Position numbers and translations under genes: made by a program
Shown: positions 1 to 64,000 of the stretch, one piece after another
How the letters are laid out: every line of letters starts with the position of its first letter
Numbering within the stretch: position 1 is the first letter of the stretch
IMG/VR virus record: IMGVR_UViG_3300028304_000465
Length of the DNA stretch: 64,000 bases
DNA from: a virus
Direction: 5' to 3' (one strand)
Notes under the pieces: model-generated
Database searches by the model: none
What the model was told of the DNA's origin: nothing
Seen by the model: only the letters and a program-made list of their open reading frames with translations

Positions 1-67
1 CGGTGGAACTCCCTCGGTGTCCTGAATTCATCGCCGCTGTCCTCGTGGAACTCGTGAGAAAACAGGC

Positions 68-220
68 TCATCGGTACCCCTCCAGGGCGAACCCCATTTC
101 GGAGAGGCAGGCGTCGCAGAACTCTTCTCTCTCTACTCGTTTCACGGTGCCAAGCGGTTGCCCGCACCGCGAGCAACTGAACGGGTCGTCCTCGGGGTCT
201 GGTCGTTCAGTCCCGCTCAT
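68..220 (-). CDS. small CxxC Zn-finger protein (50 aa)
   Basis: MSGTERPDPEDDPFSCSRCGQ...FCDAC; acidic; ATGA overlap with the upstream methyltransferase ORF. Confidence 0.6.
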   Translation of the reverse strand: MSGTERPDPEDDPFSCSRCGQPLGTVKRVEREEFCDACLSEMGFALEGYR

Positions 221-969
221 GGGGACATCACCTCCCGGAGCGTAGCCTGCTCTCGACGCGGCGGCTCCAGATCCAGCAGAGGACAGAACGACAACAGCCA
301 CCGGACGTACTCGCTGGGAATAGCAGCGTGAACGGATTGCTCGGGCCAGTCGGTCGGAACGCCCTTCGCCTCCGCGAGTTCTTGGCGCTGGTACTCCGTG
401 TTGTTGTAGTTGTCGCGGGTCGACATGGTCAGATCGGGTCGGCCCTTTTCGACGGCGTCCGGGACGGGAAAACTCGTCTCGAAGTGCCGTTCCAGATCGA
501 ACGGGAGGTCGAACGCGAGCCCGTTCACTCGCGTCGGGTCGTCTAACTCCGAGCAGCGTGGAACGTTCTCGATGATGTGGTGGTCGGGGTCGAGAGCATC
601 GAGGACATCGCGCACGTTGAGCTCCTCGAAGCCCGGATACCGCTCCTCTATCTCGCCGTCGTCCCACTCCCAACGTTCGGCGTTGACCTTCGTCAGCGGA
701 CTCCAGCGCTGGCACGGCGGACTCATCCAGACGAGGACCGTCTCGTAGGCTGGAAGGTACGGCGCGAGCGCGTCAAGCAACCACGAAACGTCGCTCGCGT
801 CACCTTGGATAAACTCGCCGGGATAGTCGTCGGCGTAGTCTTCGATGTCGACGCCGACATGAGCCACGCCAATGTCGTCGAGCGTGTAGCCGACTCCGCC
901 GCGCCCCGAGTAGAGGTCGACCACGAGGACGTCGGATCGTTCAATCCCGCCTGTGGAGTGATCACTCAA
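217..969 (-). CDS. short DNA cytosine-C5 methyltransferase-like protein (TTG start, ~250 aa)
   Basis: Motif I-like VVDLYSGRGG, catalytic SPPCQ, motif VI IIENV; TTG start overlaps the upstream TGA. Confidence 0.75.
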   Translation of the reverse strand: MSDHSTGGIERSDVLVVDLYSGRGGVGYTLDDIGVAHVGVDIEDYADDYPGEFIQGDASDVSWLLDALAPYLPAYETVLVWMSPPCQRWSPLTKVNAERWEWDDGEIEERYPGFEELNVRDVLDALDPDHHIIENVPRCSELDDPTRVNGLAFDLPFDLERHFETSFPVPDAVEKGRPDLTMSTRDNYNNTEYQRQELAEAKGVPTDWPEQSVHAAIPSEYVRWLLSFCPLLDLEPPRREQATLREVMSP

Positions 970-1118
970 GACGAGCCACCTCCCGTGACGGGGCGACGCA
1001 CGAGCTGGTGTGACTCGCGGGGACCGCACTTCGGACAGATCGCGCCGCCGTCGGTCGCGACGCCGGGACCGCCGTCGGGAACGACGGCGGTCAGGCAGCC
1101 GATACAGATCGTTTCCAT
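966..1118 (-). CDS. small Zn-finger protein (50 aa)
   Basis: METICIGC...ATDGGAICPKCG, hand-translated; ATDGG motif typical of haloarchaeal virus/plasmid small genes. Confidence 0.55.
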   Translation of the reverse strand: METICIGCLTAVVPDGGPGVATDGGAICPKCGPRESHQLVRRPVTGGGSS

Positions 1119-1123
1119 CCGGC

Positions 1124-1570
1124 TCACCGTCGCTCACCTCCCTCAATCCCGTCGACGAACTCCTCGGCGAGCGATTCCCACCCGCGCTTGTCGTCGACGT
1201 GCTCGATCCAGAGAGCGAGCACTTCGTCGTCGGCGATCGCCTGTCGGTGCTCGGGATCTGCGCCAGGCGCCTCGACGACATCGAGGACGCGCTCGCCGGC
1301 GAGGCCACGCCGGAGCAGGTGGTACGCGCCGCACTCGTCGCGACCGACTAACCGGTCGTAGCGGGTCACACACTCGATATCCAGCGCGGCGCCGAACGCC
1401 GGGCTCGGGTAGTCAGGGCCGACGAGCCGCGATCCACGTTCGTCGATTGCGACGACGGTCGCGAAGGTCTTCGCCGTGATCGAGCCGACCGAGCGGTCGA
1501 CGACGACCACGTCGCCAACTGAGAGATTTTCCGCGGCGACGCCATCGGGTGTGGTGGCGTCGACGCTCAT
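1124..1570 (-). CDS. hypothetical protein (~148 aa)
   Basis: Acidic ORF; ATG at 1570 overlaps the upstream stop. Confidence 0.65.
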   Translation of the reverse strand: MSVDATTPDGVAAENLSVGDVVVVDRSVGSITAKTFATVVAIDERGSRLVGPDYPSPAFGAALDIECVTRYDRLVGRDECGAYHLLRRGLAGERVLDVVEAPGADPEHRQAIADDEVLALWIEHVDDKRGWESLAEEFVDGIEGGERR

Positions 1571-1677
1571 GGCTGGCACCTCCCATCATCGAGTGCTGGA
1601 CAGGCTTGCTCGTCGTCGGTGATTTCGAGCCCGCAGTACTCACAGATCTGGCGTGGGGTGCCCAGATCGATACTCAC
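1567..1677 (-). CDS. small Cys-rich protein (36 aa)
   Basis: (M)SIDLGTPRQICEYCGLEITDDEQACPALDDGRCQP; GGAGGTGA SD upstream of GTG. Confidence 0.55.
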   Translation of the reverse strand: MSIDLGTPRQICEYCGLEITDDEQACPALDDGRCQP

Positions 1678-1846
1678 CGACCGTCACCTCCCTCGGAAGG
1701 GCCACCAGCAGACACGTACCCGCGCCGGGTAGCCTGCGCTACTCGCGTTCGCGAGGGATGCTCGAAAAACAGATTCCGTGCTCTCGACGTGTTGAAAACA
1801 CCGAAAACAACAGGCAGCCGTCCCTCGGGACGGACTTTATTTCGGA

Positions 1847-1878
1847 TGGACTCGCCGGGATTTGAACCCGGGGCCTTC
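1847..1878 (-). other. att core: 3' fragment of tRNA-Ala (T-arm plus acceptor 3' strand)
   Basis: Minus strand GAAGGCCCCGGGTTCAAATCCCGGCGAGTCCA matches the haloarchaeal tRNA-Ala 3' end; no 5' half present; 130 bp from the integrase start. Confidence 0.8.
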
Positions 1879-2008
1879 GCGCCTCGCTCCGCTCGGCGCG
1901 ACACCGCAACGCAAAGGCTCCCACTCGGGCAGGTAGTGCTACGCAGGTATCTCCTGAATGACGCACCGGAGTGTACCCCCGGTACGTTAATCACTTCTTT
2001 CTTCGACC

Positions 2009-3028
2009 ATGACAACGCTCGACCAAACTTCCCCCGAAGAAGCAGTACAGATGTACCTCAAGTACCGTGAACCAGAAATCAGTCAGACGACACTCTACGA
2101 ACACAAGTGCCGCCTTAACCGCTTTCTGGAGTGGTACGACCGCGACGACATGACCAAGATGACTCGGAAAGTCGCCGCGAAGTATCGCTTTTACCGAACC
2201 GATGAGGTCGCACCGACGACGCTGGAGAACGAGATTCGCACCTTCCGGCTGTTCATCCGATTCTGTGAGGACTTCGGATGTGTCCCTGAAGGTGTTGCAA
2301 AGCACATCGACGTGCCAACGGCGTCCAAGGACCATCGCTCCCGAGACGTGAGCCTTGAAGAGTCAGAGGCCGACGCTATCCTCGACTACCTCGGAGAGTA
2401 CCACTACGCTTCGTTCAAACACGTTCTCTTCCACCTGATGTGGAACGTTGGAGCGAGAATCGGTGGTGTCAGAGCGCTCGATGCAGGTGACTTCCGAGAG
2501 AGTCCCGACCCCGGCGTAGACGGGTGGTTCCTCGACTTCCAAGACCGCCCCGAGCAGGGGACACCGTTGAAAAATAAATGGAAGTCCGAGCGGAGAGTGC
2601 CAATCGGTGACACCCTCACTCAAACAATACAAGATTGGAAGGAGCATCATCGCCCCGATGTAGAGGACAATGAAGGGCGCAAACCGCTTCTTGCTACCGA
2701 ACAGGGCAGACCACACAAGACCACTATCCAGCGCCACATCTACGGGATGACGCGACCCTGTTGGTACGGCGCAGACTGTCCTGAAGAGCGCGACCCCGAT
2801 GAGTGTGAGGCCGCCGGGCCGAAGCAAGCCGCGTCGAAGTGCCCCGCGTCTCGCTCGCCTCATGCCCTTCGACGTGGTAGGGCAACAGCGAACCTCAACA
2901 AAGGGATGACGAAAGACATGACCAGCGAACGCATGGACATGTCTCGTGAAGTGCTTGACGAACACTACAATAAACAGACCGAGGAGGATAAGCGACGACT
3001 CCAGCGGAAGTTCCTTGACGGGGACTAA
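2009..3028 (+). CDS. int: tyrosine integrase (SNJ2-like haloarchaeal family)
   Basis: Catalytic R (GARIGG), HxxR (SPHALRRGR), Y (VLDEHY); N-terminal SAM-like domain; adjacent to tRNA fragment. Confidence 0.92.
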   Translation: MTTLDQTSPEEAVQMYLKYREPEISQTTLYEHKCRLNRFLEWYDRDDMTKMTRKVAAKYRFYRTDEVAPTTLENEIRTFRLFIRFCEDFGCVPEGVAKHIDVPTASKDHRSRDVSLEESEADAILDYLGEYHYASFKHVLFHLMWNVGARIGGVRALDAGDFRESPDPGVDGWFLDFQDRPEQGTPLKNKWKSERRVPIGDTLTQTIQDWKEHHRPDVEDNEGRKPLLATEQGRPHKTTIQRHIYGMTRPCWYGADCPEERDPDECEAAGPKQAASKCPASRSPHALRRGRATANLNKGMTKDMTSERMDMSREVLDEHYNKQTEEDKRRLQRKFLDGD

Positions 3029-3222
3029 GGCTCTTCCCCTTCAGTCCCCGTGAGGACACGGAGCATTTCGACTGTTGTATCTTTGTTCTCTCTATCAAGA
3101 GATTTCACATCCTCGATTACTGATTCGATAATTTTCTTATCTACGCCTCCATCGGTAACTTCATCGAGGTCAACCTGATGCTCTTTCAGTAATTCATGGA
3201 TTTCATCAGGTAATTCGCTCAT
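3025..3222 (-). CDS. hypothetical protein (65 aa)
   Basis: Acidic ORF convergent with the integrase. Confidence 0.6.
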   Translation of the reverse strand: MSELPDEIHELLKEHQVDLDEVTDGGVDKKIIESVIEDVKSLDRENKDTTVEMLRVLTGTEGEEP

Positions 3223-3279
3223 GGTTACGCTGTCCTTCTATTTCTGCTACTTTAGGTTTTCTGGATTTGTGCATCCTTC

Positions 3280-3957
3280 TCACTCGTTTTCTTCTCTTAC
3301 GCTGTCACGAAAGTTCTTTCGCCCACCACCCTTCGCGCTTTGTTCTTCGAGGAATTTTTGATACTGCTTTCGGGCGAAGCCTACCTTCTTGTTTTCCAGA
3401 GTTCCGTCCCACTTCACCAACTCGCGGATGTCTACTTCTCCGACGACAGCGAGGAAGTGAGTCACCATGTTCTCTGGCCCCCACAGGTGTTCTTGCTCGG
3501 CCATGATTTTTTGGAGGTCCCAACTTTCGTGAGGAGTGATGCGTTCGGACACCTCGTAGGGGTCCCACGGTATTCCGTTATCTCGGCCCGAGATGTCTGT
3601 TACTTCTACGTCCCGCATCGTTTTACCTTTCTCCAACGTGAAGTAGATATGAGCTTCAGCGTATCCTTCGCAGGGAAAGAATAGCCGTTTCTTGGAACAG
3701 TTAGGGCAGTACGTAGCCAGCGGAACGAGTGGCCTTTCACGATGGATATAGTCCGGTATCTGTGTACTTCCTTCGAAGGTGTCGTTTATCACATCGTCAG
3801 CCACATAGTGAGCAACACGGGGATGAGAAGTGTAGTTAACACCTTTCGAGCAGAAATCACAGACAAAGTGTTCCTCACCGGGATCATCGGGGTTGAACTC
3901 TGACCCCTCGAACTCTTCTTCTATCTCTTCGTCGGTGAAGTGTGGGTTGAATCTCAT
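3280..3957 (-). CDS. hypothetical protein with two CxxC motifs (225 aa)
   Basis: CDFC and CPNC; acidic. Confidence 0.75.
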   Translation of the reverse strand: MRFNPHFTDEEIEEEFEGSEFNPDDPGEEHFVCDFCSKGVNYTSHPRVAHYVADDVINDTFEGSTQIPDYIHRERPLVPLATYCPNCSKKRLFFPCEGYAEAHIYFTLEKGKTMRDVEVTDISGRDNGIPWDPYEVSERITPHESWDLQKIMAEQEHLWGPENMVTHFLAVVGEVDIRELVKWDGTLENKKVGFARKQYQKFLEEQSAKGGGRKNFRDSVREENE

Positions 3958-4412
3958 GCGTGTATCTCCTCATGGTCGTACTGTTCGTGTAGTGCCTCGA
4001 TGTACTTTTCTCTATCTTCATCACCCTCAAACTCTTCTCGGATGTTCTCTCCACTCTCGCTTTGATCGTGTCGGAGAAGATCGAGACAGGTGTTGCACAG
4101 CCCTGCTGATACTTGGTCCATCTCGCCGTGACACGTATCGAAGAACTTACACTTCAGTTCTTCATCGTCAACTTCGGGCGTCCAGTTCTCGTGTGCTTTA
4201 TCCATCCAGTAGCTTATCTTCGAGGGAGTTGTCCCGAGGACGTGGGCTACTTCGTATTGGTACGTGTGCTTTTCGTCTAACTGGACCATCAGTTCATGGT
4301 CCTTCCACGGCTCATCTCTGCTCTTGAAAGCGGGATGGGGTGACGGGCCGAGTTCGTCTTCGAGGTCGCGTTCAGTCTTGGCTGTCATGAGTACACTCTT
4401 CTCCATTTTCAT
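3954..4412 (-). CDS. HTH plus Cys-rich protein (152 aa)
   Basis: PWKD...EVAHVLGTTPSKISYWMDK HTH-like segment; CxxxxxC...CNTC. Confidence 0.7.
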   Translation of the reverse strand: MKMEKSVLMTAKTERDLEDELGPSPHPAFKSRDEPWKDHELMVQLDEKHTYQYEVAHVLGTTPSKISYWMDKAHENWTPEVDDEELKCKFFDTCHGEMDQVSAGLCNTCLDLLRHDQSESGENIREEFEGDEDREKYIEALHEQYDHEEIHA

Positions 4413-4944
4413 CTATCGGTACGACCCCGCCGCCGCAGTGGGGACATGAACCGAGAGCGAGTATTGGCTTGCCAACGTTGCCACAGTTACAACACCGGGA
4501 CTTTACAGCATCTTCTGGAAGTAGGCCAGTCATGTTCCTGTTTCCAGAGTCCGGCCGCAACCCTCACAGGTAAACTGAGACTCGGCGTATTCGGCCATGA
4601 GCGTGTAACTCGCCCCTTTTCGCCAATTCCTGTGTTCACACTCCGTACAGATGATGCAGATTGCTTTCTGTTGGGACTCCTCTGCCTCTTGCTCGTCGGG
4701 GTGGTCGATGTCAACCATTCTTCGGATACTGTTCTTCGAGACGAATATTAGCGAGCGTTACATCAGCGTCTTTCTGGTTGTCAACAGTTTTGATAACCGA
4801 TGAGTCGTCGTGTTTTGCCTCGACGCAGAGGCGAACGTCGTAGCCCCGTTCTTCGAGTTTGTCCCGAAGAGCGAGGACTGTTTCTTCATCCATTGGTTCT
4901 GTTTCCCACGTATCCGCCGCTCTCGTTGCACGACGGTCATTCAT
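4372..4944 (-). CDS. three small overlapping ORFs (4372-4560 and 4530-4718 Zn-finger; 4711-4944 hypothetical)
   Basis: CCNCG/CPHCG; CTEC/CEGC; acidic; start-stop overlaps. Confidence 0.6.
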
Positions 4945-5161
4945 CGGTCTGGAGCTTGTCAGCGGCCTCGTTCAGCGTCTCTGCCAATCCACGGGCTTGC
5001 TCGGGTGTCATACTCAGTGATGTTTTTCGTGTTGGGTCATCTTGTGTAACATACGACACGTTCTCAGGCACTTGTTCAACCGAGTGTAACTCAACCACAG
5101 GGTTGTCAACGGTGTGGTGAATTGCTACCTGAACGTGACCGTTCGTTGCGTCGTCACTCAT
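4937..5161 (-). CDS. hypothetical protein (74 aa)
   Basis: MSDDATNGH...; acidic; overlapping gene junctions. Confidence 0.6.
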   Translation of the reverse strand: MSDDATNGHVQVAIHHTVDNPVVELHSVEQVPENVSYVTQDDPTRKTSLSMTPEQARGLAETLNEAADKLQTDE

Positions 5162-5378
5162 TGTAGGGCCTCCGCTCAACTTCGACCGTTTCTGCGAGTT
5201 CTTTGATGTGTTCTCGCTGTCCCTGTTCGGAGAGAGTCTTGTGTGAGTTCGTTGCGTATCCCTTGATGATGTCCGCGGCTCGCTTCTCCGAGAGTTCGAT
5301 TTTCGTATCGACTCGGGCCATCCCGAAGTCATCGTGCGGTTCGACGTGTATCCATTCTACCGTGATTGTGTCTGTCAT
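5154..5378 (-). CDS. hypothetical protein (74 aa)
   Basis: MTDTITVEW...; acidic. Confidence 0.6.
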   Translation of the reverse strand: MTDTITVEWIHVEPHDDFGMARVDTKIELSEKRAADIIKGYATNSHKTLSEQGQREHIKELAETVEVERRPYNE

Positions 5379-5481
5379 GAGTTTTCCTCGTCTCCGGGTT
5401 CGTAGTCGCACCATAGATGTCCTCCAGTTGGGGGAAGCAGACCTCCGCAGTCGGGACAGCGGCCGTCGTCGGGGTCATCAG

Positions 5482-5772
5482 TCATGGCTCGTAGTCCTCC
5501 GATGCGACCTTTGGGTCGATGTCGAATCCCCCATCTATGAGAGCCTGTTCGACGTGTTTCACTATAAGCGCCTGTACTTGTTCGTCGGCGTAGTCGTCTA
5601 TCTGTCCTTTAGCGTACCTGTACGTCCCGTCTCCGTCAGCATGGAACACAAGCTCGATGTCGTCCAACGAAACGCCGGTTACACTACCGACGAATCGGAT
5701 GGATTCACCGGAGCGAATTACAAGTTCGCCCTCTGCCCATGTTCCATCAATGGTTGTTTCGTACTGAGTCAT
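5482..5772 (-). CDS. hypothetical protein (96 aa)
   Basis: MTQYETT...; acidic. Confidence 0.6.
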   Translation of the reverse strand: MTQYETTIDGTWAEGELVIRSGESIRFVGSVTGVSLDDIELVFHADGDGTYRYAKGQIDDYADEQVQALIVKHVEQALIDGGFDIDPKVASEDYEP

Positions 5773-5774
5773 TG

Positions 5775-6206
5775 TTATGGTCTGAAGTGTAACTGCCAGC
5801 CTTCGAGCGATATAGTTACTTGCCCACAATCCGGGTCGGGATCTACATTCATTACCACGTCCTCGTTCCCGGCGTGGAACTCTTCCTCGATGTGGATGAC
5901 CTGTTCTGCCACGTTCTCGTCCACCTCATCCCAAGAAGAGATGGTGGGTAAGTCGATTCTTTCACCGCTTGGAGTACATAGACTATCATACTCGAAGCGA
6001 TACGTGCGTGTCTCATCACAGGACCACTTCTCGCCGTACTCGCCCTCTGCGTAGCGACACTGAAGATGGAAGATAGCCGCTCCATCCTCAATGACGGGAT
6101 TATCTTTACTCTGACACGGGTCGAACTCGTGTTCGTGGTCGTGAGGCTCGATGATGCCGCCTCGGATGAGGTCGCGTCGGGACGTACCGGGAGGGTAGCC
6201 GCCCAT
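5775..6206 (-). CDS. hypothetical protein (143 aa)
   Basis: MGGYPPGTSRRDL...; acidic. Confidence 0.65.
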   Translation of the reverse strand: MGGYPPGTSRRDLIRGGIIEPHDHEHEFDPCQSKDNPVIEDGAAIFHLQCRYAEGEYGEKWSCDETRTYRFEYDSLCTPSGERIDLPTISSWDEVDENVAEQVIHIEEEFHAGNEDVVMNVDPDPDCGQVTISLEGWQLHFRP

Positions 6207-6565
6207 TAGTCCCACCCGAGTTCTTTTGCTACCTTCTTTCCAGCCCGAGCCGCCGAGGGAGAATCAGACTTCGCTTCAATAGCCTTCATCCAACACTCAC
6301 GGGCTATTTCTTCGTCTACTACGCCGGGAAGGTATCCACGAAAGGACAGGGAACTATATATTTCAGTTTCTTTCAGGTTCTCGATGTTTCCGCCATCCCG
6401 TTTAAATAGTTCCAGCGCAACATAGTTGTCGTACTGGTCTGCGATTTCTCCGAAACGTAGCTCTGGTTTGTCATCACCTACGGGTTCAAATCCGGCTTGT
6501 GAAGCCGGACAATTACAGTCCTCTACCTGATTTTTTCCGTATGCGAATTGTCTTTCTTCACTCAT
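6206..6565 (-). CDS. hypothetical protein (119 aa)
   Basis: Acidic ORF with coupled start/stop. Confidence 0.65.
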   Translation of the reverse strand: MSEERQFAYGKNQVEDCNCPASQAGFEPVGDDKPELRFGEIADQYDNYVALELFKRDGGNIENLKETEIYSSLSFRGYLPGVVDEEIARECWMKAIEAKSDSPSAARAGKKVAKELGWD

Positions 6566-6651
6566 GGCGTAAGCACTCCCTCGTCACAAAGAGAGCAGTC
6601 AGTGCCTCGATTCCTTACATCGGTGTAACCGCAGTTTGTACAGGTGTTCAT
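6562..6651 (-). CDS. micro Zn-finger protein (29 aa)
   Basis: MNTCTNCGYTDVRNRGTDCSLCDEGVLTP; preceded by the GGGACACAACC leader; TGA overlaps the next ATG. Confidence 0.6.
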   Translation of the reverse strand: MNTCTNCGYTDVRNRGTDCSLCDEGVLTP

Positions 6652-6712
6652 GGTTGTGTCCCGCCTCGTTTGGCGGGGAGGCCGACGCCGGGGGATGACC
6701 CCGGGGCGAGCG

Positions 6713-6970
6713 TTACTCTTCGTCGGTTTCTACTTGCTCTGCACACCGTTCGAGCATCGCGGCTTGATACAACTCGTCGTTGTTCTCGCCGTGACGCTCC
6801 GCAGAGAGCCGCATCGCTTCAGCCATCTCTCTGGCTTGTTCAGCACCGAGCGTTCTTGCTCCCTGACCTTCGATGCTCACGAAGACGTAGCCGTCCTCGT
6901 TCCACACTTCCATCTCATTCTCTCTCCGCTTCAACTCGAAGTCGTCATCGTCATCGAATAGCCGACCCAT
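6713..6970 (-). CDS. hypothetical protein (85 aa)
   Basis: Acidic ORF. Confidence 0.65.
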   Translation of the reverse strand: MGRLFDDDDDFELKRRENEMEVWNEDGYVFVSIEGQGARTLGAEQAREMAEAMRLSAERHGENNDELYQAAMLERCAEQVETDEE

Positions 6971-6975
6971 GATTG

Positions 6976-7746
6976 TTATACCATCTTGTCTCTTTTACGT
7001 GTTAGTGAAGGCTCTGTGTCTTGTCCTTCAGGGTACAGCCAATCCCTGAACGTCCGTTTCTTTTCTCCGTAGAACGTGAGACGATAGATTTCTGACTCGT
7101 AGATGGGTGGGTCCATCGGAAGCCAGTCTGCTACCTTCTCTAACTGTTTCTCGGAACTGCTTGCTATTTGTATGTGTTCAGGGACAACAGTGCCATCTGC
7201 ATCGAAGAGGCCCCGAGTGAACGCCACTCTAAGTTCCTCACCGATGAGGGGTGGTAGTGCTTCACTTGTCGTCTTATCCCTGTCACATCCGAGTTCAACT
7301 AATGACTCTACAAACTCTTTGTTCCCAATCTTCACCCGATAACCGTCTTTGGGTTGTTGGAGTTTGTGACCGCTATCTATCGCGTCTATGAACTTTTGGA
7401 TATGAGACTTGTCGCTCTCTTTCAGGTGAAGCACACAGGAAGCGTGGTCATCGGTGAGCGAGACGTAGCCGTCACCGTAGAGGAACCCGAGCCAGTACGC
7501 CTTCTCGGTCGTGTCCACCTCATCGAAGTACGACCTGTTGAGTGGCTTCTTGCGCCATTCGCTTGTCTGTCTCGACTCTAACCCTACGGCTTCTTTTGCT
7601 TCTTCCCACCCTCCCCACCGCTTCGCAACGGTCTTACGAGAAGGTAGTTCATCGAACTGCTGGTACTCTCGTGCGGTCGGGGAGTCACCGACTCTCCGAG
7701 CCGCCTCAAGCAACGCCGCCTCGCACTCTTCCTGTGTGTAACTCAT
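6976..7746 (-). CDS. free-standing LAGLIDADG homing endonuclease with N-terminal helical repeat domain
   Basis: AYWLGFLYGDGYV and AFTRGLFDADGTV motifs; N-terminal EECEAALLEAARRVGDSPT..Y...PS..T...RWGGWEEAK. Confidence 0.85.
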   Translation of the reverse strand: MSYTQEECEAALLEAARRVGDSPTAREYQQFDELPSRKTVAKRWGGWEEAKEAVGLESRQTSEWRKKPLNRSYFDEVDTTEKAYWLGFLYGDGYVSLTDDHASCVLHLKESDKSHIQKFIDAIDSGHKLQQPKDGYRVKIGNKEFVESLVELGCDRDKTTSEALPPLIGEELRVAFTRGLFDADGTVVPEHIQIASSSEKQLEKVADWLPMDPPIYESEIYRLTFYGEKKRTFRDWLYPEGQDTEPSLTRKRDKMV

Positions 7747-7753
7747 TACCTAC

Positions 7754-9139
7754 CTACTCCGATTCTTCTGTTTCAGCAGTACCAGCAAGCATCGTCTGAA
7801 GTTCGTCACGGCGACTCTCGAACTCATCTCGTTGGTCAGACAAGTCTCGCTTGGCTTTTTCAACCTTTGCCTCGAAGGAGAACTCATCCAATTCTCCTTC
7901 TCCGCCCTCTCCATCCTCGCCAGTAGCCGCACGCCTCTGTCTCTCTGCCCGCTGTTGGGCGTTAGCGTCGATGGTTTCGAGGGCTTGGGTCGGGTTCATC
8001 ACGAAGTCGTTAGCGGTTTGCACGAGTTCGTTGAGACGGCTCGTGTTTTCTCCGCCTCGGTAGTGGTGAGTAATAGCGTAAGTTGCCCCGGAGTGAACCT
8101 CCCAACAGGTAGGTAAGAACTGGTTCTCGGCACGACTCCGAACGTGCGAGGCGGCTTCGCGGGCGAGGTAGGTCGGGAACCCCACCATCTCGAAGTACGC
8201 CTGAAGGTCGTCGGCGTGGTCGAGGACTTCGCTGAAGTTGAAGTCGAGGTAGTCCACCTCGATTTCACCAGCGGCCTCGATGAGTTCCGCGAGTTGATCC
8301 GTCATCAGGTCCATCTCGCAGAGAATGTCGTCCCACCACTCTCGGGTTTCCGAGGGGTCCCCGACGTGGCGTCGGGTCTTTTGATCTGTGATGTTCCGAA
8401 TCGAGTTGGAACACCATGTATCCTGACCGAAGCCCTCGGCGTAGAGTGCAGTCCCGCCGAAGTAGTCGTACCCCGTGCGGACACCGAGGAGGATGGGGTT
8501 CGAGGAGCCACCGTCTGCGGCTACCTGTTCGTCATCCTGCTCGCCGGGGTTGTCGATGCGGAACTTGTCGAACAACATCTCGATGTGGACCTCGCCACCA
8601 CCCTTGTACTTCTTGAGGGTGCCGAATACATGGTCCCCGAGGTCTTCGTCACGAATCGCCTCTTCGAGCGGTTCGTAGAAGTCCAGCGGCGACACTACGG
8701 CGTAGTCCGACGTGGGGTTGTGCCATAGGGCGTCGAGGAACTGCTCTTCCTCGTTTCGGTAGGTGCCCTGAATCCACTGTTCGAGCTTATCAGGGGAGAT
8801 GACCGACTGGAAGCGGTCAGTCTCCACGAACAGCGCACCGTCACGAGTTTGGTGGAGCGTGACCCCATCGGGGGCCTCTTCCTGTACCGCTTTCACATCG
8901 ATGCGCTTTGCCACCTTGTCGGGAACACGCCATGCGTTCCCGGTCGGCTCTGCACCTTCGAGGGAGCGAATTGCCGACGCGAGAGACGTATCAGGCATGT
9001 CGTCCGGGTAGATGCCTTCGTCCCGTGAGTGGTCCGACGTGGCGGCAGTTTCCGCCTTCTCAGAGAGCGTCACGTTGTTGTGGGTAGTCAGACCGGCGAA
9101 TTGTACGACTTCACACGGTTCCGTAGAGCGTCCGTACAT
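7754..9139 (-). CDS. DUF932-like phage/plasmid protein (461 aa)
   Basis: Pattern Y.VVSP.DF ... G...NxxxG..AL...G....WC.NS recalls DUF932; acidic coiled-coil tail. Confidence 0.6.
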   Translation of the reverse strand: MYGRSTEPCEVVQFAGLTTHNNVTLSEKAETAATSDHSRDEGIYPDDMPDTSLASAIRSLEGAEPTGNAWRVPDKVAKRIDVKAVQEEAPDGVTLHQTRDGALFVETDRFQSVISPDKLEQWIQGTYRNEEEQFLDALWHNPTSDYAVVSPLDFYEPLEEAIRDEDLGDHVFGTLKKYKGGGEVHIEMLFDKFRIDNPGEQDDEQVAADGGSSNPILLGVRTGYDYFGGTALYAEGFGQDTWCSNSIRNITDQKTRRHVGDPSETREWWDDILCEMDLMTDQLAELIEAAGEIEVDYLDFNFSEVLDHADDLQAYFEMVGFPTYLAREAASHVRSRAENQFLPTCWEVHSGATYAITHHYRGGENTSRLNELVQTANDFVMNPTQALETIDANAQQRAERQRRAATGEDGEGGEGELDEFSFEAKVEKAKRDLSDQRDEFESRRDELQTMLAGTAETEESE

Positions 9140-9259
9140 GGTTGGTTGTGTCCCGTCGTTACTTAGATCGAGCGCCCGACAGGTGGCGCAAAGCCTGCTT
9201 CGGGAGTCGAACCCGACGCACGCATTACGTTCTTGTAGTGCGCTCCCCTCGGAACAGAC
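9140..9259 (-). ncRNA. tRNA-like element plus pseudoknot leader cassette A
   Basis: 7-bp acceptor GTCTGTT/AGCAGGC, T-arm TCGGG-TTCGACT-CCCGA, then GCGCC-ACCTGTCG-GGCGC...CGACGGG-ACACAACCAACC-ATG. Confidence 0.7.
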
Positions 9260-9263
9260 ACAA

Positions 9264-9296
9264 TCAAAGAATAGATAGGCTAATCCTTAATTCTTT
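9264..9296 (-). promoter_or_regulatory. early promoter, class AAAGA(A/T)TTAA-N~12-TCTTTGA
   Basis: BRE/TATA-like AAAGAATTAAG about 27 nt upstream of the cassette A 5' end; same class at 11049, 16777, 18321, 19388, 60220. Confidence 0.7.
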
Positions 9297-9484
9297 GGGA
9301 TCGTTCTGAAAAATTTGCTCAGTCTCGTGAGAGTTTCAGCGAACCGGAACGTGTACGCAGTTCGTGTCGCAGGAGCGGCAGAACAGTGTCTTTCCCCACT
9401 CCGAGTTCTGTGCTTGTTCACGGGTGTCGTACCCTCTGTCGCTTAATTTCTCGAAGTCGCATTGGGTACAGAGATACATCGTTA

Positions 9485-9874
9485 TTACTCGATGCGTTCT
9501 CTGTTTTGGTTAATGAAGTTCAGTACCTTTTCAGGATCAGGAGCGCCGCCAGTTCGCTCCATCACCCGACCGAGGACTTCATGGTTGGACATGGCTTCTG
9601 GTGTTCCCTCCTCGAAGACCTCCTCGACCGATTCTGCAAAGTCAGGCATCTCTCGGTCGAACACCTCTTCGAGAGCGATGCGGTCCACGGTAGCCTGCGG
9701 AACATCGAGCCGTTCCGAGATGCTTGGCGTGTCCACATCAGGGATGTCGATTTCGATTTCCGAGTCGATACACAATTCGAAGGGGCCGAGGTCATCTGGT
9801 GCAGTCTTCCGCGACCGAACTGTTTCGTCTTTCCAGTCTACGATGAGGTAATAGTTGAGCGTTTTCGTTGTCAT
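9485..9874 (-). CDS. hypothetical protein (129 aa)
   Basis: Acidic ORF. Confidence 0.7.
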   Translation of the reverse strand: MTTKTLNYYLIVDWKDETVRSRKTAPDDLGPFELCIDSEIEIDIPDVDTPSISERLDVPQATVDRIALEEVFDREMPDFAESVEEVFEEGTPEAMSNHEVLGRVMERTGGAPDPEKVLNFINQNRERIE

Positions 9875-10041
9875 GGGTGTTGGCAGTTGTTGTTAGTGTG
9901 TCTTCTGACTGTTCTCTTGTCTCGCTCCATCATGAACGCAATTTCAGGTACACTGCGCCCACTCATATGGAGGTGTCTCATCGCCTCGCACTCGTGGTAT
10001 CCGACGTAGTTCTTCGCCCTTTCAGCGAAACTGCGGCTCAT
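9871..10041 (-). CDS. small HTH protein (56 aa)
   Basis: GRSVPEIAFMMERDKRTVRRH HTH-like. Confidence 0.6.
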   Translation of the reverse strand: MSRSFAERAKNYVGYHECEAMRHLHMSGRSVPEIAFMMERDKRTVRRHTNNNCQHP

Positions 10042-10499
10042 GCGTGAGCCTCGCTCCACTCGAAATACTCTGACCACCTTTCACGTAGAGATGGCTCAGA
10101 TTCTTTGCGCTTCTTCTGTTTGTTGAACTCTTCTACCATGTCCAATTTCTCGTTTGTCCATCGGTTTGACTGAAGCGCCGCCTCTCGGTCCCGAAGGTAC
10201 GGCCACGCGCTTACCACTACACGGTAGCCATCTACGTGGTAGCCAGCGATAAGCCAGTATTCTATGCCACCGAACCGCGACCAATGAAACGCGGCGCATC
10301 CATCTTTGTTATCCTTCAGATGTCCCTCACTGATGAGTCGTGCAATAACCTCACCATTAAGGAACCGCTCCGGCTCCTTCATTCGCTGAAGGAAGTGAAT
10401 GTGTAGATGGTACTTGTGGGGCTGGTGCGGGTAGTCCTGCTTACAGAACTCCCGTGACCTATCGAGGTCGATGCCACCCCCCTTTTCCCACTTGTTCAC
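10038..10499 (-). CDS. hypothetical protein (153 aa)
   Basis: Coupled ORF, aromatic-rich. Confidence 0.65.
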   Translation of the reverse strand: MNKWEKGGGIDLDRSREFCKQDYPHQPHKYHLHIHFLQRMKEPERFLNGEVIARLISEGHLKDNKDGCAAFHWSRFGGIEYWLIAGYHVDGYRVVVSAWPYLRDREAALQSNRWTNEKLDMVEEFNKQKKRKESEPSLRERWSEYFEWSEAHA

Positions 10500-10780
10500 A
10501 GTGGAATCACCCGTGCTTCCTTATCCAACATCGCCCGCTCGATGAGGCTACGAAGCACGATGCCCTCCGAAAGCGTGTCCTCGAACGCCGTGTCAGCGGC
10601 GAGTCCTTCCTCGCCCGGCGAGATGGAGACGCCGAGTTTGACTCGCTCGACGCCGTTACTGAACTCGATACGCGCCTCGTCGGGAACTTCATCGAGGTCC
10701 GTATGAGGGGATTCAGTGGCGTCTACGGTATGAGCGTAGAACGCTTCGACCGCATCGCTGAACTGCTGTACCCCACTCAT
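10496..10780 (-). CDS. hypothetical protein (94 aa)
   Basis: Acidic ORF; ATGA overlap. Confidence 0.65.
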   Translation of the reverse strand: MSGVQQFSDAVEAFYAHTVDATESPHTDLDEVPDEARIEFSNGVERVKLGVSISPGEEGLAADTAFEDTLSEGIVLRSLIERAMLDKEARVIPL

Positions 10781-10908
10781 CGGTTTAGTATCGCGTCGTG
10801 GTATCGGCCCATGATGGCACGCAGGTTAGTCGTGTTGTAGTTCTCGCGGATTCGGTCAACGTAACTTTTCTTTGCTTTCTCTCGAACGTTATTGGATACG
10901 TTTCTCAT
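10777..10908 (-). CDS. small basic protein (43 aa)
   Basis: MRNVSNNVREKAKKSYVDRIRENYNTTNLRAIMGRYHDAILNR; directly after cassette B leader. Confidence 0.55.
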   Translation of the reverse strand: MRNVSNNVREKAKKSYVDRIRENYNTTNLRAIMGRYHDAILNR

Positions 10909-11023
10909 GGTTGGTTGTGTCCCGCCGTGTTGCAGTCATCACGCCCGACAGGGTGGCGCTCAAGGAGGCCAGCATGGAATTGAACCATGCTTAGACCACT
11001 TGGCCCCGTAGGGTGTCCCTCCC
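10909..11023 (-). ncRNA. tRNA-like element plus pseudoknot leader cassette B
   Basis: GGAGG/CCTCC closing stem, T-arm AGCATGG-TTCAATT-CCATGCT, then AGCGCC-ACCCTGTCG-GGCGT...CGGCGGG-ACACAACCAACC-ATG; promoter at 11049-11058. Confidence 0.68.
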
Positions 11024-11085
11024 TATCAAACAATTGATCCGGAGAGGGTTAAATCTTTATGCCATAACCCGATGAGGGGGTTGTG

Positions 11086-11862
11086 TTATCGCTGACGAAG
11101 CTCCGCTACTAACTCCTCCACCTCATCGCGTTCTTCCTCGATGTCGCTCTGCGTTTCCTGATGGATGGGAGCGTTCGACGCGGCGTTCTTGATAGAGAGC
11201 CACCGCTCGAAGAACAACGCGAGATCGCGGTGGAGATCACGCGGAACCTCGTCTTCGAGGCCAGCTTGTCGGATGACGACAGGGATGGTGTCGCCGGAAC
11301 GACGCCGCCGCATGATCTTCTGGAGAATTTTGTTATCGAGTTCCAGCACTCCCTCGAAGTCGTCCTGATCCTCGAAGAAGACGAGTTCTTCTCCGAGGAC
11401 ACCGAAGTAGTCCACGAGCATTGCCAGTTCCACCACCCCGCAGTGACAGTAGGGACAGAACTCTGCTACCTCCGTGAGTTCGTCCGAGACGGAGAAGGCC
11501 GAGCGGATGTCGTGCTTACTATCGGAGTGTCCGTGGTTGAGGCCACACACCGGACACTCGAAGCCGCTAACCGAGGTCTGAGAAGTCATCTGTGCGGCCT
11601 CTTCGAGCAGTGCCTTCATTTCGCTGTCCACGTCTTCGTCCATTCCATCGAGGAGTCGGTCGAAGTCGTCCTCCGAAGGACCGCCGCCGGACGAGTGGTT
11701 GCCGAGGCCCCACCGCTGGATGTCGCGGCTGTCTTCGTTCACCTCGATAACGTTACCTCGTCCGTCGTCTCCCGCGAAGCGGTCACGGACGTTCTCTACG
11801 AAGTTGAAGCCGGTTTCTTCGCTCTGCGTCTCGTCGTTGCTCTCGTCGTTGATGTCGAACAT
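11086..11862 (-). CDS. acidic Zn-binding protein (258 aa)
   Basis: CPVCGLNH and CPYCHC motifs. Confidence 0.75.
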   Translation of the reverse strand: MFDINDESNDETQSEETGFNFVENVRDRFAGDDGRGNVIEVNEDSRDIQRWGLGNHSSGGGPSEDDFDRLLDGMDEDVDSEMKALLEEAAQMTSQTSVSGFECPVCGLNHGHSDSKHDIRSAFSVSDELTEVAEFCPYCHCGVVELAMLVDYFGVLGEELVFFEDQDDFEGVLELDNKILQKIMRRRRSGDTIPVVIRQAGLEDEVPRDLHRDLALFFERWLSIKNAASNAPIHQETQSDIEEERDEVEELVAELRQR

Positions 11863-11957
11863 CGGTTAGCTGTGTCCCGTCGTGATTTTATCATCACGCC
11901 CGACAGGTTGGCGCTTGAAGCCCCGGAGAGGAGTCGAACCTCCCTGCTCCTACGGGG
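11863..11957 (-). ncRNA. tRNA-like minihelix plus pseudoknot leader cassette C
   Basis: CCCCG/CGGGG stem, T-arm GGAGG-TTCGACT-CCTCT, then AGCGCC-AACCTGTCG-GGCGT...CGACGGG-ACACAGCTAACCG-ATG; starts right after the upstream stop codon. Confidence 0.68.
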
Positions 11958-13676
11958 TTAGAGGTTCTTTGCCTCTGCCGCAAGAATCATGATTCCCTGT
12001 GTTTTTTGCTTGAAGGGAGGATGACCCTCTCGCTCTTCCACTGCGTATTCGCTCTCATATCGCTCGTTGAAGAGGTCACGGACGGCGTGGGCGTTCTCCC
12101 TGCTGTCGAAGGCCGCCAACCCGTTTTTAGTCGAATCCTCGTTCCAGAGTTGGTAGTATATCATGACATTGAGGCGGTCTGAGGCTGGTTGTCCGGCTTC
12201 AGATGTTCCCACTCATACGGCTCGAAAGAGAGATTTCTCGGCGCGGCTTCTTTCTCGGTCCCCTCGACCACGGCGTCCACGTTGTTGAGTAGGCCGAGGT
12301 TCCGCATCTGTTGCTTGTTACACCCCCCTGAGTGGTGCCGCTCGTTGTCGGGGTTATACCACCCTCGGAAGCCTATCGTGAAGCCATCGGGGAAGCGGTA
12401 TCCGTAGACCGCATGACCGTAGGCTACGAGCATCGTTCCGCCCCACTCGTGTTCTTCGACTCTAACTCGTGAAGCCGAGCCGCGCGTGCTGTCCTCTCTC
12501 CACCGTCGTCCGAGTTCTGTGTAAGAGTAACTCATGTGTTTTCAACGGCCTTCTGTTTCGCATGATCGTCGTGTTTTGCTATCTTTAGGTGAACGAACCT
12601 ACCGAACAACCGAGCCGCGAATCCAACTAATTCTCGGAACTCAGACGAGTTCCGGTAGATGTCGAACATCGGTTCCTCGGGACTTGGGTGAACTGTGAGT
12701 CTGACTTCGTATCTCATGACTTAACGACCCCCGGTTTGATTGTTTGGCGCTTGTTTAATTGCCCACAGTGACCGGGCCACGAACTCCATCTCTGCGTCTG
12801 TCAGTCGGTACGTTTCACCATCGGCGGTGATGGTGCGGTTCTCGTTCCCCACATGGCTAAGGCTCATCTGATAGGCAGGCTCTGAAGAGCCTGCCCGAAC
12901 TGCGCTACCGGAGACTGTACGCGAGGTAGTCCCCGGATGAATGAACTCGTTGTCCCACGTCAGAAGCAAGTGGCCGTTGATGAGCCACCCATCATCACGC
13001 ATTTCGATACTATTTCCGAGGGCGGCGCTTTCACCGATGTAGTTCACGACTCTCTGTCGAACCACATTAGCTCGGAGCCTATCGTAGAGTCGGAGGAGCG
13101 GCGCTGGATTGCGTTCTCCATCATTTCCGTAGCAGTCCATGAGAGCATCCACCAACTCCGACTTCTGGTGTTCTCCGATGTGAAGTGGCTCCGTCTCGTC
13201 CACTTCCATCGTGTACTCCCGAGCGTCCTCACCGGGGATGAGGGTAACTCCTCGATCCTCACCGTCCAGTTGGAGGATTTCACTTCCGTCTCGAAGCACA
13301 CCCCACAGGCCGTGGTCGAAGAGCAGTCGGTTGAGGGGGGAGAGTGAGACGTTCTCAACACTCCCATCCTTGTGCTGTACCAGCATGTTCGTGTCCGTCT
13401 TGTCGAGGACTTTGTTGACGCTCATCGTTCTACCTCGGACCAGTTACCCCGAAGAACAACCTTGGTTGTGAAATGTGAGTCTTCTGGAAGTCCGCTTACG
13501 TAGTCCACTCTGTAAGGACGTATCTGCTCTACGTTGAACGGGACCGAACTGTACTCACTCAAGTACAGATGAATCTCGCTGTTACCACATGCTCGGACTG
13601 CATTATACTTCGTCTGTGATTGCAGGTACTCAACCGCTTGCCGTTGATGTTCGTTTGAGTAGGCTTCTTCAGTCAT
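11958..13676 (-). CDS. five hypothetical ORFs (11958-12212, 12161-12535, 12532-12717, 12721-13425, 13422-13676)
   Basis: Tightly coupled ORFs in the ORF track with plausible composition. Confidence 0.6.
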
Positions 13677-13680
13677 AGTT

Positions 13681-16479
13681 TTACCATGTGAGTTCGAGGC
13701 AGTTCGTAACGTTCGAGCGCAGTTCTTCGAGGTCAACCCCCTCGTCGGTGGGGTCGATACCTGCATCGTGAAGTGCGAGCAGAATCTCATTAATGCCGCC
13801 GCTGTTGTAGCTCTCCATCCAGTCGTACACGCCACTCTCGTTGTCCCACTTCGGCGTCTCTGCCTTCTGTTTGAGTTCACGCCGAGTGGAGCCACTGATT
13901 TTCGTTTCCGAGCCGGGGAAGCGAATGGGGATACGCTTCGTACTGAACCGAACAGTGAGCATTTCTCCGCTGTCAATATTGAGTAAGTGACTTCTGAAGG
14001 CGTAGGCGGCCCGCTCGAAGGTCCGAGAGTCGATGACACCTACTGTGAACTCGTCATCTTCGTTGAAAGAATAGGACAAGCTAAGTGCCTTCTTCGCGTA
14101 GAGGTTACGGAGTCGGATTGTCGTGTCGTCATCCTGAAGGAGACGCTTTTGCTTCTTCGATGTTGCGTAGAACAGCACGATCTTCTTGTTATGATTGGCC
14201 ATTTCCCCCACGGTGAGCGGTCCACCGGCCGTTGCTATAACCGTGTTTTCTGACCACTCCGTGAACTCTTCGTAGGTCATGACCCGAGGAGAGTCGATGA
14301 GAGCATCGTATTCATCGGTCGTGACCGACGTGATGGCGGCAAACCTCTGCATCGAGTAGTGGTCCGAGATGTTCTCATAGTCAGCCCCTCGGGGAAACAC
14401 TACGAAGAAGTTGTGACCGTCGATGGGATTCCCCGCCTCGATGCGGCCGTTGATCCTTTCAATAGTCCAACGATGGTCTATCTTCTTGTTCTGTGAGTTA
14501 GACCGAATCTTCAGTGTACTCTGTTCGAGAGAAGAGTTACTGCCGTCTCCCCCCTCATCGGTTTTGACAGTTTTGGTGTGTCTCTTGTGAATACTATCAG
14601 AAACGTCGAAGTCATGTTCATCACTCTGTTCCAACGGCACTTCTTTCAGGTAGCCGAACCCGAAGTGTTTCTCGTAGAAGTCGTACTCCGAAGCACTACC
14701 TAACACGATCACAGCGGCGTTGTCGTAGGTATCGTTTACAACTTGGTACTGATCCGTGAAGTTGCCTCCTGACGAGGCCGCCATGAACGTTTCATCGAGG
14801 TCGGCTTTAGCGAGGATGTTACCGAGCAGTTTCTCGGAGCGGCGCTTCTTCTTTGAGGGGTCGTGGGAGTCAGGGACAGCGTAGTCCACTTCCTCGAAGA
14901 GCTTTGCCACCTTCGCGCACATTCCGTCGTCCCAATCAGGCAGGTAGTCGCTATCCTGAAGGTAGTCCGTGATGTTATCCACGTCCATCGAGTAGGGGCC
15001 GTGGTAGTCCACCATACGGTAGAATACCACCCACTCGTCCTGATTGTCGTTCACCGCTATGGCGGGATGCTCTGCCTCCTCCATCTTCTCCGCAAAGACT
15101 CCTGCTTGTTTCTCTTCCTCGGCCTCCATCAACTTCGTTAGATACTGGAAGAACTGCTTGGCTTGACTGTCCTTCTGAAGCCTGTCACGATCTCCGGTTG
15201 GCTCGGGAAGCACGATGTCGTCCTCGTGGACCTCTGCGATGGCCTCTTCACGAGGATCGTCGGAGGGGTCTGCCACGACCATGCCGTCCTTGAAGTACAG
15301 CCCACGATGAGGGCCGTGGACAATACGGCGTTGTTCGTCGTGAATCTGAATTGCTGTATTCCAGAGCGACTTCACGTTGTGACCTGTATTGCGGTCGATT
15401 CGCATAGAGACGAGCCATGTATTTGGAGCCTTGTACGACGAAGCCACGTCAGGCCCGGCAACGATGCTGAACTCACCGGGACGGTCAACTTGGATGGGTG
15501 GGTTATTATGGTACTCTGCGATGTCGGTTCCTCCGTACTCTTCCTTCTCGATCACTCGACCGTTTTCGTGTTCGCGGTACAGCACCGGAACCCGAAGCAT
15601 CTCAGAGTACTTCGCCACCCAATCTTGGATGTTGTCGATGTTGATGCTATCCTGAATCGGAATCGTGAACCGAGTCCCTGTGAACTCTTCAGGGTCGAAC
15701 CCGTCGGGAGTTTCATCGAGTTCCTTCACACCACCGAGCTTGGCGTAGAAGTGGATACCCGAGGCATCCTTTGGTGTCTCGGGATTTACGCTTCGGGTTA
15801 GCACGTTCATGCCACCTTGCTTCCCCGTAATGTTACCGAAGGTCAGCGCTCCCATCCCCATCCGACCGCCCGTGTCGCCGTCCACGATGGCTCCGCTGTT
15901 AAGGGTCGTGTTGTAGGCTTCGACCACCTCACGGCCCGTCATGCCGATGCCGTTGTCCTCGGTCACGATCTCTCGCCCGTCTCGGTAGAGGTCGTAGGTG
16001 ATGGTGGGGTCGTACCCGATGTCTCGGGCCGCTTCGACCACAGCCGAGAGGGGTTGTGGAACCTCGATCTTCTTCAGGTCGCCCATGTCAGTTTCAGCCC
16101 ACTCCTGAAGCACCTTCTGTGGGTCGTCGTCATTCGTTACTGTTTCGCCAGTCTCGGCATGAACCCACATCGTTTGGGTGAGCGAATCAGCACCGTAGTC
16201 GGGGTGATTCCGGAGCAGGAACCGACACTTTCGAATACACGCTGTCTCGTGGTTCTGCTGGTGTTCTCGCGCCCATGCTTCGTCGCTGTCGTAAATCATG
16301 TCCGACAGCATCTCCGTAAGGCGTTCGTTGGAACTCACTTCACGCTCCACGAAGCCTGTTTCACCAGTATGCTCTTCAATCGCGCCTCCACTCTCCATCT
16401 CGAAGTCGGCGGTTCCGACGTTACCCTCTGCTTCTTCGATACGATTCGGCTCGGTCGTGTCCGGCAGGTTTTGACTCAT
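13681..16479 (-). CDS. GHKL (Hsp90/MutL-type) ATPase-domain protein, rIIA-like (932 aa)
   Basis: N-box AWAREHQQNHET, G1 TEDNGIGMT, G2 GRMGMGALT, G3 GTRFTIP. Confidence 0.75.
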   Translation of the reverse strand: MSQNLPDTTEPNRIEEAEGNVGTADFEMESGGAIEEHTGETGFVEREVSSNERLTEMLSDMIYDSDEAWAREHQQNHETACIRKCRFLLRNHPDYGADSLTQTMWVHAETGETVTNDDDPQKVLQEWAETDMGDLKKIEVPQPLSAVVEAARDIGYDPTITYDLYRDGREIVTEDNGIGMTGREVVEAYNTTLNSGAIVDGDTGGRMGMGALTFGNITGKQGGMNVLTRSVNPETPKDASGIHFYAKLGGVKELDETPDGFDPEEFTGTRFTIPIQDSINIDNIQDWVAKYSEMLRVPVLYREHENGRVIEKEEYGGTDIAEYHNNPPIQVDRPGEFSIVAGPDVASSYKAPNTWLVSMRIDRNTGHNVKSLWNTAIQIHDEQRRIVHGPHRGLYFKDGMVVADPSDDPREEAIAEVHEDDIVLPEPTGDRDRLQKDSQAKQFFQYLTKLMEAEEEKQAGVFAEKMEEAEHPAIAVNDNQDEWVVFYRMVDYHGPYSMDVDNITDYLQDSDYLPDWDDGMCAKVAKLFEEVDYAVPDSHDPSKKKRRSEKLLGNILAKADLDETFMAASSGGNFTDQYQVVNDTYDNAAVIVLGSASEYDFYEKHFGFGYLKEVPLEQSDEHDFDVSDSIHKRHTKTVKTDEGGDGSNSSLEQSTLKIRSNSQNKKIDHRWTIERINGRIEAGNPIDGHNFFVVFPRGADYENISDHYSMQRFAAITSVTTDEYDALIDSPRVMTYEEFTEWSENTVIATAGGPLTVGEMANHNKKIVLFYATSKKQKRLLQDDDTTIRLRNLYAKKALSLSYSFNEDDEFTVGVIDSRTFERAAYAFRSHLLNIDSGEMLTVRFSTKRIPIRFPGSETKISGSTRRELKQKAETPKWDNESGVYDWMESYNSGGINEILLALHDAGIDPTDEGVDLEELRSNVTNCLELTW

Positions 16480-16505
16480 GTTTGCCTCGGTAGGTTGTGT
16501 TCGTA

Positions 16506-16649
16506 TTAGTCTTCGCTCGGTTCGTGGTGGAACAATTCGACGGAGAGTTCATCCCCGGTATAGGACTCGATGAGGGTGCCGTCTTCACCGAATACTTGTA
16601 CCTCGTCTAATCCCTCGACTATCATCCAATCGTGTTCTTTGGTTTCCAT
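16506..16649 (-). CDS. hypothetical protein (47 aa)
   Basis: METKEHDW...; preceded by CACAACCAACCGAGGCAAAC leader. Confidence 0.55.
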   Translation of the reverse strand: METKEHDWMIVEGLDEVQVFGEDGTLIESYTGDELSVELFHHEPSED

Positions 16650-16873
16650 GTTTGCCTCGGTTGGTTGTGCGCCTTGGGCATCTTCCGACGGTGGTGAACC
16701 GTCTTCGAGGCGGGGGCGGCGACCTCCCCGCGAGGGGTGTGTACCCCTTTCGCCCTGAAAGACAAGTCGCACCGTGTTAATTCTTTGGGTTCTATGCTGA
16801 AGTCCTATCCGGCGCTCGTTCGTAGGTTGCTTCCTCGATGATGCCAGCGTGATATTGAGAGTAAACTTATTGT

Positions 16874-18265
16874 TTAACTCCACGTCTCGTGTTTTTCCGC
16901 GATGTGTTCGTTTCCGTCGTACTCTTCGATGGTGAACTCCACGCCGTCAGGAATTTCGACCACCTTTAGCGACGACGTTCGGGTGTTTACGTCTTCTCCA
17001 AGTGCTTTCACACAGTCGATGAGGTCGGGGTTCTGCCGAAGTTCGATGTTCCGGTGGGTGTCATCGACAAGGCGATAACGACTCCCGCGAGTTTTCCCAT
17101 ACTTGGAACTTTGGCTATCCACGAGTTCAGCGTTTGGGTCGGCTATACTACCGTTATCGTACTCCGTTACTTTCCAGTCACGGTTCTCAATTAGCCACTT
17201 GCCCGCTTCGGTACTAATTCCAAAACCACCGAAGCAGTTGTTGATGACTACTTCAGTCATCGCTTTCCTCCGGCTCGAACTTCATCACGATGCGCTCTTC
17301 TTCGTAGTCGTCATCGAGTTGCCACACGTCAGCTACGCGAAGGCCGACTTCCTCGGCGGCCTCGATGACCTTGAAGGTCATTCCCTTTCGGGGAACAGAA
17401 ACCCGAAGATAGCTTGGGTCACGGCGGTTCAGTTCAGGATTGTTCACGATGGGCCTCGACCGACTTCCGTCAGGGTGAAGCCATTCGTGGGAGGTGACAA
17501 TTGCGTGCGTTGCCTCGACATAGTTCTCAATCCGTTGTTCGGGTTGGGTTGCGCTCATGTTAGATTACCTTGAACTCGTAGCCGTTTCGCCACACGTTCT
17601 GTTTCTCGACACTCATCTCGACTGTTCCCTCGAAAATGGCGATGGTATAGCGGTCGCCGTGAATCTCTTTCACGACACCATCGACCATCTCGCCCGGATT
17701 GACACGGGCCAGTACCTCTTCGCCTTCTTGAATCGTTTTGATGCTCATGATACCCGCTCCGAAGGGTTCCGCCGATTACCGGCGTGAACGATTATCTTCG
17801 CGTTCACCCAATTCTCGAACTCGACAGGCTCCGTTTTGCTTGTCAGGAGAAAGGCATCTCCTAACTGCTCACCGTAAACCTCAGCCCGAACCACATCACC
17901 CTCCCTGCTGAAGAGGATGCCTTCGATCCGTACTACGTCGTCGCCGTTTCGATTCCAGAGGTTCTTTGCACGGTTCCGTTGTCCACTGTCGAGGGGGCCG
18001 TCCATTTCGGGCATCAGGCCACCCCATACTGCTTGTCCTTCGCTTCAAGCCAGTCCAGAAGGCCCGTGAAGTTCTCATCGGTCACACGGAACCGACCCCC
18101 TCGCTGGAGGCCACCCTGCGTGACCACCACAGAGCTGTTAACGCGGTGAAGGATGAAATCACGCCACGCTACTGCCTCGAAGTGGCCGTCAACGAGGCCC
18201 GCCACGAGGCCGATCTCTTGTTCGTCCGTTGCGTCGTCAATCCGTGAGACGTTGGTTTCCGTCAT
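16874..18265 (-). CDS. five small ORFs (16874-17260, 17253-17558, 17560-17748, 17745-18014, 18014-18265)
   Basis: Coupled acidic ORFs; 16874-17260 starts with the phage-common VINNCFGGFG motif; the operon starts at a GGGACACAACC leader. Confidence 0.65.
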
Positions 18266-18338
18266 GGTTGTGTCCCGCATGGTTGGTGCCTTACTGTCGT
18301 CAAAGACGGTCATCGGCGTATTAATTCCTTGAGCGATA

Positions 18339-19290
18339 CTACGGCGGCGACCCGGCTCGGTCGTACCTCTCGTTCAGTTCACGAAGGGTCAGTTCGTCGT
18401 TGTAGGTGTTCCCCGTGAAGGGCATCTTGATGCGACCCTCGATGATGCTGTCACCATCATTCGGGATGACCACCTCATCGACGGCAAGGGGTTCATCAAT
18501 CGAGGCCAGTCCATCCACGATGAACTGCTCACACTCACCTTCGGCCTCGAACTCTCCGAGCCATGTCTCTCCGATGCGAAGCCTCATGGTTTACACCGAT
18601 GAGGTGGGTTCCGCAATATTGTTGATAGCCCTCCCTATAGCCTCGAACTCTGCCTGTCCATCCTTACAGCCGAAGGAGTGACCCCATACTACTGTCTCCC
18701 ACGTCGGTTCTTCGAGGTTGTAGAGCAGTATCTCGGCACACTTCACTTTCTCCTCGAAGTGATGGATGTCAGGAAGCACCTCCTGATAGGCTTCGGGATC
18801 GCCCATCTTCTCCACCTCATCGGGGTCAGCAAGTTTCTGGACTTCCTCGAACACTTCGAGGGTGACTTCCGCGCCGTTCAACAGTTCCGAAGGCAGTTTG
18901 AACTCACTCATGATTAGCCCCACGTTAGGTCTACTTCATCGTTCGCTCTGGTCGGTTCAACATCCGAGAGGATGTGCGCTTCTTCGTGGCGGTCCACCCT
19001 CTTACCCTTCTTACGCTGGTTTACAGCCTCGGTTACGCTGGAGGCATGGTCGCCGTCGTAGTCGTTGAAGTTCGAGCGATGGTCCCACTCGTTTTCCTCA
19101 CTCATAGGGCAACCTCTTCGTCCCACATCGCTACTTCCGCCGGGGTTTTCGGCTGTGCTTCGAGATCGCGGTGCCGCTCCTCGCGGTGTTCGCCGCCGTC
19201 TGCCTGCGTCCCTGAAAACATGGGGTCGATGGTGAACTCGGGTTCATCTTCGCGCTGTTCTTCAATCGGGACCGCCGCGATTTCATACAT
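18339..19290 (-). CDS. four small ORFs (18339-18587, 18591-18911, 18914-19105, 19102-19290)
   Basis: Acidic coupled ORFs downstream of promoter at 19388. Confidence 0.62.
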
Positions 19291-19320
19291 GGTCTTACCT
19301 CACCTTGCACTGCACCACAA

Positions 19321-19367
19321 GCCGAGCAGGGGGCGCGATCCCCTCGGAGTCGCTAACTCACTCGGTC
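19321..19367 (-). ncRNA. mini tRNA-like element D
   Basis: CCGAGT/GCTCGG stem, GAGT-TAGCG-ACTC hairpin, AGGGG-ATCGCGC-CCCCT T-like arm; begins at the expected TSS. Confidence 0.5.
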
Positions 19368-19403
19368 AAAGAATAACCCCCAAAGGGTTAATTCTTTTGG
19401 GGC

Positions 19404-20459
19404 TTAGAGGCCGACCATCTCCATCGCTTCGTCCTCGTCGTAGCCCATCTCCATGAGGTTCCCTGCTTCCTTCAGTCGCGTTCCTCGGGAAGCGTCCTCG
19501 GGAATGTCTACGCTCACCTCGACCGTGACGCCGCTTTCCTTCGTGACTGCCTCACCCCCCTCATCGGTGTCTTCCGTGGTATCGTTGTCCTGCTCGCTTC
19601 CTCCATCGCTTGCCGCGAGATAGGTCCCTTCACCTGCTCCGCTGATGGTTTCGCTTTTTGCGTCGCTTTTGATGGCGTTGATGCGACCTTCGAGGGCTTC
19701 GATGGCGGTCTTTCGAGCATCGCCGTGTTTCTCGACAGCGAGCAGGGCTTGCGCTTCTGTGAGGTCCGTGAGCCGTGGTTCAGCATCACGAGAACACCAC
19801 CCTCGGATCGTCCCAATCGTCACCCCTTCGTCGGTGGGGTTCGCCCACTTCTCGACTGCGGCCTCGATGTCGGCCATGATGACCGTGCCTTCATCGGCGG
19901 CTTTTTCGAGAGCGTTCGTTTCAGGCTCCGGCTGACCAGCCGCTTCAGGCTCGTCGGGAACCTCTGCGAGAAGGGCCAGCGCGTCGTTCAGCGCGTCCTC
20001 GTTGTTGACCATCACCGGAAGGGGTTCGCCGTTCACTACCGGGACTTGAAGCTTCCTAAGCTCATCAGCGTTGCCGTAGCCCGCGCTTTCGAGCATGTCG
20101 ATGACCCCTCCGTCAATCTCCTCACTCTCGATGCACGGGAGTTCGTTATCGAACTCGTCACTGTACTCCTCCATGTTGAAGGGGTTCTCGTTGCTCTGAA
20201 CCGCACCGATGGCGTTCCGCTTCTCGTTTAGCGCGGCAATCCACTGCACCTGCGGGGACTTCGTGTCTACGTTGTCGGAAGTCCACTGCGGTTCGTCCGA
20301 AGGGTGGGCTTCCACCGCCGCCCGACCTGCGTTGAAGGCGTTCCGAACCCCTCCGTAGTAGGAGGACGCTTTGTTCGCTTCGACTTCAGGCTCGCTTTCT
20401 TTGTTCGCGTTTTGGTCCTGCTCGGTACGTCGGTCGAGGTACTGCTGTCCCTTAGACAT
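19404..20459 (-). CDS. acidic hypothetical protein (351 aa)
   Basis: Long acidic ORF with GC3-biased codons. Confidence 0.8.
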   Translation of the reverse strand: MSKGQQYLDRRTEQDQNANKESEPEVEANKASSYYGGVRNAFNAGRAAVEAHPSDEPQWTSDNVDTKSPQVQWIAALNEKRNAIGAVQSNENPFNMEEYSDEFDNELPCIESEEIDGGVIDMLESAGYGNADELRKLQVPVVNGEPLPVMVNNEDALNDALALLAEVPDEPEAAGQPEPETNALEKAADEGTVIMADIEAAVEKWANPTDEGVTIGTIRGWCSRDAEPRLTDLTEAQALLAVEKHGDARKTAIEALEGRINAIKSDAKSETISGAGEGTYLAASDGGSEQDNDTTEDTDEGGEAVTKESGVTVEVSVDIPEDASRGTRLKEAGNLMEMGYDEDEAMEMVGL

Positions 20460-20642
20460 CGTTGGAATCCTTCGCCACTAACGCAGGCGAGCTTCGCACC
20501 CGTTTGTTTCCAGCGCGGGTGAGGCTGGCGGGGGGAGTGAGCCAGTTGGTGACTCGACCCCCTTACCCGAAACGCTCTGCTGGGGGCGAGTTTTAATTTT
20601 TTTTTTATTTTTTTTTTACTGTAGAGGGAGGGGTGAACTCCC

Positions 20643-21524
20643 TTACAGAAGGTCGCCGCAGGCCGTACAGAAGTGGACCACGTCGATACCCGGAAGGCCT
20701 TCGGCCAACTTCACGTCACTCGAAGGGTGGTCGCACTCGTTGATAGCCTCGATGCGCTCTGCTTCGCTATCGTAGGAGGGGAGGGACAGGGTTCGCGGGT
20801 CGTGAATCTCGGGCGTAGCGCTCATGCCTCGACCCCTTCCAGCGCCGCTTCAACTTCTTCGTCGGTCGGAACTACACTCACGCTAAAGTTCGTGAGCGTT
20901 TCTTCGCGTTCGTCCATCGCTCCGGGGATGTAGAACTCGAACTCGGTTTTCATCCCTTCGAGGCGACCCCCTTCGCGCTGGTCGAGCGTAACTTCGACGT
21001 GACCGGGAGCGCCTTCAACGTCTGCGTCTCCATAGACCGTCATGGAGACGATGTTCTTGTGAAAGAACTCGTCTCCAGCGGCGGCCAGCATCTTTCGCGT
21101 TTCCTGTGTGTTCATCTGCGGTTCGCTCTCGATGGAAAGGGTGATGTCACTCATGTTAGAATTCTCCGTGGGGGCTTTCCTCTTCGTGCTTTGCGGCGTT
21201 CCGAATCGCTCGAATTTGCGCTCGCTTTGCTTCCCACTCTATGTGGTTCACGGGGTTCACGACTGCTTCGGTGGTGTGGTCGGCCATCTCTTGCGCTTTG
21301 CGCTCCTTGTAGCGCAGGAAGGGGAAGAACGAGAACGGACCCCCTCGAAGGGCCTCTTCGAGCGTCCGTCCGATAACGAGTTCAGCCGTACACTCTCCGA
21401 GAATCAGTTTCGCTTCAGCCGCTTCGAGCGCTCCCGAAACTTCGTCCTCGATGAACTTCAGGGGGTTGATGTGATCCGCGTATTTCTTGGGAGTAACGTG
21501 GGAACCGTCGTAGGTTTTCGCCAT
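20643..21524 (-). CDS. three ORFs (20643-20825 with CTAC, 20822-21154, 21156-21524)
   Basis: Coupled acidic ORFs. Confidence 0.65.
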
Positions 21525-21525
21525 C

Positions 21526-21698
21526 TTAGCCCCACTCCTCGATGGTGTCCTCGTCTTTGTCTTTCAGGGCCAGCCGCCCTTCGACGCCCGCCGCTTCGTT
21601 TAAGGGGACCTTCATCGGCCACCCCGTCGCCGCGCTTCACGTTCGTAAACTGTCTCGACCCTCGTGCTACCCTTATAGGTAGTCAAAAATCCCTTCAT
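21526..21698 (-). CDS. two micro-ORFs (21612-21698, 28 aa; 21526-21615, 29 aa)
   Basis: MKGFLTTYKGSTRVETVYEREARRRGGR follows the GGGACACAACCT leader; MKVPLNEAAG...EEWG is coupled by an ATGA overlap. Confidence 0.45.
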
Positions 21699-21699
21699 A

Positions 21700-22742
21700 G
21701 GTTGTGTCCCGCCACTTTCGCAGGCGGCGTCTCGCACGCTCTTTAACCCGAGCGTGAAGGGTCGTCAGGGGCGCTTCTCACTAACCACGCGAAGCGCCCT
21801 TACTGACGTGACCGCGAAGGGTTCGTTGTCAGGATGCGGGTCGTCATTACTCGTGAGCGTGCTTCCCGGTCGCGGTCGTCGTGAAGGACGACCACTTAGG
21901 GGATTTACACGCCGTTACGCCATTTGTAAGCGAGTTCCTTCATGTCGCTAACTGCCTTCCGAAGCAGGATTCAACAGAGGGTGTCACGCTGTATCGCTCG
22001 CATCCACGCCTTCTCCGAAGGCCGGTCGCCCGGTTGGTCTTGTGAAGCACGCTTCGTCGCGTCGATTTCCGTGGCGGGAGCTTGCCGTGACCCGGTGGTG
22101 TCATGGGATTCCAATCGTCGGTCGGCCTTCGTCGGGTCATCGAGAGCGCTTCGGAACCCTGCGGGGGGTCGCTCTCTCGCCTTCCATCCTTCGGTCGATT
22201 CACTTCTTCCGCTCCCTTAAGGGAGGCTCACCGTGAGGCTCGACTACCCTTTCAGGTGGGGGGATTAGTGCGTCATTAGCGTCTGCGTTTCTCCCCTATG
22301 GGTCCGTTCAAGCCCTTCTCGGTTGTAGCCTCGAAGGGGGAACACCCCTGAAGGGGCTTGACGGAGGGGCAGACGCGCTTTCACATCCACGCTTTGTGTG
22401 CGCTTCGACATAGCCCGAAGGCCGCGACGTGGCGTACTGAAGATGATGCGTTGGGGGATAGGGTCGAACTTGGCGCGGGGGTTCGCGCCTTTAGATATTC
22501 GGCGGTTCTTCACCACGAATCACGTTTTAATACGCGATTCCAAACGAACCGTCCCGTCAATTGGCCCCCCTTACCCCGGTCTGACGCACACGTTTTTAAT
22601 TCGCGTGTGGCCCGTTTAACGAGTACCGAGGGGCCTCCCATCACCTTTCGCGCCTTTAATGACGCAAAGCGCCTCCGTTCGGGGCGTGGCGGGGAACACC
22701 CGGCGAGACAGATTCCGTCTCGCGCCCCGAGTGAGGTATCAT
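21700..22742 (-). ncRNA. candidate ~1-kb structured non-coding RNA or giant 5' leader
   Basis: No acidic ORF; dense hairpins whose G-U pairs and GAAA loops favour the minus strand; TATA TTTAAGTA at 22760-22767. Confidence 0.6.
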
Positions 22743-22776
22743 AGCCAACGGCCGACTTATACTTAAATCTATCGGT
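22738..22776 (-). promoter_or_regulatory. promoter, near-duplicate of 24445-24483
   Basis: Plus strand ATCATAGCCAACG-N9-TACTTAAATCT-NNCGGT, ungapped match to 24445-24483. Confidence 0.7.
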
Positions 22777-23516
22777 CACTCCGGGCGACGCGCAAGCGTA
22801 GTGCTACGCAAGCGCGGACGCAGAGTGACGAGCGGCAATATTCGCCGGTGGTAAACTCGGTGGTAATCGCTACTCTGCCGGTGACAAGGTAGACAAGATA
22901 AAGTGCCGAAAACAGTAGTCTCACACCCTCTATGCTGTCGATTCTTGATTTGTCGAATCAGATCAAAAACCCAATTTTGCCGTCCGTCGGCCTGTACCTA
23001 CTGATTTCGGCAGTCTAAGCGACTTTGAGGTTGACCTAAACTATGGCAAAATCGACGCAGAAAAGCGACAAAACTTGCCGGATAAGGGTCGGGCCGCGAC
23101 GCGCTTGTGCGAGCGCAGGGGGGCGCAAGGGTGCGCAAGGGTGCGCGGAGGGTCGAGCGAGCGCACGGTGGTTTTTCGGCGCGGGCGGTGGCGGCGCGCA
23201 TAACGCGAGAGCGTAGCGCGAGAGCGCGACGCACTGGAGCGCGACGGGCGGGGCCGAGGGTCCGCGAGAGTCCGCGAGCGACGCAAGTCCGGGCGCTATC
23301 GGACGAGACGTGTCGTAGCGAGAAAGGGGAAACCCTTCCTACTTCCTTCACCCTTACTGGATAAACACACCTCATCGGGTTATGGCCGAGAGGTGAGGTT
23401 ATGAGGGCATCACAATAGTAATCCCTCTTAGGTAGTAACCCGATGAGGGGGCGGCTTTACTGTCGCGTTAGGCTCGCGCCTTGTGGGCGTGAGTGACCCG
23501 TAAAGTGCGCTCGCGC

Positions 23517-23545
23517 AAAAAAAAAACGCCCGGCCGAACGGGGGC
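23517..23545 (-). terminator. hairpin plus T10 terminator
   Basis: Minus strand GCCCCCGTTCGGCCGGGCG-TTTTTTTTTT right after the stop of 23546-23668. Confidence 0.65.
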
Positions 23546-23668
23546 TTACTCGAACGTCGCCTTCGGGGCGCACTCGATCATGCAACCCCCCGGGCAACTC
23601 CCGAAGGCTTCGATGTAATCCTCGGCGCTATTCAATTCGCGTTCGTCGTTTCGCGTGTTTCCGTTCAT
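23546..23668 (-). CDS. small Cys-containing protein (40 aa)
   Basis: MNGNTRNDERELNSAEDYIEAFGSCPGGCMIECAPKATFE. Confidence 0.5.
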   Translation of the reverse strand: MNGNTRNDERELNSAEDYIEAFGSCPGGCMIECAPKATFE

Positions 23669-23739
23669 AGGTATTGGCGCAACCGCGTTCGTGTGCTTCG
23701 CCCGCTTAACGCGGGGCGTGAAGGGGTGTGTTCCCCCGC

Positions 23740-24441
23740 TTAGGCTTGTGCCAGTTCCAGTGCCTTCGCGTGGCCCTTCGAATCGCGCATGGCTTCGAAC
23801 GCTTCGCGGTTGTCGTCCGAGAGTGCGTCTATCGCGTTAGCGTGTGACTGGCAGTAATCAAGCACTCCCTCGGGAGTGACGGCACGACCCATCTTACGCC
23901 CCCCGTGCGATTCGTCGCAGAATGGACACGCCCCGGCGAAGGCAACGTAGTCCTCCGCCGCCTTAAGGCGGCGCATGACCCTTTCATGTTCTTCCTCGGG
24001 GTTTTCTTCGAAGGCTTCGCGTAGGTCGCCCCGTGCCTGCTTGTTCATGTCCGAAGCGGGGGTAGGCTCGCTCTCGCTTTCGTCGCTCTCGCTCGCTTCG
24101 CCCGCTTCGAGCGTGTCGCCGGGCATGACGGGGCCTCTTCCGCCGTCGCAATCCCCGTTCTTGTGTCCGTGGAACGCCGATTTCGAACTTTTCAGAGTAT
24201 CGTGGGCGAAAATCTCGCCACACGCCTCACAGCCGACCGCGCCTTCAGGCACGTTCATGCTCTCGCTCGCGCCCGACCCTTCGCCGGAAGGGGTTTCAGG
24301 GTGGGTTGCGCCTTCGCCTATGCGCACCTCTCGCGTAACCCCGCTCTCGAAGGTGACGGTGAGGGTCGCCCCCTTCACGTCTCCGCTTTCGCACATGTTT
24401 TCGCACTCTGCCACGACCGTTTCGGCAAGTCGGTCAGACAT
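23740..24441 (-). CDS. Zn-finger-containing hypothetical protein (233 aa), first gene of the leftward arm
   Basis: CEACG..H, CPFC...C..H; acidic linker; promoter 24445-24483 directly upstream. Confidence 0.8.
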   Translation of the reverse strand: MSDRLAETVVAECENMCESGDVKGATLTVTFESGVTREVRIGEGATHPETPSGEGSGASESMNVPEGAVGCEACGEIFAHDTLKSSKSAFHGHKNGDCDGGRGPVMPGDTLEAGEASESDESESEPTPASDMNKQARGDLREAFEENPEEEHERVMRRLKAAEDYVAFAGACPFCDESHGGRKMGRAVTPEGVLDYCQSHANAIDALSDDNREAFEAMRDSKGHAKALELAQA

Positions 24442-24444
24442 TGC

Positions 24445-24483
24445 ATCATAGCCAACGACTGATTATTACTTAAATCTGGCGGT
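24445..24483 (-). promoter_or_regulatory. promoter for the 233-aa ORF
   Basis: AGATTTAAGTA about 25 nt upstream of the ATG. Confidence 0.7.
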
Positions 24484-24988
24484 TGATGTGTGCGCAGGTC
24501 GCGCAAGCAATTGGCGTGCGCGTCGCAGGCATCAACACTCCCCTTTCTTAGCTCCCCTTGTGAGTTGAAACGAAGCGTTTTTCGAGAGGGATTCGCCGCA
24601 GGGGGCTACCCTGCTCCGCAAGCGCGTCGCGCAAGCAATTCGTGCGCGGGTCGCGGGAAGCAGGGTGTGCCTCCGAAAGGGCGAACGGGCGCGTCTGTCC
24701 AGAAGCGTGGTACAGAGGTTTTACACCGAGTATTTCCGTGATTAGGGTAGTGGGAAGAGTCAATTCGCGTAGTAGAATTGGAGGGTAGAGTAGGCTGAAA
24801 CCCTCGATTCCAAACCCTTCATGAAACACTGAAATCACACGGCATGAGTTAGTCCCCGTCAAAGGGTCCAAAACGGCCGGCTGACTGACACCAAGTGCCG
24901 AACTCCCAAGGCGTGTGCGCCAGTACAGGCGGGCGAGCGGGGAGGCCCGTGACGCGAAGCAGTGAAATCGGAGGGATTGAAGGGGTTT

Positions 24989-25020
24989 ACTTCATGATTT
25001 CATGACTTCATGACTTCAGG
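24989..25020. repeat. tandem 8-mer repeat x4
   Basis: ACTTCATG ATTTCATG ACTTCATG ACTTCAGG. Confidence 0.8.
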
Positions 25021-25496
25021 CAGGGTAGGGCAGGAGAGCGAGCGTAGGCACGAGCGAAGGCACGAGCGGGGGCGGTACTGCGCGGGTTGGCACACGAGGG
25101 CGCGGGCGAGCGTGTGTGTTTTGGTAACTTCACCCCCAAGACCGTGCCGAGCAGAGCAGAATTTCCACGATTCGGGGTGTGGGGGTCCGTACAGAACAAA
25201 TCTGAAAAAATCTCACCCCCCAAAATGCCTGAATTTCACCCCCCTTTTTGGAGAAAATGGACCACGCACACCCCTCAAAAGGCCAAAATCGGCGTTTTAG
25301 GTCAAAAATTGCGCTCCGATACGGGTTCAAAGAAGAAATAAGGGCAAAATTACCTATCTTTCAGATAAAATCACCCTAAAATAATGAATTAGGCCCCCCT
25401 CTGGAGCAACCCTATATAAACCTTTGTGCTTTCATAGTGGTGAGGAAGTTTGCCTGTGTTGGTGTACTAAACATAGGCATCAGTGGTAACGTTCTG

Positions 25497-25535
25497 TGTT
25501 AGCTAACAGAGTAAAGTTATCGCTGTTAGCTAACA
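25497..25535. promoter_or_regulatory. two copies of the perfect palindrome TGTTAGCTAACA upstream of the late operon
   Basis: 25497-25508 and 25524-25535, flanking AAAGTTAT. Confidence 0.6.
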
Positions 25536-25585
25536 TTGAATGCGGAACACCCACCTCATCGGTTTACGACCGATGAACTGTAAAA

Positions 25586-26443
25586 ATGGCAAGTGGAGAA
25601 ATAACTGGCGCTTCTGAGGAAGAACTTCAGAGACTACGACGAGATTTTACAGGTACGCCACCGGACAAGGCAGGTATTCCGTTCGAGGTAGTCTACTGTC
25701 TAACGGAAATAGCCAAACAACCTGACGACTACGACGGTCCAACGCGATACTGCAAAAATTACGCGGCAAACCTAACTGAGGACGAGTGGGATGAGCAGTA
25801 CGACGATCCGTTCGATTCTGACGACCCTCGTTCGAAACACCCGGCTTGCCGGTTTCACGGTAGGTCCTGCAACTCTCAATCGCCTGACCATCTCGATCAA
25901 GGGATGGCGGGCATGACTCACGGCATGTACGCTGAAAACCATAGACTTCGCGCTGACTTTTCGGAAGCAGACGCCAAACTTTTTGACTGGATTCTCTCGT
26001 GGGCTGACATCTACGGTTGGCCCCCTGAAGAAGAGGACCCGGCGCGGTACGACCTTCTCGAACAGTTTGCGTATGACCGTGTTCGGTCTGTACGCGCAGA
26101 GCGATACTTCGAGGATGTTGCCGAAGAAAACGATGGGCAGTCCGAAGTCGAGTACCGAGACATCCGCGACGACGAGGGTGTTGTAGTAGGCGAAGTTCCC
26201 GTGCCAAACACACTCGCGGAGGAGCTTCGCTTACTCCGCAAGGACCTACGGAACCAGATGAAAGAGCTTGGACTCACACCCAAGTCTCGCGGCGAGATGG
26301 ACCTCATGGAGTCGGAAGCAGATGCCAACGAGGCTGTGGCTGAAATCGCTTCCGACGCTCTCGACGGGGATCATGAATATGATCCGTCTCGGTTCGGTCC
26401 TGATGCCGACACCGATGAGGGTGTGGAAGAGAGCGATGGTTAG
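25586..26443 (+). CDS. terminase small subunit (putative)
   Basis: First late gene; C...C.FHG plus THGMYA motif typical of haloviral TerS; helical C-terminus. Confidence 0.7.
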   Translation: MASGEITGASEEELQRLRRDFTGTPPDKAGIPFEVVYCLTEIAKQPDDYDGPTRYCKNYAANLTEDEWDEQYDDPFDSDDPRSKHPACRFHGRSCNSQSPDHLDQGMAGMTHGMYAENHRLRADFSEADAKLFDWILSWADIYGWPPEEEDPARYDLLEQFAYDRVRSVRAERYFEDVAEENDGQSEVEYRDIRDDEGVVVGEVPVPNTLAEELRLLRKDLRNQMKELGLTPKSRGEMDLMESEADANEAVAEIASDALDGDHEYDPSRFGPDADTDEGVEESDG

Positions 26444-27571
26444 CAATTTTTCTGCTGGATACGTTCTACTGGAAAGCATCGAAATCCAACGCTGGCCGAA
26501 AGAAGAGGCAGTGATGCCGTGTGATCTGTACGATAAGCTTACCTACATGATCGGTGAGCCGATCATCGCTATGATTGATGGCGTCCACTACCAGTTCAAG
26601 CCAAAGCCTGACCTTCCGAGTATGTCTGCTATCGTGCCGGAAGTAAATCACGGCAAAGAGCCGGGCGGATTCCTGTTACAGAAACCATGAGCGACACGAC
26701 TGACTCTGAACCCCGGTTTATTGTTGAAGACGGGAAACTGGAAGAAAACGAGGATGCGGCGGTGGATTTCGAGGAAAATCTGACTTTTGATTAACATGAA
26801 CGTCGAACCTATTACGCTCGCTGTTGGCGCTGTTGCAGTGCTGGAAACGGGCTATCTCATTCATGGCTACCTCTCGAATCAGGTGGACATGAGTGAGATT
26901 CAGAAGCATCACAAGGCGAGAATGGCCAACCGTGCGCTCCAGCAGGACGTGAACGACACGGAGAGTGAGTAATGAAGGCGATCAAGCGCCTTGAAGAAGA
27001 CGTTCAGTGCCACGGTGAAGTTCATGCCGTGATCGAAGAGCCGGGAACGGGCGAGTTCAGCGGTGAAGAACTGGAAATCCGGCTCGGAACTGCGGAGTTC
27101 GACTACGAAGCCGGATTCGTCACTATCGAAGGCGGCGACACGCTCCATCGTGTGATGATGGACAGCATCATCCGCTGGTATCTGCCGGTCGAACCTACTC
27201 ATGGATGACAATTACAACTCCGGCGAATCGTTTTTGATGGGCTTCTGTTTCGGTATGATGCTCGGTACTACTTTGACCGAACAGGGAAATCCTCCGTCGG
27301 ATGAATAGCTTTTTTGGCTGACAACACCCTCATCGGTGCTTTCAATTTTAGCATAATGACCTCGCACGACAATAATCCACATGAGAGTGTAAAACGAAGC
27401 CGTGCGGGGCCGGGTGTTGTTTCAGACTCGCTTTCAGATGGAGAACTTCTTGCTGTTCCTGTAAAAAACGCCGAGAATGAACCCGAAGGCTTTCTAATAG
27501 ACTGGAGAGCGTCAGAAGGCGAGTGGCTGTACGCAGAGACGTTCGATTCTTACACGCCTCTTATTCCCTAA
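26436..27571 (+). CDS. small ORFs between TerS and TerL (26436-26690, 26796-26972 with N-terminal TM helix, 26972-27208, 27356-27571)
   Basis: Coupled ORFs, hypothetical. Confidence 0.55.
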
Positions 27572-27573
27572 CA

Positions 27574-29328
27574 ATGGAAGAACTGGCACAGCAGGTTGCA
27601 GAGGCCGACACTGGCCTCGATAACGAAGAGGTTTTAATGGAACGCTGGCAGGGCCGTCCTGATCTCGTTATTGAAGACCTGTTCCAAGTACGCGACCTCG
27701 AAACAAAGTCTGTCGAGAATCTGAAACTGACAGACTACCAGCGGCAGTTTGTTCATGCTGTTTGGTACGGTGATGAGGGAACCACGGCAGTCCTGAAGGG
27801 CCGCCGAACAGGATATTCTTTCATTACCTGCGCGACAATTCTTACATACTGCCTGCTCAACCCACACGCTTTCGTCGCAATCACTGCTCCGTCGAAGTCA
27901 CAGGCAAAAGACCGTATTGAGGACATCTACGATCTCCTCGATTGGTTTCGCTTAGAGGTCGAGCCACCCGTTGACAACCGAGACGAGATTCAGTTGCCTA
28001 ACGGGGCGACGATGATGGCTTTCAGCGGCTCTCCCGACACTTCTCGGGGAGCAGATAGCGCTGACATCCTTTTTGTAGATGAAATGGCCTTTATTGAGGA
28101 CCAAGAAGAGGCGATGCGGGCATTTAGCCCGTTCGTGGCGCTTGGTGATGCTCAGACGGTCCAGATTAGCACACCAAATCGCTCAAACGACCTCTTCATG
28201 AAGGACATCGAGCGTGGGTCGCCTACGGGTGAGAACGGTATTATTGCTATTGAGCAACCCGCGTTCAGGAATCCCGATGAAATTGACATCCACCGCTCGC
28301 TTTTCGAGCAAGATGTCGAGGCGGTCATGCCGTACCTCAACATTGAGAAGGCTGAAAAGGACCGTCTTCGGGACCCAATGGGTTTCCAGCAGGAGTATCT
28401 GTGTAAGCCCGTCTCTGACGAGTACCGATTCCTCTCGAAAGATAAGATAGAAGATGCTCAACGGCGTGGGGCGGCAAATCCCGACGCCTTCGAGAACGGT
28501 ACTGGTGGCGGCAAAGCCACAAATGAGCCGCACTACTGGCATCCTGCAACACACGCCCGTGCTGGTGGGAAGATGGTAATGGGCGTAGACATAGGTGTCA
28601 GTGGCGGTGACGACACCGCTGTTGCGGTCTTTGAACACGCGGGGGATAGACGGTTCCTCCGCTTCCACACGACTCTCGGGCGCGAAGACCTGCGTGCGTT
28701 GGACGTGTACCCGAAGAACCCGTCGAACCCCGAGGCGGTCGGGAACTACATCTACCGCCTTGCGAACAACATGGGGGTTGAGAAGGTCTTCTTGGACATG
28801 ACCGGCCCCGGTGAGGGGTTCCAGCAGACAGTTCAGCAGAAACTCGGCAACCGCGCTCAAGGATTCAACTTCAGCGACTTGGATGAACTGGAGCGGATGT
28901 GGGGCGACCTGAACTTCGCTCTTCACAAGAATCTCATTCATTTGGTCCCCGACGAGAAGATTCACGATCAACTTGCGGCTATCGTGAAGGACCAGTCCTA
29001 CGAAGACACGAAACCGCGTTTCTCGGGGAAAGAACACGCTCCAAACGGCAAGGACGACCTTGCGATGGCGATTCTGCTTGCGGCCTACCCGCCTAACTTC
29101 AAGGCAGACCGCTCGACGGACCTTCATAGCCGAGATGGGGCCTACGGAGACGGTTACACCGACGAAAACACCCCAAAACCCGGAGAAGGCGAGCGCAAAT
29201 TGCGCGGAGCCACTGTTCAATCCGATGAGGGGGGTGGAAAGGCAGTCAAAGTTCGTGGCGGTGTATCGAGGCGGTCACAGAAGGACTACAAGGGGCGTCA
29301 TAAGCGGTCTTCAGGGCGTCGCAGATAA
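27574..29328 (+). CDS. terL: terminase large subunit
   Basis: Deviant Walker A LKGRRTGYS, Walker B ILFVDE, QISTP, FQQEYLC, RNase H-like MGVDIG...KDDLAMA. Confidence 0.93.
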   Translation: MEELAQQVAEADTGLDNEEVLMERWQGRPDLVIEDLFQVRDLETKSVENLKLTDYQRQFVHAVWYGDEGTTAVLKGRRTGYSFITCATILTYCLLNPHAFVAITAPSKSQAKDRIEDIYDLLDWFRLEVEPPVDNRDEIQLPNGATMMAFSGSPDTSRGADSADILFVDEMAFIEDQEEAMRAFSPFVALGDAQTVQISTPNRSNDLFMKDIERGSPTGENGIIAIEQPAFRNPDEIDIHRSLFEQDVEAVMPYLNIEKAEKDRLRDPMGFQQEYLCKPVSDEYRFLSKDKIEDAQRRGAANPDAFENGTGGGKATNEPHYWHPATHARAGGKMVMGVDIGVSGGDDTAVAVFEHAGDRRFLRFHTTLGREDLRALDVYPKNPSNPEAVGNYIYRLANNMGVEKVFLDMTGPGEGFQQTVQQKLGNRAQGFNFSDLDELERMWGDLNFALHKNLIHLVPDEKIHDQLAAIVKDQSYEDTKPRFSGKEHAPNGKDDLAMAILLAAYPPNFKADRSTDLHSRDGAYGDGYTDENTPKPGEGERKLRGATVQSDEGGGKAVKVRGGVSRRSQKDYKGRHKRSSGRRR

Positions 29329-29334
29329 TTTGTC

Positions 29335-30843
29335 ATGCAACAACAAAATTTCGTAAGCCCATCTGAAGAGGAATCTTCGCGGGACTTCTTTAGCGATTCT
29401 CCGAAGGGCGTCATTAAAAGTACGCAAAATACCGGAAGTGGTAGTGGGTCTGATCGTGGCTCTGAGTCTCCCGAACAGGAGATTCAAGCGCACCGCGAAA
29501 TAGCGTATACTGATCCTCACGTTCACGAGGCAGTTTTCACTCTCGTTGATTGGATTGTCGGTGACGGCTTTAACATCCAGCCGCGTTCCTTCGAGACAGC
29601 GTTGGAGCAAGGTACTGGAGAGGTTGCCGCTGACATCACGCAAGGAGGAGATATGCAGAATCTCTCGCCTGATGTTCAGAAGTCCGTTGCAGGCAAACTG
29701 AACGTTCTACTTCAGCCCTCGAAGTTCTGGACAGTATTCAACGATTGGGTCTATTACGCTATCGTTGACGGTCACGCCTTCATGGAAGTCGTCGTTGAAG
29801 ACGGGCAGTTCGAGCCGCGTCTACTCCCAACGGAGAACATGATGCGGAAGACGGACGAATACGGTCGAGTCACGGAATACCAACTTGATCCGCCCGCTGG
29901 CGCTGGTGGAGGCGCGACTTCAGGCCAAGAAAATTACATTTCCTACGAACCTCACGAAGTCGCTGAACTCTACTTCCGCAAGGAGCCAACCGAGGACTTC
30001 GGACGCTCCTTTATTGAACCCATCTCTGAAGTTGCGGACATTCTCCGCGACATGGAGTTGGACTACGCTCGGTTCGTTGCGACGAAGGCGTATCCGCCGA
30101 TTCTGTGGAAACTTGGAACAGAAGACGAACGATGGACTCCAGACCAGATTGACGGATGGCTCGATACGGTCGAAACAATCGAGCCGGACTCGATGCTTGC
30201 GGCGGGCCATGATGTAGAGAGCGAGGTCGTGGGAACGACTTCAACTTCCAGCACTGCTGGTGCGATGAGGCTCGAAGAGACGTTCCAACACTTCCAAGAT
30301 CGCATCGTCACCGGGCTTGGGGTTCCTGCTCTCATCATGAACATGGAGGCAAGCGGGCAAGGTGAAGCGGTCGCCACGATGCCCTCTTATAAGCGTCGCG
30401 TTCGACGCCTTCAGAACATCATCAAGGAGAGGGTTGAACAGCAAGTTCTGAAGTCTCTCGTCTTCGATTCGCTTGAAGAAGCGCCGAATACCATCCCTGA
30501 GTTCGAGTTTGGAGAGTATTCGAGCGCAGAAGAGCGGTTGGACGCGGATACGGCTATCAATCTGCTCAACAACGGTCTTCTCAAGCCCGAAGCCGCCGCA
30601 CGGCGGGCGGGCATCGACCCCGACTCCGAACTACCGGATGTGTGGGACTCTAATGATCTTATGACAGTTCTCAACGTTCTTGCTTCGACTGGTGACTCGA
30701 TACAGAATCCCGATGGAGGTTCCCCAACTGACACAGGTGGTGGGGCTGAGTCCTCCGGCGGTGAAGTAACTACTCGGCAAGACACCGGGGCCGACTCCTC
30801 GAACGGACGAAACAAGAAATCGGTGACGGAGGACGAAAGCTAA
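29335..30843 (+). CDS. portal protein
   Basis: Follows TerL; 502 aa; FG.S.I.P....D, GLGVP..I motifs. Confidence 0.85.
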   Translation: MQQQNFVSPSEEESSRDFFSDSPKGVIKSTQNTGSGSGSDRGSESPEQEIQAHREIAYTDPHVHEAVFTLVDWIVGDGFNIQPRSFETALEQGTGEVAADITQGGDMQNLSPDVQKSVAGKLNVLLQPSKFWTVFNDWVYYAIVDGHAFMEVVVEDGQFEPRLLPTENMMRKTDEYGRVTEYQLDPPAGAGGGATSGQENYISYEPHEVAELYFRKEPTEDFGRSFIEPISEVADILRDMELDYARFVATKAYPPILWKLGTEDERWTPDQIDGWLDTVETIEPDSMLAAGHDVESEVVGTTSTSSTAGAMRLEETFQHFQDRIVTGLGVPALIMNMEASGQGEAVATMPSYKRRVRRLQNIIKERVEQQVLKSLVFDSLEEAPNTIPEFEFGEYSSAEERLDADTAINLLNNGLLKPEAAARRAGIDPDSELPDVWDSNDLMTVLNVLASTGDSIQNPDGGSPTDTGGGAESSGGEVTTRQDTGADSSNGRNKKSVTEDES

Positions 30844-30849
30844 TAACTC

Positions 30850-31113
30850 ATGGACGAAGCAGAAAACGAACAACTTTCTGAAATCCATGAAGAAGTCCAA
30901 GGCTCTCACGCTCAGTTAGGCGCAATCAACGAACGAACGCGAAATATCGAGCGGAAACTGGAGAACGTGGAAACTGAGATAGACTCTAACACAGAGGACA
31001 TTAACGAACTTCAGGACAGCGTTAAGCGCAACACAACTATTCTCACTGGCTTCACTGGTGGAGTCAGCATGGTTCTGTTGTGGCTTTCGGACAAAATAAC
31101 GAGGCTATTCTAA
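30850..31113 (+). CDS. coiled-coil protein with C-terminal TM helix (XhlA/holin-like architecture)
   Basis: Heptad-rich N-terminus; ILTGFTGGVSMVLLWL. Confidence 0.6.
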   Translation: MDEAENEQLSEIHEEVQGSHAQLGAINERTRNIERKLENVETEIDSNTEDINELQDSVKRNTTILTGFTGGVSMVLLWLSDKITRLF

Positions 31114-31114
31114 C

Positions 31115-31858
31115 ATGGATAAACTTAATCTCGACCCTGAACTGTCGTTTGCCGCTTCTGCGGCGGACGCAACTGATGACCTCGATTTCGACTCCGAAGA
31201 GTTTCAGCGACACGCCGGAACTGGCTTCAACAAGTACGGTGTCCGTGAGAATTTTGATGAGTCGGGCGACATCGACTCCGTAGATGTCGTCTTTGAGGCA
31301 ATGGAACCCGGTCCCCCCGACAGACGGAACGGCGTTCGTATCACTGAGTCGTTCTTGAAGAACGTCGGGAAGAAGAACTACGGAAACCAACCTCCGCACC
31401 TGCTCGACCACAAGGCACAGGAATCCTTTGCCAACATCGGTCATGTCCGCGAGGTCTGGTTCTCGGAACAAGCCGGGAAGCTGGCTCTCATGGTTCGCGT
31501 CCCGAACACGGGCGCTCCGACGCACGATGAAGCCATCGCCCGGTATTCCAACGAGCCACCCGCGCTACGTAATGGCTCGGTGGGGTTCGGGAACAACTAC
31601 GAAGCAGTGCGAAACGACGACGGCGAACCTGAACTCGTGGACGGTACAATGCGCGAGTTCTCGACTGTAAACTTCCCCGGAGGCTACGATGAAGGGGGAG
31701 TCGCGGCGGCCTTCGCTGAAGCGGCGACAGATGCAGTGCTGGAGTTCGATGAAGACCCCCAAGGCGAAACGTCCGATCAGGGCGGGGATGGGTCAGAGAA
31801 CTCGGCGGCAAGCGACAACAAGACGTTCTCGACCACAATCGAGACGCGCACTTTCTAA
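31115..31858 (+). CDS. prohead protease (HK97-type)
   Basis: LLDH...IGHV, SVGF, REFSTVNFP. Confidence 0.8.
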   Translation: MDKLNLDPELSFAASAADATDDLDFDSEEFQRHAGTGFNKYGVRENFDESGDIDSVDVVFEAMEPGPPDRRNGVRITESFLKNVGKKNYGNQPPHLLDHKAQESFANIGHVREVWFSEQAGKLALMVRVPNTGAPTHDEAIARYSNEPPALRNGSVGFGNNYEAVRNDDGEPELVDGTMREFSTVNFPGGYDEGGVAAAFAEAATDAVLEFDEDPQGETSDQGGDGSENSAASDNKTFSTTIETRTF

Positions 31859-31861
31859 ATA

Positions 31862-32353
31862 ATGCAACTCAAGACTGTTACCTTTGAAGGCGATCTCGAA
31901 GATGCCGATGAGGGGCAACTGCGCTCCGCCATCGAGGACTTCGAAAAGGCACAGGAAGCGAACGCCGCCGAGTTCGAGGCGGCCAAGGAACGACTGGAAG
32001 ACACACTCGGTGACGACGCCGAGTTTGACGAGGTATTCGGTGAAGTCGAAGACTTCGCGGAAGCGAAGGAATCTCTCATCGAGACTATTACAGAGTTCGA
32101 CTCTTTTGAGGAAGCTCCAATGGCGGAGCGTGTTCTCCGCGATTCGGATTTCAGTGAACTCCGCGACTACGAAGCCTACTTCGCGGACCTCGACGCTGAC
32201 AACACCGATGAGGGTGGTGAAGGCGACGGGGATGGTGAGTTCAATGACATGGGCCAGCGTGGTCCCACGAACCCCGATGACGGTGACGCGGACGCAGAGT
32301 TCGCGCAGGAACATCTCTCCGGAATGCCGGGCTTCCAGCGGGGCGGCAACTGA
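31862..32353 (+). CDS. capsid scaffolding protein (putative)
   Basis: Very acidic and helical; between protease and capsid genes. Confidence 0.6.
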   Translation: MQLKTVTFEGDLEDADEGQLRSAIEDFEKAQEANAAEFEAAKERLEDTLGDDAEFDEVFGEVEDFAEAKESLIETITEFDSFEEAPMAERVLRDSDFSELRDYEAYFADLDADNTDEGGEGDGDGEFNDMGQRGPTNPDDGDADAEFAQEHLSGMPGFQRGGN

Positions 32354-32364
32354 GGTAATCTATC

Positions 32365-32913
32365 ATGACTGACTGGAACCTTTCGACTGGTGCTGAACAG
32401 CCCATCAACCGAACGGGCGCTCCTGAAGTGCAGGTCGTCGGAGACGACGTGCAGGGAACGCTCGTTGGCGTTGAGGACGATGGAAGCGGTAACTACCAAC
32501 TCGTCGCCGCTGACGCGCAGGCGGAGTCCAACGGCGGAGATGAGGTTGCCGCTCTCGGTGTTCTTCTGCCGGAGCGTATTGTGGACGAGACTGCGCTCGA
32601 TGAGACGCATCCGCTCTACGACCAGACAGAGCAACTGACGATGGAGAACCGCACGCTCAAGGGTGATCGTGCGGTCTTCGTGGCCTACGGCGTCGAAATC
32701 GTCAACGACGATGATGACACGTCGTTCGAACCGGGTCAGCCGGTGTATCTCGACGTGGGTGGTGGCTTCACGCAGACGAAGCCGTCTACTGCCGGGGACA
32801 TTCAACAGGCGGTCGGCGTCTGTCTGCCCCCGAACGACGACGCAGGCATCGGTACTGAGCAGGGCGACCGGCTTCTGCTCGACGTGGACCTGAAGAACTG
32901 GACTACGGCGTAA
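32365..32913 (+). CDS. head decoration/cement protein (putative)
   Basis: GQPVYLDVGGGFTQTKP..G...QAVG motif; directly before MCP. Confidence 0.6.
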   Translation: MTDWNLSTGAEQPINRTGAPEVQVVGDDVQGTLVGVEDDGSGNYQLVAADAQAESNGGDEVAALGVLLPERIVDETALDETHPLYDQTEQLTMENRTLKGDRAVFVAYGVEIVNDDDDTSFEPGQPVYLDVGGGFTQTKPSTAGDIQQAVGVCLPPNDDAGIGTEQGDRLLLDVDLKNWTTA

Positions 32914-32920
32914 TTCCCCC

Positions 32921-32932
32921 AAGGAATTAATT
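32921..32932 (+). promoter_or_regulatory. internal promoter for a probably leaderless MCP mRNA
   Basis: AAGGAATTAATT about 20 nt before the ATG at 32950. Confidence 0.5.
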
Positions 32933-32949
32933 TTAGGAGACTTTAATCT

Positions 32950-33921
32950 ATGGCAAGCCCCCGACACGGTGTCAAGACGAAGGACGGAGTTCCGCTGGAA
33001 GACCTTCTGGAACAGTCCCGGCGTCTCATCGACATCTACAATGACGCAGAGCGTCCCTTCGCGGACATGTTCGCAGAGTTCGTTGACCAGCAGACCTTCT
33101 ACAACGAACCGCAGAACGCGGACGTGTACTTCGAGGAACTGGCTGAAGGCGAACACCCGCGTACTGTCGTTCGTCAGCCCGACGACCAGCAAATCTTCAT
33201 CCGCGACAAGAAGTACGGTCGGTCGGTCGGCATGACGCAGGATTTCGTGGAGAAGAACACGGAACAGCGCGTCCTGCGACAGATTCGCACGATGCTGGAA
33301 GGCGCTGATAACACTCAGCGTGAACTTATCATGTCCGCGCTGGAGTCTGGCTACGCGCAGGGTCAGGAACTCTGGTACGACGTGCCTGACTACGGTGAAC
33401 ACTCGTTCACGCAGACGCACAGCCACCACTTCGAGGACACTGACGCGCTCTTCGATAACGACGGTAACGACGACACGGCCTACACGCCACATCGTCATAT
33501 CGAAGAGTCCAAGCGGGAACTCACGCACCACGGCTTCGACGGCCCCTTCGCGGCCCTCATCTCGACAGACTTCAAGTACAGCCTTCGGGACGAAATCTCG
33601 TGGGATGCGCAGTACCACATCCCGATGGCGAACAACATGCGGTCGGCTGACATCCACGATCTCGACATCGTGATCGACAACGTTCGGATGATCGAGTCGC
33701 CGTGGATGACCGGCAACCAGATGTGGGTCACGCAAGTCCAGAACGAGTCGCCGGTCAAGGTCTACGAAGACCAGCCCGTGCGTCTCCGGCAGGGTAGTGA
33801 GGGTGGTGGCCCCGTTCTCTCGCCCGGCGATCTCATGGGCGCGAACGCCGCCGCCCGTTGGGGCGTGAAGAACGTGGACCCGCTCCGCGCTGTCAAGGTC
33901 AACGCGACGCAACTCAAGTAG
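32950..33921 (+). CDS. major capsid protein (HK97 fold, putative)
   Basis: 323 aa, position in the head module, strongly optimized codons, KYGRSVGMTQD pattern. Confidence 0.8.
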   Translation: MASPRHGVKTKDGVPLEDLLEQSRRLIDIYNDAERPFADMFAEFVDQQTFYNEPQNADVYFEELAEGEHPRTVVRQPDDQQIFIRDKKYGRSVGMTQDFVEKNTEQRVLRQIRTMLEGADNTQRELIMSALESGYAQGQELWYDVPDYGEHSFTQTHSHHFEDTDALFDNDGNDDTAYTPHRHIEESKRELTHHGFDGPFAALISTDFKYSLRDEISWDAQYHIPMANNMRSADIHDLDIVIDNVRMIESPWMTGNQMWVTQVQNESPVKVYEDQPVRLRQGSEGGGPVLSPGDLMGANAAARWGVKNVDPLRAVKVNATQLK

Positions 33922-33933
33922 AGGTAGTCTGAG

Positions 33934-34386
33934 ATGGCTACCTCGGACAGCGAACTCATCGCAGAACTTCGCGTTCAGACCGGCTATTCGAGCCGAACGC
34001 TGTCCGACCCGGATTTCGAGTCTGTTATCGACACCGCGAGGCGTCATATCACGACTCGTCTTACAATCGGCTCGAATTGGACGGACTCGGAGTGGTACGA
34101 CGAGCCTGCTCGTGAAGAGGCCCTTTTCTGGACGACTGCTCTGTTTGCTCTCGCGGCAACAGGTGAACTCGACCGGAACGACATTCAGGTCGGGGGAATA
34201 GACACGAAAGCGCTTCTCGCCAACGACGACGGCGACATCACAGAGTGGTATCGGAACTCCGAGCAGGCAATTCGAGCGCTCTCTGCTGACCCCGATACAG
34301 GAACAAGTTACGGTATCACATCTGTCACGCGCGAAGACCAAGAGGACACGAACGAGCGCCCCACACGAGACGACGGAGGGGTCTAA
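33934..34386 (+). CDS. head-tail adaptor (putative)
   Basis: Position after MCP; gp6/gp15-like helical start. Confidence 0.6.
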   Translation: MATSDSELIAELRVQTGYSSRTLSDPDFESVIDTARRHITTRLTIGSNWTDSEWYDEPAREEALFWTTALFALAATGELDRNDIQVGGIDTKALLANDDGDITEWYRNSEQAIRALSADPDTGTSYGITSVTREDQEDTNERPTRDDGGV

Positions 34387-34389
34387 CGC

Positions 34390-34773
34390 ATGGTCGCCCG
34401 AGATATCTCCGCCTACATCGAGCGCATCGGCGGGCAACTCGTCACGGTCTACGAGCGTTCTGCTGAATCCGTAGACGAGTTTAACAACACCGAATGGGGT
34501 TTTGACGATGACCTCGACGGTGATGGTGAACCAACAGAGGCGCTTTGTGCCCGAACCTACCCAAACCGCAATACCGAGGCTGAAGGGGTCGAGGGCGACC
34601 GAAAACAAGACGTTCCACTATTCATGTTTCCACTCGATGAGTGGGAGAAAGTTGGCCCTAATGCCCGTATTGGTTACACAGAACACAACGGGTCGGAGAC
34701 GGTGTACGAACTGAAGTCACCGACGAGGTGGCCGACCCACGTCGAAGTGTTTGCTGAAGAAGTCGTCAATTAA
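34390..34773 (+). CDS. head closure/stopper protein (putative)
   Basis: Position; beta-rich, 127 aa. Confidence 0.55.
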   Translation: MVARDISAYIERIGGQLVTVYERSAESVDEFNNTEWGFDDDLDGDGEPTEALCARTYPNRNTEAEGVEGDRKQDVPLFMFPLDEWEKVGPNARIGYTEHNGSETVYELKSPTRWPTHVEVFAEEVVN

Positions 34774-34781
34774 TCTACCTT

Positions 34782-36815
34782 ATGCGCTTCGAGTACGAAT
34801 TTGAGGGTATTGAGAAGACGATTTCTGCTATCCGCCGTGGCATCACGGATGGAATGGAAGAATCGGCTGATTGGCTTCTCGATGCCGCTCAAGACGAAGC
34901 GCAAGACACCATCATGCGGAAGCGCCGCGTATGGCGTCACGAAGTTTACTCGTCTTTTTTCTCTGATGTCGAGCGAGAGAGCCCGACAAAAGTTTCGGGC
35001 AATCTGACTAACTACGCTCCACACGCTGAAGTTGTCAACGACGGACGAACGCCCGGCAAAGAAGCCCCGCAAGTTCAGCACATCATCGAGTGGGTCGATG
35101 ACAACATCAACGGAGGGTGGTCTAACTCTGGTGATGACCCGATGAGTGGGGGTGGTGAAGTCGATCAATCCCGCATAGTCAATTCCGGTGGTGATATTAC
35201 GGTCGAGTCTGAACCGACCGGGTTTAAAAACACCGAAGAGATACAGGAAGAGTTTGGCCTGGACTCGACGTACTACGTTGACGACCCTTCTCCATCTGGT
35301 TTTCGAAAAGGGAACGTCCACGTCGGGCAGAAGGTCGTTGTCTACGACGAGATAAACGCTACCTACTTTGACGGTGAAGTCACTCGCGTAACGGGCGCGG
35401 GACAAGTCGAAATCGATGATGGAGTCGTTACGCACACTATCAACGGTGGACCTGATGGTATTGATGACAAGTTCATCGTGGCTGGCGAAGAGTGGACGCA
35501 TCTCTCCTACGAAAACCAGATGGACGTGGTGAGCCGGGAGTTTCAGAGTGTTCCGCGAATTAGTAGTTACCCGGACTACTACAAGGAGGACCTGAACGAT
35601 GTCATCGCGGAGTACATGGCTGTTGTCGATGACCCAACCGAACTTCGGACGATGGCACAGCCTATTAATAAGTTCGGTACTCCAAGCGATTCACCAGCTA
35701 ATTCCCCATATGCACACGCCACTACAATAGACCAATATCTTGAGAAGTTATACGTTGCGTTCAGGCTCCCTGACGATGACGACCCAACAAAGCGCACTAA
35801 AGGTCGCATCAAAACTCTTCGGCACGAACTCGGTCACGTCTACGGCACATCGAAGGGATGGAACTACATGTCCGGTGCGCGAGACTCGTCAAAGGGCTGG
35901 GACCAAACCAAATCTTACAAAAACCGCAGGACAGTAGACTTCAATTACATTGAACAAGGCGGTCCCGGCAACCTCGTTCGGGATGAAGACGAACCTGTGG
36001 CCCCGCCGTGGGTCTACATGATGCTCAACGAGGAAGAGCGCGACAACGACAAGTACCCTGCGTATGAAGCGTGGAAGGACCACATCTACGAACAGACCGT
36101 CGTTGAAGCCCGAAGCACGCAAAAATTCAACTACGACCCGTACTACGATGGTCGCCCTGATGCCACATTCAACGCCGGTCCGTCGCCTGAAAAAGGAGAT
36201 TGGGTAAAAGTCTTCGACAACAAAGGTGGCGTAGAGCGCGACACTACTATCGAAAAGTTTGAACGTATTGACCCAGTAACTCGTGAACTTACAGTCACGT
36301 TCGATGACAATGGCTCTACGGAAACCATAACGCTTAACGAAGACGGAACATTCGATGATAGCCGGTATCACTACTCCAGATACGGAGAAAAAGATGCTGG
36401 ACGTGACGACCCTTCGGTCGATGAGGATAATATTGCTCCTGATCCGGGTTTCCAAAGCGACACCGAATCGGCCATTTTCCGCGAAGGCTTGAATAGAGCG
36501 CTCTTCAGGATGATGATTACCAACGAGTCGGGAACCAAAGAAGAAAAAGCCAAAACATTCCTGAAACGCTCTTACGCCGCCGCAAACGGTCAGGAAACAT
36601 TAGCTATCTTTATGGAAATTTTCCTTGAGCGTGGCAACAGCGGAGAGACAGATATTGAGGATGACGCACTGGACCTCTACGAACGTCACCCGGACTTTTT
36701 GTGGGCCGCGCATCAAAAGTTCGGTGTCCCACCGTGGCTTCAGAACCGAATGTCAACCGCAACCGGAAAGACGTGGCCTGAAATCGTGAACGAACTGGAG
36801 AACAAGTACGGATGA
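34782..36815 (+). CDS. HK97-gp10-like neck/tail-completion domain fused to a long extension with a zincin motif (677 aa)
   Basis: N-terminal ~110 aa with NYAPHAEVVNDGRTPG; RHELGH; distal YAAANGQETLA. Confidence 0.7.
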   Translation: MRFEYEFEGIEKTISAIRRGITDGMEESADWLLDAAQDEAQDTIMRKRRVWRHEVYSSFFSDVERESPTKVSGNLTNYAPHAEVVNDGRTPGKEAPQVQHIIEWVDDNINGGWSNSGDDPMSGGGEVDQSRIVNSGGDITVESEPTGFKNTEEIQEEFGLDSTYYVDDPSPSGFRKGNVHVGQKVVVYDEINATYFDGEVTRVTGAGQVEIDDGVVTHTINGGPDGIDDKFIVAGEEWTHLSYENQMDVVSREFQSVPRISSYPDYYKEDLNDVIAEYMAVVDDPTELRTMAQPINKFGTPSDSPANSPYAHATTIDQYLEKLYVAFRLPDDDDPTKRTKGRIKTLRHELGHVYGTSKGWNYMSGARDSSKGWDQTKSYKNRRTVDFNYIEQGGPGNLVRDEDEPVAPPWVYMMLNEEERDNDKYPAYEAWKDHIYEQTVVEARSTQKFNYDPYYDGRPDATFNAGPSPEKGDWVKVFDNKGGVERDTTIEKFERIDPVTRELTVTFDDNGSTETITLNEDGTFDDSRYHYSRYGEKDAGRDDPSVDEDNIAPDPGFQSDTESAIFREGLNRALFRMMITNESGTKEEKAKTFLKRSYAAANGQETLAIFMEIFLERGNSGETDIEDDALDLYERHPDFLWAAHQKFGVPPWLQNRMSTATGKTWPEIVNELENKYG

Positions 36816-37090
36816 CAGGTATACTCTTTCTCGCCGGACCTGACAACGAGAAGTATGGAACGGTCGAGATTAATTCCGATAGCGTTGACTGGACCTACAC
36901 CGGCCCTGACCCTGATGGGCGGGTCAAAGAATACCTGAAACGAGTCGAAGACAAGGACGCTTACGACTGGCATCCAGAAGTGGACCCGGACGCAACAGAG
37001 AAACAGTTCAACGAAATGTACATTCTTGAAATCTACAGGACGCTGGAATATTTTGACCATCCGGCTCGTGTTGTGACAAAGGGCCTCTGA
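36812..37090 (+). CDS. hypothetical protein (92 aa), coupled to the zincin fusion
   Basis: ATGA overlap. Confidence 0.7.
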   Translation: MTGILFLAGPDNEKYGTVEINSDSVDWTYTGPDPDGRVKEYLKRVEDKDAYDWHPEVDPDATEKQFNEMYILEIYRTLEYFDHPARVVTKGL

Positions 37091-37115
37091 CCACCCACCC
37101 TCATCGGTGCTAAAC

Positions 37116-37328
37116 ATGGCAGAAACAAACCCCGAAATAGAGGCGTTGATAGCGGAATACGGCGAGGAAACCGTCCGCGCCGCGTTCGCTATCGCTCAAT
37201 CAATCGGTGATGAAGGCTTTCCGGGCATCTATTTTAAAGAGGACGCAGAGCAGAAGATGCGCGAACGGAAGTTCATCGTTCACCGAAAGTGCGAGAAGCA
37301 CATCAACCGAAATCTTCGGACAGTCTAA
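37116..37328 (+). CDS. hypothetical protein (70 aa)
   Basis: MAETNPEIEALIAEYG... Confidence 0.6.
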   Translation: MAETNPEIEALIAEYGEETVRAAFAIAQSIGDEGFPGIYFKEDAEQKMRERKFIVHRKCEKHINRNLRTV

Positions 37329-37334
37329 TTTCAC

Positions 37335-37844
37335 ATGGACCTTACGGATGTAATTACAGAGTTCGTTAGTCACTTCGACACGAACGTATCGGCTCCTGTT
37401 CGTGTCTCTGGTATGGAGGACGAGCGGCCCGTTCCGCTTGTTCTCATCGAAGACTGGAACACGACGGACTACACATGGCACAACTCACAGTTCGCCGGTC
37501 AAGCTGTTGACCCCGATGATGGTGTGGAGAAACGCTACTTCCGCTTCTACTGGTCCATGCGCGTAGACCTGCTCATCCGTCATCACGACGACGTGCAGGC
37601 GCACCGGCTACTCGATGAGGTTCGGAAGGCGCTCATCGACGTGAAGCGCGACCCGCTGGCCTTCCACGGAGAACTGAACGCTCTCGATCTTCGCGGCTCT
37701 GGTGGCATCCAACACCAGTTCCTCGAATCAAAAGAAACGGAACTTCAGCAATCGTTCCGCGTTACGTCGTTCCACGAAGTCAAGGACGACAACTACGACA
37801 CGCTCGAAGAGATAGTCAACGACTTCACCCTCAAAGAAATCTAA
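37335..37844 (+). CDS. tail terminator protein (putative)
   Basis: Position before sheath; RPVPLVLIE motif. Confidence 0.6.
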   Translation: MDLTDVITEFVSHFDTNVSAPVRVSGMEDERPVPLVLIEDWNTTDYTWHNSQFAGQAVDPDDGVEKRYFRFYWSMRVDLLIRHHDDVQAHRLLDEVRKALIDVKRDPLAFHGELNALDLRGSGGIQHQFLESKETELQQSFRVTSFHEVKDDNYDTLEEIVNDFTLKEI

Positions 37845-37847
37845 CTT

Positions 37848-39158
37848 ATGGCAACTGAATACGGCGACGACACTGAACCCGGCACCATTACAGCAGAAAG
37901 CTCTGCTGAAAGTATCGTTACTTCCACCGAAGCACCGTCCGACATTTGCATCATTGGCCCTGCTGATCTCGGAAATGCGACTAATCCAGCAACCGAAGAT
38001 CAGGTCTATGAGGTTCGGCGGGACTCGACTGCTATTGATCTGTTCGGCCCGCAGTCGTCCAGCCTTCTCACAACAGCTCTGATTGACCAGATTCGAGAAG
38101 GCGCATCTCCGATCTACGCCGTTGCTCCTACCTCATCGAATGTGGACGCCGAGGATCACAGTTCGGTGAGTGAAACCACGGTCAGTCTCGCTAATTCGCC
38201 TTGTTCCGAAAAGTATACTGATACCCATGTGACGCTTGATGGGACAACGCTCACCGTAAATGTTACTCGGGAAGACGTTTCGACGCTCTCTCCTGAAGCG
38301 GGTGAGTGTTACTTCAACCCGGTAGAGGGTCGAGTCGAGGTTCCGACTGCTCCGAGTGCGGGTACAGGGATGACGGTGGATTACACGCACTTCAACTACG
38401 ACTCTGCTCTCACGTCCATCGAAGGTAATCAGGAAGCGAAAGAAGAGATTGACTTCCTGATGCCAATTCAGGAGACGCAAGCTGTTCAGGAGAGTGTGGT
38501 TTCGACTGCCAAAACCCTCTCTGCTGACCAGTATTACATGATGGCGTTCATCGCCCCGAACGCCGCTCGGATCGACCCGTCGAGCTTCACGAACCCGTAC
38601 GACTCTTCGCGGGTTCAGACGATCTACCCGACTCGGTTCGCTGACGGTTCGTCCGCTCTCGCGGCCTACGCTGGTAAGCGAGCGGACCTCGGACTGGAGC
38701 GCACGGCGATTCGCCAACGGCTCGAAACCGAAAAGGAACTCGCTGTCACGCTCGACCGGGCGGATCGTGGGACGCTCATCGACAAAAATATCGTTCCGCT
38801 CGGAAACAGTTCCAGAGGCGCAGTTATCCGCGACGATCCGACGACGCTTCAGACCGACAGTGGAGAGTCTACGATCAACTACGGCTTCAAGAGAATGGCT
38901 CTCGACTACGTGTACGCCGTCACCGAGGAAAACGAACAGCCGTTTATTGGACGGCTTCACAAGCAAGCAGTCAGGAACGCTCTTGCTGATCTGATCTCGG
39001 ACCAGATGACTGCAATGAGGAAGTCGGACATCATCGAGGCGTACAACGTCCGTATTTTTGAGGAGTCGGCAACTCGGGCGCGGCTCGAACTGGACATAGA
39101 CGCGCCGGAACCGCTCCGCTTCATCAAGAACGACGTGCGGATCGGCTCCTTTGACTAA
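37848..39158 (+). CDS. tail sheath protein
   Basis: 436 aa; C-terminal RLELDIDAPEPLRFI sheath signature; IRDDPTT. Confidence 0.85.
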   Translation: MATEYGDDTEPGTITAESSAESIVTSTEAPSDICIIGPADLGNATNPATEDQVYEVRRDSTAIDLFGPQSSSLLTTALIDQIREGASPIYAVAPTSSNVDAEDHSSVSETTVSLANSPCSEKYTDTHVTLDGTTLTVNVTREDVSTLSPEAGECYFNPVEGRVEVPTAPSAGTGMTVDYTHFNYDSALTSIEGNQEAKEEIDFLMPIQETQAVQESVVSTAKTLSADQYYMMAFIAPNAARIDPSSFTNPYDSSRVQTIYPTRFADGSSALAAYAGKRADLGLERTAIRQRLETEKELAVTLDRADRGTLIDKNIVPLGNSSRGAVIRDDPTTLQTDSGESTINYGFKRMALDYVYAVTEENEQPFIGRLHKQAVRNALADLISDQMTAMRKSDIIEAYNVRIFEESATRARLELDIDAPEPLRFIKNDVRIGSFD

Positions 39159-39164
39159 CGCCTC

Positions 39165-39175
39165 AAAGATTTAAG
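39165..39175 (+). promoter_or_regulatory. internal promoter for the tail tube gene
   Basis: AAAGATTTAAG about 20 nt before the ATG at 39193. Confidence 0.55.
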
Positions 39176-39192
39176 TTACAGGTAATTAATTC

Positions 39193-39672
39193 ATGTCTGC
39201 AAGCGCCCCCGACTCCGTTGACCGTATCGAATCCGCCGCAAATATCTCTCTCGTTGTTACAAAAGGCGCAGATCGGTCTACTGGCAGTTCTGCCGAAGTC
39301 GAAGAAGTACCGATCTCGCGTCTCGATACAACGAAGGAAATCGACATCACCGAGGTTCGTGAATCGAGCCTGAAGGCGACCGGGTACAGCATCACGGCGA
39401 TCTCCTACTCGGGAACGATGATGTTCAAAGGGTCTACGCTTACCCGAGTCTTCGGTGGTCGAACGTTGAGCCTCAACGATCTACTCTACGACGAGTCTGG
39501 TGTTCCAGAGCCGGTCAGCATCACGATCACTCACGACACTAACGGAGAGTCCGAAACCTACACGACAGTTCTTGTCACTTCCGAATCCTATGAGGTGCGG
39601 TCGGAAGAGGTGACGGAAACTGCCTACGATTGGGTAGCGATGAACCGCTCGACGGACAACCCGGATCGGTAA
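39193..39672 (+). CDS. tail tube protein
   Basis: Follows sheath; 159 aa; beta-rich. Confidence 0.75.
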   Translation: MSASAPDSVDRIESAANISLVVTKGADRSTGSSAEVEEVPISRLDTTKEIDITEVRESSLKATGYSITAISYSGTMMFKGSTLTRVFGGRTLSLNDLLYDESGVPEPVSITITHDTNGESETYTTVLVTSESYEVRSEEVTETAYDWVAMNRSTDNPDR

Positions 39673-39704
39673 CGCCCGCTAACTGAACCTTTCTTTCTGT
39701 ACTC

Positions 39705-40253
39705 ATGACTGAACCCACCACCGACACTGCTGACGCTGAAGAAGAGAACGACGTGAACATCTCCCGTCTCCGTGAGATGGCACTTCGGGGTGACAACTAC
39801 TCCGAACCCATCGAGGACTTCACTTACTACGGGATGGAGGGCGACCTGTATGTGCAGGGCCTCTCGGACCCCGTGTTCCTCCCCATCGCCGCTGTGCTGG
39901 AGTCGCGCCTCGATATTGATCCCGAAGAAGCGCAGGAGATGTTGGAGGAAGAGAAGACTGTCGATGACGAAACCGGAGAGCGGAGCATCGACCCCGAGCA
40001 GTTCGATGACGAGTTTATCCTTGTCATGAGTAAGGCCGCTGTAAAGGGTATCGACACCTCACAAGGCATCGCAGAAGGCGAGACTGAAGAGGGTCTTCGT
40101 GAAATCTTTGCTGTAGAGAGAGACGAGAACGGCAATCCTGTGGGCATCGGGCTTCAGGGCGGTAAAACACTCGTTATTGCAGAGCGCGTCCTCTCCATCT
40201 CTTCGGACGCTGAGAAGGCCGAATCCTTTCGCAGAGATGGGGGCGGCAAGTAG
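39705..40253 (+). CDS. tail assembly chaperone (G-like)
   Basis: Between tube and tape measure; ends over TCC TTT CGC. Confidence 0.7.
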   Translation: MTEPTTDTADAEEENDVNISRLREMALRGDNYSEPIEDFTYYGMEGDLYVQGLSDPVFLPIAAVLESRLDIDPEEAQEMLEEEKTVDDETGERSIDPEQFDDEFILVMSKAAVKGIDTSQGIAEGETEEGLREIFAVERDENGNPVGIGLQGGKTLVIAERVLSISSDAEKAESFRRDGGGK

Positions 40254-40536
40254 TCTCTACGACAACCTAAAAGAGTTCGACATGGGGTTCCGGGGTACCG
40301 ACGACCAACGAAACCTCACTCCATTTCAACGACAGATTCTTGACGCAGAACGCGGTCGCCGCGCCAAGAAAAAGAAGGAACAACGCGAGAAGATGCGGAA
40401 AGAAGCCCGACCTAATGGGCAAACTCCTTCTCGACCGACGAACAGCAGAGCGGGCGGTTCAAGCGGTAATTCGCAAGAAGAGACAGTCCGCTACATCAAC
40501 AAAAACGAGAACCCCGATTTCGAGGCTCCAGAATAG
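40230..40536 (+). CDS. tail assembly chaperone extension (T-like), +1 frame
   Basis: Overlaps the previous ORF in the +1 frame and ends at the tape measure start. Confidence 0.6.
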
Positions 40537-42558
40537 ATGACAGTCGATATTTCCGTTGATCTTAAAGCGGGAGAGGCTTACGCTGAACTCGCTAAACTCG
40601 AAACGCTCCTCAAGTCGATGGGGAGCGACATGGAGAGTGTTAATTTTGATTTCGGGGACTTCGATGTTGATGACCTTGCTGATGGGATTGACGACCTCAT
40701 AGACAGTCTCGAAAAAGCCGACAAAAAGATGTCGTCCATCGGAGATGAGATACGCGACGCGGCAAACTCTCTCGATGAAGTCGGCGCTATCGACGTAAAT
40801 CACCATACTGACAACGGGGGTGGTCGGAGTGGCGGAGACAACTTCAACATTGACCTCCCCGACTTCCTCAACGCAAATGGAGGAGGTGGAGGTAGCAGTG
40901 GAGGCGTCATGGGAGATGGCGATGGTGACGCGCCCGCTCTCGGTTCAGCGCAGATGGTTCGTGCCATCGAGCGAAGCTTCGGTTTCGACAGAGGTTCACT
41001 AAGCACTGAACTCGTAGATGCAATGAACGTGGATGAAGTCAACGAGGCTATTGCTGACTTCTACCACGATAAACACGATTCTTCCCAACGTGAACGAAAT
41101 CTCGGAGTCGCTTCCATCCCCGGTGCGTTCCGTCTTCCGAAGTCTGATTCGGTCGGCCAAGACCGTTCTCTCCGCGATGTGATGGAGATTCAGGACCGAC
41201 GGAACCGGCTTCAGGCCATGAATCTCGATACCCCGAGTATGGACATGCGAGATGCATACTCCACAGGATTCTTCGGAAGGATAAGCGGTCCTGATGACGA
41301 CCGACTCGAAGGTGTTCGAGAGAGGGTTAATGGGTTCGAGTCGAAACTTAGCCGATTGAAGCCGACCATCGGAAAGTTCTACACCCTGCTTGGCCTGCTC
41401 TCGCCTCTGCTCATCGCGGCTGGCGTACAGGCCGCAGGTGTCGCCGCGGCCTTCGGTTCAATTGCTGTTGCAGGCGGCGCAGTCATCGGTCTTGGCCTCA
41501 TCGGTCATGCTGATTCGCTTCAGGGGTCGATGCAGGCCGCAAAGGAAGAGGCGCAAAAACTCAAACAAGACCTTTTCAACGTCTTCCAGCCTACCGCACA
41601 GAGCTTTGCGCCCATCTCTGCGGAGTTTCTTGATTTCGCACCTGAAGAACTGACAAGAACGTCCCGTGAGATGCAGGGCCTCGTGCAGTTCTCAGACACA
41701 CTCTTCAATCTCTACGAAGCTGGTGTCGGCGGAGTCACAGAGTTCTTTGCCATTATCAACCGTAACGGGCCAGCCGTCTCTGACCTCACAACGCGCTTCG
41801 CGGGTCTGTTAGGCTCTGGTGCGTTGGACTTCTTCGAGTTCCTGTTGCAGAGCGCCGCAGACAATCAGCGCCTTCTCATCTCGCTCGGTGAAACACTGGT
41901 GAGTGTTGCGGTCATCATCTTCAACGTCTCGATGGCCGTAGGGCGGCTCGCAACGACATTCCTTCCGTTTGTGAAAGTCGTCGCGTTCCTCTCTGGACTG
42001 CTGAACAACAAGTTCGGCATGGCCCTCTTGATGGTCATCGCTTACACGTACATTCTGTCGAAGGCAACACTCACACTCGGAGCGGCATACAGCTTCATGC
42101 AAACAGGACTCAAGAAGGCAATCGCGTTCTTGGGACTCTACGAAGCGAACACATGGCGCTCTGTGGCCGCGACTCTTGCCCTTGCAGGCGCACTCTCGTT
42201 GGTCACGTTCGGTATCTCTGCGCTTGCAGGCGGCCTCGCGTTCGGCTCAATCGACCACGACGTGAAGGGCGGAAACTACGGCCCCGGCAGTGGCGGACCT
42301 AACTTTGGTGGCGGAGGAGTCGGCGGTGCCGCTGGCATGAGCGGTGGCGGTGGCAGTACAACAGTCGTGAACAACTACAACTTCGAGAATCACGGCTCGA
42401 TGAATTCAGACACGGAACAACGGTTCCGATCTGAATTCAAACGAATGGGAGGTGAAGAGAGCGCGAAGAACCCACCGTCTCCGTCTTCCCCCTCATTGGA
42501 TTCTACTACGAAGAAAGACGGAGGTAACAGTGCTGACATGCCTTCAAAAGTCAAATAA
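40537..42558 (+). CDS. tape measure protein
   Basis: 673 aa; Ala/Gly-rich helical with hydrophobic segments; position. Confidence 0.85.
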   Translation: MTVDISVDLKAGEAYAELAKLETLLKSMGSDMESVNFDFGDFDVDDLADGIDDLIDSLEKADKKMSSIGDEIRDAANSLDEVGAIDVNHHTDNGGGRSGGDNFNIDLPDFLNANGGGGGSSGGVMGDGDGDAPALGSAQMVRAIERSFGFDRGSLSTELVDAMNVDEVNEAIADFYHDKHDSSQRERNLGVASIPGAFRLPKSDSVGQDRSLRDVMEIQDRRNRLQAMNLDTPSMDMRDAYSTGFFGRISGPDDDRLEGVRERVNGFESKLSRLKPTIGKFYTLLGLLSPLLIAAGVQAAGVAAAFGSIAVAGGAVIGLGLIGHADSLQGSMQAAKEEAQKLKQDLFNVFQPTAQSFAPISAEFLDFAPEELTRTSREMQGLVQFSDTLFNLYEAGVGGVTEFFAIINRNGPAVSDLTTRFAGLLGSGALDFFEFLLQSAADNQRLLISLGETLVSVAVIIFNVSMAVGRLATTFLPFVKVVAFLSGLLNNKFGMALLMVIAYTYILSKATLTLGAAYSFMQTGLKKAIAFLGLYEANTWRSVAATLALAGALSLVTFGISALAGGLAFGSIDHDVKGGNYGPGSGGPNFGGGGVGGAAGMSGGGGSTTVVNNYNFENHGSMNSDTEQRFRSEFKRMGGEESAKNPPSPSSPSLDSTTKKDGGNSADMPSKVK

Positions 42559-43079
42559 TGAGTATTCGAGATTCTGATATTCTTCCTACACAGGAAGTCG
42601 GAGACGCGCTCTACGATCTTGACATTCCCGATGACCCTGCCGCTGAACTTCCATTCGAGATCGCACCAGAGAAAGAGGACTGGTCGTTCACTCCGTTCTA
42701 TTATCCTGATCGGTTCCCACAAACCAAGGAGAAAGAACTGAATCGGAGTGGACATCAGTGCGACGGTGAAGACATCTCGATCAAGACAATCAAGAACGAG
42801 GAATTTCACGTCTCCGGTGTCATTCTCGCAGAAGAAGTTGGAACGTTTAAGAAACTTCGTGACTACGGTGATCGTGTAAACGTCTTTTCTCCACTCAACC
42901 CAACTGGCGGAATAAAATGTATCGTGAAAAACGGCGAAGTGGACGCTAACCCCGAAGGATTCGATGCACGGTTCCGACAATGGCGTTTCGAGTACACACT
43001 CGACTTCGTAAGTACCGGCTACGACGAGTACAATCGCAGTGAAAACGCTATCATCTCTGCGATCACAAATCAATCATGA
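42558..43079 (+). CDS. baseplate/tube-initiator protein (putative)
   Basis: Position after TMP. Confidence 0.55.
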   Translation: MSIRDSDILPTQEVGDALYDLDIPDDPAAELPFEIAPEKEDWSFTPFYYPDRFPQTKEKELNRSGHQCDGEDISIKTIKNEEFHVSGVILAEEVGTFKKLRDYGDRVNVFSPLNPTGGIKCIVKNGEVDANPEGFDARFRQWRFEYTLDFVSTGYDEYNRSENAIISAITNQS

Positions 43080-44572
43080 CGTGTGGTGATTCAAATTGGA
43101 CGTTTCGGTTCCCTCACACTTCCGGTCCTAATGGGCCATTCGAAATTCGTCCATTTGAGATGACGTTCCAGATGGAGCGGAAAAAATACGACTACGCAAG
43201 GGCGGAGTTCGATTATTCTGTCGGGGAGCAGATGAAGGAACACACCCATGAGAAGGGTGGGCAACTCCGCACTCCACAACCCGTTGAAGTGTGTCTCGGT
43301 GGAGAAGTAATCAAGATTCTATACTTCAAACCTGATTACGTCACCTACGGAGATCATGGGACTTACATCAAATTCCACGACTTGCAGGAGTCGATGGACA
43401 GCGGAGTCGTGGACACGCAGTGGGAACGTGTCGAACTAAAGAAGGCATACAAACACGCCTTCGAGAAACGAACAAATAATCTCATTAATGAGATTAAGTT
43501 CGCAATCCCCGACGACATCGAGACTGAACTTGTTGGTCAGTCAATCTTCGCTGTAGATCAACTTGTTGACACACGTGTCAAGGAAGTAGATTCTATTCGA
43601 GATGAAGTTCTTTCTATCACAAAGAGCGAAGAAATAGCTCGGATAGAAGCAAATTCCAACAAAAAACTCGTTGATTCGTACTACGCTATCGACTTCGAGC
43701 AGGTTTCACCCACGAAAGCTATCTGGAAACTCAATGAGATGTTCAACATAGATACATGGGTGGACAAAAATCGAACACTATGGGTTGGAACTCCCGAAGC
43801 ATTAGGCCGTGGTCATCTTGCGGCTCCAAATGATAATCGAGTATGGCGGTACAACGGTGATAAGGTAAACATCCGCCACGCTCGGGAACCTATTTTTGCC
43901 GTTATCGTAGAAGGAAGATGGATAGACGAAAATGGGATCGGAACTCCCGAAGACGTTATCAACTGGTTCGATACCAGCGACGATAACAGTCAAGGGTTCG
44001 GTGACTACCGAGCAGAAGGCGTTGCACTTCGTCCAAATGTAAACCCCGATGAGGGGAGGATCATCAAGCGAAAGGACACAAAAGCAAAGAAAGACGCGCT
44101 TGATGAAGTTGCTCTGAAGTATCTGCGCGAAGCATCGAAAGATCAGAACTCCGGTTCTGTTCAACTAATTCCAGAGCTATCTGGTGAAGAGATTAGCAAG
44201 TTTTCCGAACTAAGAGTCGGTGACGCACTTCGGCTTGTTCCAAACGACAAATGGTTCGATAACCCCTCCGCCTCATCGGGGCAGTTAGGTGATCGTCCAG
44301 ATCGTCGGTTCAACTGTGGATCGTTCATCTATAACGAAGTCTATCATGTCCAAGGCGTCACTCATGATGTGACACAAGGAGACTGGAAAGTGAACGTTTA
44401 CTTGGGGATGTTCCCCGACTTCGAGGCGAAGAAATATCTCCGTTTCTTCGATCCGAGAAGCGGAGAAGTTGTGTCCGAGGAAGACGTGTACCCCAAGATC
44501 GAGAACGGCAATCCAATTATCGAAACTACAGGCGAGACGGAAGACGAATACGGTCTTAGCGGTGGCTCATAA
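43076..44572 (+). CDS. baseplate hub protein (putative)
   Basis: 498 aa; C-terminal YHVQGVTHDV motif of gpD/gp27-like hubs. Confidence 0.65.
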   Translation: MTCGDSNWTFRFPHTSGPNGPFEIRPFEMTFQMERKKYDYARAEFDYSVGEQMKEHTHEKGGQLRTPQPVEVCLGGEVIKILYFKPDYVTYGDHGTYIKFHDLQESMDSGVVDTQWERVELKKAYKHAFEKRTNNLINEIKFAIPDDIETELVGQSIFAVDQLVDTRVKEVDSIRDEVLSITKSEEIARIEANSNKKLVDSYYAIDFEQVSPTKAIWKLNEMFNIDTWVDKNRTLWVGTPEALGRGHLAAPNDNRVWRYNGDKVNIRHAREPIFAVIVEGRWIDENGIGTPEDVINWFDTSDDNSQGFGDYRAEGVALRPNVNPDEGRIIKRKDTKAKKDALDEVALKYLREASKDQNSGSVQLIPELSGEEISKFSELRVGDALRLVPNDKWFDNPSASSGQLGDRPDRRFNCGSFIYNEVYHVQGVTHDVTQGDWKVNVYLGMFPDFEAKKYLRFFDPRSGEVVSEEDVYPKIENGNPIIETTGETEDEYGLSGGS

Positions 44573-44961
44573 TGGAACACGGGATCATTACAGCAACTCG
44601 GTACGAACAGGGTGTAATCCTGTGTGACGTTCAGCCGATAAGGGTGAACGATGAATACGAAAATATCCCTGTGATGAAGCCGTTCGATGGATTCCACGCT
44701 GTTCCAAAAATGGGACAAAAAGTCGGAATGGTCCAACTCTCGGACGATTCTCGGTTCATTACGAAAATCATAGCCCGTAACCCCGATGGACATTACCCTG
44801 ATTCGATGGAAGAAGGTGAACTAACGATCCAACTCGATTCCGAGACAAAAATCGCCTTCGAGAAAAACAACAGCGGGGAGTATGACGTGACGCTCGGCGC
44901 ATCAGGGCATCTTCAGATCAACGCTGATTCGGTTGACATCGACACAACAGAAGGATCATGA
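44572..44961 (+). CDS. baseplate spike (gpV-like OB-fold)
   Basis: G.ITA.....VDVQP...VPKMGQKVGM pattern. Confidence 0.65.
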   Translation: MEHGIITATRYEQGVILCDVQPIRVNDEYENIPVMKPFDGFHAVPKMGQKVGMVQLSDDSRFITKIIARNPDGHYPDSMEEGELTIQLDSETKIAFEKNNSGEYDVTLGASGHLQINADSVDIDTTEGS

Positions 44962-45320
44962 GTAAGCTAATTGCTCTTATCGGTGCATCATGTGAAGCGA
45001 CTGGGCATCCATCCGAGTGTCAGGAACCAGCACTGGGCGACACCGATGAGGGTGGAGATGAGTCAGTTACGATCAACGGGACTCCGATAGCTACCCACGA
45101 AGACTCGATGCATTTCCCCGATCACGCTCATGCGTACTCGTCTGACAAAGGGTGCTACGATGTACAATCTCACGATCTGGTTCCTGACGAGACACCACAG
45201 ATCACAGTGAACGGACAGCCGGTCATGCGCGTCGGAGATAGCACGACCGATCCGGGTAGTGGTGGAACAGCAGAAATAGTTGATTCAGGCGGTAACAGCG
45301 CGGTTAGTCATACCCCATAA
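44958..45320 (+). CDS. PAAR-like spike tip protein
   Basis: VTINGTPIAT.ED...H, ITVNGQPVMRVGDST. Confidence 0.75.
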   Translation: MSKLIALIGASCEATGHPSECQEPALGDTDEGGDESVTINGTPIATHEDSMHFPDHAHAYSSDKGCYDVQSHDLVPDETPQITVNGQPVMRVGDSTTDPGSGGTAEIVDSGGNSAVSHTP

Positions 45321-45327
45321 CAAATGC

Positions 45328-45645
45328 ATGGACTACAAACTCAATAGAGATTTTGACATCGAGTTCACCGAGTGGGGAGATTTTCAGACTGTCGAAGGAC
45401 GTGAAGAGTTCGAGCAGAAGTTGATTGTTCGTCTTCATGCGAACGAACGCCCCCTCATCGGTGCAAACAGTACGTCCTCATCTGTGAAAGAAAAAGCTCG
45501 ACAGATAATCACGCGAACAGCAAGAGAGTTTGAAGTAGTTGATACCATAGCGCAATTGAACATCTCCACTGAAACTCCAGTGGGTCAAACACTGAAGATT
45601 ACAGTCGCATACGATACCGGCAATTCATTCACGAGGTCTATTTAA
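45328..45645 (+). CDS. baseplate wedge gp25-like protein
   Basis: DIEFTEWGDFQTVEG; position before baseplate J. Confidence 0.65.
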   Translation: MDYKLNRDFDIEFTEWGDFQTVEGREEFEQKLIVRLHANERPLIGANSTSSSVKEKARQIITRTAREFEVVDTIAQLNISTETPVGQTLKITVAYDTGNSFTRSI

Positions 45646-47457
45646 ATGCCAATTACAGATGACGGATACGAAAAGTATTCGTGGGAAGAAATCTACGACC
45701 GCTTGAAATCTGACTTCGAGGAGACGTTCAACGAAACTGTTGAACCCGGAGACATCATCCATCATCAACTTGAAGCAGAAGCAAAGACGCTCGCTGAAAA
45801 CCAAGAGGAAGCTCTTGAGCGAGTTTATCGTGCCGCGTATCTAAGCGATGCTGAAGGGAAAGAGCTTGACAAGCTCGTCTCTCTTATTGGTCTTCAACGA
45901 CGTGATGCCGTCGAAGCAAGCGGTGTAGTCGAGTTTATCACCGATGATCCGCCGCTTGCTACCTACACTGTCCCAAGTAGCACTGAGCTTCAAACTCGTG
46001 GCTCTGATCCTATAGAGTTCGTCACGACTGAAACAGCTACTATCGAGTATATTGATGGGTTCGAGGAAAATCTGAACGGATGGAGTGGTGATAAATCATC
46101 CTTCTCGATCAACACGACCTCTCCAATTAATGGAGATGGATCGCTTGAGGTTCCAGCTACGTCCGATGTTGAGATCGAAACGGACAACACCTACAACATC
46201 GGGACTCACTTCAATCTCGACCTCTCCCCCTCATCGGGGTCGGTAAAGTCGGTAAAATTCGGAATTAAAGACAATTCTAACTACCATGAGGTGATTCTCG
46301 ATACTGTTTCGGATCAGATCACTTTATGTGTTGTCAAAGATGATGTTGAAACTGCATCGAAGACGACTTCAGTGACGTTCCCGACTGGTGAAGTCAGTCA
46401 CCTCGAAATTCAGTGGACGCTACACGGCGATCTTCATGTCGGCCTTTACGATTCAAGTGATCGTGAGACGCAAATAGCCGAAGCGAATCTCTCCTACACT
46501 CGTGATTGGGAAACTGGTTCTCTCGCCATCGCTTCTAACGATGCGAATGCGACGATGTTGGTGGATGATCTCTGCACTACGCTCGTCACTGCCAACATCG
46601 AAGCAATTTACGGTGGAGTAGAAGGAAACGTCGGTCCTGACACAATCAGGGTTGCTCCAAGTGGTCTAACGGGGATTCAGACGGTCACGAACCCCATTCC
46701 GACTGGTGACGCATCATTCAACGACACGAACCTCAACCCACTTGCTCTTGGTCAAGATCGAGAGAACGACGAAGAGCTACGTGATCGAGCCTTTGAGAAC
46801 AGTAGTATCGGTGGTGCCGCATCGTTAAGCGCACTTGGGACTGCACTTGGTAATATTGATGGAGTGCAGTCAGTTACAGTTAAGCGCAACAGGGAAGATT
46901 CCACCGTAGATGGGCTTCCTCCTCACTCCTATGAGCCGATTATCTATGGTGGCTCGAAAGAAGAGGTGGCATCGGTTCTACACCAAACTGCTTCTATTGA
47001 CTCTACTGACGTAGGCGGCGTTCATGGGTCTGAAGTCACTTACGGGATCGAGTCTGACATAACTGGACAGACTGAAACATACCACTGGTCTGTGCCGATA
47101 GAAAAGACTCTCAACATTACGGTCGATCTTGTCGTTGACTCGACCTACGTTGGCGACGAAGACATCCAGTCGATTATTGCTAACTACATCGGTGGCACTG
47201 ACATTGATGGATCACAAGTCGGCGGCCTCGACAACGGTGAAGACGTGTACGAAGCAGTGCTGAAAGGTAAACTGGTTGACCCCGATGAGTTGGGGGTTTG
47301 GGAAGTCGATTCAGTCACAATAGACGACAACGCGGACGGTACAGACGACACAACCGAAACTTCGAGCGGTGCAGATGTCTACGCAGTGAGCGACGATCAG
47401 GTGGCAGTAACGAACGCCCGTGACGGCTCGATCACTGTCAACACTACTTCCAAATAA
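45646..47457 (+). CDS. baseplate J-like protein with inserted beta-sandwich domain
   Basis: AEGKELDKLVSLIGLQR, GGVEGNV, G.DRENDEELRDR, PPHS. Confidence 0.85.
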   Translation: MPITDDGYEKYSWEEIYDRLKSDFEETFNETVEPGDIIHHQLEAEAKTLAENQEEALERVYRAAYLSDAEGKELDKLVSLIGLQRRDAVEASGVVEFITDDPPLATYTVPSSTELQTRGSDPIEFVTTETATIEYIDGFEENLNGWSGDKSSFSINTTSPINGDGSLEVPATSDVEIETDNTYNIGTHFNLDLSPSSGSVKSVKFGIKDNSNYHEVILDTVSDQITLCVVKDDVETASKTTSVTFPTGEVSHLEIQWTLHGDLHVGLYDSSDRETQIAEANLSYTRDWETGSLAIASNDANATMLVDDLCTTLVTANIEAIYGGVEGNVGPDTIRVAPSGLTGIQTVTNPIPTGDASFNDTNLNPLALGQDRENDEELRDRAFENSSIGGAASLSALGTALGNIDGVQSVTVKRNREDSTVDGLPPHSYEPIIYGGSKEEVASVLHQTASIDSTDVGGVHGSEVTYGIESDITGQTETYHWSVPIEKTLNITVDLVVDSTYVGDEDIQSIIANYIGGTDIDGSQVGGLDNGEDVYEAVLKGKLVDPDELGVWEVDSVTIDDNADGTDDTTETSSGADVYAVSDDQVAVTNARDGSITVNTTSK

Positions 47458-47460
47458 TCC

Positions 47461-47832
47461 ATGTCAGAGCTAACTACTGAAGGCTACCAGAGTTTCCGTG
47501 ACTTCGTGAACAGCAGTACAGCAATCCCGAACGAGTGGGGCTACGTCGAAATCTACGACGATGCTCAAAACCCGGTAACTCGTGTTTCTATCACCGGAGA
47601 TTCCCGATGCCAGTGGCTGGACGACGACGGCGATAAAACGCTCAAGGTAGAGTTCGATGTGACTGGTGGAGATAGTGACATCACGCTTCCAGTTACTATT
47701 CAGTATTCTGCAATTTGGGACGCTTCAACTGGTGGTCGTCAGGTTACGGCAAAGGAGCAGTTTGCTTCTGCAACACTGAACCAAAGTGGTGACAACGTGA
47801 CGATCACTCACAGTATCGACATCCCGCAGTAA
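47461..47832 (+). CDS. virion structural protein (123 aa)
   Basis: Position; FDVTGG...YSAIWDASTGG motif. Confidence 0.6.
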   Translation: MSELTTEGYQSFRDFVNSSTAIPNEWGYVEIYDDAQNPVTRVSITGDSRCQWLDDDGDKTLKVEFDVTGGDSDITLPVTIQYSAIWDASTGGRQVTAKEQFASATLNQSGDNVTITHSIDIPQ

Positions 47833-47842
47833 ATCAAAATAT

Positions 47843-48619
47843 ATGGCTCTAAATTGGGATACTGAAACAGACTGGAATAATGCTCGGTCTGTGAACAATA
47901 TATCGATAAATGGGAGTACGTTTTCGTTATCTGAAAGCGATATATTGAGTAGCGTTTTACATCGCCAAAATCCAGACAATTATACTACGTCAAATTGGCC
48001 TGATGAGATCGCGTCGATGGACATGGACACGGTTTCGGGATCATATGACGGAAATAAGTTTAATGGTGCCGGTGGGGTTTATTTTGCAAGTGCTGAAGAA
48101 GCATATTCTTCAACCGGTCCTGATTACGTAGGCGAAAATATTACCTCTGGTTTCTCTGTTAGTGTTCCATTCCAATTTTCGACTCTTGATGGTGGAAGTG
48201 GTGATATACTTTTGCAAGGTTATGGAACTGGTTACTTCAGAATTACCATGAATGGATATTCGTGGACTGGAGCAAGTGGAATTACTGCTAATATTAACGA
48301 TGATGACGGAAATTCTTTAATAGAATACACGGGCAATAGACATGATGACGGAAATCCTCATCACTTGATTGTTAATTGTTATGGTATAAATTCTGGAGAT
48401 ATAGAATTTTTTGTTGATGATATGAGCAATCCTGAACCGAATTACAATAACCGTGATGAAGGACTGTCCAGTTCAAAAATTGGTGAATTTACCAGTTCTA
48501 CTTACGTCATGGATAACACAGATTATGGTGCAAGTGGAACAGTTGGAAATATTCGATGGTTCAGCGAAACGCTCTCTGAAAGTCAACGAACAACGGTTGA
48601 TGACTCTCTGCCGTGGTAA
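47843..48619 (+). CDS. low-GC LamG/concanavalin-like putative adhesin (258 aa)
   Basis: AT-rich DNA; PHHLIVN...IEFFVD...GNIRWFSETLS pattern. Confidence 0.6.
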   Translation: MALNWDTETDWNNARSVNNISINGSTFSLSESDILSSVLHRQNPDNYTTSNWPDEIASMDMDTVSGSYDGNKFNGAGGVYFASAEEAYSSTGPDYVGENITSGFSVSVPFQFSTLDGGSGDILLQGYGTGYFRITMNGYSWTGASGITANINDDDGNSLIEYTGNRHDDGNPHHLIVNCYGINSGDIEFFVDDMSNPEPNYNNRDEGLSSSKIGEFTSSTYVMDNTDYGASGTVGNIRWFSETLSESQRTTVDDSLPW

Positions 48620-48625
48620 TTAAAA

Positions 48626-51250
48626 ATGGCATATTATAGTAGCGGGTATCTGGTTACTGATGCACGGCAGTCGGATGCAGAAGCATCAGAGCTGACGACT
48701 GAAATTAGTTCCCTCCCGACTAACACTTCAGTCGACGTAACTGTTTACCAAGACAAATCTGGAGGCACTACTGCTGACAACTCTGAATCTTTTTCTGTTA
48801 GCGATGGCACGACTAAATACTCATTAAGTAATTTCACCGCTTCTTCGGGAGCGAACTATTGGGCGCGATTCGATCTCTCTACGTCTGATTCATCTTCTAC
48901 GCCGTCAGTTGACGCTGTTACATTCAACTTCAAGCCTGAACCGCCGTCTTCTGTCTCGCTTTCTTACGTCGCTGATGACAGCCTCGACCTCACGGTAGAC
49001 GCCCCGAGTACGTGGGGAGATTCGATTGGCTCCTACGAGATTCGCATGGAACGTGATGGGTCTGGATACAATACGACACACGGGGGGCCGTCGAATCCAA
49101 GTGGGTCTACTTCGACGCAAACCTACAACTACGGCCCTTCTTCCGATTCTGAATATCAAAAACAGGTCGGTATCGACTCCTCGTTCAAGTTCCGAGTTCG
49201 AGCAAAAAACTCGGCTGGCACGTCAAGCTGGACGACTTCAGAGACGATTAGAACCACTCCTGCGCCGCCGACCGACGTAAACGTAAACCGTCCTGACGCG
49301 AATACGCTTGAGATTACCTTCACCGGGGGTGCTGATGCTTCGTCTAATTGGCGAGTGTTGGGCCGTGAGGATACTGGTAGCGGGTATAGTGGTTGGAATG
49401 AGTATGCGTACGATTACGGAAGTGCAGGCAAAGGAACAACGAAAACTGTCACTCTTAGCGTTGCGAACGGTGATATAAGCAAAGACGCTCGGTACCAGTT
49501 CAAAATCAAGCATTTCTTCTTCCAAAACTCAACCAGATTCCAGTCAGATGCAGTCTACGCCGACTACGGCAACAAAAACAACGTCTTCTTTGAGGATGGT
49601 TTAGAATCTGGAGACTTGAGCGCATGGAGCGGAGATCGAAGATTGGATGATGCTGATAGTGGTGTCCAATCAGGCTCACACAGTGACTTAGGAATTAATA
49701 GTGCTGATGAAGGAACGTACTACCTTCGTCTCGATGCTACTGACTACGTAGCAACGCCTGATTTCGATGGGACAACTTCAAGCAGTTCGCTGATCGTCCG
49801 TGCTGTCGTTGCCACGGGATCGATGGATAGTGCTTCGCAAAACACGAAAGTCCAAGTCATAGACCGAAACGACGGAGACGGGTGGCACACCATCGAATCG
49901 TTCTCTCACAAGTATAACAAGCAAGGCTGGACACAGATCACGACGATCATCCCATCGACACACGTCTCGTCTTCGATGTCGGTACGGTTCAAAGGGTATA
50001 GCGATGAGGGAGATCACTTTGCTGTTGACAGCGTAGCTGTCTCTGACATTCTTCACGAGTACACGAAGCCGGCCGCACCAAGTGCCTTATCGCTGGATAC
50101 GTCTACAAAACACGAAATTAGTGCTACGTGGACGGCAAATGCAAGCCTACATGGTGTCGATAACTGTTCTGACCGAGCGTACCTCTATCTCGATGGAACC
50201 CAAGAGAAAAAGAACTACCCCGGATTAACTGAATCTGAAACGTTCAATAGTCTCTTAGACGGGGAAGAATACGAAGTTATCATAACTACGGTACAGCACC
50301 AAGATCGTCATGGAGCAGGTGGCAATAACTATTGGACTTCTAACCAGCTAAATGGATTTGCTACAACCTTTTTCCCAATAGATACCCCATCTGCATCCGC
50401 TGACAGCGACACCAGCCTCTCGGTGTCGTGGTCTGACGTTTGGAACAACGAGGACGGCATTCGCGTTCACTATTCCAGCAACAGTGGCTCTACGTGGACG
50501 CAATTTAGCGATCTTGCCGCTGGAACTAATTCCGAAGTGATTACCGGACTCACACAAGACACGGAATATACGATCAAAATAGAGCCGTACACGGAACACG
50601 TCTCGAAAGATAGCGGAACGGACACAGCTATAACGTACCTCAACGAATTGAGGTTGACATCCTCTCATTCGTCATCTATCACGTCTGGTGTAGAGTCCCT
50701 AATTTCGCTTGACGTAGATGCCAGTTCCTATTCCAAACCGATGAGGTCGGGTAGTGCAAGGATTGTTAATCTTCTTGCATTGCCGTCTTCCCACACCACC
50801 TCATCGGTGTCGGCAAGTGAGCGTTCTTCTGTCGGTTACGAAGGACGTGAACCGAACTCTCACTGTCAACCGATCAATCACACGATCTTCAACGAACGCA
50901 CGTCGCTTGAAGTAGTCGATTACAACCTCAATTGGAACCGTGATGAAGTGGCGTGGTACACCGAGTGGTTCCAAGAAGAACGTATCATGGGCAACGAAGA
51001 CGTGCTTTCGGTTCGCTCTCTCGTGGTTGATGATGCAAAGGAACCGGCGGCAACCATCACCGTCCAATACAACTCTGACGGCGATGGGATAGTTGATGAC
51101 GAAAGTGAACCGATAGACACCTGTCAGGATGAAGAAGTCCACGACGTGCGGGGTGTTCCGGTGGATGAAGGCGGCTGGTATCGGCTGAAAATCACGAACT
51201 ACACCGGCTACAACGAAATCTACACTCTCGACATCGGGATGGTTAGATAA
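48626..51250 (+). CDS. large Ser/Thr-rich tail protein with FN3-like repeats (874 aa)
   Basis: PPSSVS, FRVRAKNSAGTS, PAPPTDV, PAAPSAL, YTIKIE motifs. Confidence 0.75.
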   Translation: MAYYSSGYLVTDARQSDAEASELTTEISSLPTNTSVDVTVYQDKSGGTTADNSESFSVSDGTTKYSLSNFTASSGANYWARFDLSTSDSSSTPSVDAVTFNFKPEPPSSVSLSYVADDSLDLTVDAPSTWGDSIGSYEIRMERDGSGYNTTHGGPSNPSGSTSTQTYNYGPSSDSEYQKQVGIDSSFKFRVRAKNSAGTSSWTTSETIRTTPAPPTDVNVNRPDANTLEITFTGGADASSNWRVLGREDTGSGYSGWNEYAYDYGSAGKGTTKTVTLSVANGDISKDARYQFKIKHFFFQNSTRFQSDAVYADYGNKNNVFFEDGLESGDLSAWSGDRRLDDADSGVQSGSHSDLGINSADEGTYYLRLDATDYVATPDFDGTTSSSSLIVRAVVATGSMDSASQNTKVQVIDRNDGDGWHTIESFSHKYNKQGWTQITTIIPSTHVSSSMSVRFKGYSDEGDHFAVDSVAVSDILHEYTKPAAPSALSLDTSTKHEISATWTANASLHGVDNCSDRAYLYLDGTQEKKNYPGLTESETFNSLLDGEEYEVIITTVQHQDRHGAGGNNYWTSNQLNGFATTFFPIDTPSASADSDTSLSVSWSDVWNNEDGIRVHYSSNSGSTWTQFSDLAAGTNSEVITGLTQDTEYTIKIEPYTEHVSKDSGTDTAITYLNELRLTSSHSSSITSGVESLISLDVDASSYSKPMRSGSARIVNLLALPSSHTTSSVSASERSSVGYEGREPNSHCQPINHTIFNERTSLEVVDYNLNWNRDEVAWYTEWFQEERIMGNEDVLSVRSLVVDDAKEPAATITVQYNSDGDGIVDDESEPIDTCQDEEVHDVRGVPVDEGGWYRLKITNYTGYNEIYTLDIGMVR

Positions 51251-51837
51251 TGCACGTCGGAACACACAATAACGAAGCGGACATCATCGAGAATTGGGAT
51301 TACCCAATCTCAATCGAGGAGGATGACAATCTCTATAAACTGCTGGAGGTACTTGCCAGCGAAAATCGCCGCCTCGATCTCGAAATAGAGTCTATTTACG
51401 AAAACAGATTCGTAAAAACGGCAACTGGAAACGAATTAGAAAAGCTCGGAGAGTACGTTGGTATCACTCGGAAGACAGGTGAACCCGACAGCAAGCTCCG
51501 ATTCAGAATCACGGGCGGATTCATTTCACAGGCGAGCGACACCACCTACGATGCGTTTGCATCGGCGGCGCTCGTGATCTTGGACACTAATTCCGGTGCA
51601 GTCGAGTTCATTACACCACCCGATTCTGTCGGCCCCAAAATCGTAGAACTTCGCGTCGACGGGTCGATTATCGACAATCACCCACTGACGTTGGATGAAC
51701 TTCAGGTTCTCTTGAACGGCGCTCTTAGTGTTGACGCCCGTTGTGAGATCGTCGTCAGTGGAACGTTCGCGTTCGGTGGCGACGATGCGTCCCTCAAAGG
51801 GTTCAACGAGGGTACGTGGTCGTCCACACTCAACTAA
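51250..51837 (+). CDS. baseplate wedge protein (gpI-like)
   Basis: TATGNELEKLGEYVGITR..GEPDSKLRFRI. Confidence 0.75.
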   Translation: MHVGTHNNEADIIENWDYPISIEEDDNLYKLLEVLASENRRLDLEIESIYENRFVKTATGNELEKLGEYVGITRKTGEPDSKLRFRITGGFISQASDTTYDAFASAALVILDTNSGAVEFITPPDSVGPKIVELRVDGSIIDNHPLTLDELQVLLNGALSVDARCEIVVSGTFAFGGDDASLKGFNEGTWSSTLN

Positions 51838-51850
51838 TCTTCACTAAACT

Positions 51851-52492
51851 ATGGCCCGAGATAAATTCAACTATACCCACGGAGACAACGGTAAAGCACC
51901 TGCATCGTCGCTCAACTTCGAGAAAAACGAACGCCCTGACGCACAGCACTTCGACTGGTGGTGGGCAACAGTCATCAACAAGATCAACAAAATTTGGAAC
52001 GAGTTTTCTCGGCTTGATTCCGATGACGACGGTGTTGTTGACGCCGCTGACGACGCCGACACGGTAGACGGGAAGCACTACTCCGACATTCAGTCGTGGG
52101 TGAACAACAACGCAGACGTTCCAAACGCAGATCAAGCTGATTCTGCTACCTCTGCGGGTGATGCTGATACCCTCGATGGATTCCACGCAGAAGACCTCGA
52201 CATGGAGATCGAGGACGACGGGACAGAAATAGCAGATCATCCTACTATCCTTAATGTTGGTACGAATCTGTCTGCCACCGATGAGGGGGGTGGAAAGACT
52301 ACTATCGGCGTATCGGGGAAAGTAGACTCTGCAAGTAATTCTGATACCGTCAGTGGGAAAGACGGAGTAAATCACCCTGCTGGTTCAGTTCCAGAGTTCG
52401 CTGACGTGTCTACTGGAGAGTCGGAAATGGACCGTGGTGAACGGTTCGTTGTTAAACAATCTGACGGCTACCACATCTACCTTGTAGAATAA
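51851..52492 (+). CDS. tail fibre protein
   Basis: Repeated DADTVDGKH/DADTLDGFH motifs. Confidence 0.7.
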   Translation: MARDKFNYTHGDNGKAPASSLNFEKNERPDAQHFDWWWATVINKINKIWNEFSRLDSDDDGVVDAADDADTVDGKHYSDIQSWVNNNADVPNADQADSATSAGDADTLDGFHAEDLDMEIEDDGTEIADHPTILNVGTNLSATDEGGGKTTIGVSGKVDSASNSDTVSGKDGVNHPAGSVPEFADVSTGESEMDRGERFVVKQSDGYHIYLVE

Positions 52493-52980
52493 TGACTGTT
52501 AACGATCTCACTGAAAAAGAAGCTCGGATTTTCGTCAACGGGACACATCACACATCTTACGATCAGCGAGCAAATAGCTCAGACTACGATGTTTCTGTAT
52601 CAGATAATAAAACAATAGTCAACGGTGTACTCCAAAGTGAATTTGGATGGGATAAAACTTCAGATACACCGGAATATCTAACTCTAAATTTCGACGTTTT
52701 ACATGATGGAATAAGTGGAATTGACACAATTGAGGTTATTCTTAGAACGATGCCCGGAACAGTAACAGAAGAATTGTCTGTTAATGGTTCTCTCGTTGCT
52801 GATGGCTCTATATCTGGAACACACAGTGTTTCGTTATCAGACGGTGATACAATCGAGGCTTACGTAGAAACGGACGATCCGTCTAATAACGACGAAAGTG
52901 TTATCTCTCTCACCATAAATTTGCATGGAGACTATAACACTTCTACTGGATTTTCTGTTGATGGAGTAACACAGTCTTAA
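52492..52980 (+). CDS. low-GC tail-associated protein (162 aa)
   Basis: AT-rich, beta-rich, coupled to the fibre gene. Confidence 0.6.
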   Translation: MTVNDLTEKEARIFVNGTHHTSYDQRANSSDYDVSVSDNKTIVNGVLQSEFGWDKTSDTPEYLTLNFDVLHDGISGIDTIEVILRTMPGTVTEELSVNGSLVADGSISGTHSVSLSDGDTIEAYVETDDPSNNDESVISLTINLHGDYNTSTGFSVDGVTQS

Positions 52981-52981
52981 A

Positions 52982-53161
52982 ATGACTTCCGAGAAAGAGA
53001 CGATGCTTTCTCTGCCCATCATGGGCGATCTCACGTTCCGCGAGTGGCACGCTGTCGTGGATGGACTCTACTGCGGCTATAATGACATCCACGAAACAGA
53101 GTACACACAAGAAAAACACTACTGGCGAACTGGTTGGCTGATCGGTAACTATCTTCCCTAA
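52982..53161 (+). CDS. hypothetical protein (59 aa)
   Basis: Hand translation MTSEKETMLSL...GWLIGNYLP. Confidence 0.55.
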   Translation: MTSEKETMLSLPIMGDLTFREWHAVVDGLYCGYNDIHETEYTQEKHYWRTGWLIGNYLP

Positions 53162-53163
53162 TC

Positions 53164-53277
53164 ATGGCCGAATATATTCAATGTCCTAATCCCAAGCTTC
53201 CGGCGTGTCCGGGTCAGGTATTCGTTGGCGGTGGGTGTCCCGTCTGTCCTGAATGTGGCTGGTCGAAGTGTGGATAA
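53164..53277 (+). CDS. micro Zn-ribbon protein (37 aa)
   Basis: MAEYIQCPNPKLPACPGQVFVGGGCPVCPECGWSKCG. Confidence 0.55.
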   Translation: MAEYIQCPNPKLPACPGQVFVGGGCPVCPECGWSKCG

Positions 53278-53280
53278 TCC

Positions 53281-53622
53281 ATGAATCCAAAAACGTACCC
53301 GGCGCAAATCAATCGCGTTGTCGATGGTGACACATTAGAAGTTGAACTTGATCTCTTTCCCGGCATCGAATATAAAATCACAGTTCGACTTCTTGGCGTA
53401 GATACACACGAAACATACGGGACAAAACATGAGAGTGAAGAGTATCAATGCGGTATAAAAGAAAAACAATTCGTTGAACAGTGGATTGAAAACACCGATG
53501 AGGTGAGAGTGAAAGTCCACGGTCAAGGCAAGTACGGTCGCTATCTCGCAGAAATCATGGATGGCGAAGACTCTGTTCTCAACGACCAGCTAATTGATCG
53601 GTTCGACGGCGTAGCCTACTAA
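53281..53622 (+). CDS. thermonuclease (SNase-like)
   Basis: VVDGDT, VRLLGVDTHE, GKYGRYLAEI. Confidence 0.85.
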   Translation: MNPKTYPAQINRVVDGDTLEVELDLFPGIEYKITVRLLGVDTHETYGTKHESEEYQCGIKEKQFVEQWIENTDEVRVKVHGQGKYGRYLAEIMDGEDSVLNDQLIDRFDGVAY

Positions 53623-53674
53623 CCGGACGAGTTTTTGAACCGAGTGGGATAGCGCGGTGGGTTCAGTGCAGTGG

Positions 53675-53818
53675 TTACTCGGTGAGTGTCTTTTCTGCTT
53701 TCCGGCGGAGTCGCCGTGCCTCATGACGGGCAGACGTTGGACGAGACTCGTCGTTGGCGATCTCGTCCATCTCGTCTAACAGAAAGGCGGCTTCGCGGGG
53801 GTTCAGTCCAACGTCCAT
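53675..53818 (-). CDS. small protein (47 aa), convergent with the late operon
   Basis: MDVGLNPREAAFLLDEMDE...; TTTTAAG about 25 nt upstream. Confidence 0.5.
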   Translation of the reverse strand: MDVGLNPREAAFLLDEMDEIANDESRPTSARHEARRLRRKAEKTLTE

Positions 53819-53877
53819 ACATTATGCTTCTGAAGCTGATAGCTTAAAACCGGTCATCAATTCTTTGTTAGCTTTGT

Positions 53878-53920
53878 CCCCTTACAGTGGTTCTTCCACT
53901 GTGAGGGGCCTTTTTTTTTT
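53878..53920 (+). terminator. strong hairpin plus T10 terminator at the late/replication boundary
   Basis: CCCCTTACAGTGG-TTCTT-CCACTGTGAGGGG followed by T10. Confidence 0.75.
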
Positions 53921-54018
53921 GGCTTAAACATACTGCCACTACACCCCCTCATCGGTTTTAACAGTTCTATAGTTAACAGTACAGTATAACACTTCGCGCA
54001 CACACGCGAGACGCAACC

Positions 54019-54201
54019 CTACTGGTGCGGGCCTCGCACCGACCACGCTGGAATCCGAACTTTTCTGTCGCAAACGCGGGTCCAGAACAGGAGCGCCGCC
54101 AGCACAGCCAGCAGGCCCGCCACGGGCGCTGTGAGGCCCAAGAGGATGTTTCCTACCAGCACGACCAGAAACGTCACAGCGTAGCGATTAAGGCGGCTCA
54201 T
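54019..54201 (-). CDS. small membrane protein (60 aa)
   Basis: Two hydrophobic segments. Confidence 0.55.
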   Translation of the reverse strand: MSRLNRYAVTFLVVLVGNILLGLTAPVAGLLAVLAALLFWTRVCDRKVRIPAWSVRGPHQ

Positions 54202-54485
54202 GTTGATTCTTTGGTTTCCTCAAAATCGAAGAGCGAAGTTTGCTCTTCGTCGTCGCGGGGGTGTGCTATTTTTGTGTGCGGCTTGGCCGAACTCGGGGAG
54301 CGCGGGGGCATCAATCTGCTATTCCTTCTAAGTCGAAATTAGGCGTCCGTAGTTTCGTCCACGTCACCGAGTCGATGTCGCCCTCGAAATGAAGGCGGAA
54401 CGTCAACCATGTGGGTTCCATGATCCCGCTCTCACCCTCCGGGCCGAAGTGGTAGTCGATGGTAGTGTGAGAGTATGTCATAGTT

Positions 54486-55055
54486 TTAACTCGATAAGAC
54501 TTCTTCTTTGGCCGCGCTCCAACTACTAAATCTTTCATACATTGTAGTCATGCTTGGTTCATTAGTTCTCCACTTTTCGTATGAGCGCACCGTTGGCTCT
54601 TCTCCGTTCTCGAATACATACTTTCTAATTGCTTCTTTACACTCTTTTTTTGTAACTCCACGATGTTTCATCTTATGTTCTGATCCTGTAAGGGGCTTCA
54701 AGTTCTCCGGTCTATTGTCTAATAGATTGCCATTCTTATGGTGTACTTCTTTGTCCTTTACCTCTTCAAAACCATACTCCGCGACCGCGATAAGTCTATG
54801 AATGCTAACGCATTTTCGACCCTCTTTAGCGGATACGCTAAATTGTGAATATTCACGTCTACTTAGATTTCCCAAAGAAAAATGACCATGTTTCTTTTTG
54901 CATGGTTTTGATCTTTCAATTCCAAACTTCTTCATCCAATAGCGAGCAGTTGAACCAGAACAACCTAATTCATCTCCAACATCTCTTGTGGACTGTAATC
55001 TCCCATATGCTTTACGGAGCTTTTCCTCATCTCGCCACGGTTTCTCTTCGCTCAT
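54486..55055 (-). CDS. HNH homing endonuclease with N-terminal HTH and C-terminal helical repeat
   Basis: HRLIA...VHHKNGNLLDNRPENL....SEH..KH. Confidence 0.88.
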   Translation of the reverse strand: MSEEKPWRDEEKLRKAYGRLQSTRDVGDELGCSGSTARYWMKKFGIERSKPCKKKHGHFSLGNLSRREYSQFSVSAKEGRKCVSIHRLIAVAEYGFEEVKDKEVHHKNGNLLDNRPENLKPLTGSEHKMKHRGVTKKECKEAIRKYVFENGEEPTVRSYEKWRTNEPSMTTMYERFSSWSAAKEEVLSS

Positions 55056-58000
55056 TAGCAGAACCCTCCGAGTGTCGCCTGAGTCTCAACTTGGCCCCGG
55101 AGCGCGGCTTGTGTCTCCACACCGAAGGCGTCGAGGATGTCGTCCATCGGGTTCACCAGCACTTTCCTCTGCATCTTCCCCGCGTCCATCCTCAGTTCGT
55201 CTTCGATAGGTTCCAAGTCGCTTCCATCGTTGAACGTGATTACATCTACCAGTTCACCGTTGACCGTGAGATTCGGCTTCAGATAGACTCGGCTCGGCTG
55301 GTCCCCTTCACCGATGTCCACGTCGAGGAGGTGATTTGCGAACCACGCCCCTCGTGGGTGAGCGCCTTGTGGGTGGTCGCCGCTCGTGGACCAAGTGTAG
55401 TAGTTTTCCTTCTCTGATTTCTGTTTCGAGATTTTCTGACCGAGGCCCTGCGGCATCCCGATACGGTCCCAATCGGGGTTACGGGCGTCGATGGAAGACG
55501 CGGCTTCGTGCATGATGTCGGAAACATCCTGTTTTGAACCATCTCGAAGGATGGTGTGAAGGATTTCACGCTGTGTGTCTTTCGTGATGGGAGCGAAGTT
55601 TGACTTCACGCAGGCGTAGCCAGAGATGGAGATTTTTCCCTCGCCGCCGTTGACCTGTTCATCGAAGTCCATCCCTTCAGCCCACTGGCTTTTATAAGCG
55701 TAAAATTTCTTGCTTCCGCTCTGAAACATCGTTGCCAGCATCTCTAACTCGATGAACCAGCGGTTGTCTTCCTCGGGGATGTTGAACTCCGAGCAAAGCG
55801 CAGGGTACACCTCTTCGTTGAGATCGTCGCAGACACCCTGTGCATATTCCAGCACTCGCTCTTGCTCCCACTCCTCGGGGTACTCGACGTAGTTTGAGTC
55901 CGTATTGTGGACAGTCAGTCGGCCAATTCCTGCGTTGAAGTGTTCATTTTCAGTTGATAGGTCATACACATAGTCACCGTCGTACTCGACTTGTTCGACC
56001 GACAATACCTCTGAACGGATACCGTCATCTTCTCTGGAGTGTATTCTTGGGTACTCCTTCCCATAATTGTCTCGGAAGTTTACACCAGCATCCATTCCAA
56101 GTCTATCAAGTAGATAGGTTAGACCTGCACCGAGGGTGTGACTGTTTGTGTAGGACCGATGGAATAACTTGTCGTACCGTTCATCGTCATCCCCATCACC
56201 AAATTGATACCCGTCGAGGAACGCCCGCATCACACTTTTGGTTCCGTTCAAGACATCCTCGGGGACTTTTTTCTTTCCGTCTGAAGCATAGAGCTTTGGT
56301 TGTAACTTAGAGCAAAGCTTGGAGACAGCACCCCACTCATTATCACCAGAACGTAGCTGGAGACACCCACTCGATTCTTTGTAGTCCTTAACTTCAGTAT
56401 CGAACCCAAACACACGCTCCATTGCGTATCCTATCTGCGTCAGTACGCTTCGGTTGTTCTTGGTGACTTTGAACTGTGAGTCAATAGCTGTCCCGTCAGC
56501 CACGAGAACACCATACATCCATGCTTTTTCGTGGCTTATTTCCGACGTATTTCCCACAGCATCAGCAAGTTTCGTGTGCATCAACGTGTCTCCCTCTTCA
56601 ACTTCCGTTGGAGGAATCTCGTTTCCAGACTCGTTGAGTAGTCCGTGGTCCTCTGTTACGTGTACCACACCGTTTCTTGTCCGAACGCGGTACATCTGTT
56701 TCCGGTTTGGTTTTCGGATAGTGTCAGTACACGTTACCCATCCATCTTCAGACCACACCTCGAACTCTCCCGAGTCGTACTCATTATGCAACTGTTCTAT
56801 CGGAAGAATATTTACTTCTCCATCTTCCCTCACGTACACTGGCTCGAAGTGGGGTACAGAATCTCCATATGCCACGGACCCTTCTGTCTCTTCGTCCACG
56901 TACCGCGCCGTCTCCTTGATGACAACCTGACCAGTCAGGGTGACAGCCGCCGCGATTTTCGGATTGTAAAGCGGAGATTTATCATATCCAGTATATCCGT
57001 AATAGGAATTGAAAATTGTTTTTGTTGTTCCGTAATTCTCCGACATTTGTTCATATTTTTCTGTACCATACTCTAATTCTTTTAATTCTCTCTTGTACTC
57101 CATCTTCAGTTCATCGTACTCTTCCACGAGTTCCTTGATGATGGAGTCCTTGTCAGTACGGAACGTGACGCCGTTCTCGGCTACGACGTGAGGGATGTCT
57201 TCCTTCACGGCACGCTTGCGGTCGATGAGCGTGTCAGGCGAGGCGTTGAGCATCGCCTGCGTCATCGGGTAGAGCGAGGCGAGGTCCTTCCCAACGACGT
57301 TCTTCTTAACTCCCTTGAACGCAGGGAAGACGAACGCGCCGTCGTAGTTCACGTCACTGTTCCCCTCCATCGCCTCGATGACGTGAGGGTTGTCGTAAGC
57401 AGTGACCATCACAACCTCGTGGTCGTGACAGGCACGTCGGACGGACATGGATACGAAGTCTTTGTTCATCCGGGTCTGTTCCCAATCGACCCCAATCATG
57501 TCTTTCAGGCGTTTCTTGAAGCCGAGGACGTTTTCCTCGCGGTTGATTTCGACCGTGAGGCGCGTGTCCTTGGTGTTGTAGTCCACGAACTTCGCGGGGT
57601 TGTCCCGGTAGAGTTCGTAGAACCCCTTGTCCGTGTGTTCTATCTTTGCGTCTTCCAGTTTGTCTTGCGCTACGTCATCGAGCCGCTTCGAGTCGGGTTT
57701 GGTGAACTTCGTACTGACCCATGTATCCATGAGATCGAGGGTCGTGCGGCCACGGATGGAGGTACGGTATCCATCGTCGCCCTTCCGCTTATTCTTCACA
57801 TAACCCTCACGAGAAAGGCGAGACGTAGAGACGTGTTTATTCTCCATACGCGCCACGATGTGCGGCAAGTCGAACCCATCCGTTCGACTGTCACCGCAGT
57901 TCCACCCCGTGATGATGTCCGGGTCCTTCTGCTGGACCCACTGCGCGAACTTCATCAGCATCTCCCGCTCCGACATGAACGTATTCAGTGCGTCAGGCTC

Positions 58001-58651
58001 AGTAACACCGAGGTCTGCCATGCTCTCCGGGTCTTCTACGCCGAAGAACTCTGCATCCTCCACACCATCGGTGTCGAGGAACGTGACGTACTCATCATCG
58101 TAAGAATCGTGAACCGCAACGGAGAGAATACGCGCCCCTCCCGGTGCGGGGAAGCCCGAACCACGGTCATCTGTCTCGATGTCCAGAGTCAGTACGCGCG
58201 GTTCTACGTCCATCTCGACAGGTTCTACCTCGTCAACTGAACAAACCGATGAGGGGGCGGAAGCACCAGTGACGAGTTCCTTATCAATACGAAGCCGGTT
58301 CGTGAACACCACGTCGGCTCCCCATGTCTTTTCCCATCTGTCGCGGAGGTCACGCACCGCTCCGGGGTGGGAAGCTACGACCTTCACGAGTTCCGTCGGG
58401 TCATCGCTGAACCGCTCTCGGAGCGGCATGAAGTCTGACCCTTCGTACCGAACGAGTTCGTCGTGGTCAGCCGGAGCAAGGTTGTCCTGCTCGTCGGCGG
58501 GGATGTAGAAGTAGGGTTCAAAGCCAGTCACCGTGATGGACTTTGCCACCCCCTCATCGGTGCGACCATAGAGTCGGACAACAACCTCGTCCAGCTCGTT
58601 GAACTCGTTCGGGTACAGCGTCTCTGTGTTTTGGATAGCAATTTCTATCAT
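55055..58651 (-). CDS. polB: family B DNA polymerase (intein-containing)
   Basis: Exo I DIET, Exo II GWN..FD, DLASLYP, K...NSYYG, YGD|TDS split by an intein. Confidence 0.96.
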   Translation of the reverse strand: MIEIAIQNTETLYPNEFNELDEVVVRLYGRTDEGVAKSITVTGFEPYFYIPADEQDNLAPADHDELVRYEGSDFMPLRERFSDDPTELVKVVASHPGAVRDLRDRWEKTWGADVVFTNRLRIDKELVTGASAPSSVCSVDEVEPVEMDVEPRVLTLDIETDDRGSGFPAPGGARILSVAVHDSYDDEYVTFLDTDGVEDAEFFGVEDPESMADLGVTEPDALNTFMSEREMLMKFAQWVQQKDPDIITGWNCGDSRTDGFDLPHIVARMENKHVSTSRLSREGYVKNKRKGDDGYRTSIRGRTTLDLMDTWVSTKFTKPDSKRLDDVAQDKLEDAKIEHTDKGFYELYRDNPAKFVDYNTKDTRLTVEINREENVLGFKKRLKDMIGVDWEQTRMNKDFVSMSVRRACHDHEVVMVTAYDNPHVIEAMEGNSDVNYDGAFVFPAFKGVKKNVVGKDLASLYPMTQAMLNASPDTLIDRKRAVKEDIPHVVAENGVTFRTDKDSIIKELVEEYDELKMEYKRELKELEYGTEKYEQMSENYGTTKTIFNSYYGYTGYDKSPLYNPKIAAAVTLTGQVVIKETARYVDEETEGSVAYGDSVPHFEPVYVREDGEVNILPIEQLHNEYDSGEFEVWSEDGWVTCTDTIRKPNRKQMYRVRTRNGVVHVTEDHGLLNESGNEIPPTEVEEGDTLMHTKLADAVGNTSEISHEKAWMYGVLVADGTAIDSQFKVTKNNRSVLTQIGYAMERVFGFDTEVKDYKESSGCLQLRSGDNEWGAVSKLCSKLQPKLYASDGKKKVPEDVLNGTKSVMRAFLDGYQFGDGDDDERYDKLFHRSYTNSHTLGAGLTYLLDRLGMDAGVNFRDNYGKEYPRIHSREDDGIRSEVLSVEQVEYDGDYVYDLSTENEHFNAGIGRLTVHNTDSNYVEYPEEWEQERVLEYAQGVCDDLNEEVYPALCSEFNIPEEDNRWFIELEMLATMFQSGSKKFYAYKSQWAEGMDFDEQVNGGEGKISISGYACVKSNFAPITKDTQREILHTILRDGSKQDVSDIMHEAASSIDARNPDWDRIGMPQGLGQKISKQKSEKENYYTWSTSGDHPQGAHPRGAWFANHLLDVDIGEGDQPSRVYLKPNLTVNGELVDVITFNDGSDLEPIEDELRMDAGKMQRKVLVNPMDDILDAFGVETQAALRGQVETQATLGGFC
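55904..56860 (-). mobile_element. intein (319 aa) with LAGLIDADG domain in PolB motif C
   Basis: Begins S after YGD and ends VHN before TDS; YGVLVADG and FLDGYQFGDG; lower GC. Confidence 0.92.
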
Positions 58652-59064
58652 GCGAATTTTTCAAGAGTAGCGTTATTACCGGAAAGAGTGTCTGGTGACT
58701 CGATTCCACGAATAAACTTATGGAGTAAAGCGCCGTGAGAGCGTTCTATCTCTCTCCAAGAGACTTCTCTTTTCTTGCTCGCTCCTTGTGACGGGTCTGC
58801 TTGTTTCCGAACGAAGTCTCCATCAAAGATAGTGTATCTATCGTCGTCAGCGCAGTAGAAAATAAAGTCGAAGTCCTCTGGTAGTGTCTCAACAAGTCGA
58901 GCCATAAAGGATGCCATGTTTTCGTAGGCGTACTCCTTTGCCACGAGACAATATCTTTGGTTCAAGAACGAGAGGGCATATCCAATTGTCCCACAGTCGT
59001 CCGTTAGCTGTTGGATAATAGTGAACCCCCGCTCATCAAGTCGAGTAGCGGCTTCGTGAATCAT
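58648..59064 (-). CDS. hypothetical protein (138 aa)
   Basis: Coupled to polB. Confidence 0.65.
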   Translation of the reverse strand: MIHEAATRLDERGFTIIQQLTDDCGTIGYALSFLNQRYCLVAKEYAYENMASFMARLVETLPEDFDFIFYCADDDRYTIFDGDFVRKQADPSQGASKKREVSWREIERSHGALLHKFIRGIESPDTLSGNNATLEKFA

Positions 59065-59402
59065 CGGTTATCTCCCTGTCCGGTCAGCACGTCCCGCTCC
59101 TTGCGGTCGAGCAGTTTGTCGAGGTTGTCCTCGGCTATCTCACCGAGTTCCCATCCGAACTCTTCACAGACCTGTGAGAGATACCAGAGTACGTCACCGA
59201 CTTCAGCACGCATCTCTTCGATGTACTCGGGATCGTCTTCGCGGATGGCCTTCTTCAGCTTCTCCTCGATTTCACCTGTCTCCCCGCCCGCTCCGAGAAC
59301 GGTGTAGACCTGTCCGACTTCGATGAACTCGGGGAGCGTGTTCGGGAAGACAGCAGTACGTTTTGCCTGACGCTGGTACTCGTTCAGATCGTTTTCAGTC
59401 AT
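59061..59402 (-). CDS. MazG-like NTP pyrophosphohydrolase
   Basis: LNEYQ..A..T, GETGEI.EK.KK..R, EVGDVLWYL. Confidence 0.88.
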   Translation of the reverse strand: MTENDLNEYQRQAKRTAVFPNTLPEFIEVGQVYTVLGAGGETGEIEEKLKKAIREDDPEYIEEMRAEVGDVLWYLSQVCEEFGWELGEIAEDNLDKLLDRKERDVLTGQGDNR

Positions 59403-60130
59403 GGTGAACTCCCACAGTGACGCCTTCTTTGTAGTTGATTACGTGCTTCTCCAGCAGGTCGCAGTCCTGACAGTCGTACCGGATGTTTCCCTGTTTCCGC
59501 GAGATGCGGAGCAACAGGTCGCCGCCGCACTCTGGACACCAGACCCGGACCTCTCCGGGGTCAACTACTTGGTTCATCAGTTGCCGACCTCGACAGAATC
59601 TCGAACCCACTCTTCAAGATCGTCAACTGACACTTTTCGTCCCGTAACTGTCTCTCCACGCACATCCCCGGTATGGACAGTGGATTGCTCCAACACCGTG
59701 AACGGAACATGATAGACGAAGTTCTCACCGAGGATGTAGAGCCGTTTGTCCGCAGAGTCCAGCACTTCGTCAGCCTGTTTCTCGGGGACAACGAAGTGAG
59801 TCACCGCAGGGTTCTCACGGATGTTCGGAATTTCCTCTGCTTTCAGAACCAGCGAGTCTTTACCATATCGGGTGTCCCGAGCGTTGAAACCGAGGACGAT
59901 AGCCGGATCGTTTGGGTGTGAGAGCGTGGTCCGCAGTCGGATATGGGGTGTAGCGTTAGCACTCATGGTTACTCGGTCTGCACCGCGATTTCTTCCTTGA
60001 TGTCGTTGATGCGCTCTGCCGACGCAGGGGTCCAGCGTAGGGAGTCGCCCTTGTTGACCGCCTGCGTGTTTTGCTCCAGTACAAAGAGTAACGTTTCGAC
60101 GTTTTCCGCTTCGAGGCTAATTTCCTGCAT
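59395..60130 (-). CDS. three small ORFs (59395-59577 Zn-finger, 59577-59966, 59969-60130)
   Basis: CPECG...CQDC; coupled ORFs under the promoter at 60220. Confidence 0.6.
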
Positions 60131-60234
60131 GGTTAGGTTGTGTCGGCGGATGCCGTCGCCCCCGGCAGGACACCAGAGGCGATTCCGACTCCGTGACACT
60201 AAAGAAGAACCGACAGGAGTTAATTCTTTCGGGA

Positions 60235-61041
60235 CTACTCCGATGAGTGGGGGGTTCGCTTCCGTCGGTGGCTCTTTCCACCAACCGGAGGCAAGAGGGG
60301 TTCGGGGTTCTCCTGCTCGAAGGGTAGGTTCTCGTTGACCAGCGAGGCCATCCGCTGTCGGAGTAGCCCTTCTCTTCGGCCGTTGGTCAGGGTCAACATG
60401 GGTGGGTCGAACACCAGCAACTCACTGTAGCCGAGGCTGTTGAGTTCGTTCTCATCACGTTCTGCGAGGTCTACGGCATCGAACTCATCCTCGCCCTCTC
60501 TGCCGCGCTCTTGGAGCCTTTCAAGCCGAGTGTAGAACGGAGCTTTTACACGAATGAGGTACACATCGAAGTAGTCCGCCAGCACTTCATAGTCCGTTGT
60601 AGAGCGCACACCATCTACAATAGCGACATTGGGGTGAGAGCCACGTACCATCTCGACGGCCCACTTGGGTATCTGTTCGGCATCGTCGTCTCGGGTTTGC
60701 GCCGCCCACTCCCCAAGTTCGGCAGATTCGAGGCCGTCCGGTGCGTGTCGCCGGATGGCGTCACCCATCGAGAAAATTGGACAATCGTAGACTCGGCTAA
60801 GTTTGTCCGCGACGTAGGACTTCCCCGCTCCGGGGAGGCCACAGAGAGCTATTATAGCGTCAGGAGCTTGGCTCGGTCGAGCGGGTTTTTGTGAGCGAAT
60901 AGTTCCACCGATGGTTCCGAGTTCCGCCGCGTGTTCTTGTGTCGCTCTGTATTTTCCTGTCTCGCTGATAGTGTAGAGGACTTTGATGAGCGTTTCTACT
61001 GATTCGTCGTGGAGGGTGAGTTCGGTGTTGCCTTCAGTCAT
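60235..61041 (-). CDS. P-loop nucleoside monophosphate kinase-like protein (dephospho-CoA kinase/UPF0200-like)
   Basis: CGLPGAGKS, FSMGDAIR, IVDGVRS, R..RL..RGR. Confidence 0.8.
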   Translation of the reverse strand: MTEGNTELTLHDESVETLIKVLYTISETGKYRATQEHAAELGTIGGTIRSQKPARPSQAPDAIIALCGLPGAGKSYVADKLSRVYDCPIFSMGDAIRRHAPDGLESAELGEWAAQTRDDDAEQIPKWAVEMVRGSHPNVAIVDGVRSTTDYEVLADYFDVYLIRVKAPFYTRLERLQERGREGEDEFDAVDLAERDENELNSLGYSELLVFDPPMLTLTNGRREGLLRQRMASLVNENLPFEQENPEPLLPPVGGKSHRRKRTPHSSE

Positions 61042-61189
61042 GGTCGAGCATTTTGGAACCGCGTCAGCATCTCGTCGTACTGTTCTTGTTTCTCTTCATC
61101 GGGGGCGTCGATGTGGTAGCCCGACGCGAGGGCTTCGAGAAGTTGCTCGATATGGTCTGCGTCGTCTTCATCGAGAACCATTGGGACTC

Positions 61190-62215
61190 TCATCTGTTAA
61201 GACCCCAATTAGAGTCACAAATATTGAACATGTGACAATTACCGCCGTCGTAGTTACAAAGCGGTTGCGGCTCCGAGTCGAAGTTCTCGGGAGGGCCGTT
61301 CCCCTCAACTTGCTCGGGCATCTCTTGCATCCCCGTAACTGCCTCACAGATTGTTTCACGACGCTCTACATCGGGATAGGGAGACACGATGAGTTCGTCA
61401 GCGCCGGGGTAATACCCCGCTACGGCATCAACATCGAAGAACCTCTCGAAGAGCCACCCATAGTATTCCCCCTCAAGAAATATACCAGTATCTCGATACT
61501 TCTCATCGGGGATGCTTCCAGTCTTGTAGTCGATGATGGTTACGCCGTCACCGTCAACACCGATGAGTGAGCGGGAGTCCACGATAAGGTCTGCTCGCCC
61601 CATCCACGGCGCACTGCCGACGGGCGGCTCACCACTCACGTAGTCTGGATTGCCCCGGTCTTCGACCCACGACTCCGGGGGCTGTCCGAGCCACGCTTCG
61701 GCCTCGACCTCAACGGGGAGCCACAGGTCTTGACCCATCTGACGGGCAACCCGAGCGTCGTGGTCTGAACGGAGTGGGCCGTGAACGTCGATGATGTGGT
61801 CAGCGACTTCGTTCCACCTACGCTCCTCGAACCGGATGAACGAGCCGATCTGCTCAATCCACTGCGTGTAGTTCCGCCAGTGGGGAAGCAGGTCAGCGAA
61901 ACGCTCTGGTCGTTCTCCGTTTTCCTCCACGTAGTCCATCAGGTTGAGGTGGAACACCTCAAACGTCTCGTGGAGCCTGCTACCGCGTTCCATATAGTAA
62001 TTAGTAGGAGCGCGTTCTCCACAAATATAGGTCCAGTAAAATTTGGCTGGACATTTGAGATATTTCTTCACTCTCGACTTGCTGATGTATGGAAGTCCAT
62101 TTTCCAGCACTTCCTCGTCGGGCTGAAGAACCCTCTCCGGGTCAATTCCTTCGAGACGTGTCGGTTCTGGACGGTCAGCACTCGGGTCTGCTTCGTTGTT
62201 ATCGTATCTACTCAT
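61190..62215 (-). CDS. Cas4/RecB-like PD-(D/E)XK nuclease
   Basis: ISKSRV..YLKCP, G..LH, GRAD, IIDYKTG, C-terminal C..C...C (Fe-S). Confidence 0.85.
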   Translation of the reverse strand: MSRYDNNEADPSADRPEPTRLEGIDPERVLQPDEEVLENGLPYISKSRVKKYLKCPAKFYWTYICGERAPTNYYMERGSRLHETFEVFHLNLMDYVEENGERPERFADLLPHWRNYTQWIEQIGSFIRFEERRWNEVADHIIDVHGPLRSDHDARVARQMGQDLWLPVEVEAEAWLGQPPESWVEDRGNPDYVSGEPPVGSAPWMGRADLIVDSRSLIGVDGDGVTIIDYKTGSIPDEKYRDTGIFLEGEYYGWLFERFFDVDAVAGYYPGADELIVSPYPDVERRETICEAVTGMQEMPEQVEGNGPPENFDSEPQPLCNYDGGNCHMFNICDSNWGLNR

Positions 62216-63011
62216 GCTCCCCTCCACTTCTTGATTGTAGAAAGGGTAACGTGTTCGAGAACGTTCCTCATGACAGAGCGATTACCGCTGTGAGCAAGTT
62301 GTTCGTCAGTCAGAGTTTGGCGCTCGACTTTTGGTTCCTCATCCGGGGGATTGATAACTACGTAGATTTCAGTAGTACCACTCCCGAGGGGAGGCCTTGT
62401 CCGAAGTCCGCTAAGTACCGTAGTGATTTTCTTCATCGTTCTGGTGTTGTGTCTAATTTCTCTTCAAGCTCGCACACATGCTCTGTTATCTCAAGCGCCG
62501 AAGAGAAGTGAGTACGACCGCTCGCTGTCTCTTCGGTTTTGAACTCGATGACCGTGCGCTCCTGCGTAGCGGCGTGGGCCAGTATCTCCTGAAGCGTGTC
62601 GCGGAACGTCGGAGGGACGCCCACGTTTTCATCGTTCTCGCTCATTTCAGAGAACTCCCAAGATACTGCCGTGCTTGAGTACGGCGAGAACGCCGAGACT
62701 CAAAAGGACCAACGCTATCCAGAAACTCTTCGGTGGATTGGATGGTCCTTTCGATTTGCACGGCCAGTTGGTCGATATTTTCATCGAGGTTTCTGCCGTC
62801 ATCATCTTTAGTCATCCTCGACTACCTCGGCCACCTCCTCGATGGCACGGTTCAAGTCTTGCTCATCGAGTTCGAGTTTCATCTCGAACCGACGCATCTC
62901 TTTGGGAGTTTCCTCGTGGTCTTGCTTCACAAGAATAAGGTCTTCGAGGAACTGCGCGGGTTCATCTTGTGCGAGCGCGATTCGTTGGAGTGTAGTGTGT
63001 CGTTCAGTCAT
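62212..63011 (-). CDS. three small ORFs (62212-62436, 62433-62645, 62808-63011)
   Basis: Coupled acidic ORFs. Confidence 0.55.
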
Positions 63012-63598
63012 TGGTCATCTCTCATTTGTTCAATTTCGTGGGGCGGTCCAGAGATGGTGAGGCTCTTCTCGTCATTCCGAAGCAGTACCTCAGATTCATC
63101 CATTCGAAAGCCCAACGAGACAGAGGTGACGTGGTACTCGATTCCACCTATAGGAACCGTATCACCAATACAGTAGCCACCGACGACCATCCCATCTTGG
63201 GGTTCTTCTCGGCTCTGGTCATAACCCGATAAGGGGTCTTCTTCTGAGGCAACAGACTCCGCAAGTTCTGTGTGCATTGCTCCATATGGAACATCGTCCT
63301 GATGGGTTTCAGCAATGGACTCGTCCACGTTCATGTGATCGAGGACGAACCAGCCGTTGAATTCCCGACAGAACTTGTCGCCCCGCCTGAAGAACAGACC
63401 GAGTGAGTTCAGGTTCTCCGGGGTTACAGGAATTTCCAGCGTCTCCACGCCCTGATGTTCGAGTATCATGGCGAGAATTTTGCCGACCAGTTTCCACGAA
63501 TCTCCGTAGTCTTCGTTCTTTCGTTCGTACAGATCAGCAGAGTCAGCGAGAATTTCTAATGCCTCGCGCCCCCCACCCTCATCGGTTTCTTCAGTCAT
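63008..63598 (-). CDS. DUF1599-like (nucleotide-modification-associated) protein
   Basis: LYERKNEDYGDSW motif; ACAACC leader before the ATG at 63598. Confidence 0.6.
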   Translation of the reverse strand: MTEETDEGGGREALEILADSADLYERKNEDYGDSWKLVGKILAMILEHQGVETLEIPVTPENLNSLGLFFRRGDKFCREFNGWFVLDHMNVDESIAETHQDDVPYGAMHTELAESVASEEDPLSGYDQSREEPQDGMVVGGYCIGDTVPIGGIEYHVTSVSLGFRMDESEVLLRNDEKSLTISGPPHEIEQMRDDQ

Positions 63599-63788
63599 GG
63601 TTGTAGTTGGATGGAATTCGTTCATGCATCACTGTGCTTGATCCGCATAATGTCCGCTTTAGGAACTTTCAGTTCAACTCCCTCAGCGGTCACTACGCGA
63701 ACTGCTCCCGTGGGTAGGTTCATTGCGTCTCGAACATCCTCGAACTCGCGGAGGGTGCCGTTACCGCGCTCTACCCATACTGTGTAGG

Positions 63789-64000
63789 TCATGGTTGAAG
63801 GAACTCTTCAGGACGATACGCCTTGTCATCGACGTAGACGCCCCCTCCTCCTTTGTTCATCTTTAGCCCCTCAAAGGGAACATGATGTCGTGTGAGGTAC
63901 CCTGCGACCGAGGCCGCGTGACTCCACGGGCGAGCCGTCCAGACGATGATAGTGTGTCCCTGCTCCGTAAGGCTACGAAGCCGAGACTGCATCTTCGAAT
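63789..64000 (-). CDS. HAD-family phosphatase, C-terminal part (truncated by window edge)
   Basis: IIVWTAR, K...YVDDKA (HAD motifs II-IV). Confidence 0.7.
   Translation of the reverse strand, partial: SKMQSRLRSLTEQGHTIIVWTARPWSHAASVAGYLTRHHVPFEGLKMNKGGGGVYVDDKAYRPEEFLQP

What the first reader, a model, noticed from the sequence alone, without database searches (positions are those of the whole stretch)
2199..63587. About 40 dispersed copies of CCGATGAG, usually with a G-rich tail, on both strands
A by-eye scan found about 40 CCGATGAG/CTCATCGG cores. Roughly 30 continue with a G/T run dominated by G (e.g. 7241, 11069, 14551, 19558, 23440, 29222, 37098, 44046, 52278, 53946, 58246, 60240, 63577). 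A rough base-composition estimate gives only about 2-3 expected. The motif sits in coding DNA on either strand (giving TDEG or PSS peptides, often with GAT where the gene otherwise prefers GAC) and in intergenic slots next to promoters or terminators (11069, 25553, 37098, 53946, 60240). There is no strand bias, unlike Chi or KOPS. Of 10 neighbour pairs under 500 bp apart, 9 are in opposite orientation. None was seen in the PolB intein, the HNH gene, the low-GC adhesin gene or the 1-kb RNA candidate. Inference: a genome-wide binding code for a viral or host protein (condensation, segregation, packaging, recombination or anti-defence loading).
Basis: partly seen in the sequence, partly recalled or inferred. 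Interest (0 to 1): 0.78.

Follow-up and report, generated by a model that had tools for sequence, protein, structure and literature searches.

The report
Lineage-specific DNA word saturating halovirus genomes
This haloarchaeal tailed virus keeps about 40 exact copies of the word CCGATGAGG on both DNA strands by selection on the DNA itself. Related virus groups keep their own versions of the word, including one fixed copy in front of the terS packaging gene, which points to an unidentified virus-encoded DNA reader.

Summary
**Observation: confirmed and extended.**
- CCGATGAG occurs 40 times (21+/19-) against about 3 expected.
- With all proteins kept and synonymous codons shuffled, 4.8 ± 2 coding sites are expected; 32 are observed.
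- One-mismatch variants are at background.

**The window** is a new Hafunaviridae lineage from halite metagenomes, with TerL about 55% identical to Mincapvirus.

**Distribution**
- The same word is the top 8-mer in HSTV-2, HRTV-7, HCTV-6 and an IMG/VR genome (41-46 copies each).
- It is at background in nine other Hafunaviridae genomes, and 12-100 times rarer in haloarchaeal megaplasmids.
- Other lineages carry their own words: GCATCGAGG (74-93 copies, all Haloferacalesvirus), CCGATAAGG, CATTGAGG and others.

**Evolution**
- Sites are conserved among close relatives: 42 of 44 kept against 31 expected.
- They turn over in position at greater distances.
- At two orthologous sites they switch G to A with the dialect, at the cost of a Glu-to-Lys change.
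- Each dialect places its own word, in one orientation, 18-45 nt upstream of terS.

**Interpretation.** I favour a regulator with a master site at terS plus dispersed secondary sites (0.35).

**Not replicated.** The inverted-neighbour rule and the absence from "foreign" DNA did not hold. The G-rich tail is specific to this lineage.

An earlier report of this scan described a similar word in another halovirus.

The parts
25555..25562 (-). ANCHOR copy: sense strand of terS reads CTCATCGG, 23 nt before the terS ATG; followed after 7 nt by a 7/8 inverted partner CCGATGAa
   Evidence: Same place and orientation in HSTV-2, HRTV-7, HCTV-6 and G001. Other dialect groups have their own word there.
25586..26443 (+). 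terS (small terminase), first gene of the late operon, downstream of the anchor
   Evidence: Weak Pfam Terminase_6/Terminase_4 hits; 61-62% identical to HSTV-2 and G001 TerS.
3954..4412 (-). Candidate reader (not shown): HTH plus 4-Cys zinc-ribbon protein near the integrase gene
   Evidence: Ortholog of HSTV-2 gp77, 'Cro/C1-type HTH' in S3 Table of PMC8651126. Conserved in the CCGATGAGG and GCATCGAGG groups, but the recognition helix is not uniform within a dialect.
67..74 (-). site, noncoding, in the 64% G+C left end; no G-rich tail
2199..2206 (+). site, sense, T-D-E in integrase-like gene 2009-3028
2796..2803 (+). site, sense, P-D-E in the same integrase-like gene
4797..4804 (+). site, antisense (S-S frame) in 4711-4944(-)
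7241..7248 (+). site, antisense (L-I-G frame) in LAGLIDADG/HNH-repeat gene 6976-7746(-)
10776..10783 (-). site at a gene junction; the ATG inside the word is the start codon called for 10496-10780(-)
11069..11076 (+). site, intergenic, 9 nt past the stop of 11086-11862(-)
14554..14561 (-). site, sense, T-D-E-G-G in the 932-aa GHKL/HSP90-like gene
18074..18081 (-). site, sense, in 18014-18313(-)
18596..18603 (+). site, antisense, last codons of 18591-18911(-), 8 nt before the next start codon
18816..18823 (-). site, sense, P-D-E in 18591-18911(-)
19560..19567 (-). site, sense, acidic low-complexity stretch of 19404-20459(-)
23371..23378 (-). site, noncoding, in the 2-kb gene-free stretch
23440..23447 (+). 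site, noncoding, 69 nt from the previous one, opposite orientation
26412..26419 (+). site, sense, acidic C-terminal tail of TerS
27329..27336 (-). site, intergenic, 19 nt before the start of 27356-27571(+)
29222..29229 (+). site, sense, near the C-terminus of TerL
31905..31912 (+). site, sense, in 31862-32353(+)
32205..32212 (+). site, sense, acidic linker of 31862-32353(+)
35139..35146 (+). site, sense frame 0 (P-M-S) in 34782-36815(+)
37100..37107 (-). site, intergenic, 8 nt before the start of 37116-37328(+)
41497..41504 (-). site, antisense, in the 673-aa tape-measure-position gene
44046..44053 (+). site, sense, in 43160-44572(+)
44272..44279 (-). site, antisense, same gene, 226 nt from the previous site
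45043..45050 (+). site, sense, T-D-E-G-G in 44958-45320(+)
45454..45461 (-). site, antisense, in 45328-45645(+)
46230..46237 (-). site, antisense, in 45646-47457(+)
47282..47289 (+). site, sense, in 45646-47457(+)
50738..50745 (+). site, sense frame 0 (P-M-R) in the lineage-specific 874-aa gene
50800..50807 (-). site, antisense, same gene, 62 nt away, convergent pair
52278..52285 (+). site, sense, in 51851-52492(+)
53495..53502 (+). site, sense, in 53281-53622(+)
53948..53955 (-). site, intergenic, at the late/early operon boundary
58246..58253 (+). site, antisense, N-terminal part of PolB
58553..58560 (-). site, sense, N-terminal part of PolB
60240..60247 (+). site, antisense, last codons of the kinase-like gene 60235-61041(-)
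61502..61509 (-). site, sense, in the PD-(D/E)XK (Cas4-like) nuclease gene
61560..61567 (+). site, antisense, same nuclease gene, 58 nt away
63578..63585 (-). site, sense, residue 14 of 63008-63625(-)

Best explanation
CCGATGAGG (here extended to about ACACCGATGAGG plus a G/T-rich tail) is the recognition word of a virus-encoded, sequence-specific DNA-binding protein that co-evolves with it. One copy is a fixed master site just upstream of terS, the first gene of the late operon. The other roughly 40 copies are interchangeable secondary sites. Selection on the DNA keeps them at about 0.6 per kb on both strands, wherever the proteins tolerate them. The mechanism I commit to is a regulator whose occupancy of the terS site controls late-gene or packaging onset, while the dispersed copies coat or silence the genome, or titrate the protein as genomes replicate. 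In that scheme the number of sites matters and their positions do not. Shown: DNA-level selection, sharp specificity, restriction to virus lineages, dialects, and co-variation of dispersed copies with the terS copy. Inferred: that a protein reads the word, that it is viral, and what binding achieves. Confidence that a virus-encoded reader exists is about 0.8. Confidence in this particular regulator/operator mechanism is 0.35.
For: The enrichment survives a protein-preserving codon shuffle: 32 coding sites against 4.8 ± 2.0, maximum 14 of 500. It holds in both orientations relative to transcription, 8-fold sense and 5-fold antisense. One-mismatch variants of the 10-mer are at background. It is the top 8-mer in five genomes spanning a TerL divergence of about 55% identity. 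It is at background in 7 Haloferacalesvirus, 1 Laminvirus and 1 Minorvirus genome, and 12-100 times rarer in pHV4, pHLAC01 and pNG700. Purifying selection: HSTV-2 to HCTV-6 keeps 42 of 44 sites against 31.4 expected, with 0.006 mismatches per base in the word against 0.044 in flanks; HSTV-2 to G001 keeps 7 of 20 against 1.5 expected. The count is maintained at 40-46 although 0-1 of 7 alignable window sites are shared with relatives. Dialects: GCATCGAGG at 74-93 copies in all 7 Haloferacalesvirus; CGATAAGG in G002, L074, L076, L083 and L084; CATTGAGG in L086. Two orthologous sites read CCGATAAGG in G002 and CCGATGAGG in HSTV-2 and G001, a Glu-to-Lys change in frame xCC-GAT-GAG (frames). The terS anchor follows the dialect in one orientation: CTCATCGG, CCTTATCG, (C)CTCGATGC, CCTCAATG, CCTTCTGGGT, CTCGATGA. 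HRTV-7 and HRTV-8 share a host strain but not the word. A Cro/CI-type HTH plus zinc-ribbon protein next to the integrase is conserved in both main dialect groups.
Against: No reader is identified. The HTH candidate's recognition helix varies within one dialect group, and it was not found in L074, L076, HRTV-25 or HRTV-27. About 80% of sites lie inside genes, and neither orientation relative to transcription is preferred, unlike stoperators. Sites close to other start codons show no common orientation. The weak same-strand regularity is not predicted by a duplex-binding regulator. L091 carries the CGATGAGG word but shows no copy within 70 nt of terS. Promoter elements at terS are not mapped, so 'operator' is an inference from position only.
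Confidence: 0.35

Rival explanations
1. Replication word: the site is where the virus's own priming or initiation proteins dock or start. Candidates are the fused PriS-PriL archaeo-eukaryotic primase (HSTV-2 gp62) and the primase/DnaA-like AAA+/Zn-finger protein (gp64, arCOG07809). Copies on both strands serve forks moving either way, and the terS copy would belong to an origin.
For: Both proteins are annotated in HSTV-2 and HRTV-25 by HHpred (S3 Table of PMC8651126), so a lineage-specific reader is available. Strand use is equal, the word is independent of transcription, and number is maintained rather than position. Neighbours alternate orientation in 87 of 139 cases pooled, and same-strand spacing is somewhat regular (G001 p 0.036, G002 p 0.003, others not significant). 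The anchor lies in the largest intergenic region, which also holds palindromes.
Against: Known primase recognition sites are 3-5 nt, not 9-12 (own knowledge). Only one or two copies sit at the putative origin. A fixed distance of 18-45 nt and a fixed orientation to the terS ATG is not expected for an origin. The spacing signal is weak in the window and in HSTV-2. There is no polarity switch along the genome.
Confidence: 0.2
2. Self-marking or nuclease control, Chi-like. The word tells a virus-encoded nuclease/helicase (Cas4-like PD-(D/E)XK, ERCC4, helicases) to stop degrading or to start recombining. Viral DNA is then spared or recombined while host DNA, which lacks the word, is not.
For: The word is 12-100 times rarer in host-type replicons. 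It occurs at high density in both orientations along a linear genome. Dialects resemble the species-specific Chi sequences (own knowledge). A Cas4-like nuclease is conserved family-wide.
Against: This does not explain the fixed terS-upstream copy. Block boundaries between mosaic relatives are not clearly tied to sites: 1/20, 2/16 and 4/28 within 30 nt. There is no end-directed polarity.
Confidence: 0.15
3. Terminase word: TerS binds the word. The copy beside terS is the pac-type recognition site, and the dispersed copies concentrate terminase on viral DNA.
For: Pac sites usually lie in or next to terS (own knowledge). The anchor follows the dialect in every lineage that shares this TerS family. 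TerS is present in all genomes that show the phenomenon.
Against: The genomes have exact 306-346 bp terminal repeats. The word is absent from the repeats and from their boundary, which reads GGT|AAST. One packaging signal per unit suffices in known systems, so about 40 extra copies have no known use.
Confidence: 0.12
4. Target of a DNA modification or nicking enzyme (methylation, other base modification, or T5-like site-specific nicks).
For: The specificity is sharp and RM-like. The word is asymmetric and occurs on both strands. PMC8651126 links motif abundance to virus MTases for GATC.
Against: No MTase domain was found in the window's larger early proteins. The MTase table of PMC8651126 has no entry for HSTV-2, HRTV-7, HRTV-8 or Serpecor1, which carry their words at full density. 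Known phage nick sites are on one strand only (own knowledge). No raw reads were available for a test.
Confidence: 0.08
5. No function: a by-product of codon or dipeptide usage, mutation bias or repeat spread.
For: D-E dipeptides are common in acidic halophile proteomes. Related words such as CTCGATGA are also 2-3 fold enriched in all genomes.
Against: The protein-preserving shuffle, antisense and noncoding enrichment, background-level one-off variants, conservation above flanks, and dialect co-variation with a Glu-to-Lys cost all argue against this.
Confidence: 0.03

Closest known systems
Stoperators of cluster A mycobacteriophages (L5/Bxb1 repressor gp71 sites); comparison from my own knowledge
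   Same: An asymmetric short site. Dozens of exact copies per roughly 50-70 kb genome, in and between genes. One copy sits at a key promoter. Subgroups have their own versions that evolve with the virus-encoded reader.
   Different: Stoperators are strongly oriented with transcription and lie mostly between genes. Here both orientations are enriched and 80% of sites are inside genes. The fixed copy is at the late (terS) operon, not the early lytic promoter. No repressor is identified.
DNA uptake sequences (DUS of Neisseriaceae, USS of Pasteurellaceae) and their dialects; own knowledge
   Same: About one copy per 1-1.5 kb, equal on both strands, placed in tolerant parts of genes. Number is maintained while positions turn over. 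Lineages have specific dialects.
   Different: Those mark a cellular genome for uptake by a competence pilus. Here the carrier is a virus, one-off variants are not enriched, and a fixed copy precedes terS.
Dispersed asymmetric C1 operators of phage P1, and DnaA boxes with datA titration; own knowledge
   Same: A monomer-type asymmetric 9-17 bp site scattered over a genome. Site number can buffer or titrate the binding protein.
   Different: P1 operators sit at promoters and number about 17. DnaA boxes are cellular. No titration has been shown here.
Chi, KOPS/SRS and phage nick sites (T5, phiKMV, tf); own knowledge
   Same: 8-mer class words read by DNA-processing machines, species-specific.
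   Different: All of these are strand-polarised. This word is 21+/19- with no polarity along the genome.
Earlier report of this scan, e1-3433625: 9-mer CTTCCCGAC/T, about 40 copies, in another halovirus
   Same: Same phenomenon and same proposed reading. I saw CTTCCCG-type words near terS in L098, L099 and L101.
   Different: A different word and virus group. The terS anchor and the site-by-site dialect switch were established here.

Membership tests
Stoperator system (cluster A mycobacteriophages) | Many exact copies of one asymmetric site dispersed over the genome | tested here: met
   40 copies, with one-off variants at background
Stoperator system (cluster A mycobacteriophages) | Sites oriented with the direction of transcription | tested here: not met
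   Sense 20 to antisense 11 here, 19:17 in HSTV-2, 33:36 in HF1; both classes enriched over shuffles
Stoperator system (cluster A mycobacteriophages) | One copy acts as operator at a key promoter | tested here: inconclusive
   A dialect-matched copy lies 18-45 nt upstream of terS in all main lineages, but the promoter is not mapped
Stoperator system (cluster A mycobacteriophages) | Bound by the phage immunity repressor | not testable with these tools
   There is only a candidate Cro/CI-type HTH plus zinc-ribbon protein
DNA uptake sequences (DUS/USS) | Over-represented word, equal on both strands, with lineage dialects | tested here: met
DNA uptake sequences (DUS/USS) | Marks the genome of a naturally competent cell and is read by the uptake machinery | tested here: not met
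   The carrier is a virus. Host-type replicons have 12-100 times fewer copies
Chi / KOPS / SRS polar words | Strong strand polarity relative to replication or genome ends | tested here: not met
   21+/19-, with orientations interleaved along the genome
Hammerhead ribozyme core (CUGAUGAG) | Match to the Rfam hammerhead covariance models | tested here: not met
   No Rfam family reaches its gathering score anywhere in the window. The word has C where the core has U
Methyltransferase target motif | A cognate DNA methyltransferase encoded by genomes that carry the word | tested here: not met
   No MTase domain in the window proteins tested. HSTV-2, HRTV-7, HRTV-8 and Serpecor1 are absent from the MTase table of PMC8651126
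Terminase cleavage (pac/cos) site | Word located at the physical genome ends or the terminal-repeat boundary | tested here: not met
   No copy in the 306-346 bp terminal repeats or at their boundary in 9 isolates
Terminase (TerS) binding site | Bound by TerS | not testable with these tools
   Only the position next to terS is known
Site-specific phage nicks (T5, phiKMV, tf) | Single-strand interruptions at the word, on one strand | not testable with these tools
   Only assembled contigs of public runs were available. The word lies on both strands

The most novel reading that the evidence does not exclude
Haloarchaeal tailed viruses of the Hafunaviridae, and probably beyond, each carry a genome-wide 'barcode'. 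This is a 9-12 nt word of the form five variable bases plus (G/A)AGG, kept at 0.6-1.2 copies per kb and matched to a master copy at terS. It is read by a fast-evolving viral protein that tells viral DNA from host DNA and from the DNA of related viruses. This would be a previously undescribed virus self-recognition or immunity layer whose specificity can be read directly from genome sequence.
Probability: 0.4. Interest if true: 0.85.

Novelty: new variant of a known kind. Interest (0 to 1): 0.74.

Why it matters
If a viral protein reads these words, every hafunavirus genome states its own specificity in plain sequence. That gives a handle on how archaeal viruses time late genes, package or replicate their DNA, and perhaps exclude relatives. 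It would also give a natural series of matched protein/site pairs (CCGATGAGG, CCGATAAGG, GCATCGAGG, CATTGAGG and others) for studying how DNA recognition evolves. The words also give a simple sequence marker for sorting metagenomic halovirus contigs into lineages. HF1/HF2 and their Haloferax and Halorubrum hosts are genetically tractable, so the question is directly testable. In my searches of the held literature, no paper mentioned these words together with haloviruses.

Tried and rejected
- **Hammerhead or other RNA family:** no Rfam hit in the window.
- **Inverted-neighbour rule:** 9/10 in the window, but 4/10 in HSTV-2 and 7/10 in G001. Pooled alternation is 87/139, a weak tendency only.
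- **Regular spacing:** all-site CV is about 0.8 against 0.96 for random, not significant in any single genome. Same-strand regularity is significant only in G001 and G002.
- **Sites as recombination block boundaries among HSTV-2, HRTV-7 and HCTV-6:** 1/20, 2/16 and 4/28 breakpoints within 30 nt. The pairs are not independent. Not supported.
- **Depletion in lineage-specific genes:** 0.53 against 0.55 per kb, none.
- **Common orientation of sites near start codons:** 11:6 in one group and 3:11 in the other, none.
- **Word at the terminal-repeat boundary:** absent.
- **HF1's annotated nick hexamer GTAAGT:** unrelated to the word.
- **Group-specific proteins as reader (DUF932-like 461 aa, GHKL 932 aa):** absent from the HF1 group, which shows the same phenomenon. 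They are therefore unlikely universal readers.
- **L073:** the CGCGATGA enrichment is ambiguous and was not counted as a dialect.
- **Searches that gave nothing:**
  - provirus relatives in genome contigs;
  - TerS as a single query in IMG/VR;
  - handles for metagenome loci;
  - raw reads for nick or end mapping;
  - a whole genome for this window.
- **Literature string searches:** the bare words returned only primer hits.

Full report
**1.

CCGATGAG or its complement occurs 40 times in the 64-kb window, 21 on the + strand and 19 on the - strand. Dinucleotide-preserving shuffles give 3.25 (sd 1.8, largest 8). Under a third-order Markov model it is, with the overlapping CGATGAGG, the most over-represented 8-mer of the window (40 against 5.7). 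Aligning the sites in register shows a longer word. A, C/A, A precede the core and G follows in 30 of 40 sites. A G/T-rich run extends to about +7, giving roughly ACACCGATGAGGKGGKK. The tail is also present at the noncoding sites.

**2. It is selection on the DNA, not on the proteins**

- I called 106 genes covering 89% of the window.
- 32 sites lie wholly in coding DNA: 18 in the frame xCC-GAT-GAG (Thr/Pro-Asp-Glu), 2 in sense frame 0 and 11 antisense.
- 8 sites are noncoding. That is 20% of sites in 11% of the sequence.
- Permuting synonymous codons within each gene keeps every protein and each gene's codon usage. It leaves 4.8 ± 2.0 coding sites (maximum 14 in 500 trials) against 32 observed. 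Permuting codon order gives 3.2.
- After xCC, Asp-Glu is written GAT-GAG in 18 of 36 cases, although GAT is the minority Asp codon (604 against 1077 GAC).
- Sense and antisense occurrences are both enriched, 8-fold and 5-fold.
- Every single-base variant of ACCGATGAGG sits at its shuffle expectation, so recognition is sharp.
- When all 8-mers are scanned against protein-preserving shuffles, this word is still first in the window and in HSTV-2.

**3. What the window is**

It is a haloarchaeal tailed virus of the Hafunaviridae. The head genes are about 72% identical in DNA to HSTV-2, HRTV-7 and HCTV-6. The major capsid protein is 79% identical and TerL only about 55% identical to Mincapvirus. 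So it is a separate lineage. The only public runs that hold parts of it are halite metagenomes. No whole genome is held for it.

**4. The word is a property of a virus lineage, not of the host**

| Genome or replicon | CCGATGAG or CCGATGAGG |
|---|---|
| HSTV-2 | 46 copies (22/24; reversed-word control 3) |
| HRTV-7 | 45 copies |
| HCTV-6 | 45 copies |
| G001 (complete 70.5-kb IMG/VR contig) | 41 copies |
| L075 (17-kb piece of a 64-kb contig) | 13 copies |
| Seven Haloferacalesvirus genomes | 2-7 copies |
| HRTV-25 | 1 copy |
| HRTV-27 | 1 copy |
| pHV4 (Haloferax) | 9-mer at 0.039 per kb |
| pHLAC01 (Halorubrum) | 9-mer at 0.005 per kb |
| pNG700 (Haloarcula) | 9-mer at 0.039 per kb |
| This window | 9-mer at 0.47 per kb |

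[quoted passage not shown] B2-2. They carry different words. So whatever reads the word should be encoded by the virus.

**5. Every lineage has its own word**

An unbiased scan gave these results.

- **All seven Haloferacalesvirus genomes:** CATCGAGG is top, at 74-93 copies against about 8 expected (extended GCATCGAGG). In HF1 this is 75 against 22.6 after the protein-preserving shuffle.
- **G002, L074, L076, L083, L084:** CGATAAGG, for example 16 against 0.5 in 19.6 kb and 8+/8-. The extended form is ACACCGATAAGGT.
- **L086:** CATTGAGG.
- **L087:** ACCCAGAA(GG).
- **L089:** TCATCGAG.
- **HRTV-25:** GCAGGAAG.

Most fit the form of five variable bases plus (G/A)AGG. In HSTV-2 the tail after the core is GCCGCC-like, and in L074 it is TCGCC. 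The G-run is therefore peculiar to the window's lineage.

**6. Conservation, turnover and co-variation**

- **Close relatives.** HSTV-2, HRTV-7 and HCTV-6 differ by 3-5% in the flanks. Their sites are kept far more often than neutral decay predicts: 42 of 44 against 31.4, and 42 of 42 against 30.3. Mismatches per base are 0.000-0.021 in the word against 0.026-0.048 in the flanks.
- **About 29% divergence (HSTV-2 to G001).** 7 of 20 alignable sites are kept against 1.5 expected.
- **Window against the others.** 0-1 of 7 sites are kept, yet the totals stay at 40-46.
- **Gains and losses.** Differences between close relatives are single substitutions, for example CCGATGAG/TCGATGAG and CCGATGAG/CCAATGAG.
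- **Co-variation.** At two orthologous positions, G002:3620 and G002:7230, G002 reads CCGATAAGG where HSTV-2 and G001 read CCGATGAGG. The HSTV-2 copies at 6800 and 8143 are in frame xCC-GAT-GAG of genes 10 and 11. The switch therefore replaces Glu by Lys. The DNA word was followed at the expense of the protein.

**7. A fixed copy in front of terS follows the dialect**

- In the window the sense strand reads CTCATCGG 23 nt before the terS ATG (25555-25562).
- HSTV-2, HRTV-7, HCTV-6 and G001 have the same word in the same orientation 17-20 nt before their terS.
- All Haloferacalesvirus genomes have ACTCGATGC at the equivalent place (Serpecor1 has CCCTCGATGC). This is the complement of their own word.
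- I scanned IMG/VR with a TerS alignment. The CGATAAGG lineages L083, L084 and L085 have CCTTATCG(G) there. L086 has CCTCAATG, L087 has CCTTCTGGGT and L089 has CTCGATGA.
- The chance of one given-orientation copy in a 50-nt window is about 0.02 at these densities. Five or more dialects all matching is therefore far beyond chance.
- Exceptions or unclear cases are L091, L082, L112, HRTV-25 and HRTV-27.
- This is the only position that I found conserved across the deep splits.

**8. What it is not**

- It matches no Rfam family, including hammerheads, whose core differs by one base.
- It is not the terminase cut site. The nine isolates have exact 306-346 bp terminal repeats with no copy inside or at the boundary.
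- It is not tied to a methyltransferase. None was seen in the window's larger early proteins. HSTV-2, HRTV-7, HRTV-8 and Serpecor1 do not appear in the MTase table of PMC8651126.
- It is not polar like Chi or KOPS.
- It is not clearly linked to mosaic block boundaries.
- It is not depleted in lineage-specific genes.
- It is not commonly oriented near start codons.

**9. Candidate readers**

Pfam and PHROGs leave most early proteins unnamed.

- **Group-restricted proteins.** The DUF932-like 461-aa protein at 7754-9139 and the 932-aa GHKL/HSP90-like protein at 13681-16479 are restricted to the CCGATGAGG/CCGATAAGG lineages. They are absent from the HF1 group, which shows the same phenomenon. They are therefore poor universal candidates.
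- **Family-wide candidates.**
  - TerS.
  - The Cas4-like nuclease at 61190-62215.
  - The 152-aa protein at 3954-4412. It has an HTH followed by a four-cysteine zinc ribbon and is the ortholog of HSTV-2 gp77, 'Cro/C1-type HTH' by HHpred in PMC8651126. Its zinc-ribbon part is similar between the Mincapvirus and HF1 groups while the putative recognition helix differs. However, the helix also varies within the CCGATGAGG group, so this is only a lead.
- **Encoded outside the window but in the family**: a fused PriS-PriL primase, a primase/DnaA-like AAA+/Zn-finger protein, and a winged-helix phosphoesterase.

**10. Reading**

*Shown:*
- A sharply defined word is kept by selection on DNA in both strands.
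- It is specific to virus lineages and independent of the host.
- Its number is maintained while positions turn over.
- Its dialects co-vary between the dispersed copies and a fixed copy at terS.

*Inferred:* a virus-encoded protein reads it.

Among mechanisms, I favour a regulator with a master site at the head of the late operon and dispersed secondary sites that silence, coat or titrate (0.35). That model alone explains both the fixed, oriented terS copy and the positional freedom of the rest. A replication (primase/initiator) word is second (0.2), helped by the weak strand-aware spacing. Next come nuclease control or self-marking (0.15), TerS binding (0.12), a modification or nick target (0.08), and a by-product with no function (0.03).

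**11. Relation to what is known**

The system works most like the stoperators of cluster A mycobacteriophages and like uptake-sequence dialects. It fails a defining feature of each: orientation with transcription for the first, and cellular uptake for the second. My searches of the held literature found no description of these words in haloviruses. An earlier report of this scan (e1-3433625) described a comparable 9-mer (CTTCCCGAC/T) in another halovirus and reached a similar reading. I saw words of that type near terS in L098, L099 and L101. That agreement is not independent evidence.

Noticed in passing
window, 11 places (e.g. 11343, 30248, 45027, 55849, 62104): A second dispersed word, CCAGCACT, occurs 11 times against 0.9 expected, all inside genes and on both strands. 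G001 has a comparable second word, TACAGCAC/TGTGCTGT, at 19-21 copies against 1.8, and copies of it lie upstream of terS in HSTV-2 and G001.
   Followed up: partly
window 25515-25545: The 12-nt palindrome TGTTAGCTAACA occurs twice, about 20 nt apart, just upstream of the terS anchor. HSTV-2 has a different inverted repeat at the same place.
   Followed up: no
HF1, HRTV-8, HSTV-4, HRTV-10, HJTV-2, VOLN27B, Hardygib1 (L003-L004, L039-L058, L066-L069): All Haloferacalesvirus genomes carry 74-93 copies of (G)CATCGAGG against about 8 expected. They also carry a second strong word, AGTCTTTA/TAAAGACT, at 12-17 copies against 0.6, probably part of the published AT-rich intergenic repeats.
   Followed up: partly
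HRTV-25 (L059-L062): ACCCAACC/CCCAACCA occurs 23-25 times, almost all on one strand (1+/23-). This looks like a leader or promoter element of the early genes, comparable to GGGACACAACC in L075 and ACACAACC in HSTV-2.
   Followed up: no
HSTV-2, HF1, G001 whole genomes: CGAAGAGG is completely absent (0 copies) from three genomes in which its one-base neighbours occur 10-27 times. This suggests avoidance of a GAAGAG-containing target.
   Followed up: no
window 10776-10783: Here the ATG inside the word serves as the called start codon of gene 10496-10780(-), overlapping the stop region of the upstream gene.
   Followed up: no
window 1-2000: The left 2 kb is 64% G+C against about 54% elsewhere, and its ORFs have no homolog in any relative examined. 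It may be recently acquired DNA.
   Followed up: no
L076 and L112: CGAGAAGG is 6-7 fold over-represented (16 against 2.3-2.5). In L076 it occurs beside the CGATAAGG word, so one genome may carry two related words.
   Followed up: no
window 7754-9139(-) and 13681-16479(-): A DUF932-like protein (66-68% identical to HSTV-2 and G001) and a 932-aa GHKL/HSP90-like ATPase travel together in all Mincapvirus-like early regions seen (L073-L076). They are absent from the HF1 group. Function unknown.
   Followed up: partly
window 6976-7746(-) and 55055-58651(-): There is a free-standing LAGLIDADG/HNH-repeat endonuclease gene, and an intein with a LAGLIDADG trace inside PolB.
   Followed up: no

Follow-up and report, generated by a model that had tools for sequence, protein, structure and literature searches.

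A conserved family of t-element-like tRNA mimics in haloarchaeal tailed viruses: candidate signals for transcript processing

Three tRNA-like elements and their leaders

The window analysed here, 64,000 nt of DNA from the IMG/VR virus record IMGVR_UViG_3300028304_000465, belongs to an uncultured hafunavirid halovirus, an archaeal virus of salt lakes. The initial annotation had drawn attention to three tRNA-like elements, A (9193-9259), B (10963-11023) and C (11921-11957), and all three are indeed found there on the minus strand. Their surroundings comprise the following features (in parentheses, the basis for each):

9137..9192, minus strand: leader of a DUF932-like gene, after element A (direct repeat family D1; pseudoknot parse and covariation)
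9193..9259, minus strand: element A, an atypical relative (sequence, descriptor parse and constrained fold)
9287..9296, minus strand: AAAGAATTAA box, a TATA-like promoter motif that precedes A (sequence)
10906..10964, minus strand: leader of a small ORF (10777-10908), after element B (direct repeats; pseudoknot parse)
10965..11007, minus strand: element B, a family member (covariance model R2, 42.1 bits, E 6.5e-08)
11008..11058, minus strand: AAAGATTTAA box (11049-11058), then a predicted ~20-nt 5' leader that precedes B (sequence)
11860..11920, minus strand: leader of a 258-aa ORF (11086-11862), after element C (direct repeats; pseudoknot parse)
11921..11957, minus strand: element C, a family member (R2, 50.0 bits, E 7.2e-10; ORF table)
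6650..6715, minus strand: a related leader without a tRNA-like element (sequence; no R2 match)

Element C consists of a 5-bp outer stem, the 8-nt connector TAGGAGCA and a 6-bp inner stem (one G.U pair) that carries the loop TTCGACT; as had been remarked previously, it comes right after an upstream stop codon, starting at 11957 beside the TAA (11958-11960) that ends ORF 11958-12212. Element B has a 7-bp outer stem (11001-11007 paired with 10965-10971), the 10-nt connector AGTGGTCTAA and a 6-bp inner stem, and in isolation its minimum free energy (MFE) fold, as given by RNAfold, is identical to the family fold. The TTCAATT loop of B was correctly recognised at the outset, but the 5+7 bp stack and the start at 11023 have to be revised, as comparison with the family gives 7+6 bp and a start at 11007. 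In the original version of the stem, GGGAGG of the leader (11018-11023) could pair with CCTCC (10964-10968). A GGGAG...CTCCC pairing also flanks the HSTV-2 orthologue of B, but the sequences are identical in the window and in HSTV-2 and thus provide no covariation by which this alternative could be judged.

Element A is an atypical and divergent relative that lies outside the family model. Its 5-bp T-stem (9212-9216 paired with 9200-9204, loop TTCGACT) abuts a 7-bp outer stem (9253-9259 paired with 9193-9199, two G.U pairs), and its 36-nt connector starts with CCGAGG and can form an extra hairpin. The T-arm and the outer stem thus stand as first described, but R2 matches the T-arm alone (14.5 bits) with the rest off-model, and the tRNA-like fold (-22.8 kcal/mol, outer-helix probability ~0.38) is not the MFE fold (-24.7 kcal/mol).

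The promoter boxes of the window read AAAGA(A/T)TTAA, and the box of A, together with a conserved TTTGA, recurs in front of B, at 18.3 kb and in HSTV-2. Transcription start sites (TSS) for A and B were predicted by the -26 rule of PMC8707807, which places that of A near 9264-9266, within the TTTGA. A and B had been thought to start at the expected TSS itself; instead, the predicted TSS precedes A by ~5-7 nt and the B minihelix by ~20 nt.

Missing from the initial annotation was a common 52-nt leader downstream of all three elements. After A, it runs from the linker TTT through the P1 hairpin (9185-9189 paired with 9172-9176), whose loop (9177-9183) pairs with 9152-9158 as an H-type pseudoknot, to ACACAACC, AACC and the ATG (9137-9139). 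The order after B is the linker CTTGA, P1 (10955-10959 paired with 10941-10945), P2 (10946-10952 paired with 10921-10927), ACACAACC and the ATG (10906-10908), and after C it is the linker CTTCAA, P1, the pseudoknot helix P2 (CCTGTCG paired with CGACGGG), ACACAGC and the ATG (11860-11862). The related leader at 6650-6715 has a GC hairpin (TCAT loop), a CCCCGCC/GGCGGG hairpin and GGGACACAACC-ATG, and the minihelix is lacking, so that the minihelix and leader modules are separable.

Several more familiar identities were tried for these elements and rejected. ARAGORN calls no canonical tRNA at A-C, and the Rfam tRNA model (RF00005) gives no match there at its gathering score and none at E<=10 over 9100-12000; all three lack CCA, as described earlier. 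Nor are they att scars, the reading that the initial annotation had set against its own proposal: in A-C the outer stem is complete on both sides, there are several copies whose stems are unrelated, and the distance to the integrase-like ORF (2009-3028) is 6-9 kb. Beside that ORF the window carries a separate att-like tRNA fragment (1844-1900), a 3' part only, that looks quite different. When B was compared with 41 genomes from the phylum of G006, a 43% GC non-halophile, which are probably not haloarchaea, only chance matches of 14-22 nt were obtained, and given the probable nature of these genomes the absence of an extended tRNA match says little about host tRNAs. The elements are not terminators, being followed by only 2-3 T and not by the oligo-T tract of archaea, nor are those of the window HF2 class I intergenic repeats, of which they have neither the alpha, the beta (TCTTTAAGTC) nor the gamma (CGTCTNNTAGAG) motif.

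A compact RNA family in haloviruses

Elements B and C belong to a sharply defined, conserved RNA family of ~40 nt in haloarchaeal tailed viruses, which has the shape of a tRNA's upper half, with an acceptor-like outer stem stacked on a T-arm. The plan comprises an outer stem of 5-7 bp, a connector of 8-10 nt, a 6-bp inner stem and a TTCGANT T-loop, with a stacked helix that totals 11-13 bp (11 bp in most copies, versus the canonical 12). The hallmarks of the T-loop are complete, with the G53-C61 closing pair (G-C in 28 of 28 copies) and the loop nucleotides U54 U55 C56 R57 A58. The connector, whose first base is usually A, stands in for the D-arm, anticodon arm and variable region. It contains GG in every one of the 28 copies, as it does in 16 of the 16 descriptor matches other than real tRNAs, although the descriptor made no demand for GG; this invariant dinucleotide is placed where G18 G19 of a D-loop would contact the T-loop and could mimic the D-loop. 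CCA is absent from all 28 copies and from A, the consensus 3' of the outer stem being C-C/T-T-T.

A covariance-model search of halovirus genomes, which the initial annotation had suggested as a check, recovered with models R1 and R2 28 distinct copies whose stems covary (40-58 bits; 13 virus genome types in three families), followed after a gap from 40 to 24 bits by the T-arms of real tRNAs (<=24 bits). The acceptor-plus-T-arm family suspected from A-C is thus real, conserved and covarying, and it extends well past the window. Unrelated viral loci (0.83 Mb) gave no R2 match at E<0.1, and no R2 element is present in HRTV-DL1, an unrelated 37.7-kb siphovirus for which infection transcriptomes exist. 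The early observation that the stems differ in sequence and yet remain paired is borne out on this larger scale: 10 of the 11 stem pairs change on both sides, and orthologues show compensation (CTCCG/CGGAG in HF2, CCCCG/CGGGG in HRTV-8). Paired cells amount to 99% in the alignment versus 42-59% in slid controls, a figure that is partly built in, as the descriptor and the covariance model each select for pairing. The structural descriptor identified 17 elements in the window and five related genomes; dinucleotide shuffles gave 0.53 on average and 3 at most. When the descriptor was relaxed to accept any 7-nt loop, TTCGACT, TTCGATT and TTCAATT were the commonest loops. Simple counts of GGTTCRAMTCC and of CTGTCGGGCG revealed no enrichment of either motif alone; the signal resides in the combined structure and not in single motifs.

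Pattern scans of metagenomes and genomes added only near-identical copies or chance tRNA hits, while a megablast of the region against phage records and a single-protein search of viral contigs gave no match; the pattern CGGGACACAACC-N-ATG is by itself unspecific (116 mostly unrelated loci, which we reused as a negative control). No description of such elements was found in Rfam or in the literature searched. The family is therefore apparently an undescribed, t-element-like tRNA mimic, and the alignment of its 28 covarying copies is ready for use as a new RNA family.

All copies are intergenic, share the orientation of the flanking ORFs and lie 12-67 nt ahead of a start codon, and a stable hairpin or pseudoknot leader usually starts 2-6 nt 3' of the element. 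The sites are in non-structural transcription units, where an element closely follows a promoter, abuts the stop codon that precedes it or ends the unit; some minihelices fall between a stop codon and the next promoter, a placement that fits a role at RNA ends. Those at 14939 in genome G004 and 50453 in G003 lie ahead of promoters. Carriers have several copies per genome, span three halovirus families and include the cultured viruses HF2, HSTV-2, HRTV-4 and HHTV-2. HF2 has two minihelices (2906-2944 and 4376-4413), both in the left 5 kb and outside the class I repeats, and in the HF-like promoter copies the outer stem begins at the TSS predicted by the -26 rule. Real tRNA genes fill the same slot (promoter or intergenic repeat, tRNA, hairpin, ATG) in HF2, HRTV-11, HCTV-6 and IMG/VR genomes, so mRNA leaders in this group of viruses must already undergo tRNA processing. 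At orthologous positions HSTV-2 has plain GC hairpins with a TCAC loop in place of the T-loop minihelix, hence tRNA mimicry is not indispensable at each site; where HSTV-2 has a plain hairpin, HRTV-7 has a LAGLIDADG gene and a minihelix.

Proposed processing by host enzymes and alternative readings

Processing of the elements by host tRNase Z and RNase P is, in our estimation, the best-supported mechanism, with a probability of about 0.5. The host tRNase Z would cut immediately 3' of the outer stem and RNase P immediately 5' of it, where a 5' extension exists, and these cuts would split long primary transcripts in the manner of mitochondrial tRNAs. Downstream of a cut, the mRNA would start 2-6 nt ahead of the GC-rich hairpin or pseudoknot, a structure that could protect this new 5' terminus and expose the ACACAACC-AUG start region; upstream, the RNA would be left with a defined 3' end, and the small minihelix RNA would be freed as a by-product.

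The features that the two enzymes require are present: a stacked acceptor/T helix, a canonical T-loop, the GG and the absence of CCA, which is an anti-determinant for tRNase Z. RNase Z recognises stacked acceptor/T helices, the remaining arms being largely dispensable, and the t-elements of plant mitochondria mark mRNA ends (PMC3790967); those of Haloferax are cleaved in vivo by RNase P and tRNase Z (PMC4326828). HF2 RNAs extend over 12-35 kb by RT-PCR and appear mostly as bands of 1-2.5 kb on Northern blots, for which the authors invoke processing (PMC8707807). Our elements are concrete, mutable candidate signals for this conversion of haloarchaeal virus primary transcripts of 10-35 kb into RNAs of 1-2.5 kb, a question posed by both phiH and HF2. 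In HF2, the boundary between the F1 and F2 RT-PCR transcripts lies at the minihelix 2906-2944. The published primer-extension 5' end T-4384, however, lies inside the element at 4376-4413, in the connector at the first G of the GG, and does not match the tRNase Z product, which would start at ~4415; moreover, the F2 transcript, as seen by RT-PCR, reads through this element, so cutting is at most partial. The processing system put forward in the initial annotation is supported in part: a conserved, covarying family does occupy the leaders of non-structural genes and the gaps between their cistrons, but the HF2 5' end is off the boundary. Other predicted Haloferax tRNA-like elements reportedly stayed uncut in vitro in the hands of Holzle et al. 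(Biochimie, 2012). The RNA run that contains the window is one low-depth halite metatranscriptome in the form of contigs, in which no ends are visible and which may be DNA carry-over. A search for HSTV-2 RNA runs returned none. If the elements are cut, they would represent the first tRNA-punctuation-like system in an archaeal virus and would provide a natural set of substrates of very small size for the archaeal RNase P and tRNase Z, with a possible use as RNA release cassettes in Haloferax genetics.

Perhaps, on the other hand, the element stays uncut and acts in cis within the mRNA, as the binding site of a factor, from host or virus, that recognises the elbow or the acceptor end of tRNA (candidates are aIF2, aEF1A, the CCA-adding enzyme, a T-loop-modifying enzyme or a ribosomal site), and the bound factor would stabilise the 5' end or assist the pseudoknot and ACACAACC-AUG in starting translation without a Shine-Dalgarno sequence. 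The frequent linkage of the element to a covarying pseudoknot at a fixed 8-14 nt from the AUG speaks for this, as do the predicted TSS of the HF-like promoter copies, which would make the minihelix the very 5' end of the RNA, and T-4384 and the read-through F2 of HF2, both of which represent RNA that retains the T-arm. We nevertheless regard it as a tentative second choice: the minihelix and the pseudoknot leader occur independently (6650-6715 in the window; G004 14939; G003 50453), the same slot is filled by real tRNAs, which are necessarily excised, and the binding factor is hypothetical. Were the elements uncut, a 40-nt elbow mimic conserved in three virus families would point to a host factor that viruses exploit. 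It is also conceivable, if rather improbable, that the minihelix and the H-type pseudoknot form a two-piece tRNA mimic that docks on the archaeal ribosome or on an initiation/elongation factor and drives translation starts, the minihelix giving the elbow and acceptor and the pseudoknot an anticodon-stem/codon-like helix; this would be an IRES-like device of an archaeal virus for internal cistrons without Shine-Dalgarno sequences.

The freed minihelix of ~40 nt could also be the actual product, a stable elbow decoy that titrates a tRNA-binding enzyme of the host or a defence directed at tRNAs, any effect on the mRNA being secondary. All nucleotides of the elbow's tertiary contact are kept (T-loop and GG), more than a simple cleavage signal might need, and several copies per genome occur in unrelated halovirus families; but this unlikely scheme requires the same unproven processing, the anticodon arm that is the usual target of tRNA-directed nucleases is absent, and with stems that vary freely recognition would be by shape only. 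We give equally little credence to a role at the level of DNA, in which the tRNA likeness would be incidental and the elements would be protein-binding sites near the TSS or promoter-plus-hairpin recombination joints, like the promoter-early stem-loops that serve gene shuffling in T4-type phages. The elements do lie at module boundaries, their content varies among close relatives (HRTV-7 versus HSTV-2), many copies directly adjoin a conserved promoter motif, and the common 52-nt leader could supply recombination homology. The T-loop and GG are invariant even in promoterless copies, however, and differing stems that keep pairing, G.U pairs and an orientation that follows the genes argue for selection on RNA and not on DNA identity. 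Least of all do we expect the elements to be functionless remnants, either decayed tRNA genes or old att scars, even if real tRNA genes and an attP derived from a tRNA are present in these viruses, and A, whose 36-nt connector is near tRNA length, could be a decaying tRNA. Random decay would not bring 28 copies with unrelated stems to one precise geometry (8-10 nt connector, 11-13 bp), and both acceptor strands are retained, unlike in an att fragment.

Relation to known tRNA-like structures

Elements A-C and the family have the structural traits of a t-element, an acceptor-like stem stacked on a canonical T-arm and no CCA, although in A the stacked fold is not the MFE one. The t-element upstream of the Haloferax volcanii 5S rRNA, which is cut by tRNase Z and has been reused with RNase P for icrRNAs, is likewise a tRNA-like structure other than a tRNA that serves as a processing signal in a haloarchaeal transcript (PMC4326828), and the enzymes that act on it are those that a halovirus would meet. 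Compared by description, it is a single locus beside rRNA, whereas the viral elements are a multi-copy mRNA-leader family built on a minimal bulged-minihelix plan. The t-elements of plant mitochondria and mitochondrial tRNA punctuation are similar in that tRNAs or tRNA-like structures lying between coding regions let RNase P and RNase Z define mRNA ends (PMC3790967). Those structures are organellar and cloverleaf-like, whereas the viral family compactly packs an acceptor stem and a T-arm, with a GG like that of a D-loop, into 40 nt. We know of no viral or archaeal example of punctuation by t-elements of the mitochondrial type. In MALAT1 mascRNA, other tRNA-like 3'-end signals and the tRNA-linked small RNAs of murine gammaherpesvirus 68, a tRNA mimic embedded in a longer polymerase transcript is cut by RNase P and RNase Z, which sets the ends and releases a small RNA; these are eukaryotic systems with a full cloverleaf, while the viral family has an archaeal host and neither anticodon nor D arms.

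The tRNA-like domain of tmRNA and the tRNA-like 3' ends of plant RNA viruses also combine an acceptor and T-arm with a D-loop analogue, lack an anticodon arm and lie beside pseudoknots and an ORF. Their acceptor end is an aminoacylated RNA terminus, whereas the viral element is internal or 5' and has no CCA; to our knowledge archaea are without tmRNA, and the likeness is one of shape only. The HF2 class I repeats (Russ, Pfeiffer and Dyall-Smith 2021) occur in the same virus family and intergenic setting, but they are 58-bp DNA promoters, no minihelix follows HF2 IR1c-IR6, and minihelix structures are not mentioned in that study. The HF-like promoter-linked minihelices follow a TAAGACTTA motif that resembles the alpha motif of these repeats.

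Minihelix copies in the window and in related viruses

The tRNA-like elements on the minus strand of the window lie where the initial annotation, made from the sequence alone, had placed them, and they are not tRNAs: neither ARAGORN nor Rfam, even at E<=10, returned anything for A, B or C, and all three lack CCA, as had been noted. The sole ARAGORN call in the window, a 94-nt "tRNA" at 15994-16087 (plus strand), is very likely a false positive, being antisense within the HSP90-like ORF and having a four-base anticodon.

Elements A, B and C of the window
9193-9259, minus strand: A, 7-bp outer stem (two G.U) stacked on a 5-bp stem closing TTCGACT, with a 36-nt connector between
10965-11007, minus strand: B, 7-bp outer stem (11001-11007 with 10965-10971) and 6-bp inner stem around TTCAATT, 10-nt connector AGTGGTCTAA
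11921-11957, minus strand: C, 5-bp outer stem, 8-nt connector, 6-bp inner stem, TTCGACT loop

Element C starts, as annotated, at the base following the TAA stop codon of the preceding ORF. The loop of B also stands, but not its proposed 5+7 bp stack: comparison with the family and the minimum-free-energy fold of B alone both give 7+6 bp, and GGGAGG (11018-11023), formerly read as its 5' strand, is part of a leader of ~20 nt. Pairing is possible between the GGGAG(G) of this leader and CTCC(C) immediately 3' of the minihelix (10964-10968), as it is between the equivalent bases in HSTV-2 (L001 4062-4066 with 4120-4124). This could be a candidate enclosing helix, of which covariation is no judge because the window and HSTV-2 sequences are identical. 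Single-sequence fold z-scores are unremarkable (-1.3 to -2.1), and the argument for the elements as predicted structures rests on comparison with other copies.

A descriptor requiring an outer and an inner stem of at least 4 bp each, a 6-12 nt connector, a TTCRANN loop, an uninterrupted 3' side and a score >=10 was run on the window and five complete related IMG/VR genomes. It gave 17 matches, against an average of 0.53 and never more than 3 in 40 dinucleotide-preserving shuffles. When any 7-nt loop was permitted there were 313 matches, among which the commonest loops were TTCGACT (10), TTCGATT (4) and TTCAATT (2). GG occupies connector positions 3-5 in 16/17 descriptor matches, although the descriptor does not require it; the seventeenth, without this GG, falls within a real tRNA gene.

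Ten copies of the same geometry (alignment A2) provided a first covariance model, R1, and 21 matches (A5) a rebuilt one, R2; searching halovirus genomes ultimately recovered 28 distinct elements, aligned as A6. These score 40-58 bits, and the next-best matches, T-arms of genuine viral tRNAs, reach at most 24 bits. Membership in the window is limited to B (42.1 bits) and C (50.0 bits). Element A has the 7-bp outer stem and TTCGACT T-arm attributed to it, but its fit to the family does not hold, the T-arm alone matching R2 (14.5 bits). In a negative control of 0.83 Mb of unrelated viral loci, matches at E<0.1 occurred only in two hafunavirid loci that had been included incidentally.

Copies of the minihelix in A6, by genome
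Window: 2
Five IMG/VR genomes: 4, 2, 3, 4 and 2
HF2: 2; HRTV-8: 2; HRTV-5: 2
HSTV-2 group: 1 (identical in four isolates); HRTV-7: 1 more
HRTV-4 (Haloferuviridae), L207 9737-9783: 1
HHTV-2 (Saparoviridae), L193 37662-37710: 1
HCTV-2 (Saparoviridae), L194 42521-42559: 1

The last three, found with the covariance model at 40-43 bits, come from siphoviruses, and the minihelix is therefore not restricted to the Hafunaviridae. No family member was found in HHTV-1, HCTV-5, Hardycor1 or HRTV-DL1, and HGTV-1 gave a weak match alone (20.9 bits).

The initial annotation had observed that the stems differ in sequence yet stay paired, and this extends to the whole family: both sides change in 10/11 pairs of A6, the remaining one being the invariant loop-closing G-C. 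In all, 99.4% of cells are paired versus 42-59% with partners slid by 1-3 columns, a percentage that is partly built in because descriptor and model both favour pairing. Signals that do not depend on this come from the shuffle test, the over-representation of T-loops when any loop is allowed, the GG shared by all copies, the score gap, the clean negative control and compensatory differences between orthologues (for example CTCCG/CGGAG in HF2 versus CCCCG/CGGGG in HRTV-8).

In the A6 consensus the 5' flank, usually T-T-A, is followed by an outer stem of 5 bp (lengthened to 6-7 bp in 8 copies) and a connector that usually begins with A and continues with 1-3 nt, the invariant GG and 3-5 nt. The inner stem has 6 bp ending in G-C, G-C, and its loop is T-T-C-G-A-N-T, the lone variant being window B with A replacing G. 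On the 3' side one stem continues directly into the other, and the next base is usually C, then Y-T-T. In tRNA, the elbow is built by G53-C61, U54-A58, and U55 and C56 touching G18 and G19; by analogy, we infer that the connector GG may play the G18/G19 role.

Identity of the window and setting of the minihelices

The window comes from an uncultured virus that belongs to, or is closely related to, the Hafunaviridae, which are haloarchaeal myoviruses. This assignment rests on the 461-aa product of the gene after element A (7754-9139, minus strand), which has 64-65% identity to a DUF932 protein found in the Mincapvirus group (HSTV-2, HRTV-2, HRTV-7, HRTV-11, HCTV-6 and HCTV-15), on 45% identity between its 932-aa HSP90-like protein and the counterpart there, on a common gene order, on the absence of a DNA-level match among phage records and on the partial presence of the sequence in halite metagenome runs. 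Its non-structural arm is the minus-strand block at ~5-22 kb. In the window the DUF932 gene is followed by a LAGLIDADG/HNH-repeat homing endonuclease gene (6976-7746, minus strand); in HRTV-7 a LAGLIDADG gene (L002 5271-5915) forms an insertion immediately before the DUF932 gene, its 3' end overlapping the start of a minihelix that is absent from HSTV-2.

All family members are intergenic and on the coding strand of their neighbours, with a start codon 12-67 nt downstream. Some sit immediately after a stop codon within an operon (window C, HRTV-7 A, HHTV-2 and HCTV-2), others shortly downstream of a promoter (window B, plus HF-like copies that lie behind the motif TAAGACTTAAC...GAGTCTTA), and others between a stop codon and the next promoter (14939 and 50453 in the related genomes G004 and G003, respectively). 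For the HF-like promoter copies the -26 rule of PMC8707807 puts the predicted start site at base 1 of the outer stem. Most copies are followed by a GC hairpin that begins 2-6 nt 3' of the minihelix, and both Saparoviridae copies have stop codon, minihelix, hairpin and ATG in that order.

The hairpin loop pairs with bases ending in GGG just ahead of ACACAACC-N(0-6)-ATG in no fewer than 12 copies, A, B and C among them. These pairings covary across viruses (CCTGTCG/CGACGGG, CTCGCCG/CGGCGGG, CCCGCCA/TGGTGGG, GTCCCGA/TCGGGAC, CCCAC/GTGGG), which supports a predicted H-type pseudoknot in the leader after each element, a structure also noted separately at the outset. Minihelix and pseudoknot leader are separable modules.

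Predicted pseudoknot leaders
9137-9192, minus strand: after A
10906-10964, minus strand: after B
11860-11920, minus strand: after C
Elsewhere: L002 (HRTV-7) and loci L166, L169, L174, L175 and L180

GC hairpins with a TCAY loop make up a second intergenic class, found where other genomes carry T-loop minihelices (window 6690-6715, minus strand; HSTV-2, L001 3030-3050, 5925-5945 and 7785-7805).

tRNA genes and transcripts in relatives

In related viruses genuine tRNA genes fill the same slot. HF2 has intergenic repeat IR2 followed by tRNA-Arg and a CDS, and IR3 followed by tRNA-Asn, tRNA-Tyr, a hairpin and a CDS; HRTV-11 and HCTV-6 have tRNA-Gln with the CDS 25 nt further on; and IMG/VR genomes have tRNA-Gln, a hairpin, GAGACATAACC and ATG. 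Features of HF2 (L183) further include a hammerhead ribozyme annotated between two early genes (10292-10359), besides its tRNA genes between promoter repeats and first CDS (18509-18583 and 20736-20897) and an RtcB RNA ligase gene (37516-38880). Together, hammerhead, slot tRNAs and RtcB suggest that viruses of this group cut and join RNA extensively.

Several HF2 start sites have been mapped, and RNAs of 12-35 kb detected by RT-PCR where earlier Northern blots had given mostly 1-2.5 kb; the authors suggest processing (PMC8707807). The published primer-extension end T-4384 is the first G of the GG inside the HF2 element 4376-4413, 8 nt downstream of the start expected from the CTTAGAA box; it may reflect genuine initiation, a stop of the reverse transcriptase or an end made by processing. 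Of the RT-PCR transcripts, F1 ends within the HF2 element 2906-2944, and F2 starts just past it and reads through the second HF2 element and the hammerhead.

Possible roles of the minihelix

The minihelix mimics the upper half of a tRNA, is conserved with covarying stems, and is found where transcripts start, where units end and between cistrons. The observation of the initial annotation is confirmed and enlarged, and its reading of the elements as predicted sites of cutting by host tRNA enzymes, plausible in our view, finds partial support. We give roughly even odds to such processing: tRNase Z would cut just 3' of the minihelix, and RNase P 5' of it where a leader or upstream cistron exists, leaving the next hairpin or pseudoknot as the protected 5' end of the downstream mRNA. 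The mimic, without CCA, occupies a slot used by real tRNAs; t-elements of Haloferax are cut in vivo by RNase P and tRNase Z (PMC4326828), and stacked acceptor/T helices are what RNase Z reads (PMC3790967). Against processing, T-4384 lies inside its element rather than at the edge, some RNA reads through, the stack is typically 11 bp and not 12, and orthologous sites in HSTV-2 hold plain TCAC-loop hairpins. Moreover, predicted Haloferax tRNA-like elements besides the 5S one reportedly went uncut in vitro.

A stability or translation element that stays uncut and is bound by a putative elbow-recognising factor is a tentative alternative, which we consider rather unlikely. Clearly less likely than that, at equal odds with each other, are a released RNA serving as decoy, and DNA-level shuffling or promoter cassettes. 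That the elements are decayed tRNA genes or att scars seems least likely of all; the att reading is weak, as both outer strands are kept, the geometry is fixed with unrelated stems, and the window's own att-like fragment looks different.

In its predicted role the minihelix would act like a t-element or tRNA punctuation, but it is neither a tRNA nor an HF2 intergenic repeat. As the initial annotation thought, there is no prior description in PMC8707807, the HF1-group comparative paper or a full-text literature search, nor an Rfam entry for the family. It is a compact, multi-copy tRNA-elbow mimic that haloarchaeal tailed viruses of three or more families have in common. The sole "tRNA-like" sequence discussed in the HF2/HF1-group literature searched is an attP fragment.

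The att-like region of the window
1844-1900, minus strand: tRNA 3' fragment with a long variable-arm-like hairpin, T-arm CCGGG-TTCAAAT-CCCGG and 3' acceptor strand, no 5' strand
2009-3028, plus strand: 339-aa ORF just downstream, weak Phage_integrase match (E 8e-4, below cut-off)

Judged from sequence, these two are probably an attP plus integrase, like that of HF2.

Follow-up and report, generated by a model that had tools for sequence, protein, structure and literature searches.

A conserved GC hairpin with a candidate pseudoknot in early-gene leaders of Mincapvirus-like haloarchaeal viruses

Haloarchaea translate leadered mRNAs without Shine-Dalgarno (SD) pairing, by a mechanism that is not understood. 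Which element, then, occupies the short space between a tRNA-like fold and the start codon of early viral genes infecting such hosts, and what could it do there? This question is raised by three sites in a relative of Mincapvirus (Hafunaviridae) from a halite metagenome, of which a stretch of 64,000 nts (the window) was analyzed. A GC hairpin (P1) is conserved in three early-gene leaders of the minus strand (sites A, B, and C), each time right after a mini-tRNA-like fold. Judging from the sequence, the motif is real and common to relatives, and its folding into a pseudoknot and its function are what we infer from it. We tentatively regard the three sites as copies of one conserved cis-acting RNA module of early/middle-gene 5′ leaders in Mincapvirus-like haloarchaeal tailed viruses, a reading that we hold jointly with pseudoknot formation and protection of the 5′ end, and to which we give somewhat under even chances. 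As A, B, and C are paralogous, they do not count as three independent observations. The downstream ORFs, all started by ATG, encode 461 aa (A, DUF932-like), 43 aa (B, opening a small operon), and 258 aa (C).

Layout of modules A, B, and C

Module A (9137..9192, minus strand) begins with a 5′ spacer on the discriminator side, followed by P1 GCGCC/GGCGC (5′ strand 9189-9185, 3′ strand 9176-9172), L1 (A, 9184), P2 CCTGTCG/CGACGGG (5′ strand 9183-9177, 3′ strand 9158-9152), and an L3 of 13 nts (9171-9159); the leader ACACAACCAACC (9151-9140) then reaches the ATG at 9139-9137. In module B (10906..10962, minus strand), P1 is GCGCC/GGCGT with a terminal G.U (10959-10955 and 10945-10941), L1 is AC (10954-10953), P2 is CCTGTCG/CGGCGGG (10952-10946 and 10927-10921), and L3 again measures 13 nts (10940-10928), with the same leader ACACAACCAACC at 10920-10909 and the ATG at 10908-10906. 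Module C (11860..11917, minus strand) combines P1 GCGCC/GGCGT (11914-11910 and 11900-11896), L1 AA (11909-11908), P2 CCTGTCG/CGACGGG (11907-11901 and 11882-11876), and a 13-nt L3 (11895-11883) with a variant leader, ACACAGCTAACCG (11875-11863), and the ATG at 11862-11860.

An earlier note on this DNA had described P1 as GCGCC/GGCG(C/T) enclosing a CCTGTCG loop complementary to a downstream CG(A/G)CGGG, and all three sites read in this way. Its placement of P1 3-5 nts after each element also holds, when counted from the acceptor strand of the upstream minihelix, and corresponds to 2-4 nts past the predicted discriminator. Likewise, the A/G change in the P2 tail preserves pairing (U-A in A and C, U.G in B), and P2 ends at ACACA(A/G)C..ATG in A, B, and C. 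The 18-nt P1-plus-loop pattern, whose chance expectation in the window is 0.03, occurs as two exact matches, with A deviating only by an L1 shorter by 1 nt. The same note had suggested that a competing CGTG/CACG hairpin is a possible switch. Such a hairpin does exist in B (4 bp) and C (6 bp, CGTGAT/ATCACG), but A lacks it, as do 8/8 copies in relatives, and the switch idea thus lacks conservation. The L3 of module C holds a local 6-bp hairpin.

Three further candidates were considered and rejected: the UGAUGA that B, C, and the uv138 copy have in L3 as a C-box/K-turn (the matching D box is absent), GCGCC-A-CC as a tRNA 3′ end with discriminator and CCA (2-5 nts too distant from the acceptor stem), and L3 as a TATA box (ruled out by the distance to the ATG). 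A separate observation concerns leader A: in its full-length MFE structure, TTGTGTC at the 5′ end and the leader stretch GACACAA are paired, which among the pseudoknot copies is seen in A only.

Upstream folds, promoter-like repeats, and the wider leader family

The folds preceding the modules resemble the t-elements of haloarchaea. In fold A (9192..9259, minus strand), GTCTGTT/AGCAGGC forms the acceptor-like stem, and the T-arm, TCGGG-TTCGACT-CCCGA, is canonical; minihelix B (10964..11007, minus strand) pairs an acceptor GGGGCCA/TGGCCTC with the T-arm GCATGG-TTCAATT-CCATGC and has no anticodon arm; minihelix C (11919..11958, minus strand) consists of acceptor CCCCG/CGGGG and T-arm GGAGG-TTCGACT-CCTCT. 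All three, which a T-arm scan covered, thus present the t-element hallmarks, namely an acceptor-like stem of 5-7 bp and a T-arm with a canonical, G-C closed 7-nt T-loop. Neither ARAGORN nor the Rfam tRNA model calls these folds in A-C, as expected for arm-less mimics. A tmRNA-like arrangement is not found either, since ARAGORN finds no tmRNA and the acceptor stem closes locally, upstream of the pseudoknot. The adjacency is strict and directly observed: a T-arm hairpin immediately precedes the module in 11/11 copies, and the module occurs in 0/23 leader sites lacking a T-arm.

In Haloferax volcanii, t-elements occur in the 5S rRNA leader and in mRNA 5′ UTRs (PMC4326828 and references therein), and both RNase P and tRNase Z act on the t-elements of Haloferax, a 5′-phosphate remaining after the cut (PMC4326828). 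The module as the new 5′ end after the predicted cleavage is consistent with this processing (PMC4326828). As in those elements, an acceptor plus T-arm minihelix would be embedded in a longer transcript, and the downstream RNA would begin just past the discriminator with a 5′-phosphate; in contrast to them, the elements described here are viral, predicted from sequence, located between cistrons or else at the start of the transcript or close to it, and followed by the conserved hairpin/pseudoknot module. A halite metatranscriptome run gave contigs of ~200 nts at ~2-3x coverage, too sparse for mapping ends; one of them spans the promoter region of B.

Upstream of A lies a promoter-like intergenic repeat (9261..9298, minus strand) consisting of AAAGAATTAA and, ~25 nts on, TTCTTTGA, with flanks forming an inverted repeat. 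The motif is also found before B (about 11047-11058) and at 16.8, 18.3, 19.4, and 60.2 kb. By its likeness to the mapped intergenic-repeat (IR) promoters of HF2 (PMC8707807), we infer that this repeat is active as a promoter. HF2 (Haloferacalesvirus) shares with the window the virus family and the layout of promoter, processing element, conserved short motif, and ATG (PMC8707807). There, class I intergenic-repeat promoters are followed by real tRNA genes, and a hammerhead ribozyme stands ahead of the helicase gene (PMC8707807). On the other hand, the pre-ATG motif of HF2 is ACCAGAGA-like, and both the GCGCC/GGCGC module and GGGACACAACC are missing.

Viewed more widely, the module belongs, as one variant, to a leader type composed of a structure, GGGACACAACC, and the ATG. 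We define this family by a G-rich tail followed by ACACAACC at 0-16 nts before the ATG of an early-arm gene; 43 distinct sites of this kind were found in the window and its relatives, those of the window being on the minus strand only. For instance, at 6648..6700 (minus strand), in an intercistronic gap, a simple hairpin CCCGCC/GGCGGG precedes ACACAACC-ATG, and at 21696..21740 (minus strand) a hairpin CCGCC/GGCGG precedes GACACAACCT-ATG, both without a pseudoknot. Base-pair probabilities over the 43 sites describe GGG as paired (~0.84) and ACACAA as open (~0.19). Since shuffling the upstream 66 nts fully retains this profile (0.84 vs 0.86), we consider it compositional and do not count it in favor of a designed helix.

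Copies in relatives and the possible pairing of P2

At least 8 viruses bear out the proposed conservation of the module, with 11 distinct copies among them: the window, HSTV-2/HRTV-11/HRTV-2, HCTV-6, HRTV-7, and four contigs (~72 kb) from uncultured viruses. Sequence conservation and geometry are here directly supported: between copies, the t-elements and the L3 linkers are almost wholly different, with P1, both strands of P2, and the leader retained. In every copy the module ends at the ACACAACC leader and has the orientation of its gene. In HRTV-7, the t-element and module, without a promoter, separate a LAGLIDADG gene from the DUF932 gene, which fits a processing site within a polycistronic RNA. 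The pseudoknot is not essential to the leader, because the orthologous genes of HSTV-2 carry a simple hairpin in place of the module. Other searches added little. Blastn of the module against phage records matched HRTV-7 only; a search anchored on the DUF932-like protein yielded no loci alone and three loci with alignment, the module being present in 0/3; T-loop-anchored scans of viral contigs contributed uv138 as sole addition; and pattern scans of metagenome and genome contigs gave, among the matches listed, chance ones and a single real one, a duplicate of uv128.

Whether the loop of P1 pairs with the 3′ tail was then considered at the sequence level. The complementarity extends over 7 bp in six copies (the window and the cultured Mincapviruses) and over 3-5 bp in the five copies from uncultured viruses. 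Loop lengths are sterically compatible with an H-type fold in 11/11 copies (L1, to bridge the deep groove of stem 2, 1-2 nts; L2 0-1 nt; L3, to bridge the shallow groove of stem 1, 9-15 nts; each stem about 4-7 bp), and the A content of L3 is 47%, as compared to 27% in the surrounding strand. Pseudoknot-capable folding, a check that the earlier note had suggested, returns P1 plus P2 as the best compact H-type pseudoknot in 11/11 copies (z from -3.4 to -8.8, with 0-1/300 shuffles equal) under loop limits that were set after the data had been inspected; for sites A, B, and C, 0/300 dinucleotide shuffles match the native fold. Because MAFFT and CM alignments put the short loops of the full set in the wrong place, an anchored script was used to score P2. 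Among the six copies with 7 bp, standard pairs fill 72/72 cells, against 33-47% with slid partners, and the five variable positions switch only among C-G, U.G, and U-A. G.U pairs account for 10/72 cells, and the helices are therefore intact on the sense strand only. This strand specificity is directly observed and points to an RNA-level element.

A possible, though rather doubtful, explanation is that only P1 (with local hairpins such as that of C) forms and a pseudoknot is not used; the match between loop and tail would then have arisen incidentally, from a loop rich in C opposite the invariant leader GGG, and been extended by descent in one clade. The five uncultured copies agree with this, as their short P2 is at chance level when the loop is permuted (p = 0.12-0.59), and so does the 7-bp clade, from which double-sided covariation is absent (342/500 column shuffles score equally well). 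Moreover, RNAfold chooses P1 alone in the HSTV-2, HRTV-7, uv045, and uv128 copies, the short segments do not stand out in nested folding (z -0.24, +1.24, -2.23), and composition by itself predicts the pairing of GGG. Against a by-product stand the seven contiguous pairs that survive five substitutions, all pair-preserving, and the permutation test on the six 7-bp copies (p = 0.0015-0.05), in which, with P1 fixed, an equally good pairing with the tail arises in 0.8% of trials for A, 5% for B, and 0.15% for C. The L1 and L2 lengths also suit a coaxial fold in all copies, and adding the short-P2 copies reveals a change of P2 position 4 from G-C to A-U (uv128/uv131a), next to U-A, U.G, and C-G at position 5.

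Because the copies share ancestry, conservation by itself cannot separate pairing from sequence-specific recognition. The blocks GCGCCA.., GGCG, and GGGACACAACC might be read as sequence by an RNA-binding factor of the virus or the host (a translational regulator, for instance, or a nuclease), with the helices being secondary. The P1 stem is indeed nearly invariant over all copies, varying only by G.U, and the leader motif is group-specific: HF2, which also grows on Halorubrum, has a different pre-ATG motif, which favors a virus-specific reader over the host ribosome. However, loop length (6-9 nts) and the P2 strands vary with complementarity kept, and a candidate reader did not emerge, so that we find this explanation unlikely. 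Still less probable is an element acting at the DNA level, be it as an operator/inverted repeat, as part of a promoter with L3 as TATA box, or as a recombination junction for cassette shuffling like the promoter-stem-loops (PeSLs) of T4-type phages and HGTV-1. Orthologous genes do carry different leader variants, a homing-endonuclease cassette bounded by the module is inserted in HRTV-7, and PeSL-like motifs have been reported for HGTV-1 (PMC3950731); yet the G.U pairs become A/C mismatches on the opposite strand, the inverted repeat has a spacing variable by 3 nts, the module always follows gene orientation, and the A-rich stretch lies at a variable 16-29 nts before the ATG, so that a start site ~26 nts downstream would fall within the ORF. 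Finally, the H-type fold, the A-rich L3, and a tail beside the start site recall small pseudoknot riboswitches, and the pairing of a loop with the 3′ tail recalls the small xrRNAs of plant viruses. It is nevertheless highly improbable that the module is a riboswitch sensing a ligand or belongs to a described class of true exonuclease-resistant RNAs: Rfam, with riboswitch, xrRNA, and tRNA models included, gives no family at gathering score over the whole window and none at E ≤ 10 in 9100-12050, the three copies per genome precede unrelated genes, a three-way junction is lacking, and the putative switch hairpin is not conserved.

A candidate 5′-terminal structure in SD-less leaders

The reading that we prefer, still tentatively and with a probability below one half, is that of a 5′-terminal structure which, after processing of the t-element, protects the mRNA and leaves an SD-less leader open. 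The proposed order would be an upstream cistron or a promoter of the IR type, the t-element, a spacer of 0-4 nts, and the GC-clamp hairpin P1, followed by the A-rich linker, the G-rich tail, the single-stranded ACACAACC leader of 9-13 nts, and the AUG. In the window and the cultured Mincapviruses, P1 and the 7-bp P2 could fold as a compact, coaxially stacked H-type pseudoknot, which would have to form in vivo on a transcript running through the element. Host tRNase Z would then cut 3′ of the t-element, making P1/P2 the 5′-terminal fold of a 5′-monophosphate mRNA. Effects on stability or translation might follow: the fold may shield the end against 5′-to-3′ exonucleases of the aRNase J/aCPSF2 type, and may insulate the short unstructured leader and the AUG from pairing with upstream sequence.

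Topology and loop lengths (short L1, no L2, A-rich L3) are those of classical H-type pseudoknots, such as viral frameshift elements, telomerase-type pseudoknots, and small riboswitches, and the A-rich L3 could occupy the minor groove of the GC-rich stem 1. In contrast to these, the module is located 9-13 nts before the AUG in a 5′ leader rather than after a slippery site, has no family-model match, and lacks a ligand or frameshift context. In stabilizer hairpins at the 5′ end of bacterial mRNAs and in viral exonuclease-resistant RNAs, a stable structure likewise stands within ~4 nts of the 5′ end, here a predicted processed one. Unlike exonuclease-resistant viral RNAs, the module has no ring-forming three-way junction, and its resistance is a proposal; to our knowledge archaea lack Xrn1, and the nuclease to withstand would presumably be a beta-CASP 5′-3′ exonuclease. 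In synthetic RiboJ-type insulators, a self-cleaving element is joined to a hairpin by which the ribosome site is kept free. The viral module shares this outline of processing element, hairpin, and open initiation region, which would make expression independent of upstream sequence, but it is natural, archaeal, and SD-less, and its cleavage would be carried out by host tRNA enzymes.

In a broader and rather improbable version, t-element, pseudoknot, and ACACAACC leader would together constitute a natural expression cassette, by which host tRNA-processing enzymes cut viral transcripts into pseudoknot-protected, SD-less mRNAs with a virus-specific leader, to be read by haloarchaeal non-SD initiation or through a viral factor redirecting the ribosome. 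If the hairpin alone matters, the module would add modestly to the intergenic motifs catalogued for haloviruses. If instead the pseudoknot shields 5′ ends produced by processing, it would provide archaea with a counterpart, the first to be described, of 5′-terminal stabilizers or exonuclease-resistant RNAs, and haloarchaeal genetics with a ready-made insulator part. A short, strongly conserved, and structured viral leader right before start codons, common to the cultured viruses HSTV-2, HRTV-7, and HCTV-6 grown on Halorubrum and Haloarcula, may offer a compact handle on SD-less initiation, as well as on the use of host tRNA-processing enzymes by archaeal viruses in shaping their mRNAs.

The pre-ATG module and its genomic setting

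Three minus-strand leaders of the window carry the module, at sites A (9137-9192), B (10906-10962) and C (11860-11917), and on re-reading, the earlier note's description of their sequence proved exact. Stem P1 (GCGCC/GGCG(C/T)) encloses a loop of 8-9 nt that contains CCTGTCG, and a 13-nt linker leads to a tail, CG(A/G)CGGG, whose proposed complementarity to the loop (helix P2) also held, giving 7 bp, of which one or two are G.U. The tail is followed by ACACAACCAACC (A, B) or ACACAGCTAACCG (C), and then by the ATG of a real ORF. Upstream of each module, an acceptor-like stem is stacked on a canonical T-arm, whose T-loop (TTCGACT in A and C, TTCAATT in B) is closed by G-C; the predicted discriminator of this mini-tRNA-like minihelix, or t-element, lies 2-4 nt from the start of P1. 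The t-elements of A and B are themselves preceded by an inverted-repeat motif, AAAGA(A/T)TTAA ... TT(C/G)TTTGA, which is also found before other genes of the same arm and whose layout resembles that of the HF2 class I intergenic-repeat promoters, which have been mapped (PMC8707807).

The genes surrounding these sites lie on the minus strand and gave strong PHROG matches and no Pfam matches. The 461-aa ORF 3′ of site A shares 65% identity with a DUF932-annotated protein of Mincapvirus members (Hafunaviridae; HSTV-2, HRTV-2, HRTV-7, HRTV-11, HCTV-6 and HCTV-15), the large terminase shares 54% identity with that of these viruses and about 45% with that of HF1/HF2-type viruses, and parts of the window are present in DNA runs from halite metagenomes. 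On these matches, the window belongs to a tailed virus of haloarchaea that has not been cultured and whose relationship to Mincapvirus is roughly at the level of genus.

Elsewhere in the window, the 1198-aa family B DNA polymerase (55055-58651, minus strand) scores 27.9 bits against an intein splicing domain, a weak match below the 35.8 cutoff. The sole ARAGORN call, a 'tRNA-???' with a 4-base anticodon (15994-16087, plus strand), lies antisense within an HSP90-like gene and is probably a false positive. The GC content is 0.64 over positions 1-2000 and about 0.53 thereafter; since a weak integrase-family ORF (2009-3028, plus strand) adjoins the switch near 2 kb, the change may mark the junction with a provirus or host, or else the end of a contig.

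Pairing potential of P1 and P2

Pattern scans and reading of orthologous regions yielded 11 distinct module copies in the window and its relatives: A, B and C; one common to HSTV-2, HRTV-2, HRTV-7 and HRTV-11 (before gene 90/91/93); a one-base variant of the latter in HCTV-6; a second HRTV-7 copy, before the DUF932 gene; and five spread over four uncultured contigs, each about 72 kb long. When folding was allowed to include pseudoknots, the proposed P1+P2 combination was the best compact H-type pseudoknot in all 11. The scan relied on ViennaRNA stacking energies and permitted an L1 of 1-3 nt and an L2 of 0-1 nt, limits chosen once the data were seen; z-scores against dinucleotide shuffles ranged from -3.4 to -8.8, with 0-1 of 300 shuffles equally good. 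The loop lengths are those required for a coaxial H-type fold, and L3 is 47% A, the strand being 27% A.

Where P2 spans 7 bp (six copies, from the window and cultured Mincapvirus), all 72 pair cells are standard, versus 33-47% with partners slid, and the five variable positions change only among C-G, U.G and U-A. G.U occupies 10 of the 72 cells, so the helices exist only in sense-strand RNA. With P1 fixed, permuted loops matched the native tail pairing in just 0.15-5% of trials. The six-sequence alignment contains no double-sided change, column shuffles equalling its score in 342 of 500 trials, and P1 varies across copies to G.U only. Two uncultured-virus copies (uv128, uv131a) combine the tail GTGGG with the loop CCAC or CCCAC, which places A-U instead of G-C at P2 position 4. 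The P2 of the five uncultured copies measures 3-5 bp and is no better than with permuted loops (p 0.12-0.59), and nested folds of the short segments do not stand out (z -0.24, +1.24 and -2.23). Taken together, P1 is likely to form, while formation of the complete P1+P2 pseudoknot in the window's three leaders is an evenly balanced proposition.

The switch suggested earlier, through a hairpin overlapping the 3′ strand of P1, fared less well: the hairpin is present in B (4 bp) and C (6 bp), is missing from A and from all eight copies of relatives, and seems to have arisen locally, by chance, in the B/C paralogues.

The t-element and the wider leader family

A T-arm minihelix lies directly 5′ of the module in 11/11 copies, and the module occurs in none of 23 related leader sites lacking a T-arm. 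In HRTV-7, an inserted LAGLIDADG gene and the mini-tRNA overlap at the end of that gene, no promoter precedes the next gene, and the HSTV-2 copy sits after the stop codon of gene 91; thus, the module is tied to the t-element rather than to a promoter. P1, the P2 strands and the leader are conserved from copy to copy, and there is hardly any sequence relationship among the t-elements or among the linkers. Over 40 nt, the T-arm/acceptor part of the uv128 t-element (L128:4521-4560, minus strand) shares 88% identity with the 3′ portion of Salinibacter phage tRNA-Ala genes. A fourth t-element-like fold of the window (19291-19367, minus strand) is promoter-proximal and followed by a Shine-Dalgarno-like box, GGTGAGG, and ATG; both the P1/P2 module and ACACAACC are absent after it, so the modules can occur separately.

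The tail-plus-leader GGGACACAACC, 0-16 nt 5′ of ATG, is much commoner than the module (43 distinct sites, counting the window and its relatives). In the window it is found exclusively 5′ of non-structural-arm genes on the minus strand (6.6, 9.1, 10.9, 11.9, 18.3 and 21.7 kb), with CACAACC variants at 16.5, 16.7 and 60.1 kb (minus strand); neither form precedes the plus-strand structural genes. The sites without P1 (6648-6662, 18262-18276, 21696-21710, 16489-16503, 16659-16673 and 60130-60150, minus strand) lie 0-13 nt 5′ of non-structural-arm ATGs. Most GGGACACAACC sites have a simple hairpin with a 3′ arm ending in GGCGG(G). Since DUF932 orthologues carry either the pseudoknot-type module (HRTV-7 and the window) or a plain hairpin (HSTV-2), the two are interchangeable. 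The predicted profile of a paired GGG and an open ACACAA persists when the upstream sequence is shuffled; it is thus due to composition and is no evidence of design.

A hairpin in two parts, CCG(C/T)C..[5 bp]-AGCG(A)-[5 bp]..GGCGG, lies about 45 nt 5′ of the leader motif in three uncultured relatives (L396, L397, L406). This hairpin, whose inner helix displays clean compensatory changes (CAGTC/GACTG versus CGGTG/CACCG), is a second conserved RNA structure of the leaders. Several leaders contain an upstream GGTGTCC(C) complementary to GGGACAC of the leader motif (window 60150-60180, minus strand; L396, L397 and L406 near 1440-1500, minus strand; HSTV-2, L124, about 12400-12436), so that a long hairpin could sequester the motif; in HSTV-2 the pairing is with GGGATAC via G.U, and the same GGTGTC is the 3′ acceptor strand of the t-element. 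In other uncultured relatives (L131, two sites; L405; L410), a recurring block, (T)GA(C/T)GATGCCCACGGC(T/C), which resembles a C-box (UGAUGA), lies 3-6 nt 5′ of the leader motif.

Relation to known systems and possible role

HF2, which belongs to a sister genus and also infects Halorubrum, lacks the GGGACACAACC leader motif. Instead, real tRNAs or a hammerhead ribozyme stand ahead of its own, different conserved pre-ATG motif, (A/G)ACCAGAGA(G)A, found 3′ of tRNA-Arg, tRNA-Tyr, IR4 and the annotated hammerhead ribozyme (regions 18584-18631, 20898-20981, 34536-34575 and 10360-10373); the layout is alike, but the parts are different. Intergenic-repeat promoters have already been described for HF2-type viruses (PMC8707807), and our literature search found no description of the module or of the GGGACACAACC leader.

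In Haloferax, RNase P and tRNase Z both act on t-elements, and the RNA released downstream has a 5′-phosphate (PMC4326828). If the viral t-elements are like these, they would be cut by RNase P and tRNase Z and the module would become the 5′-terminal structure of the mRNA, preceded by 0-4 unpaired nt, with the 9-13-nt C/A-rich leader and the AUG remaining unpaired. Structures near the 5′ end with few unpaired nucleotides are known from bacterial 5′ stabilisers.

Among the rival explanations, the one carrying most weight is that the P1 hairpin forms alone, followed by a factor recognising the conserved blocks by their sequence and, third, by a junction or operator acting at the DNA level. A riboswitch or a true xrRNA, readings close to the ligand sensing and exonuclease block raised in the earlier note, ranks weakest, because no Rfam model matched 9100-12050 even at E <= 10 and three module copies per genome each precede unrelated genes.

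The sequence shows the module to be a genuine, conserved motif of the sense-strand RNA that has the potential to form a pseudoknot; it is akin to t-element-linked leader structures and to H-type pseudoknots, both known kinds. The processing of Haloferax t-elements, the likeness to 5′ stabilisers and the open leader and AUG lead us to favour, tentatively, a joint role in which the module may protect the 5′ end of the mRNA and insulate its SD-less initiation region.
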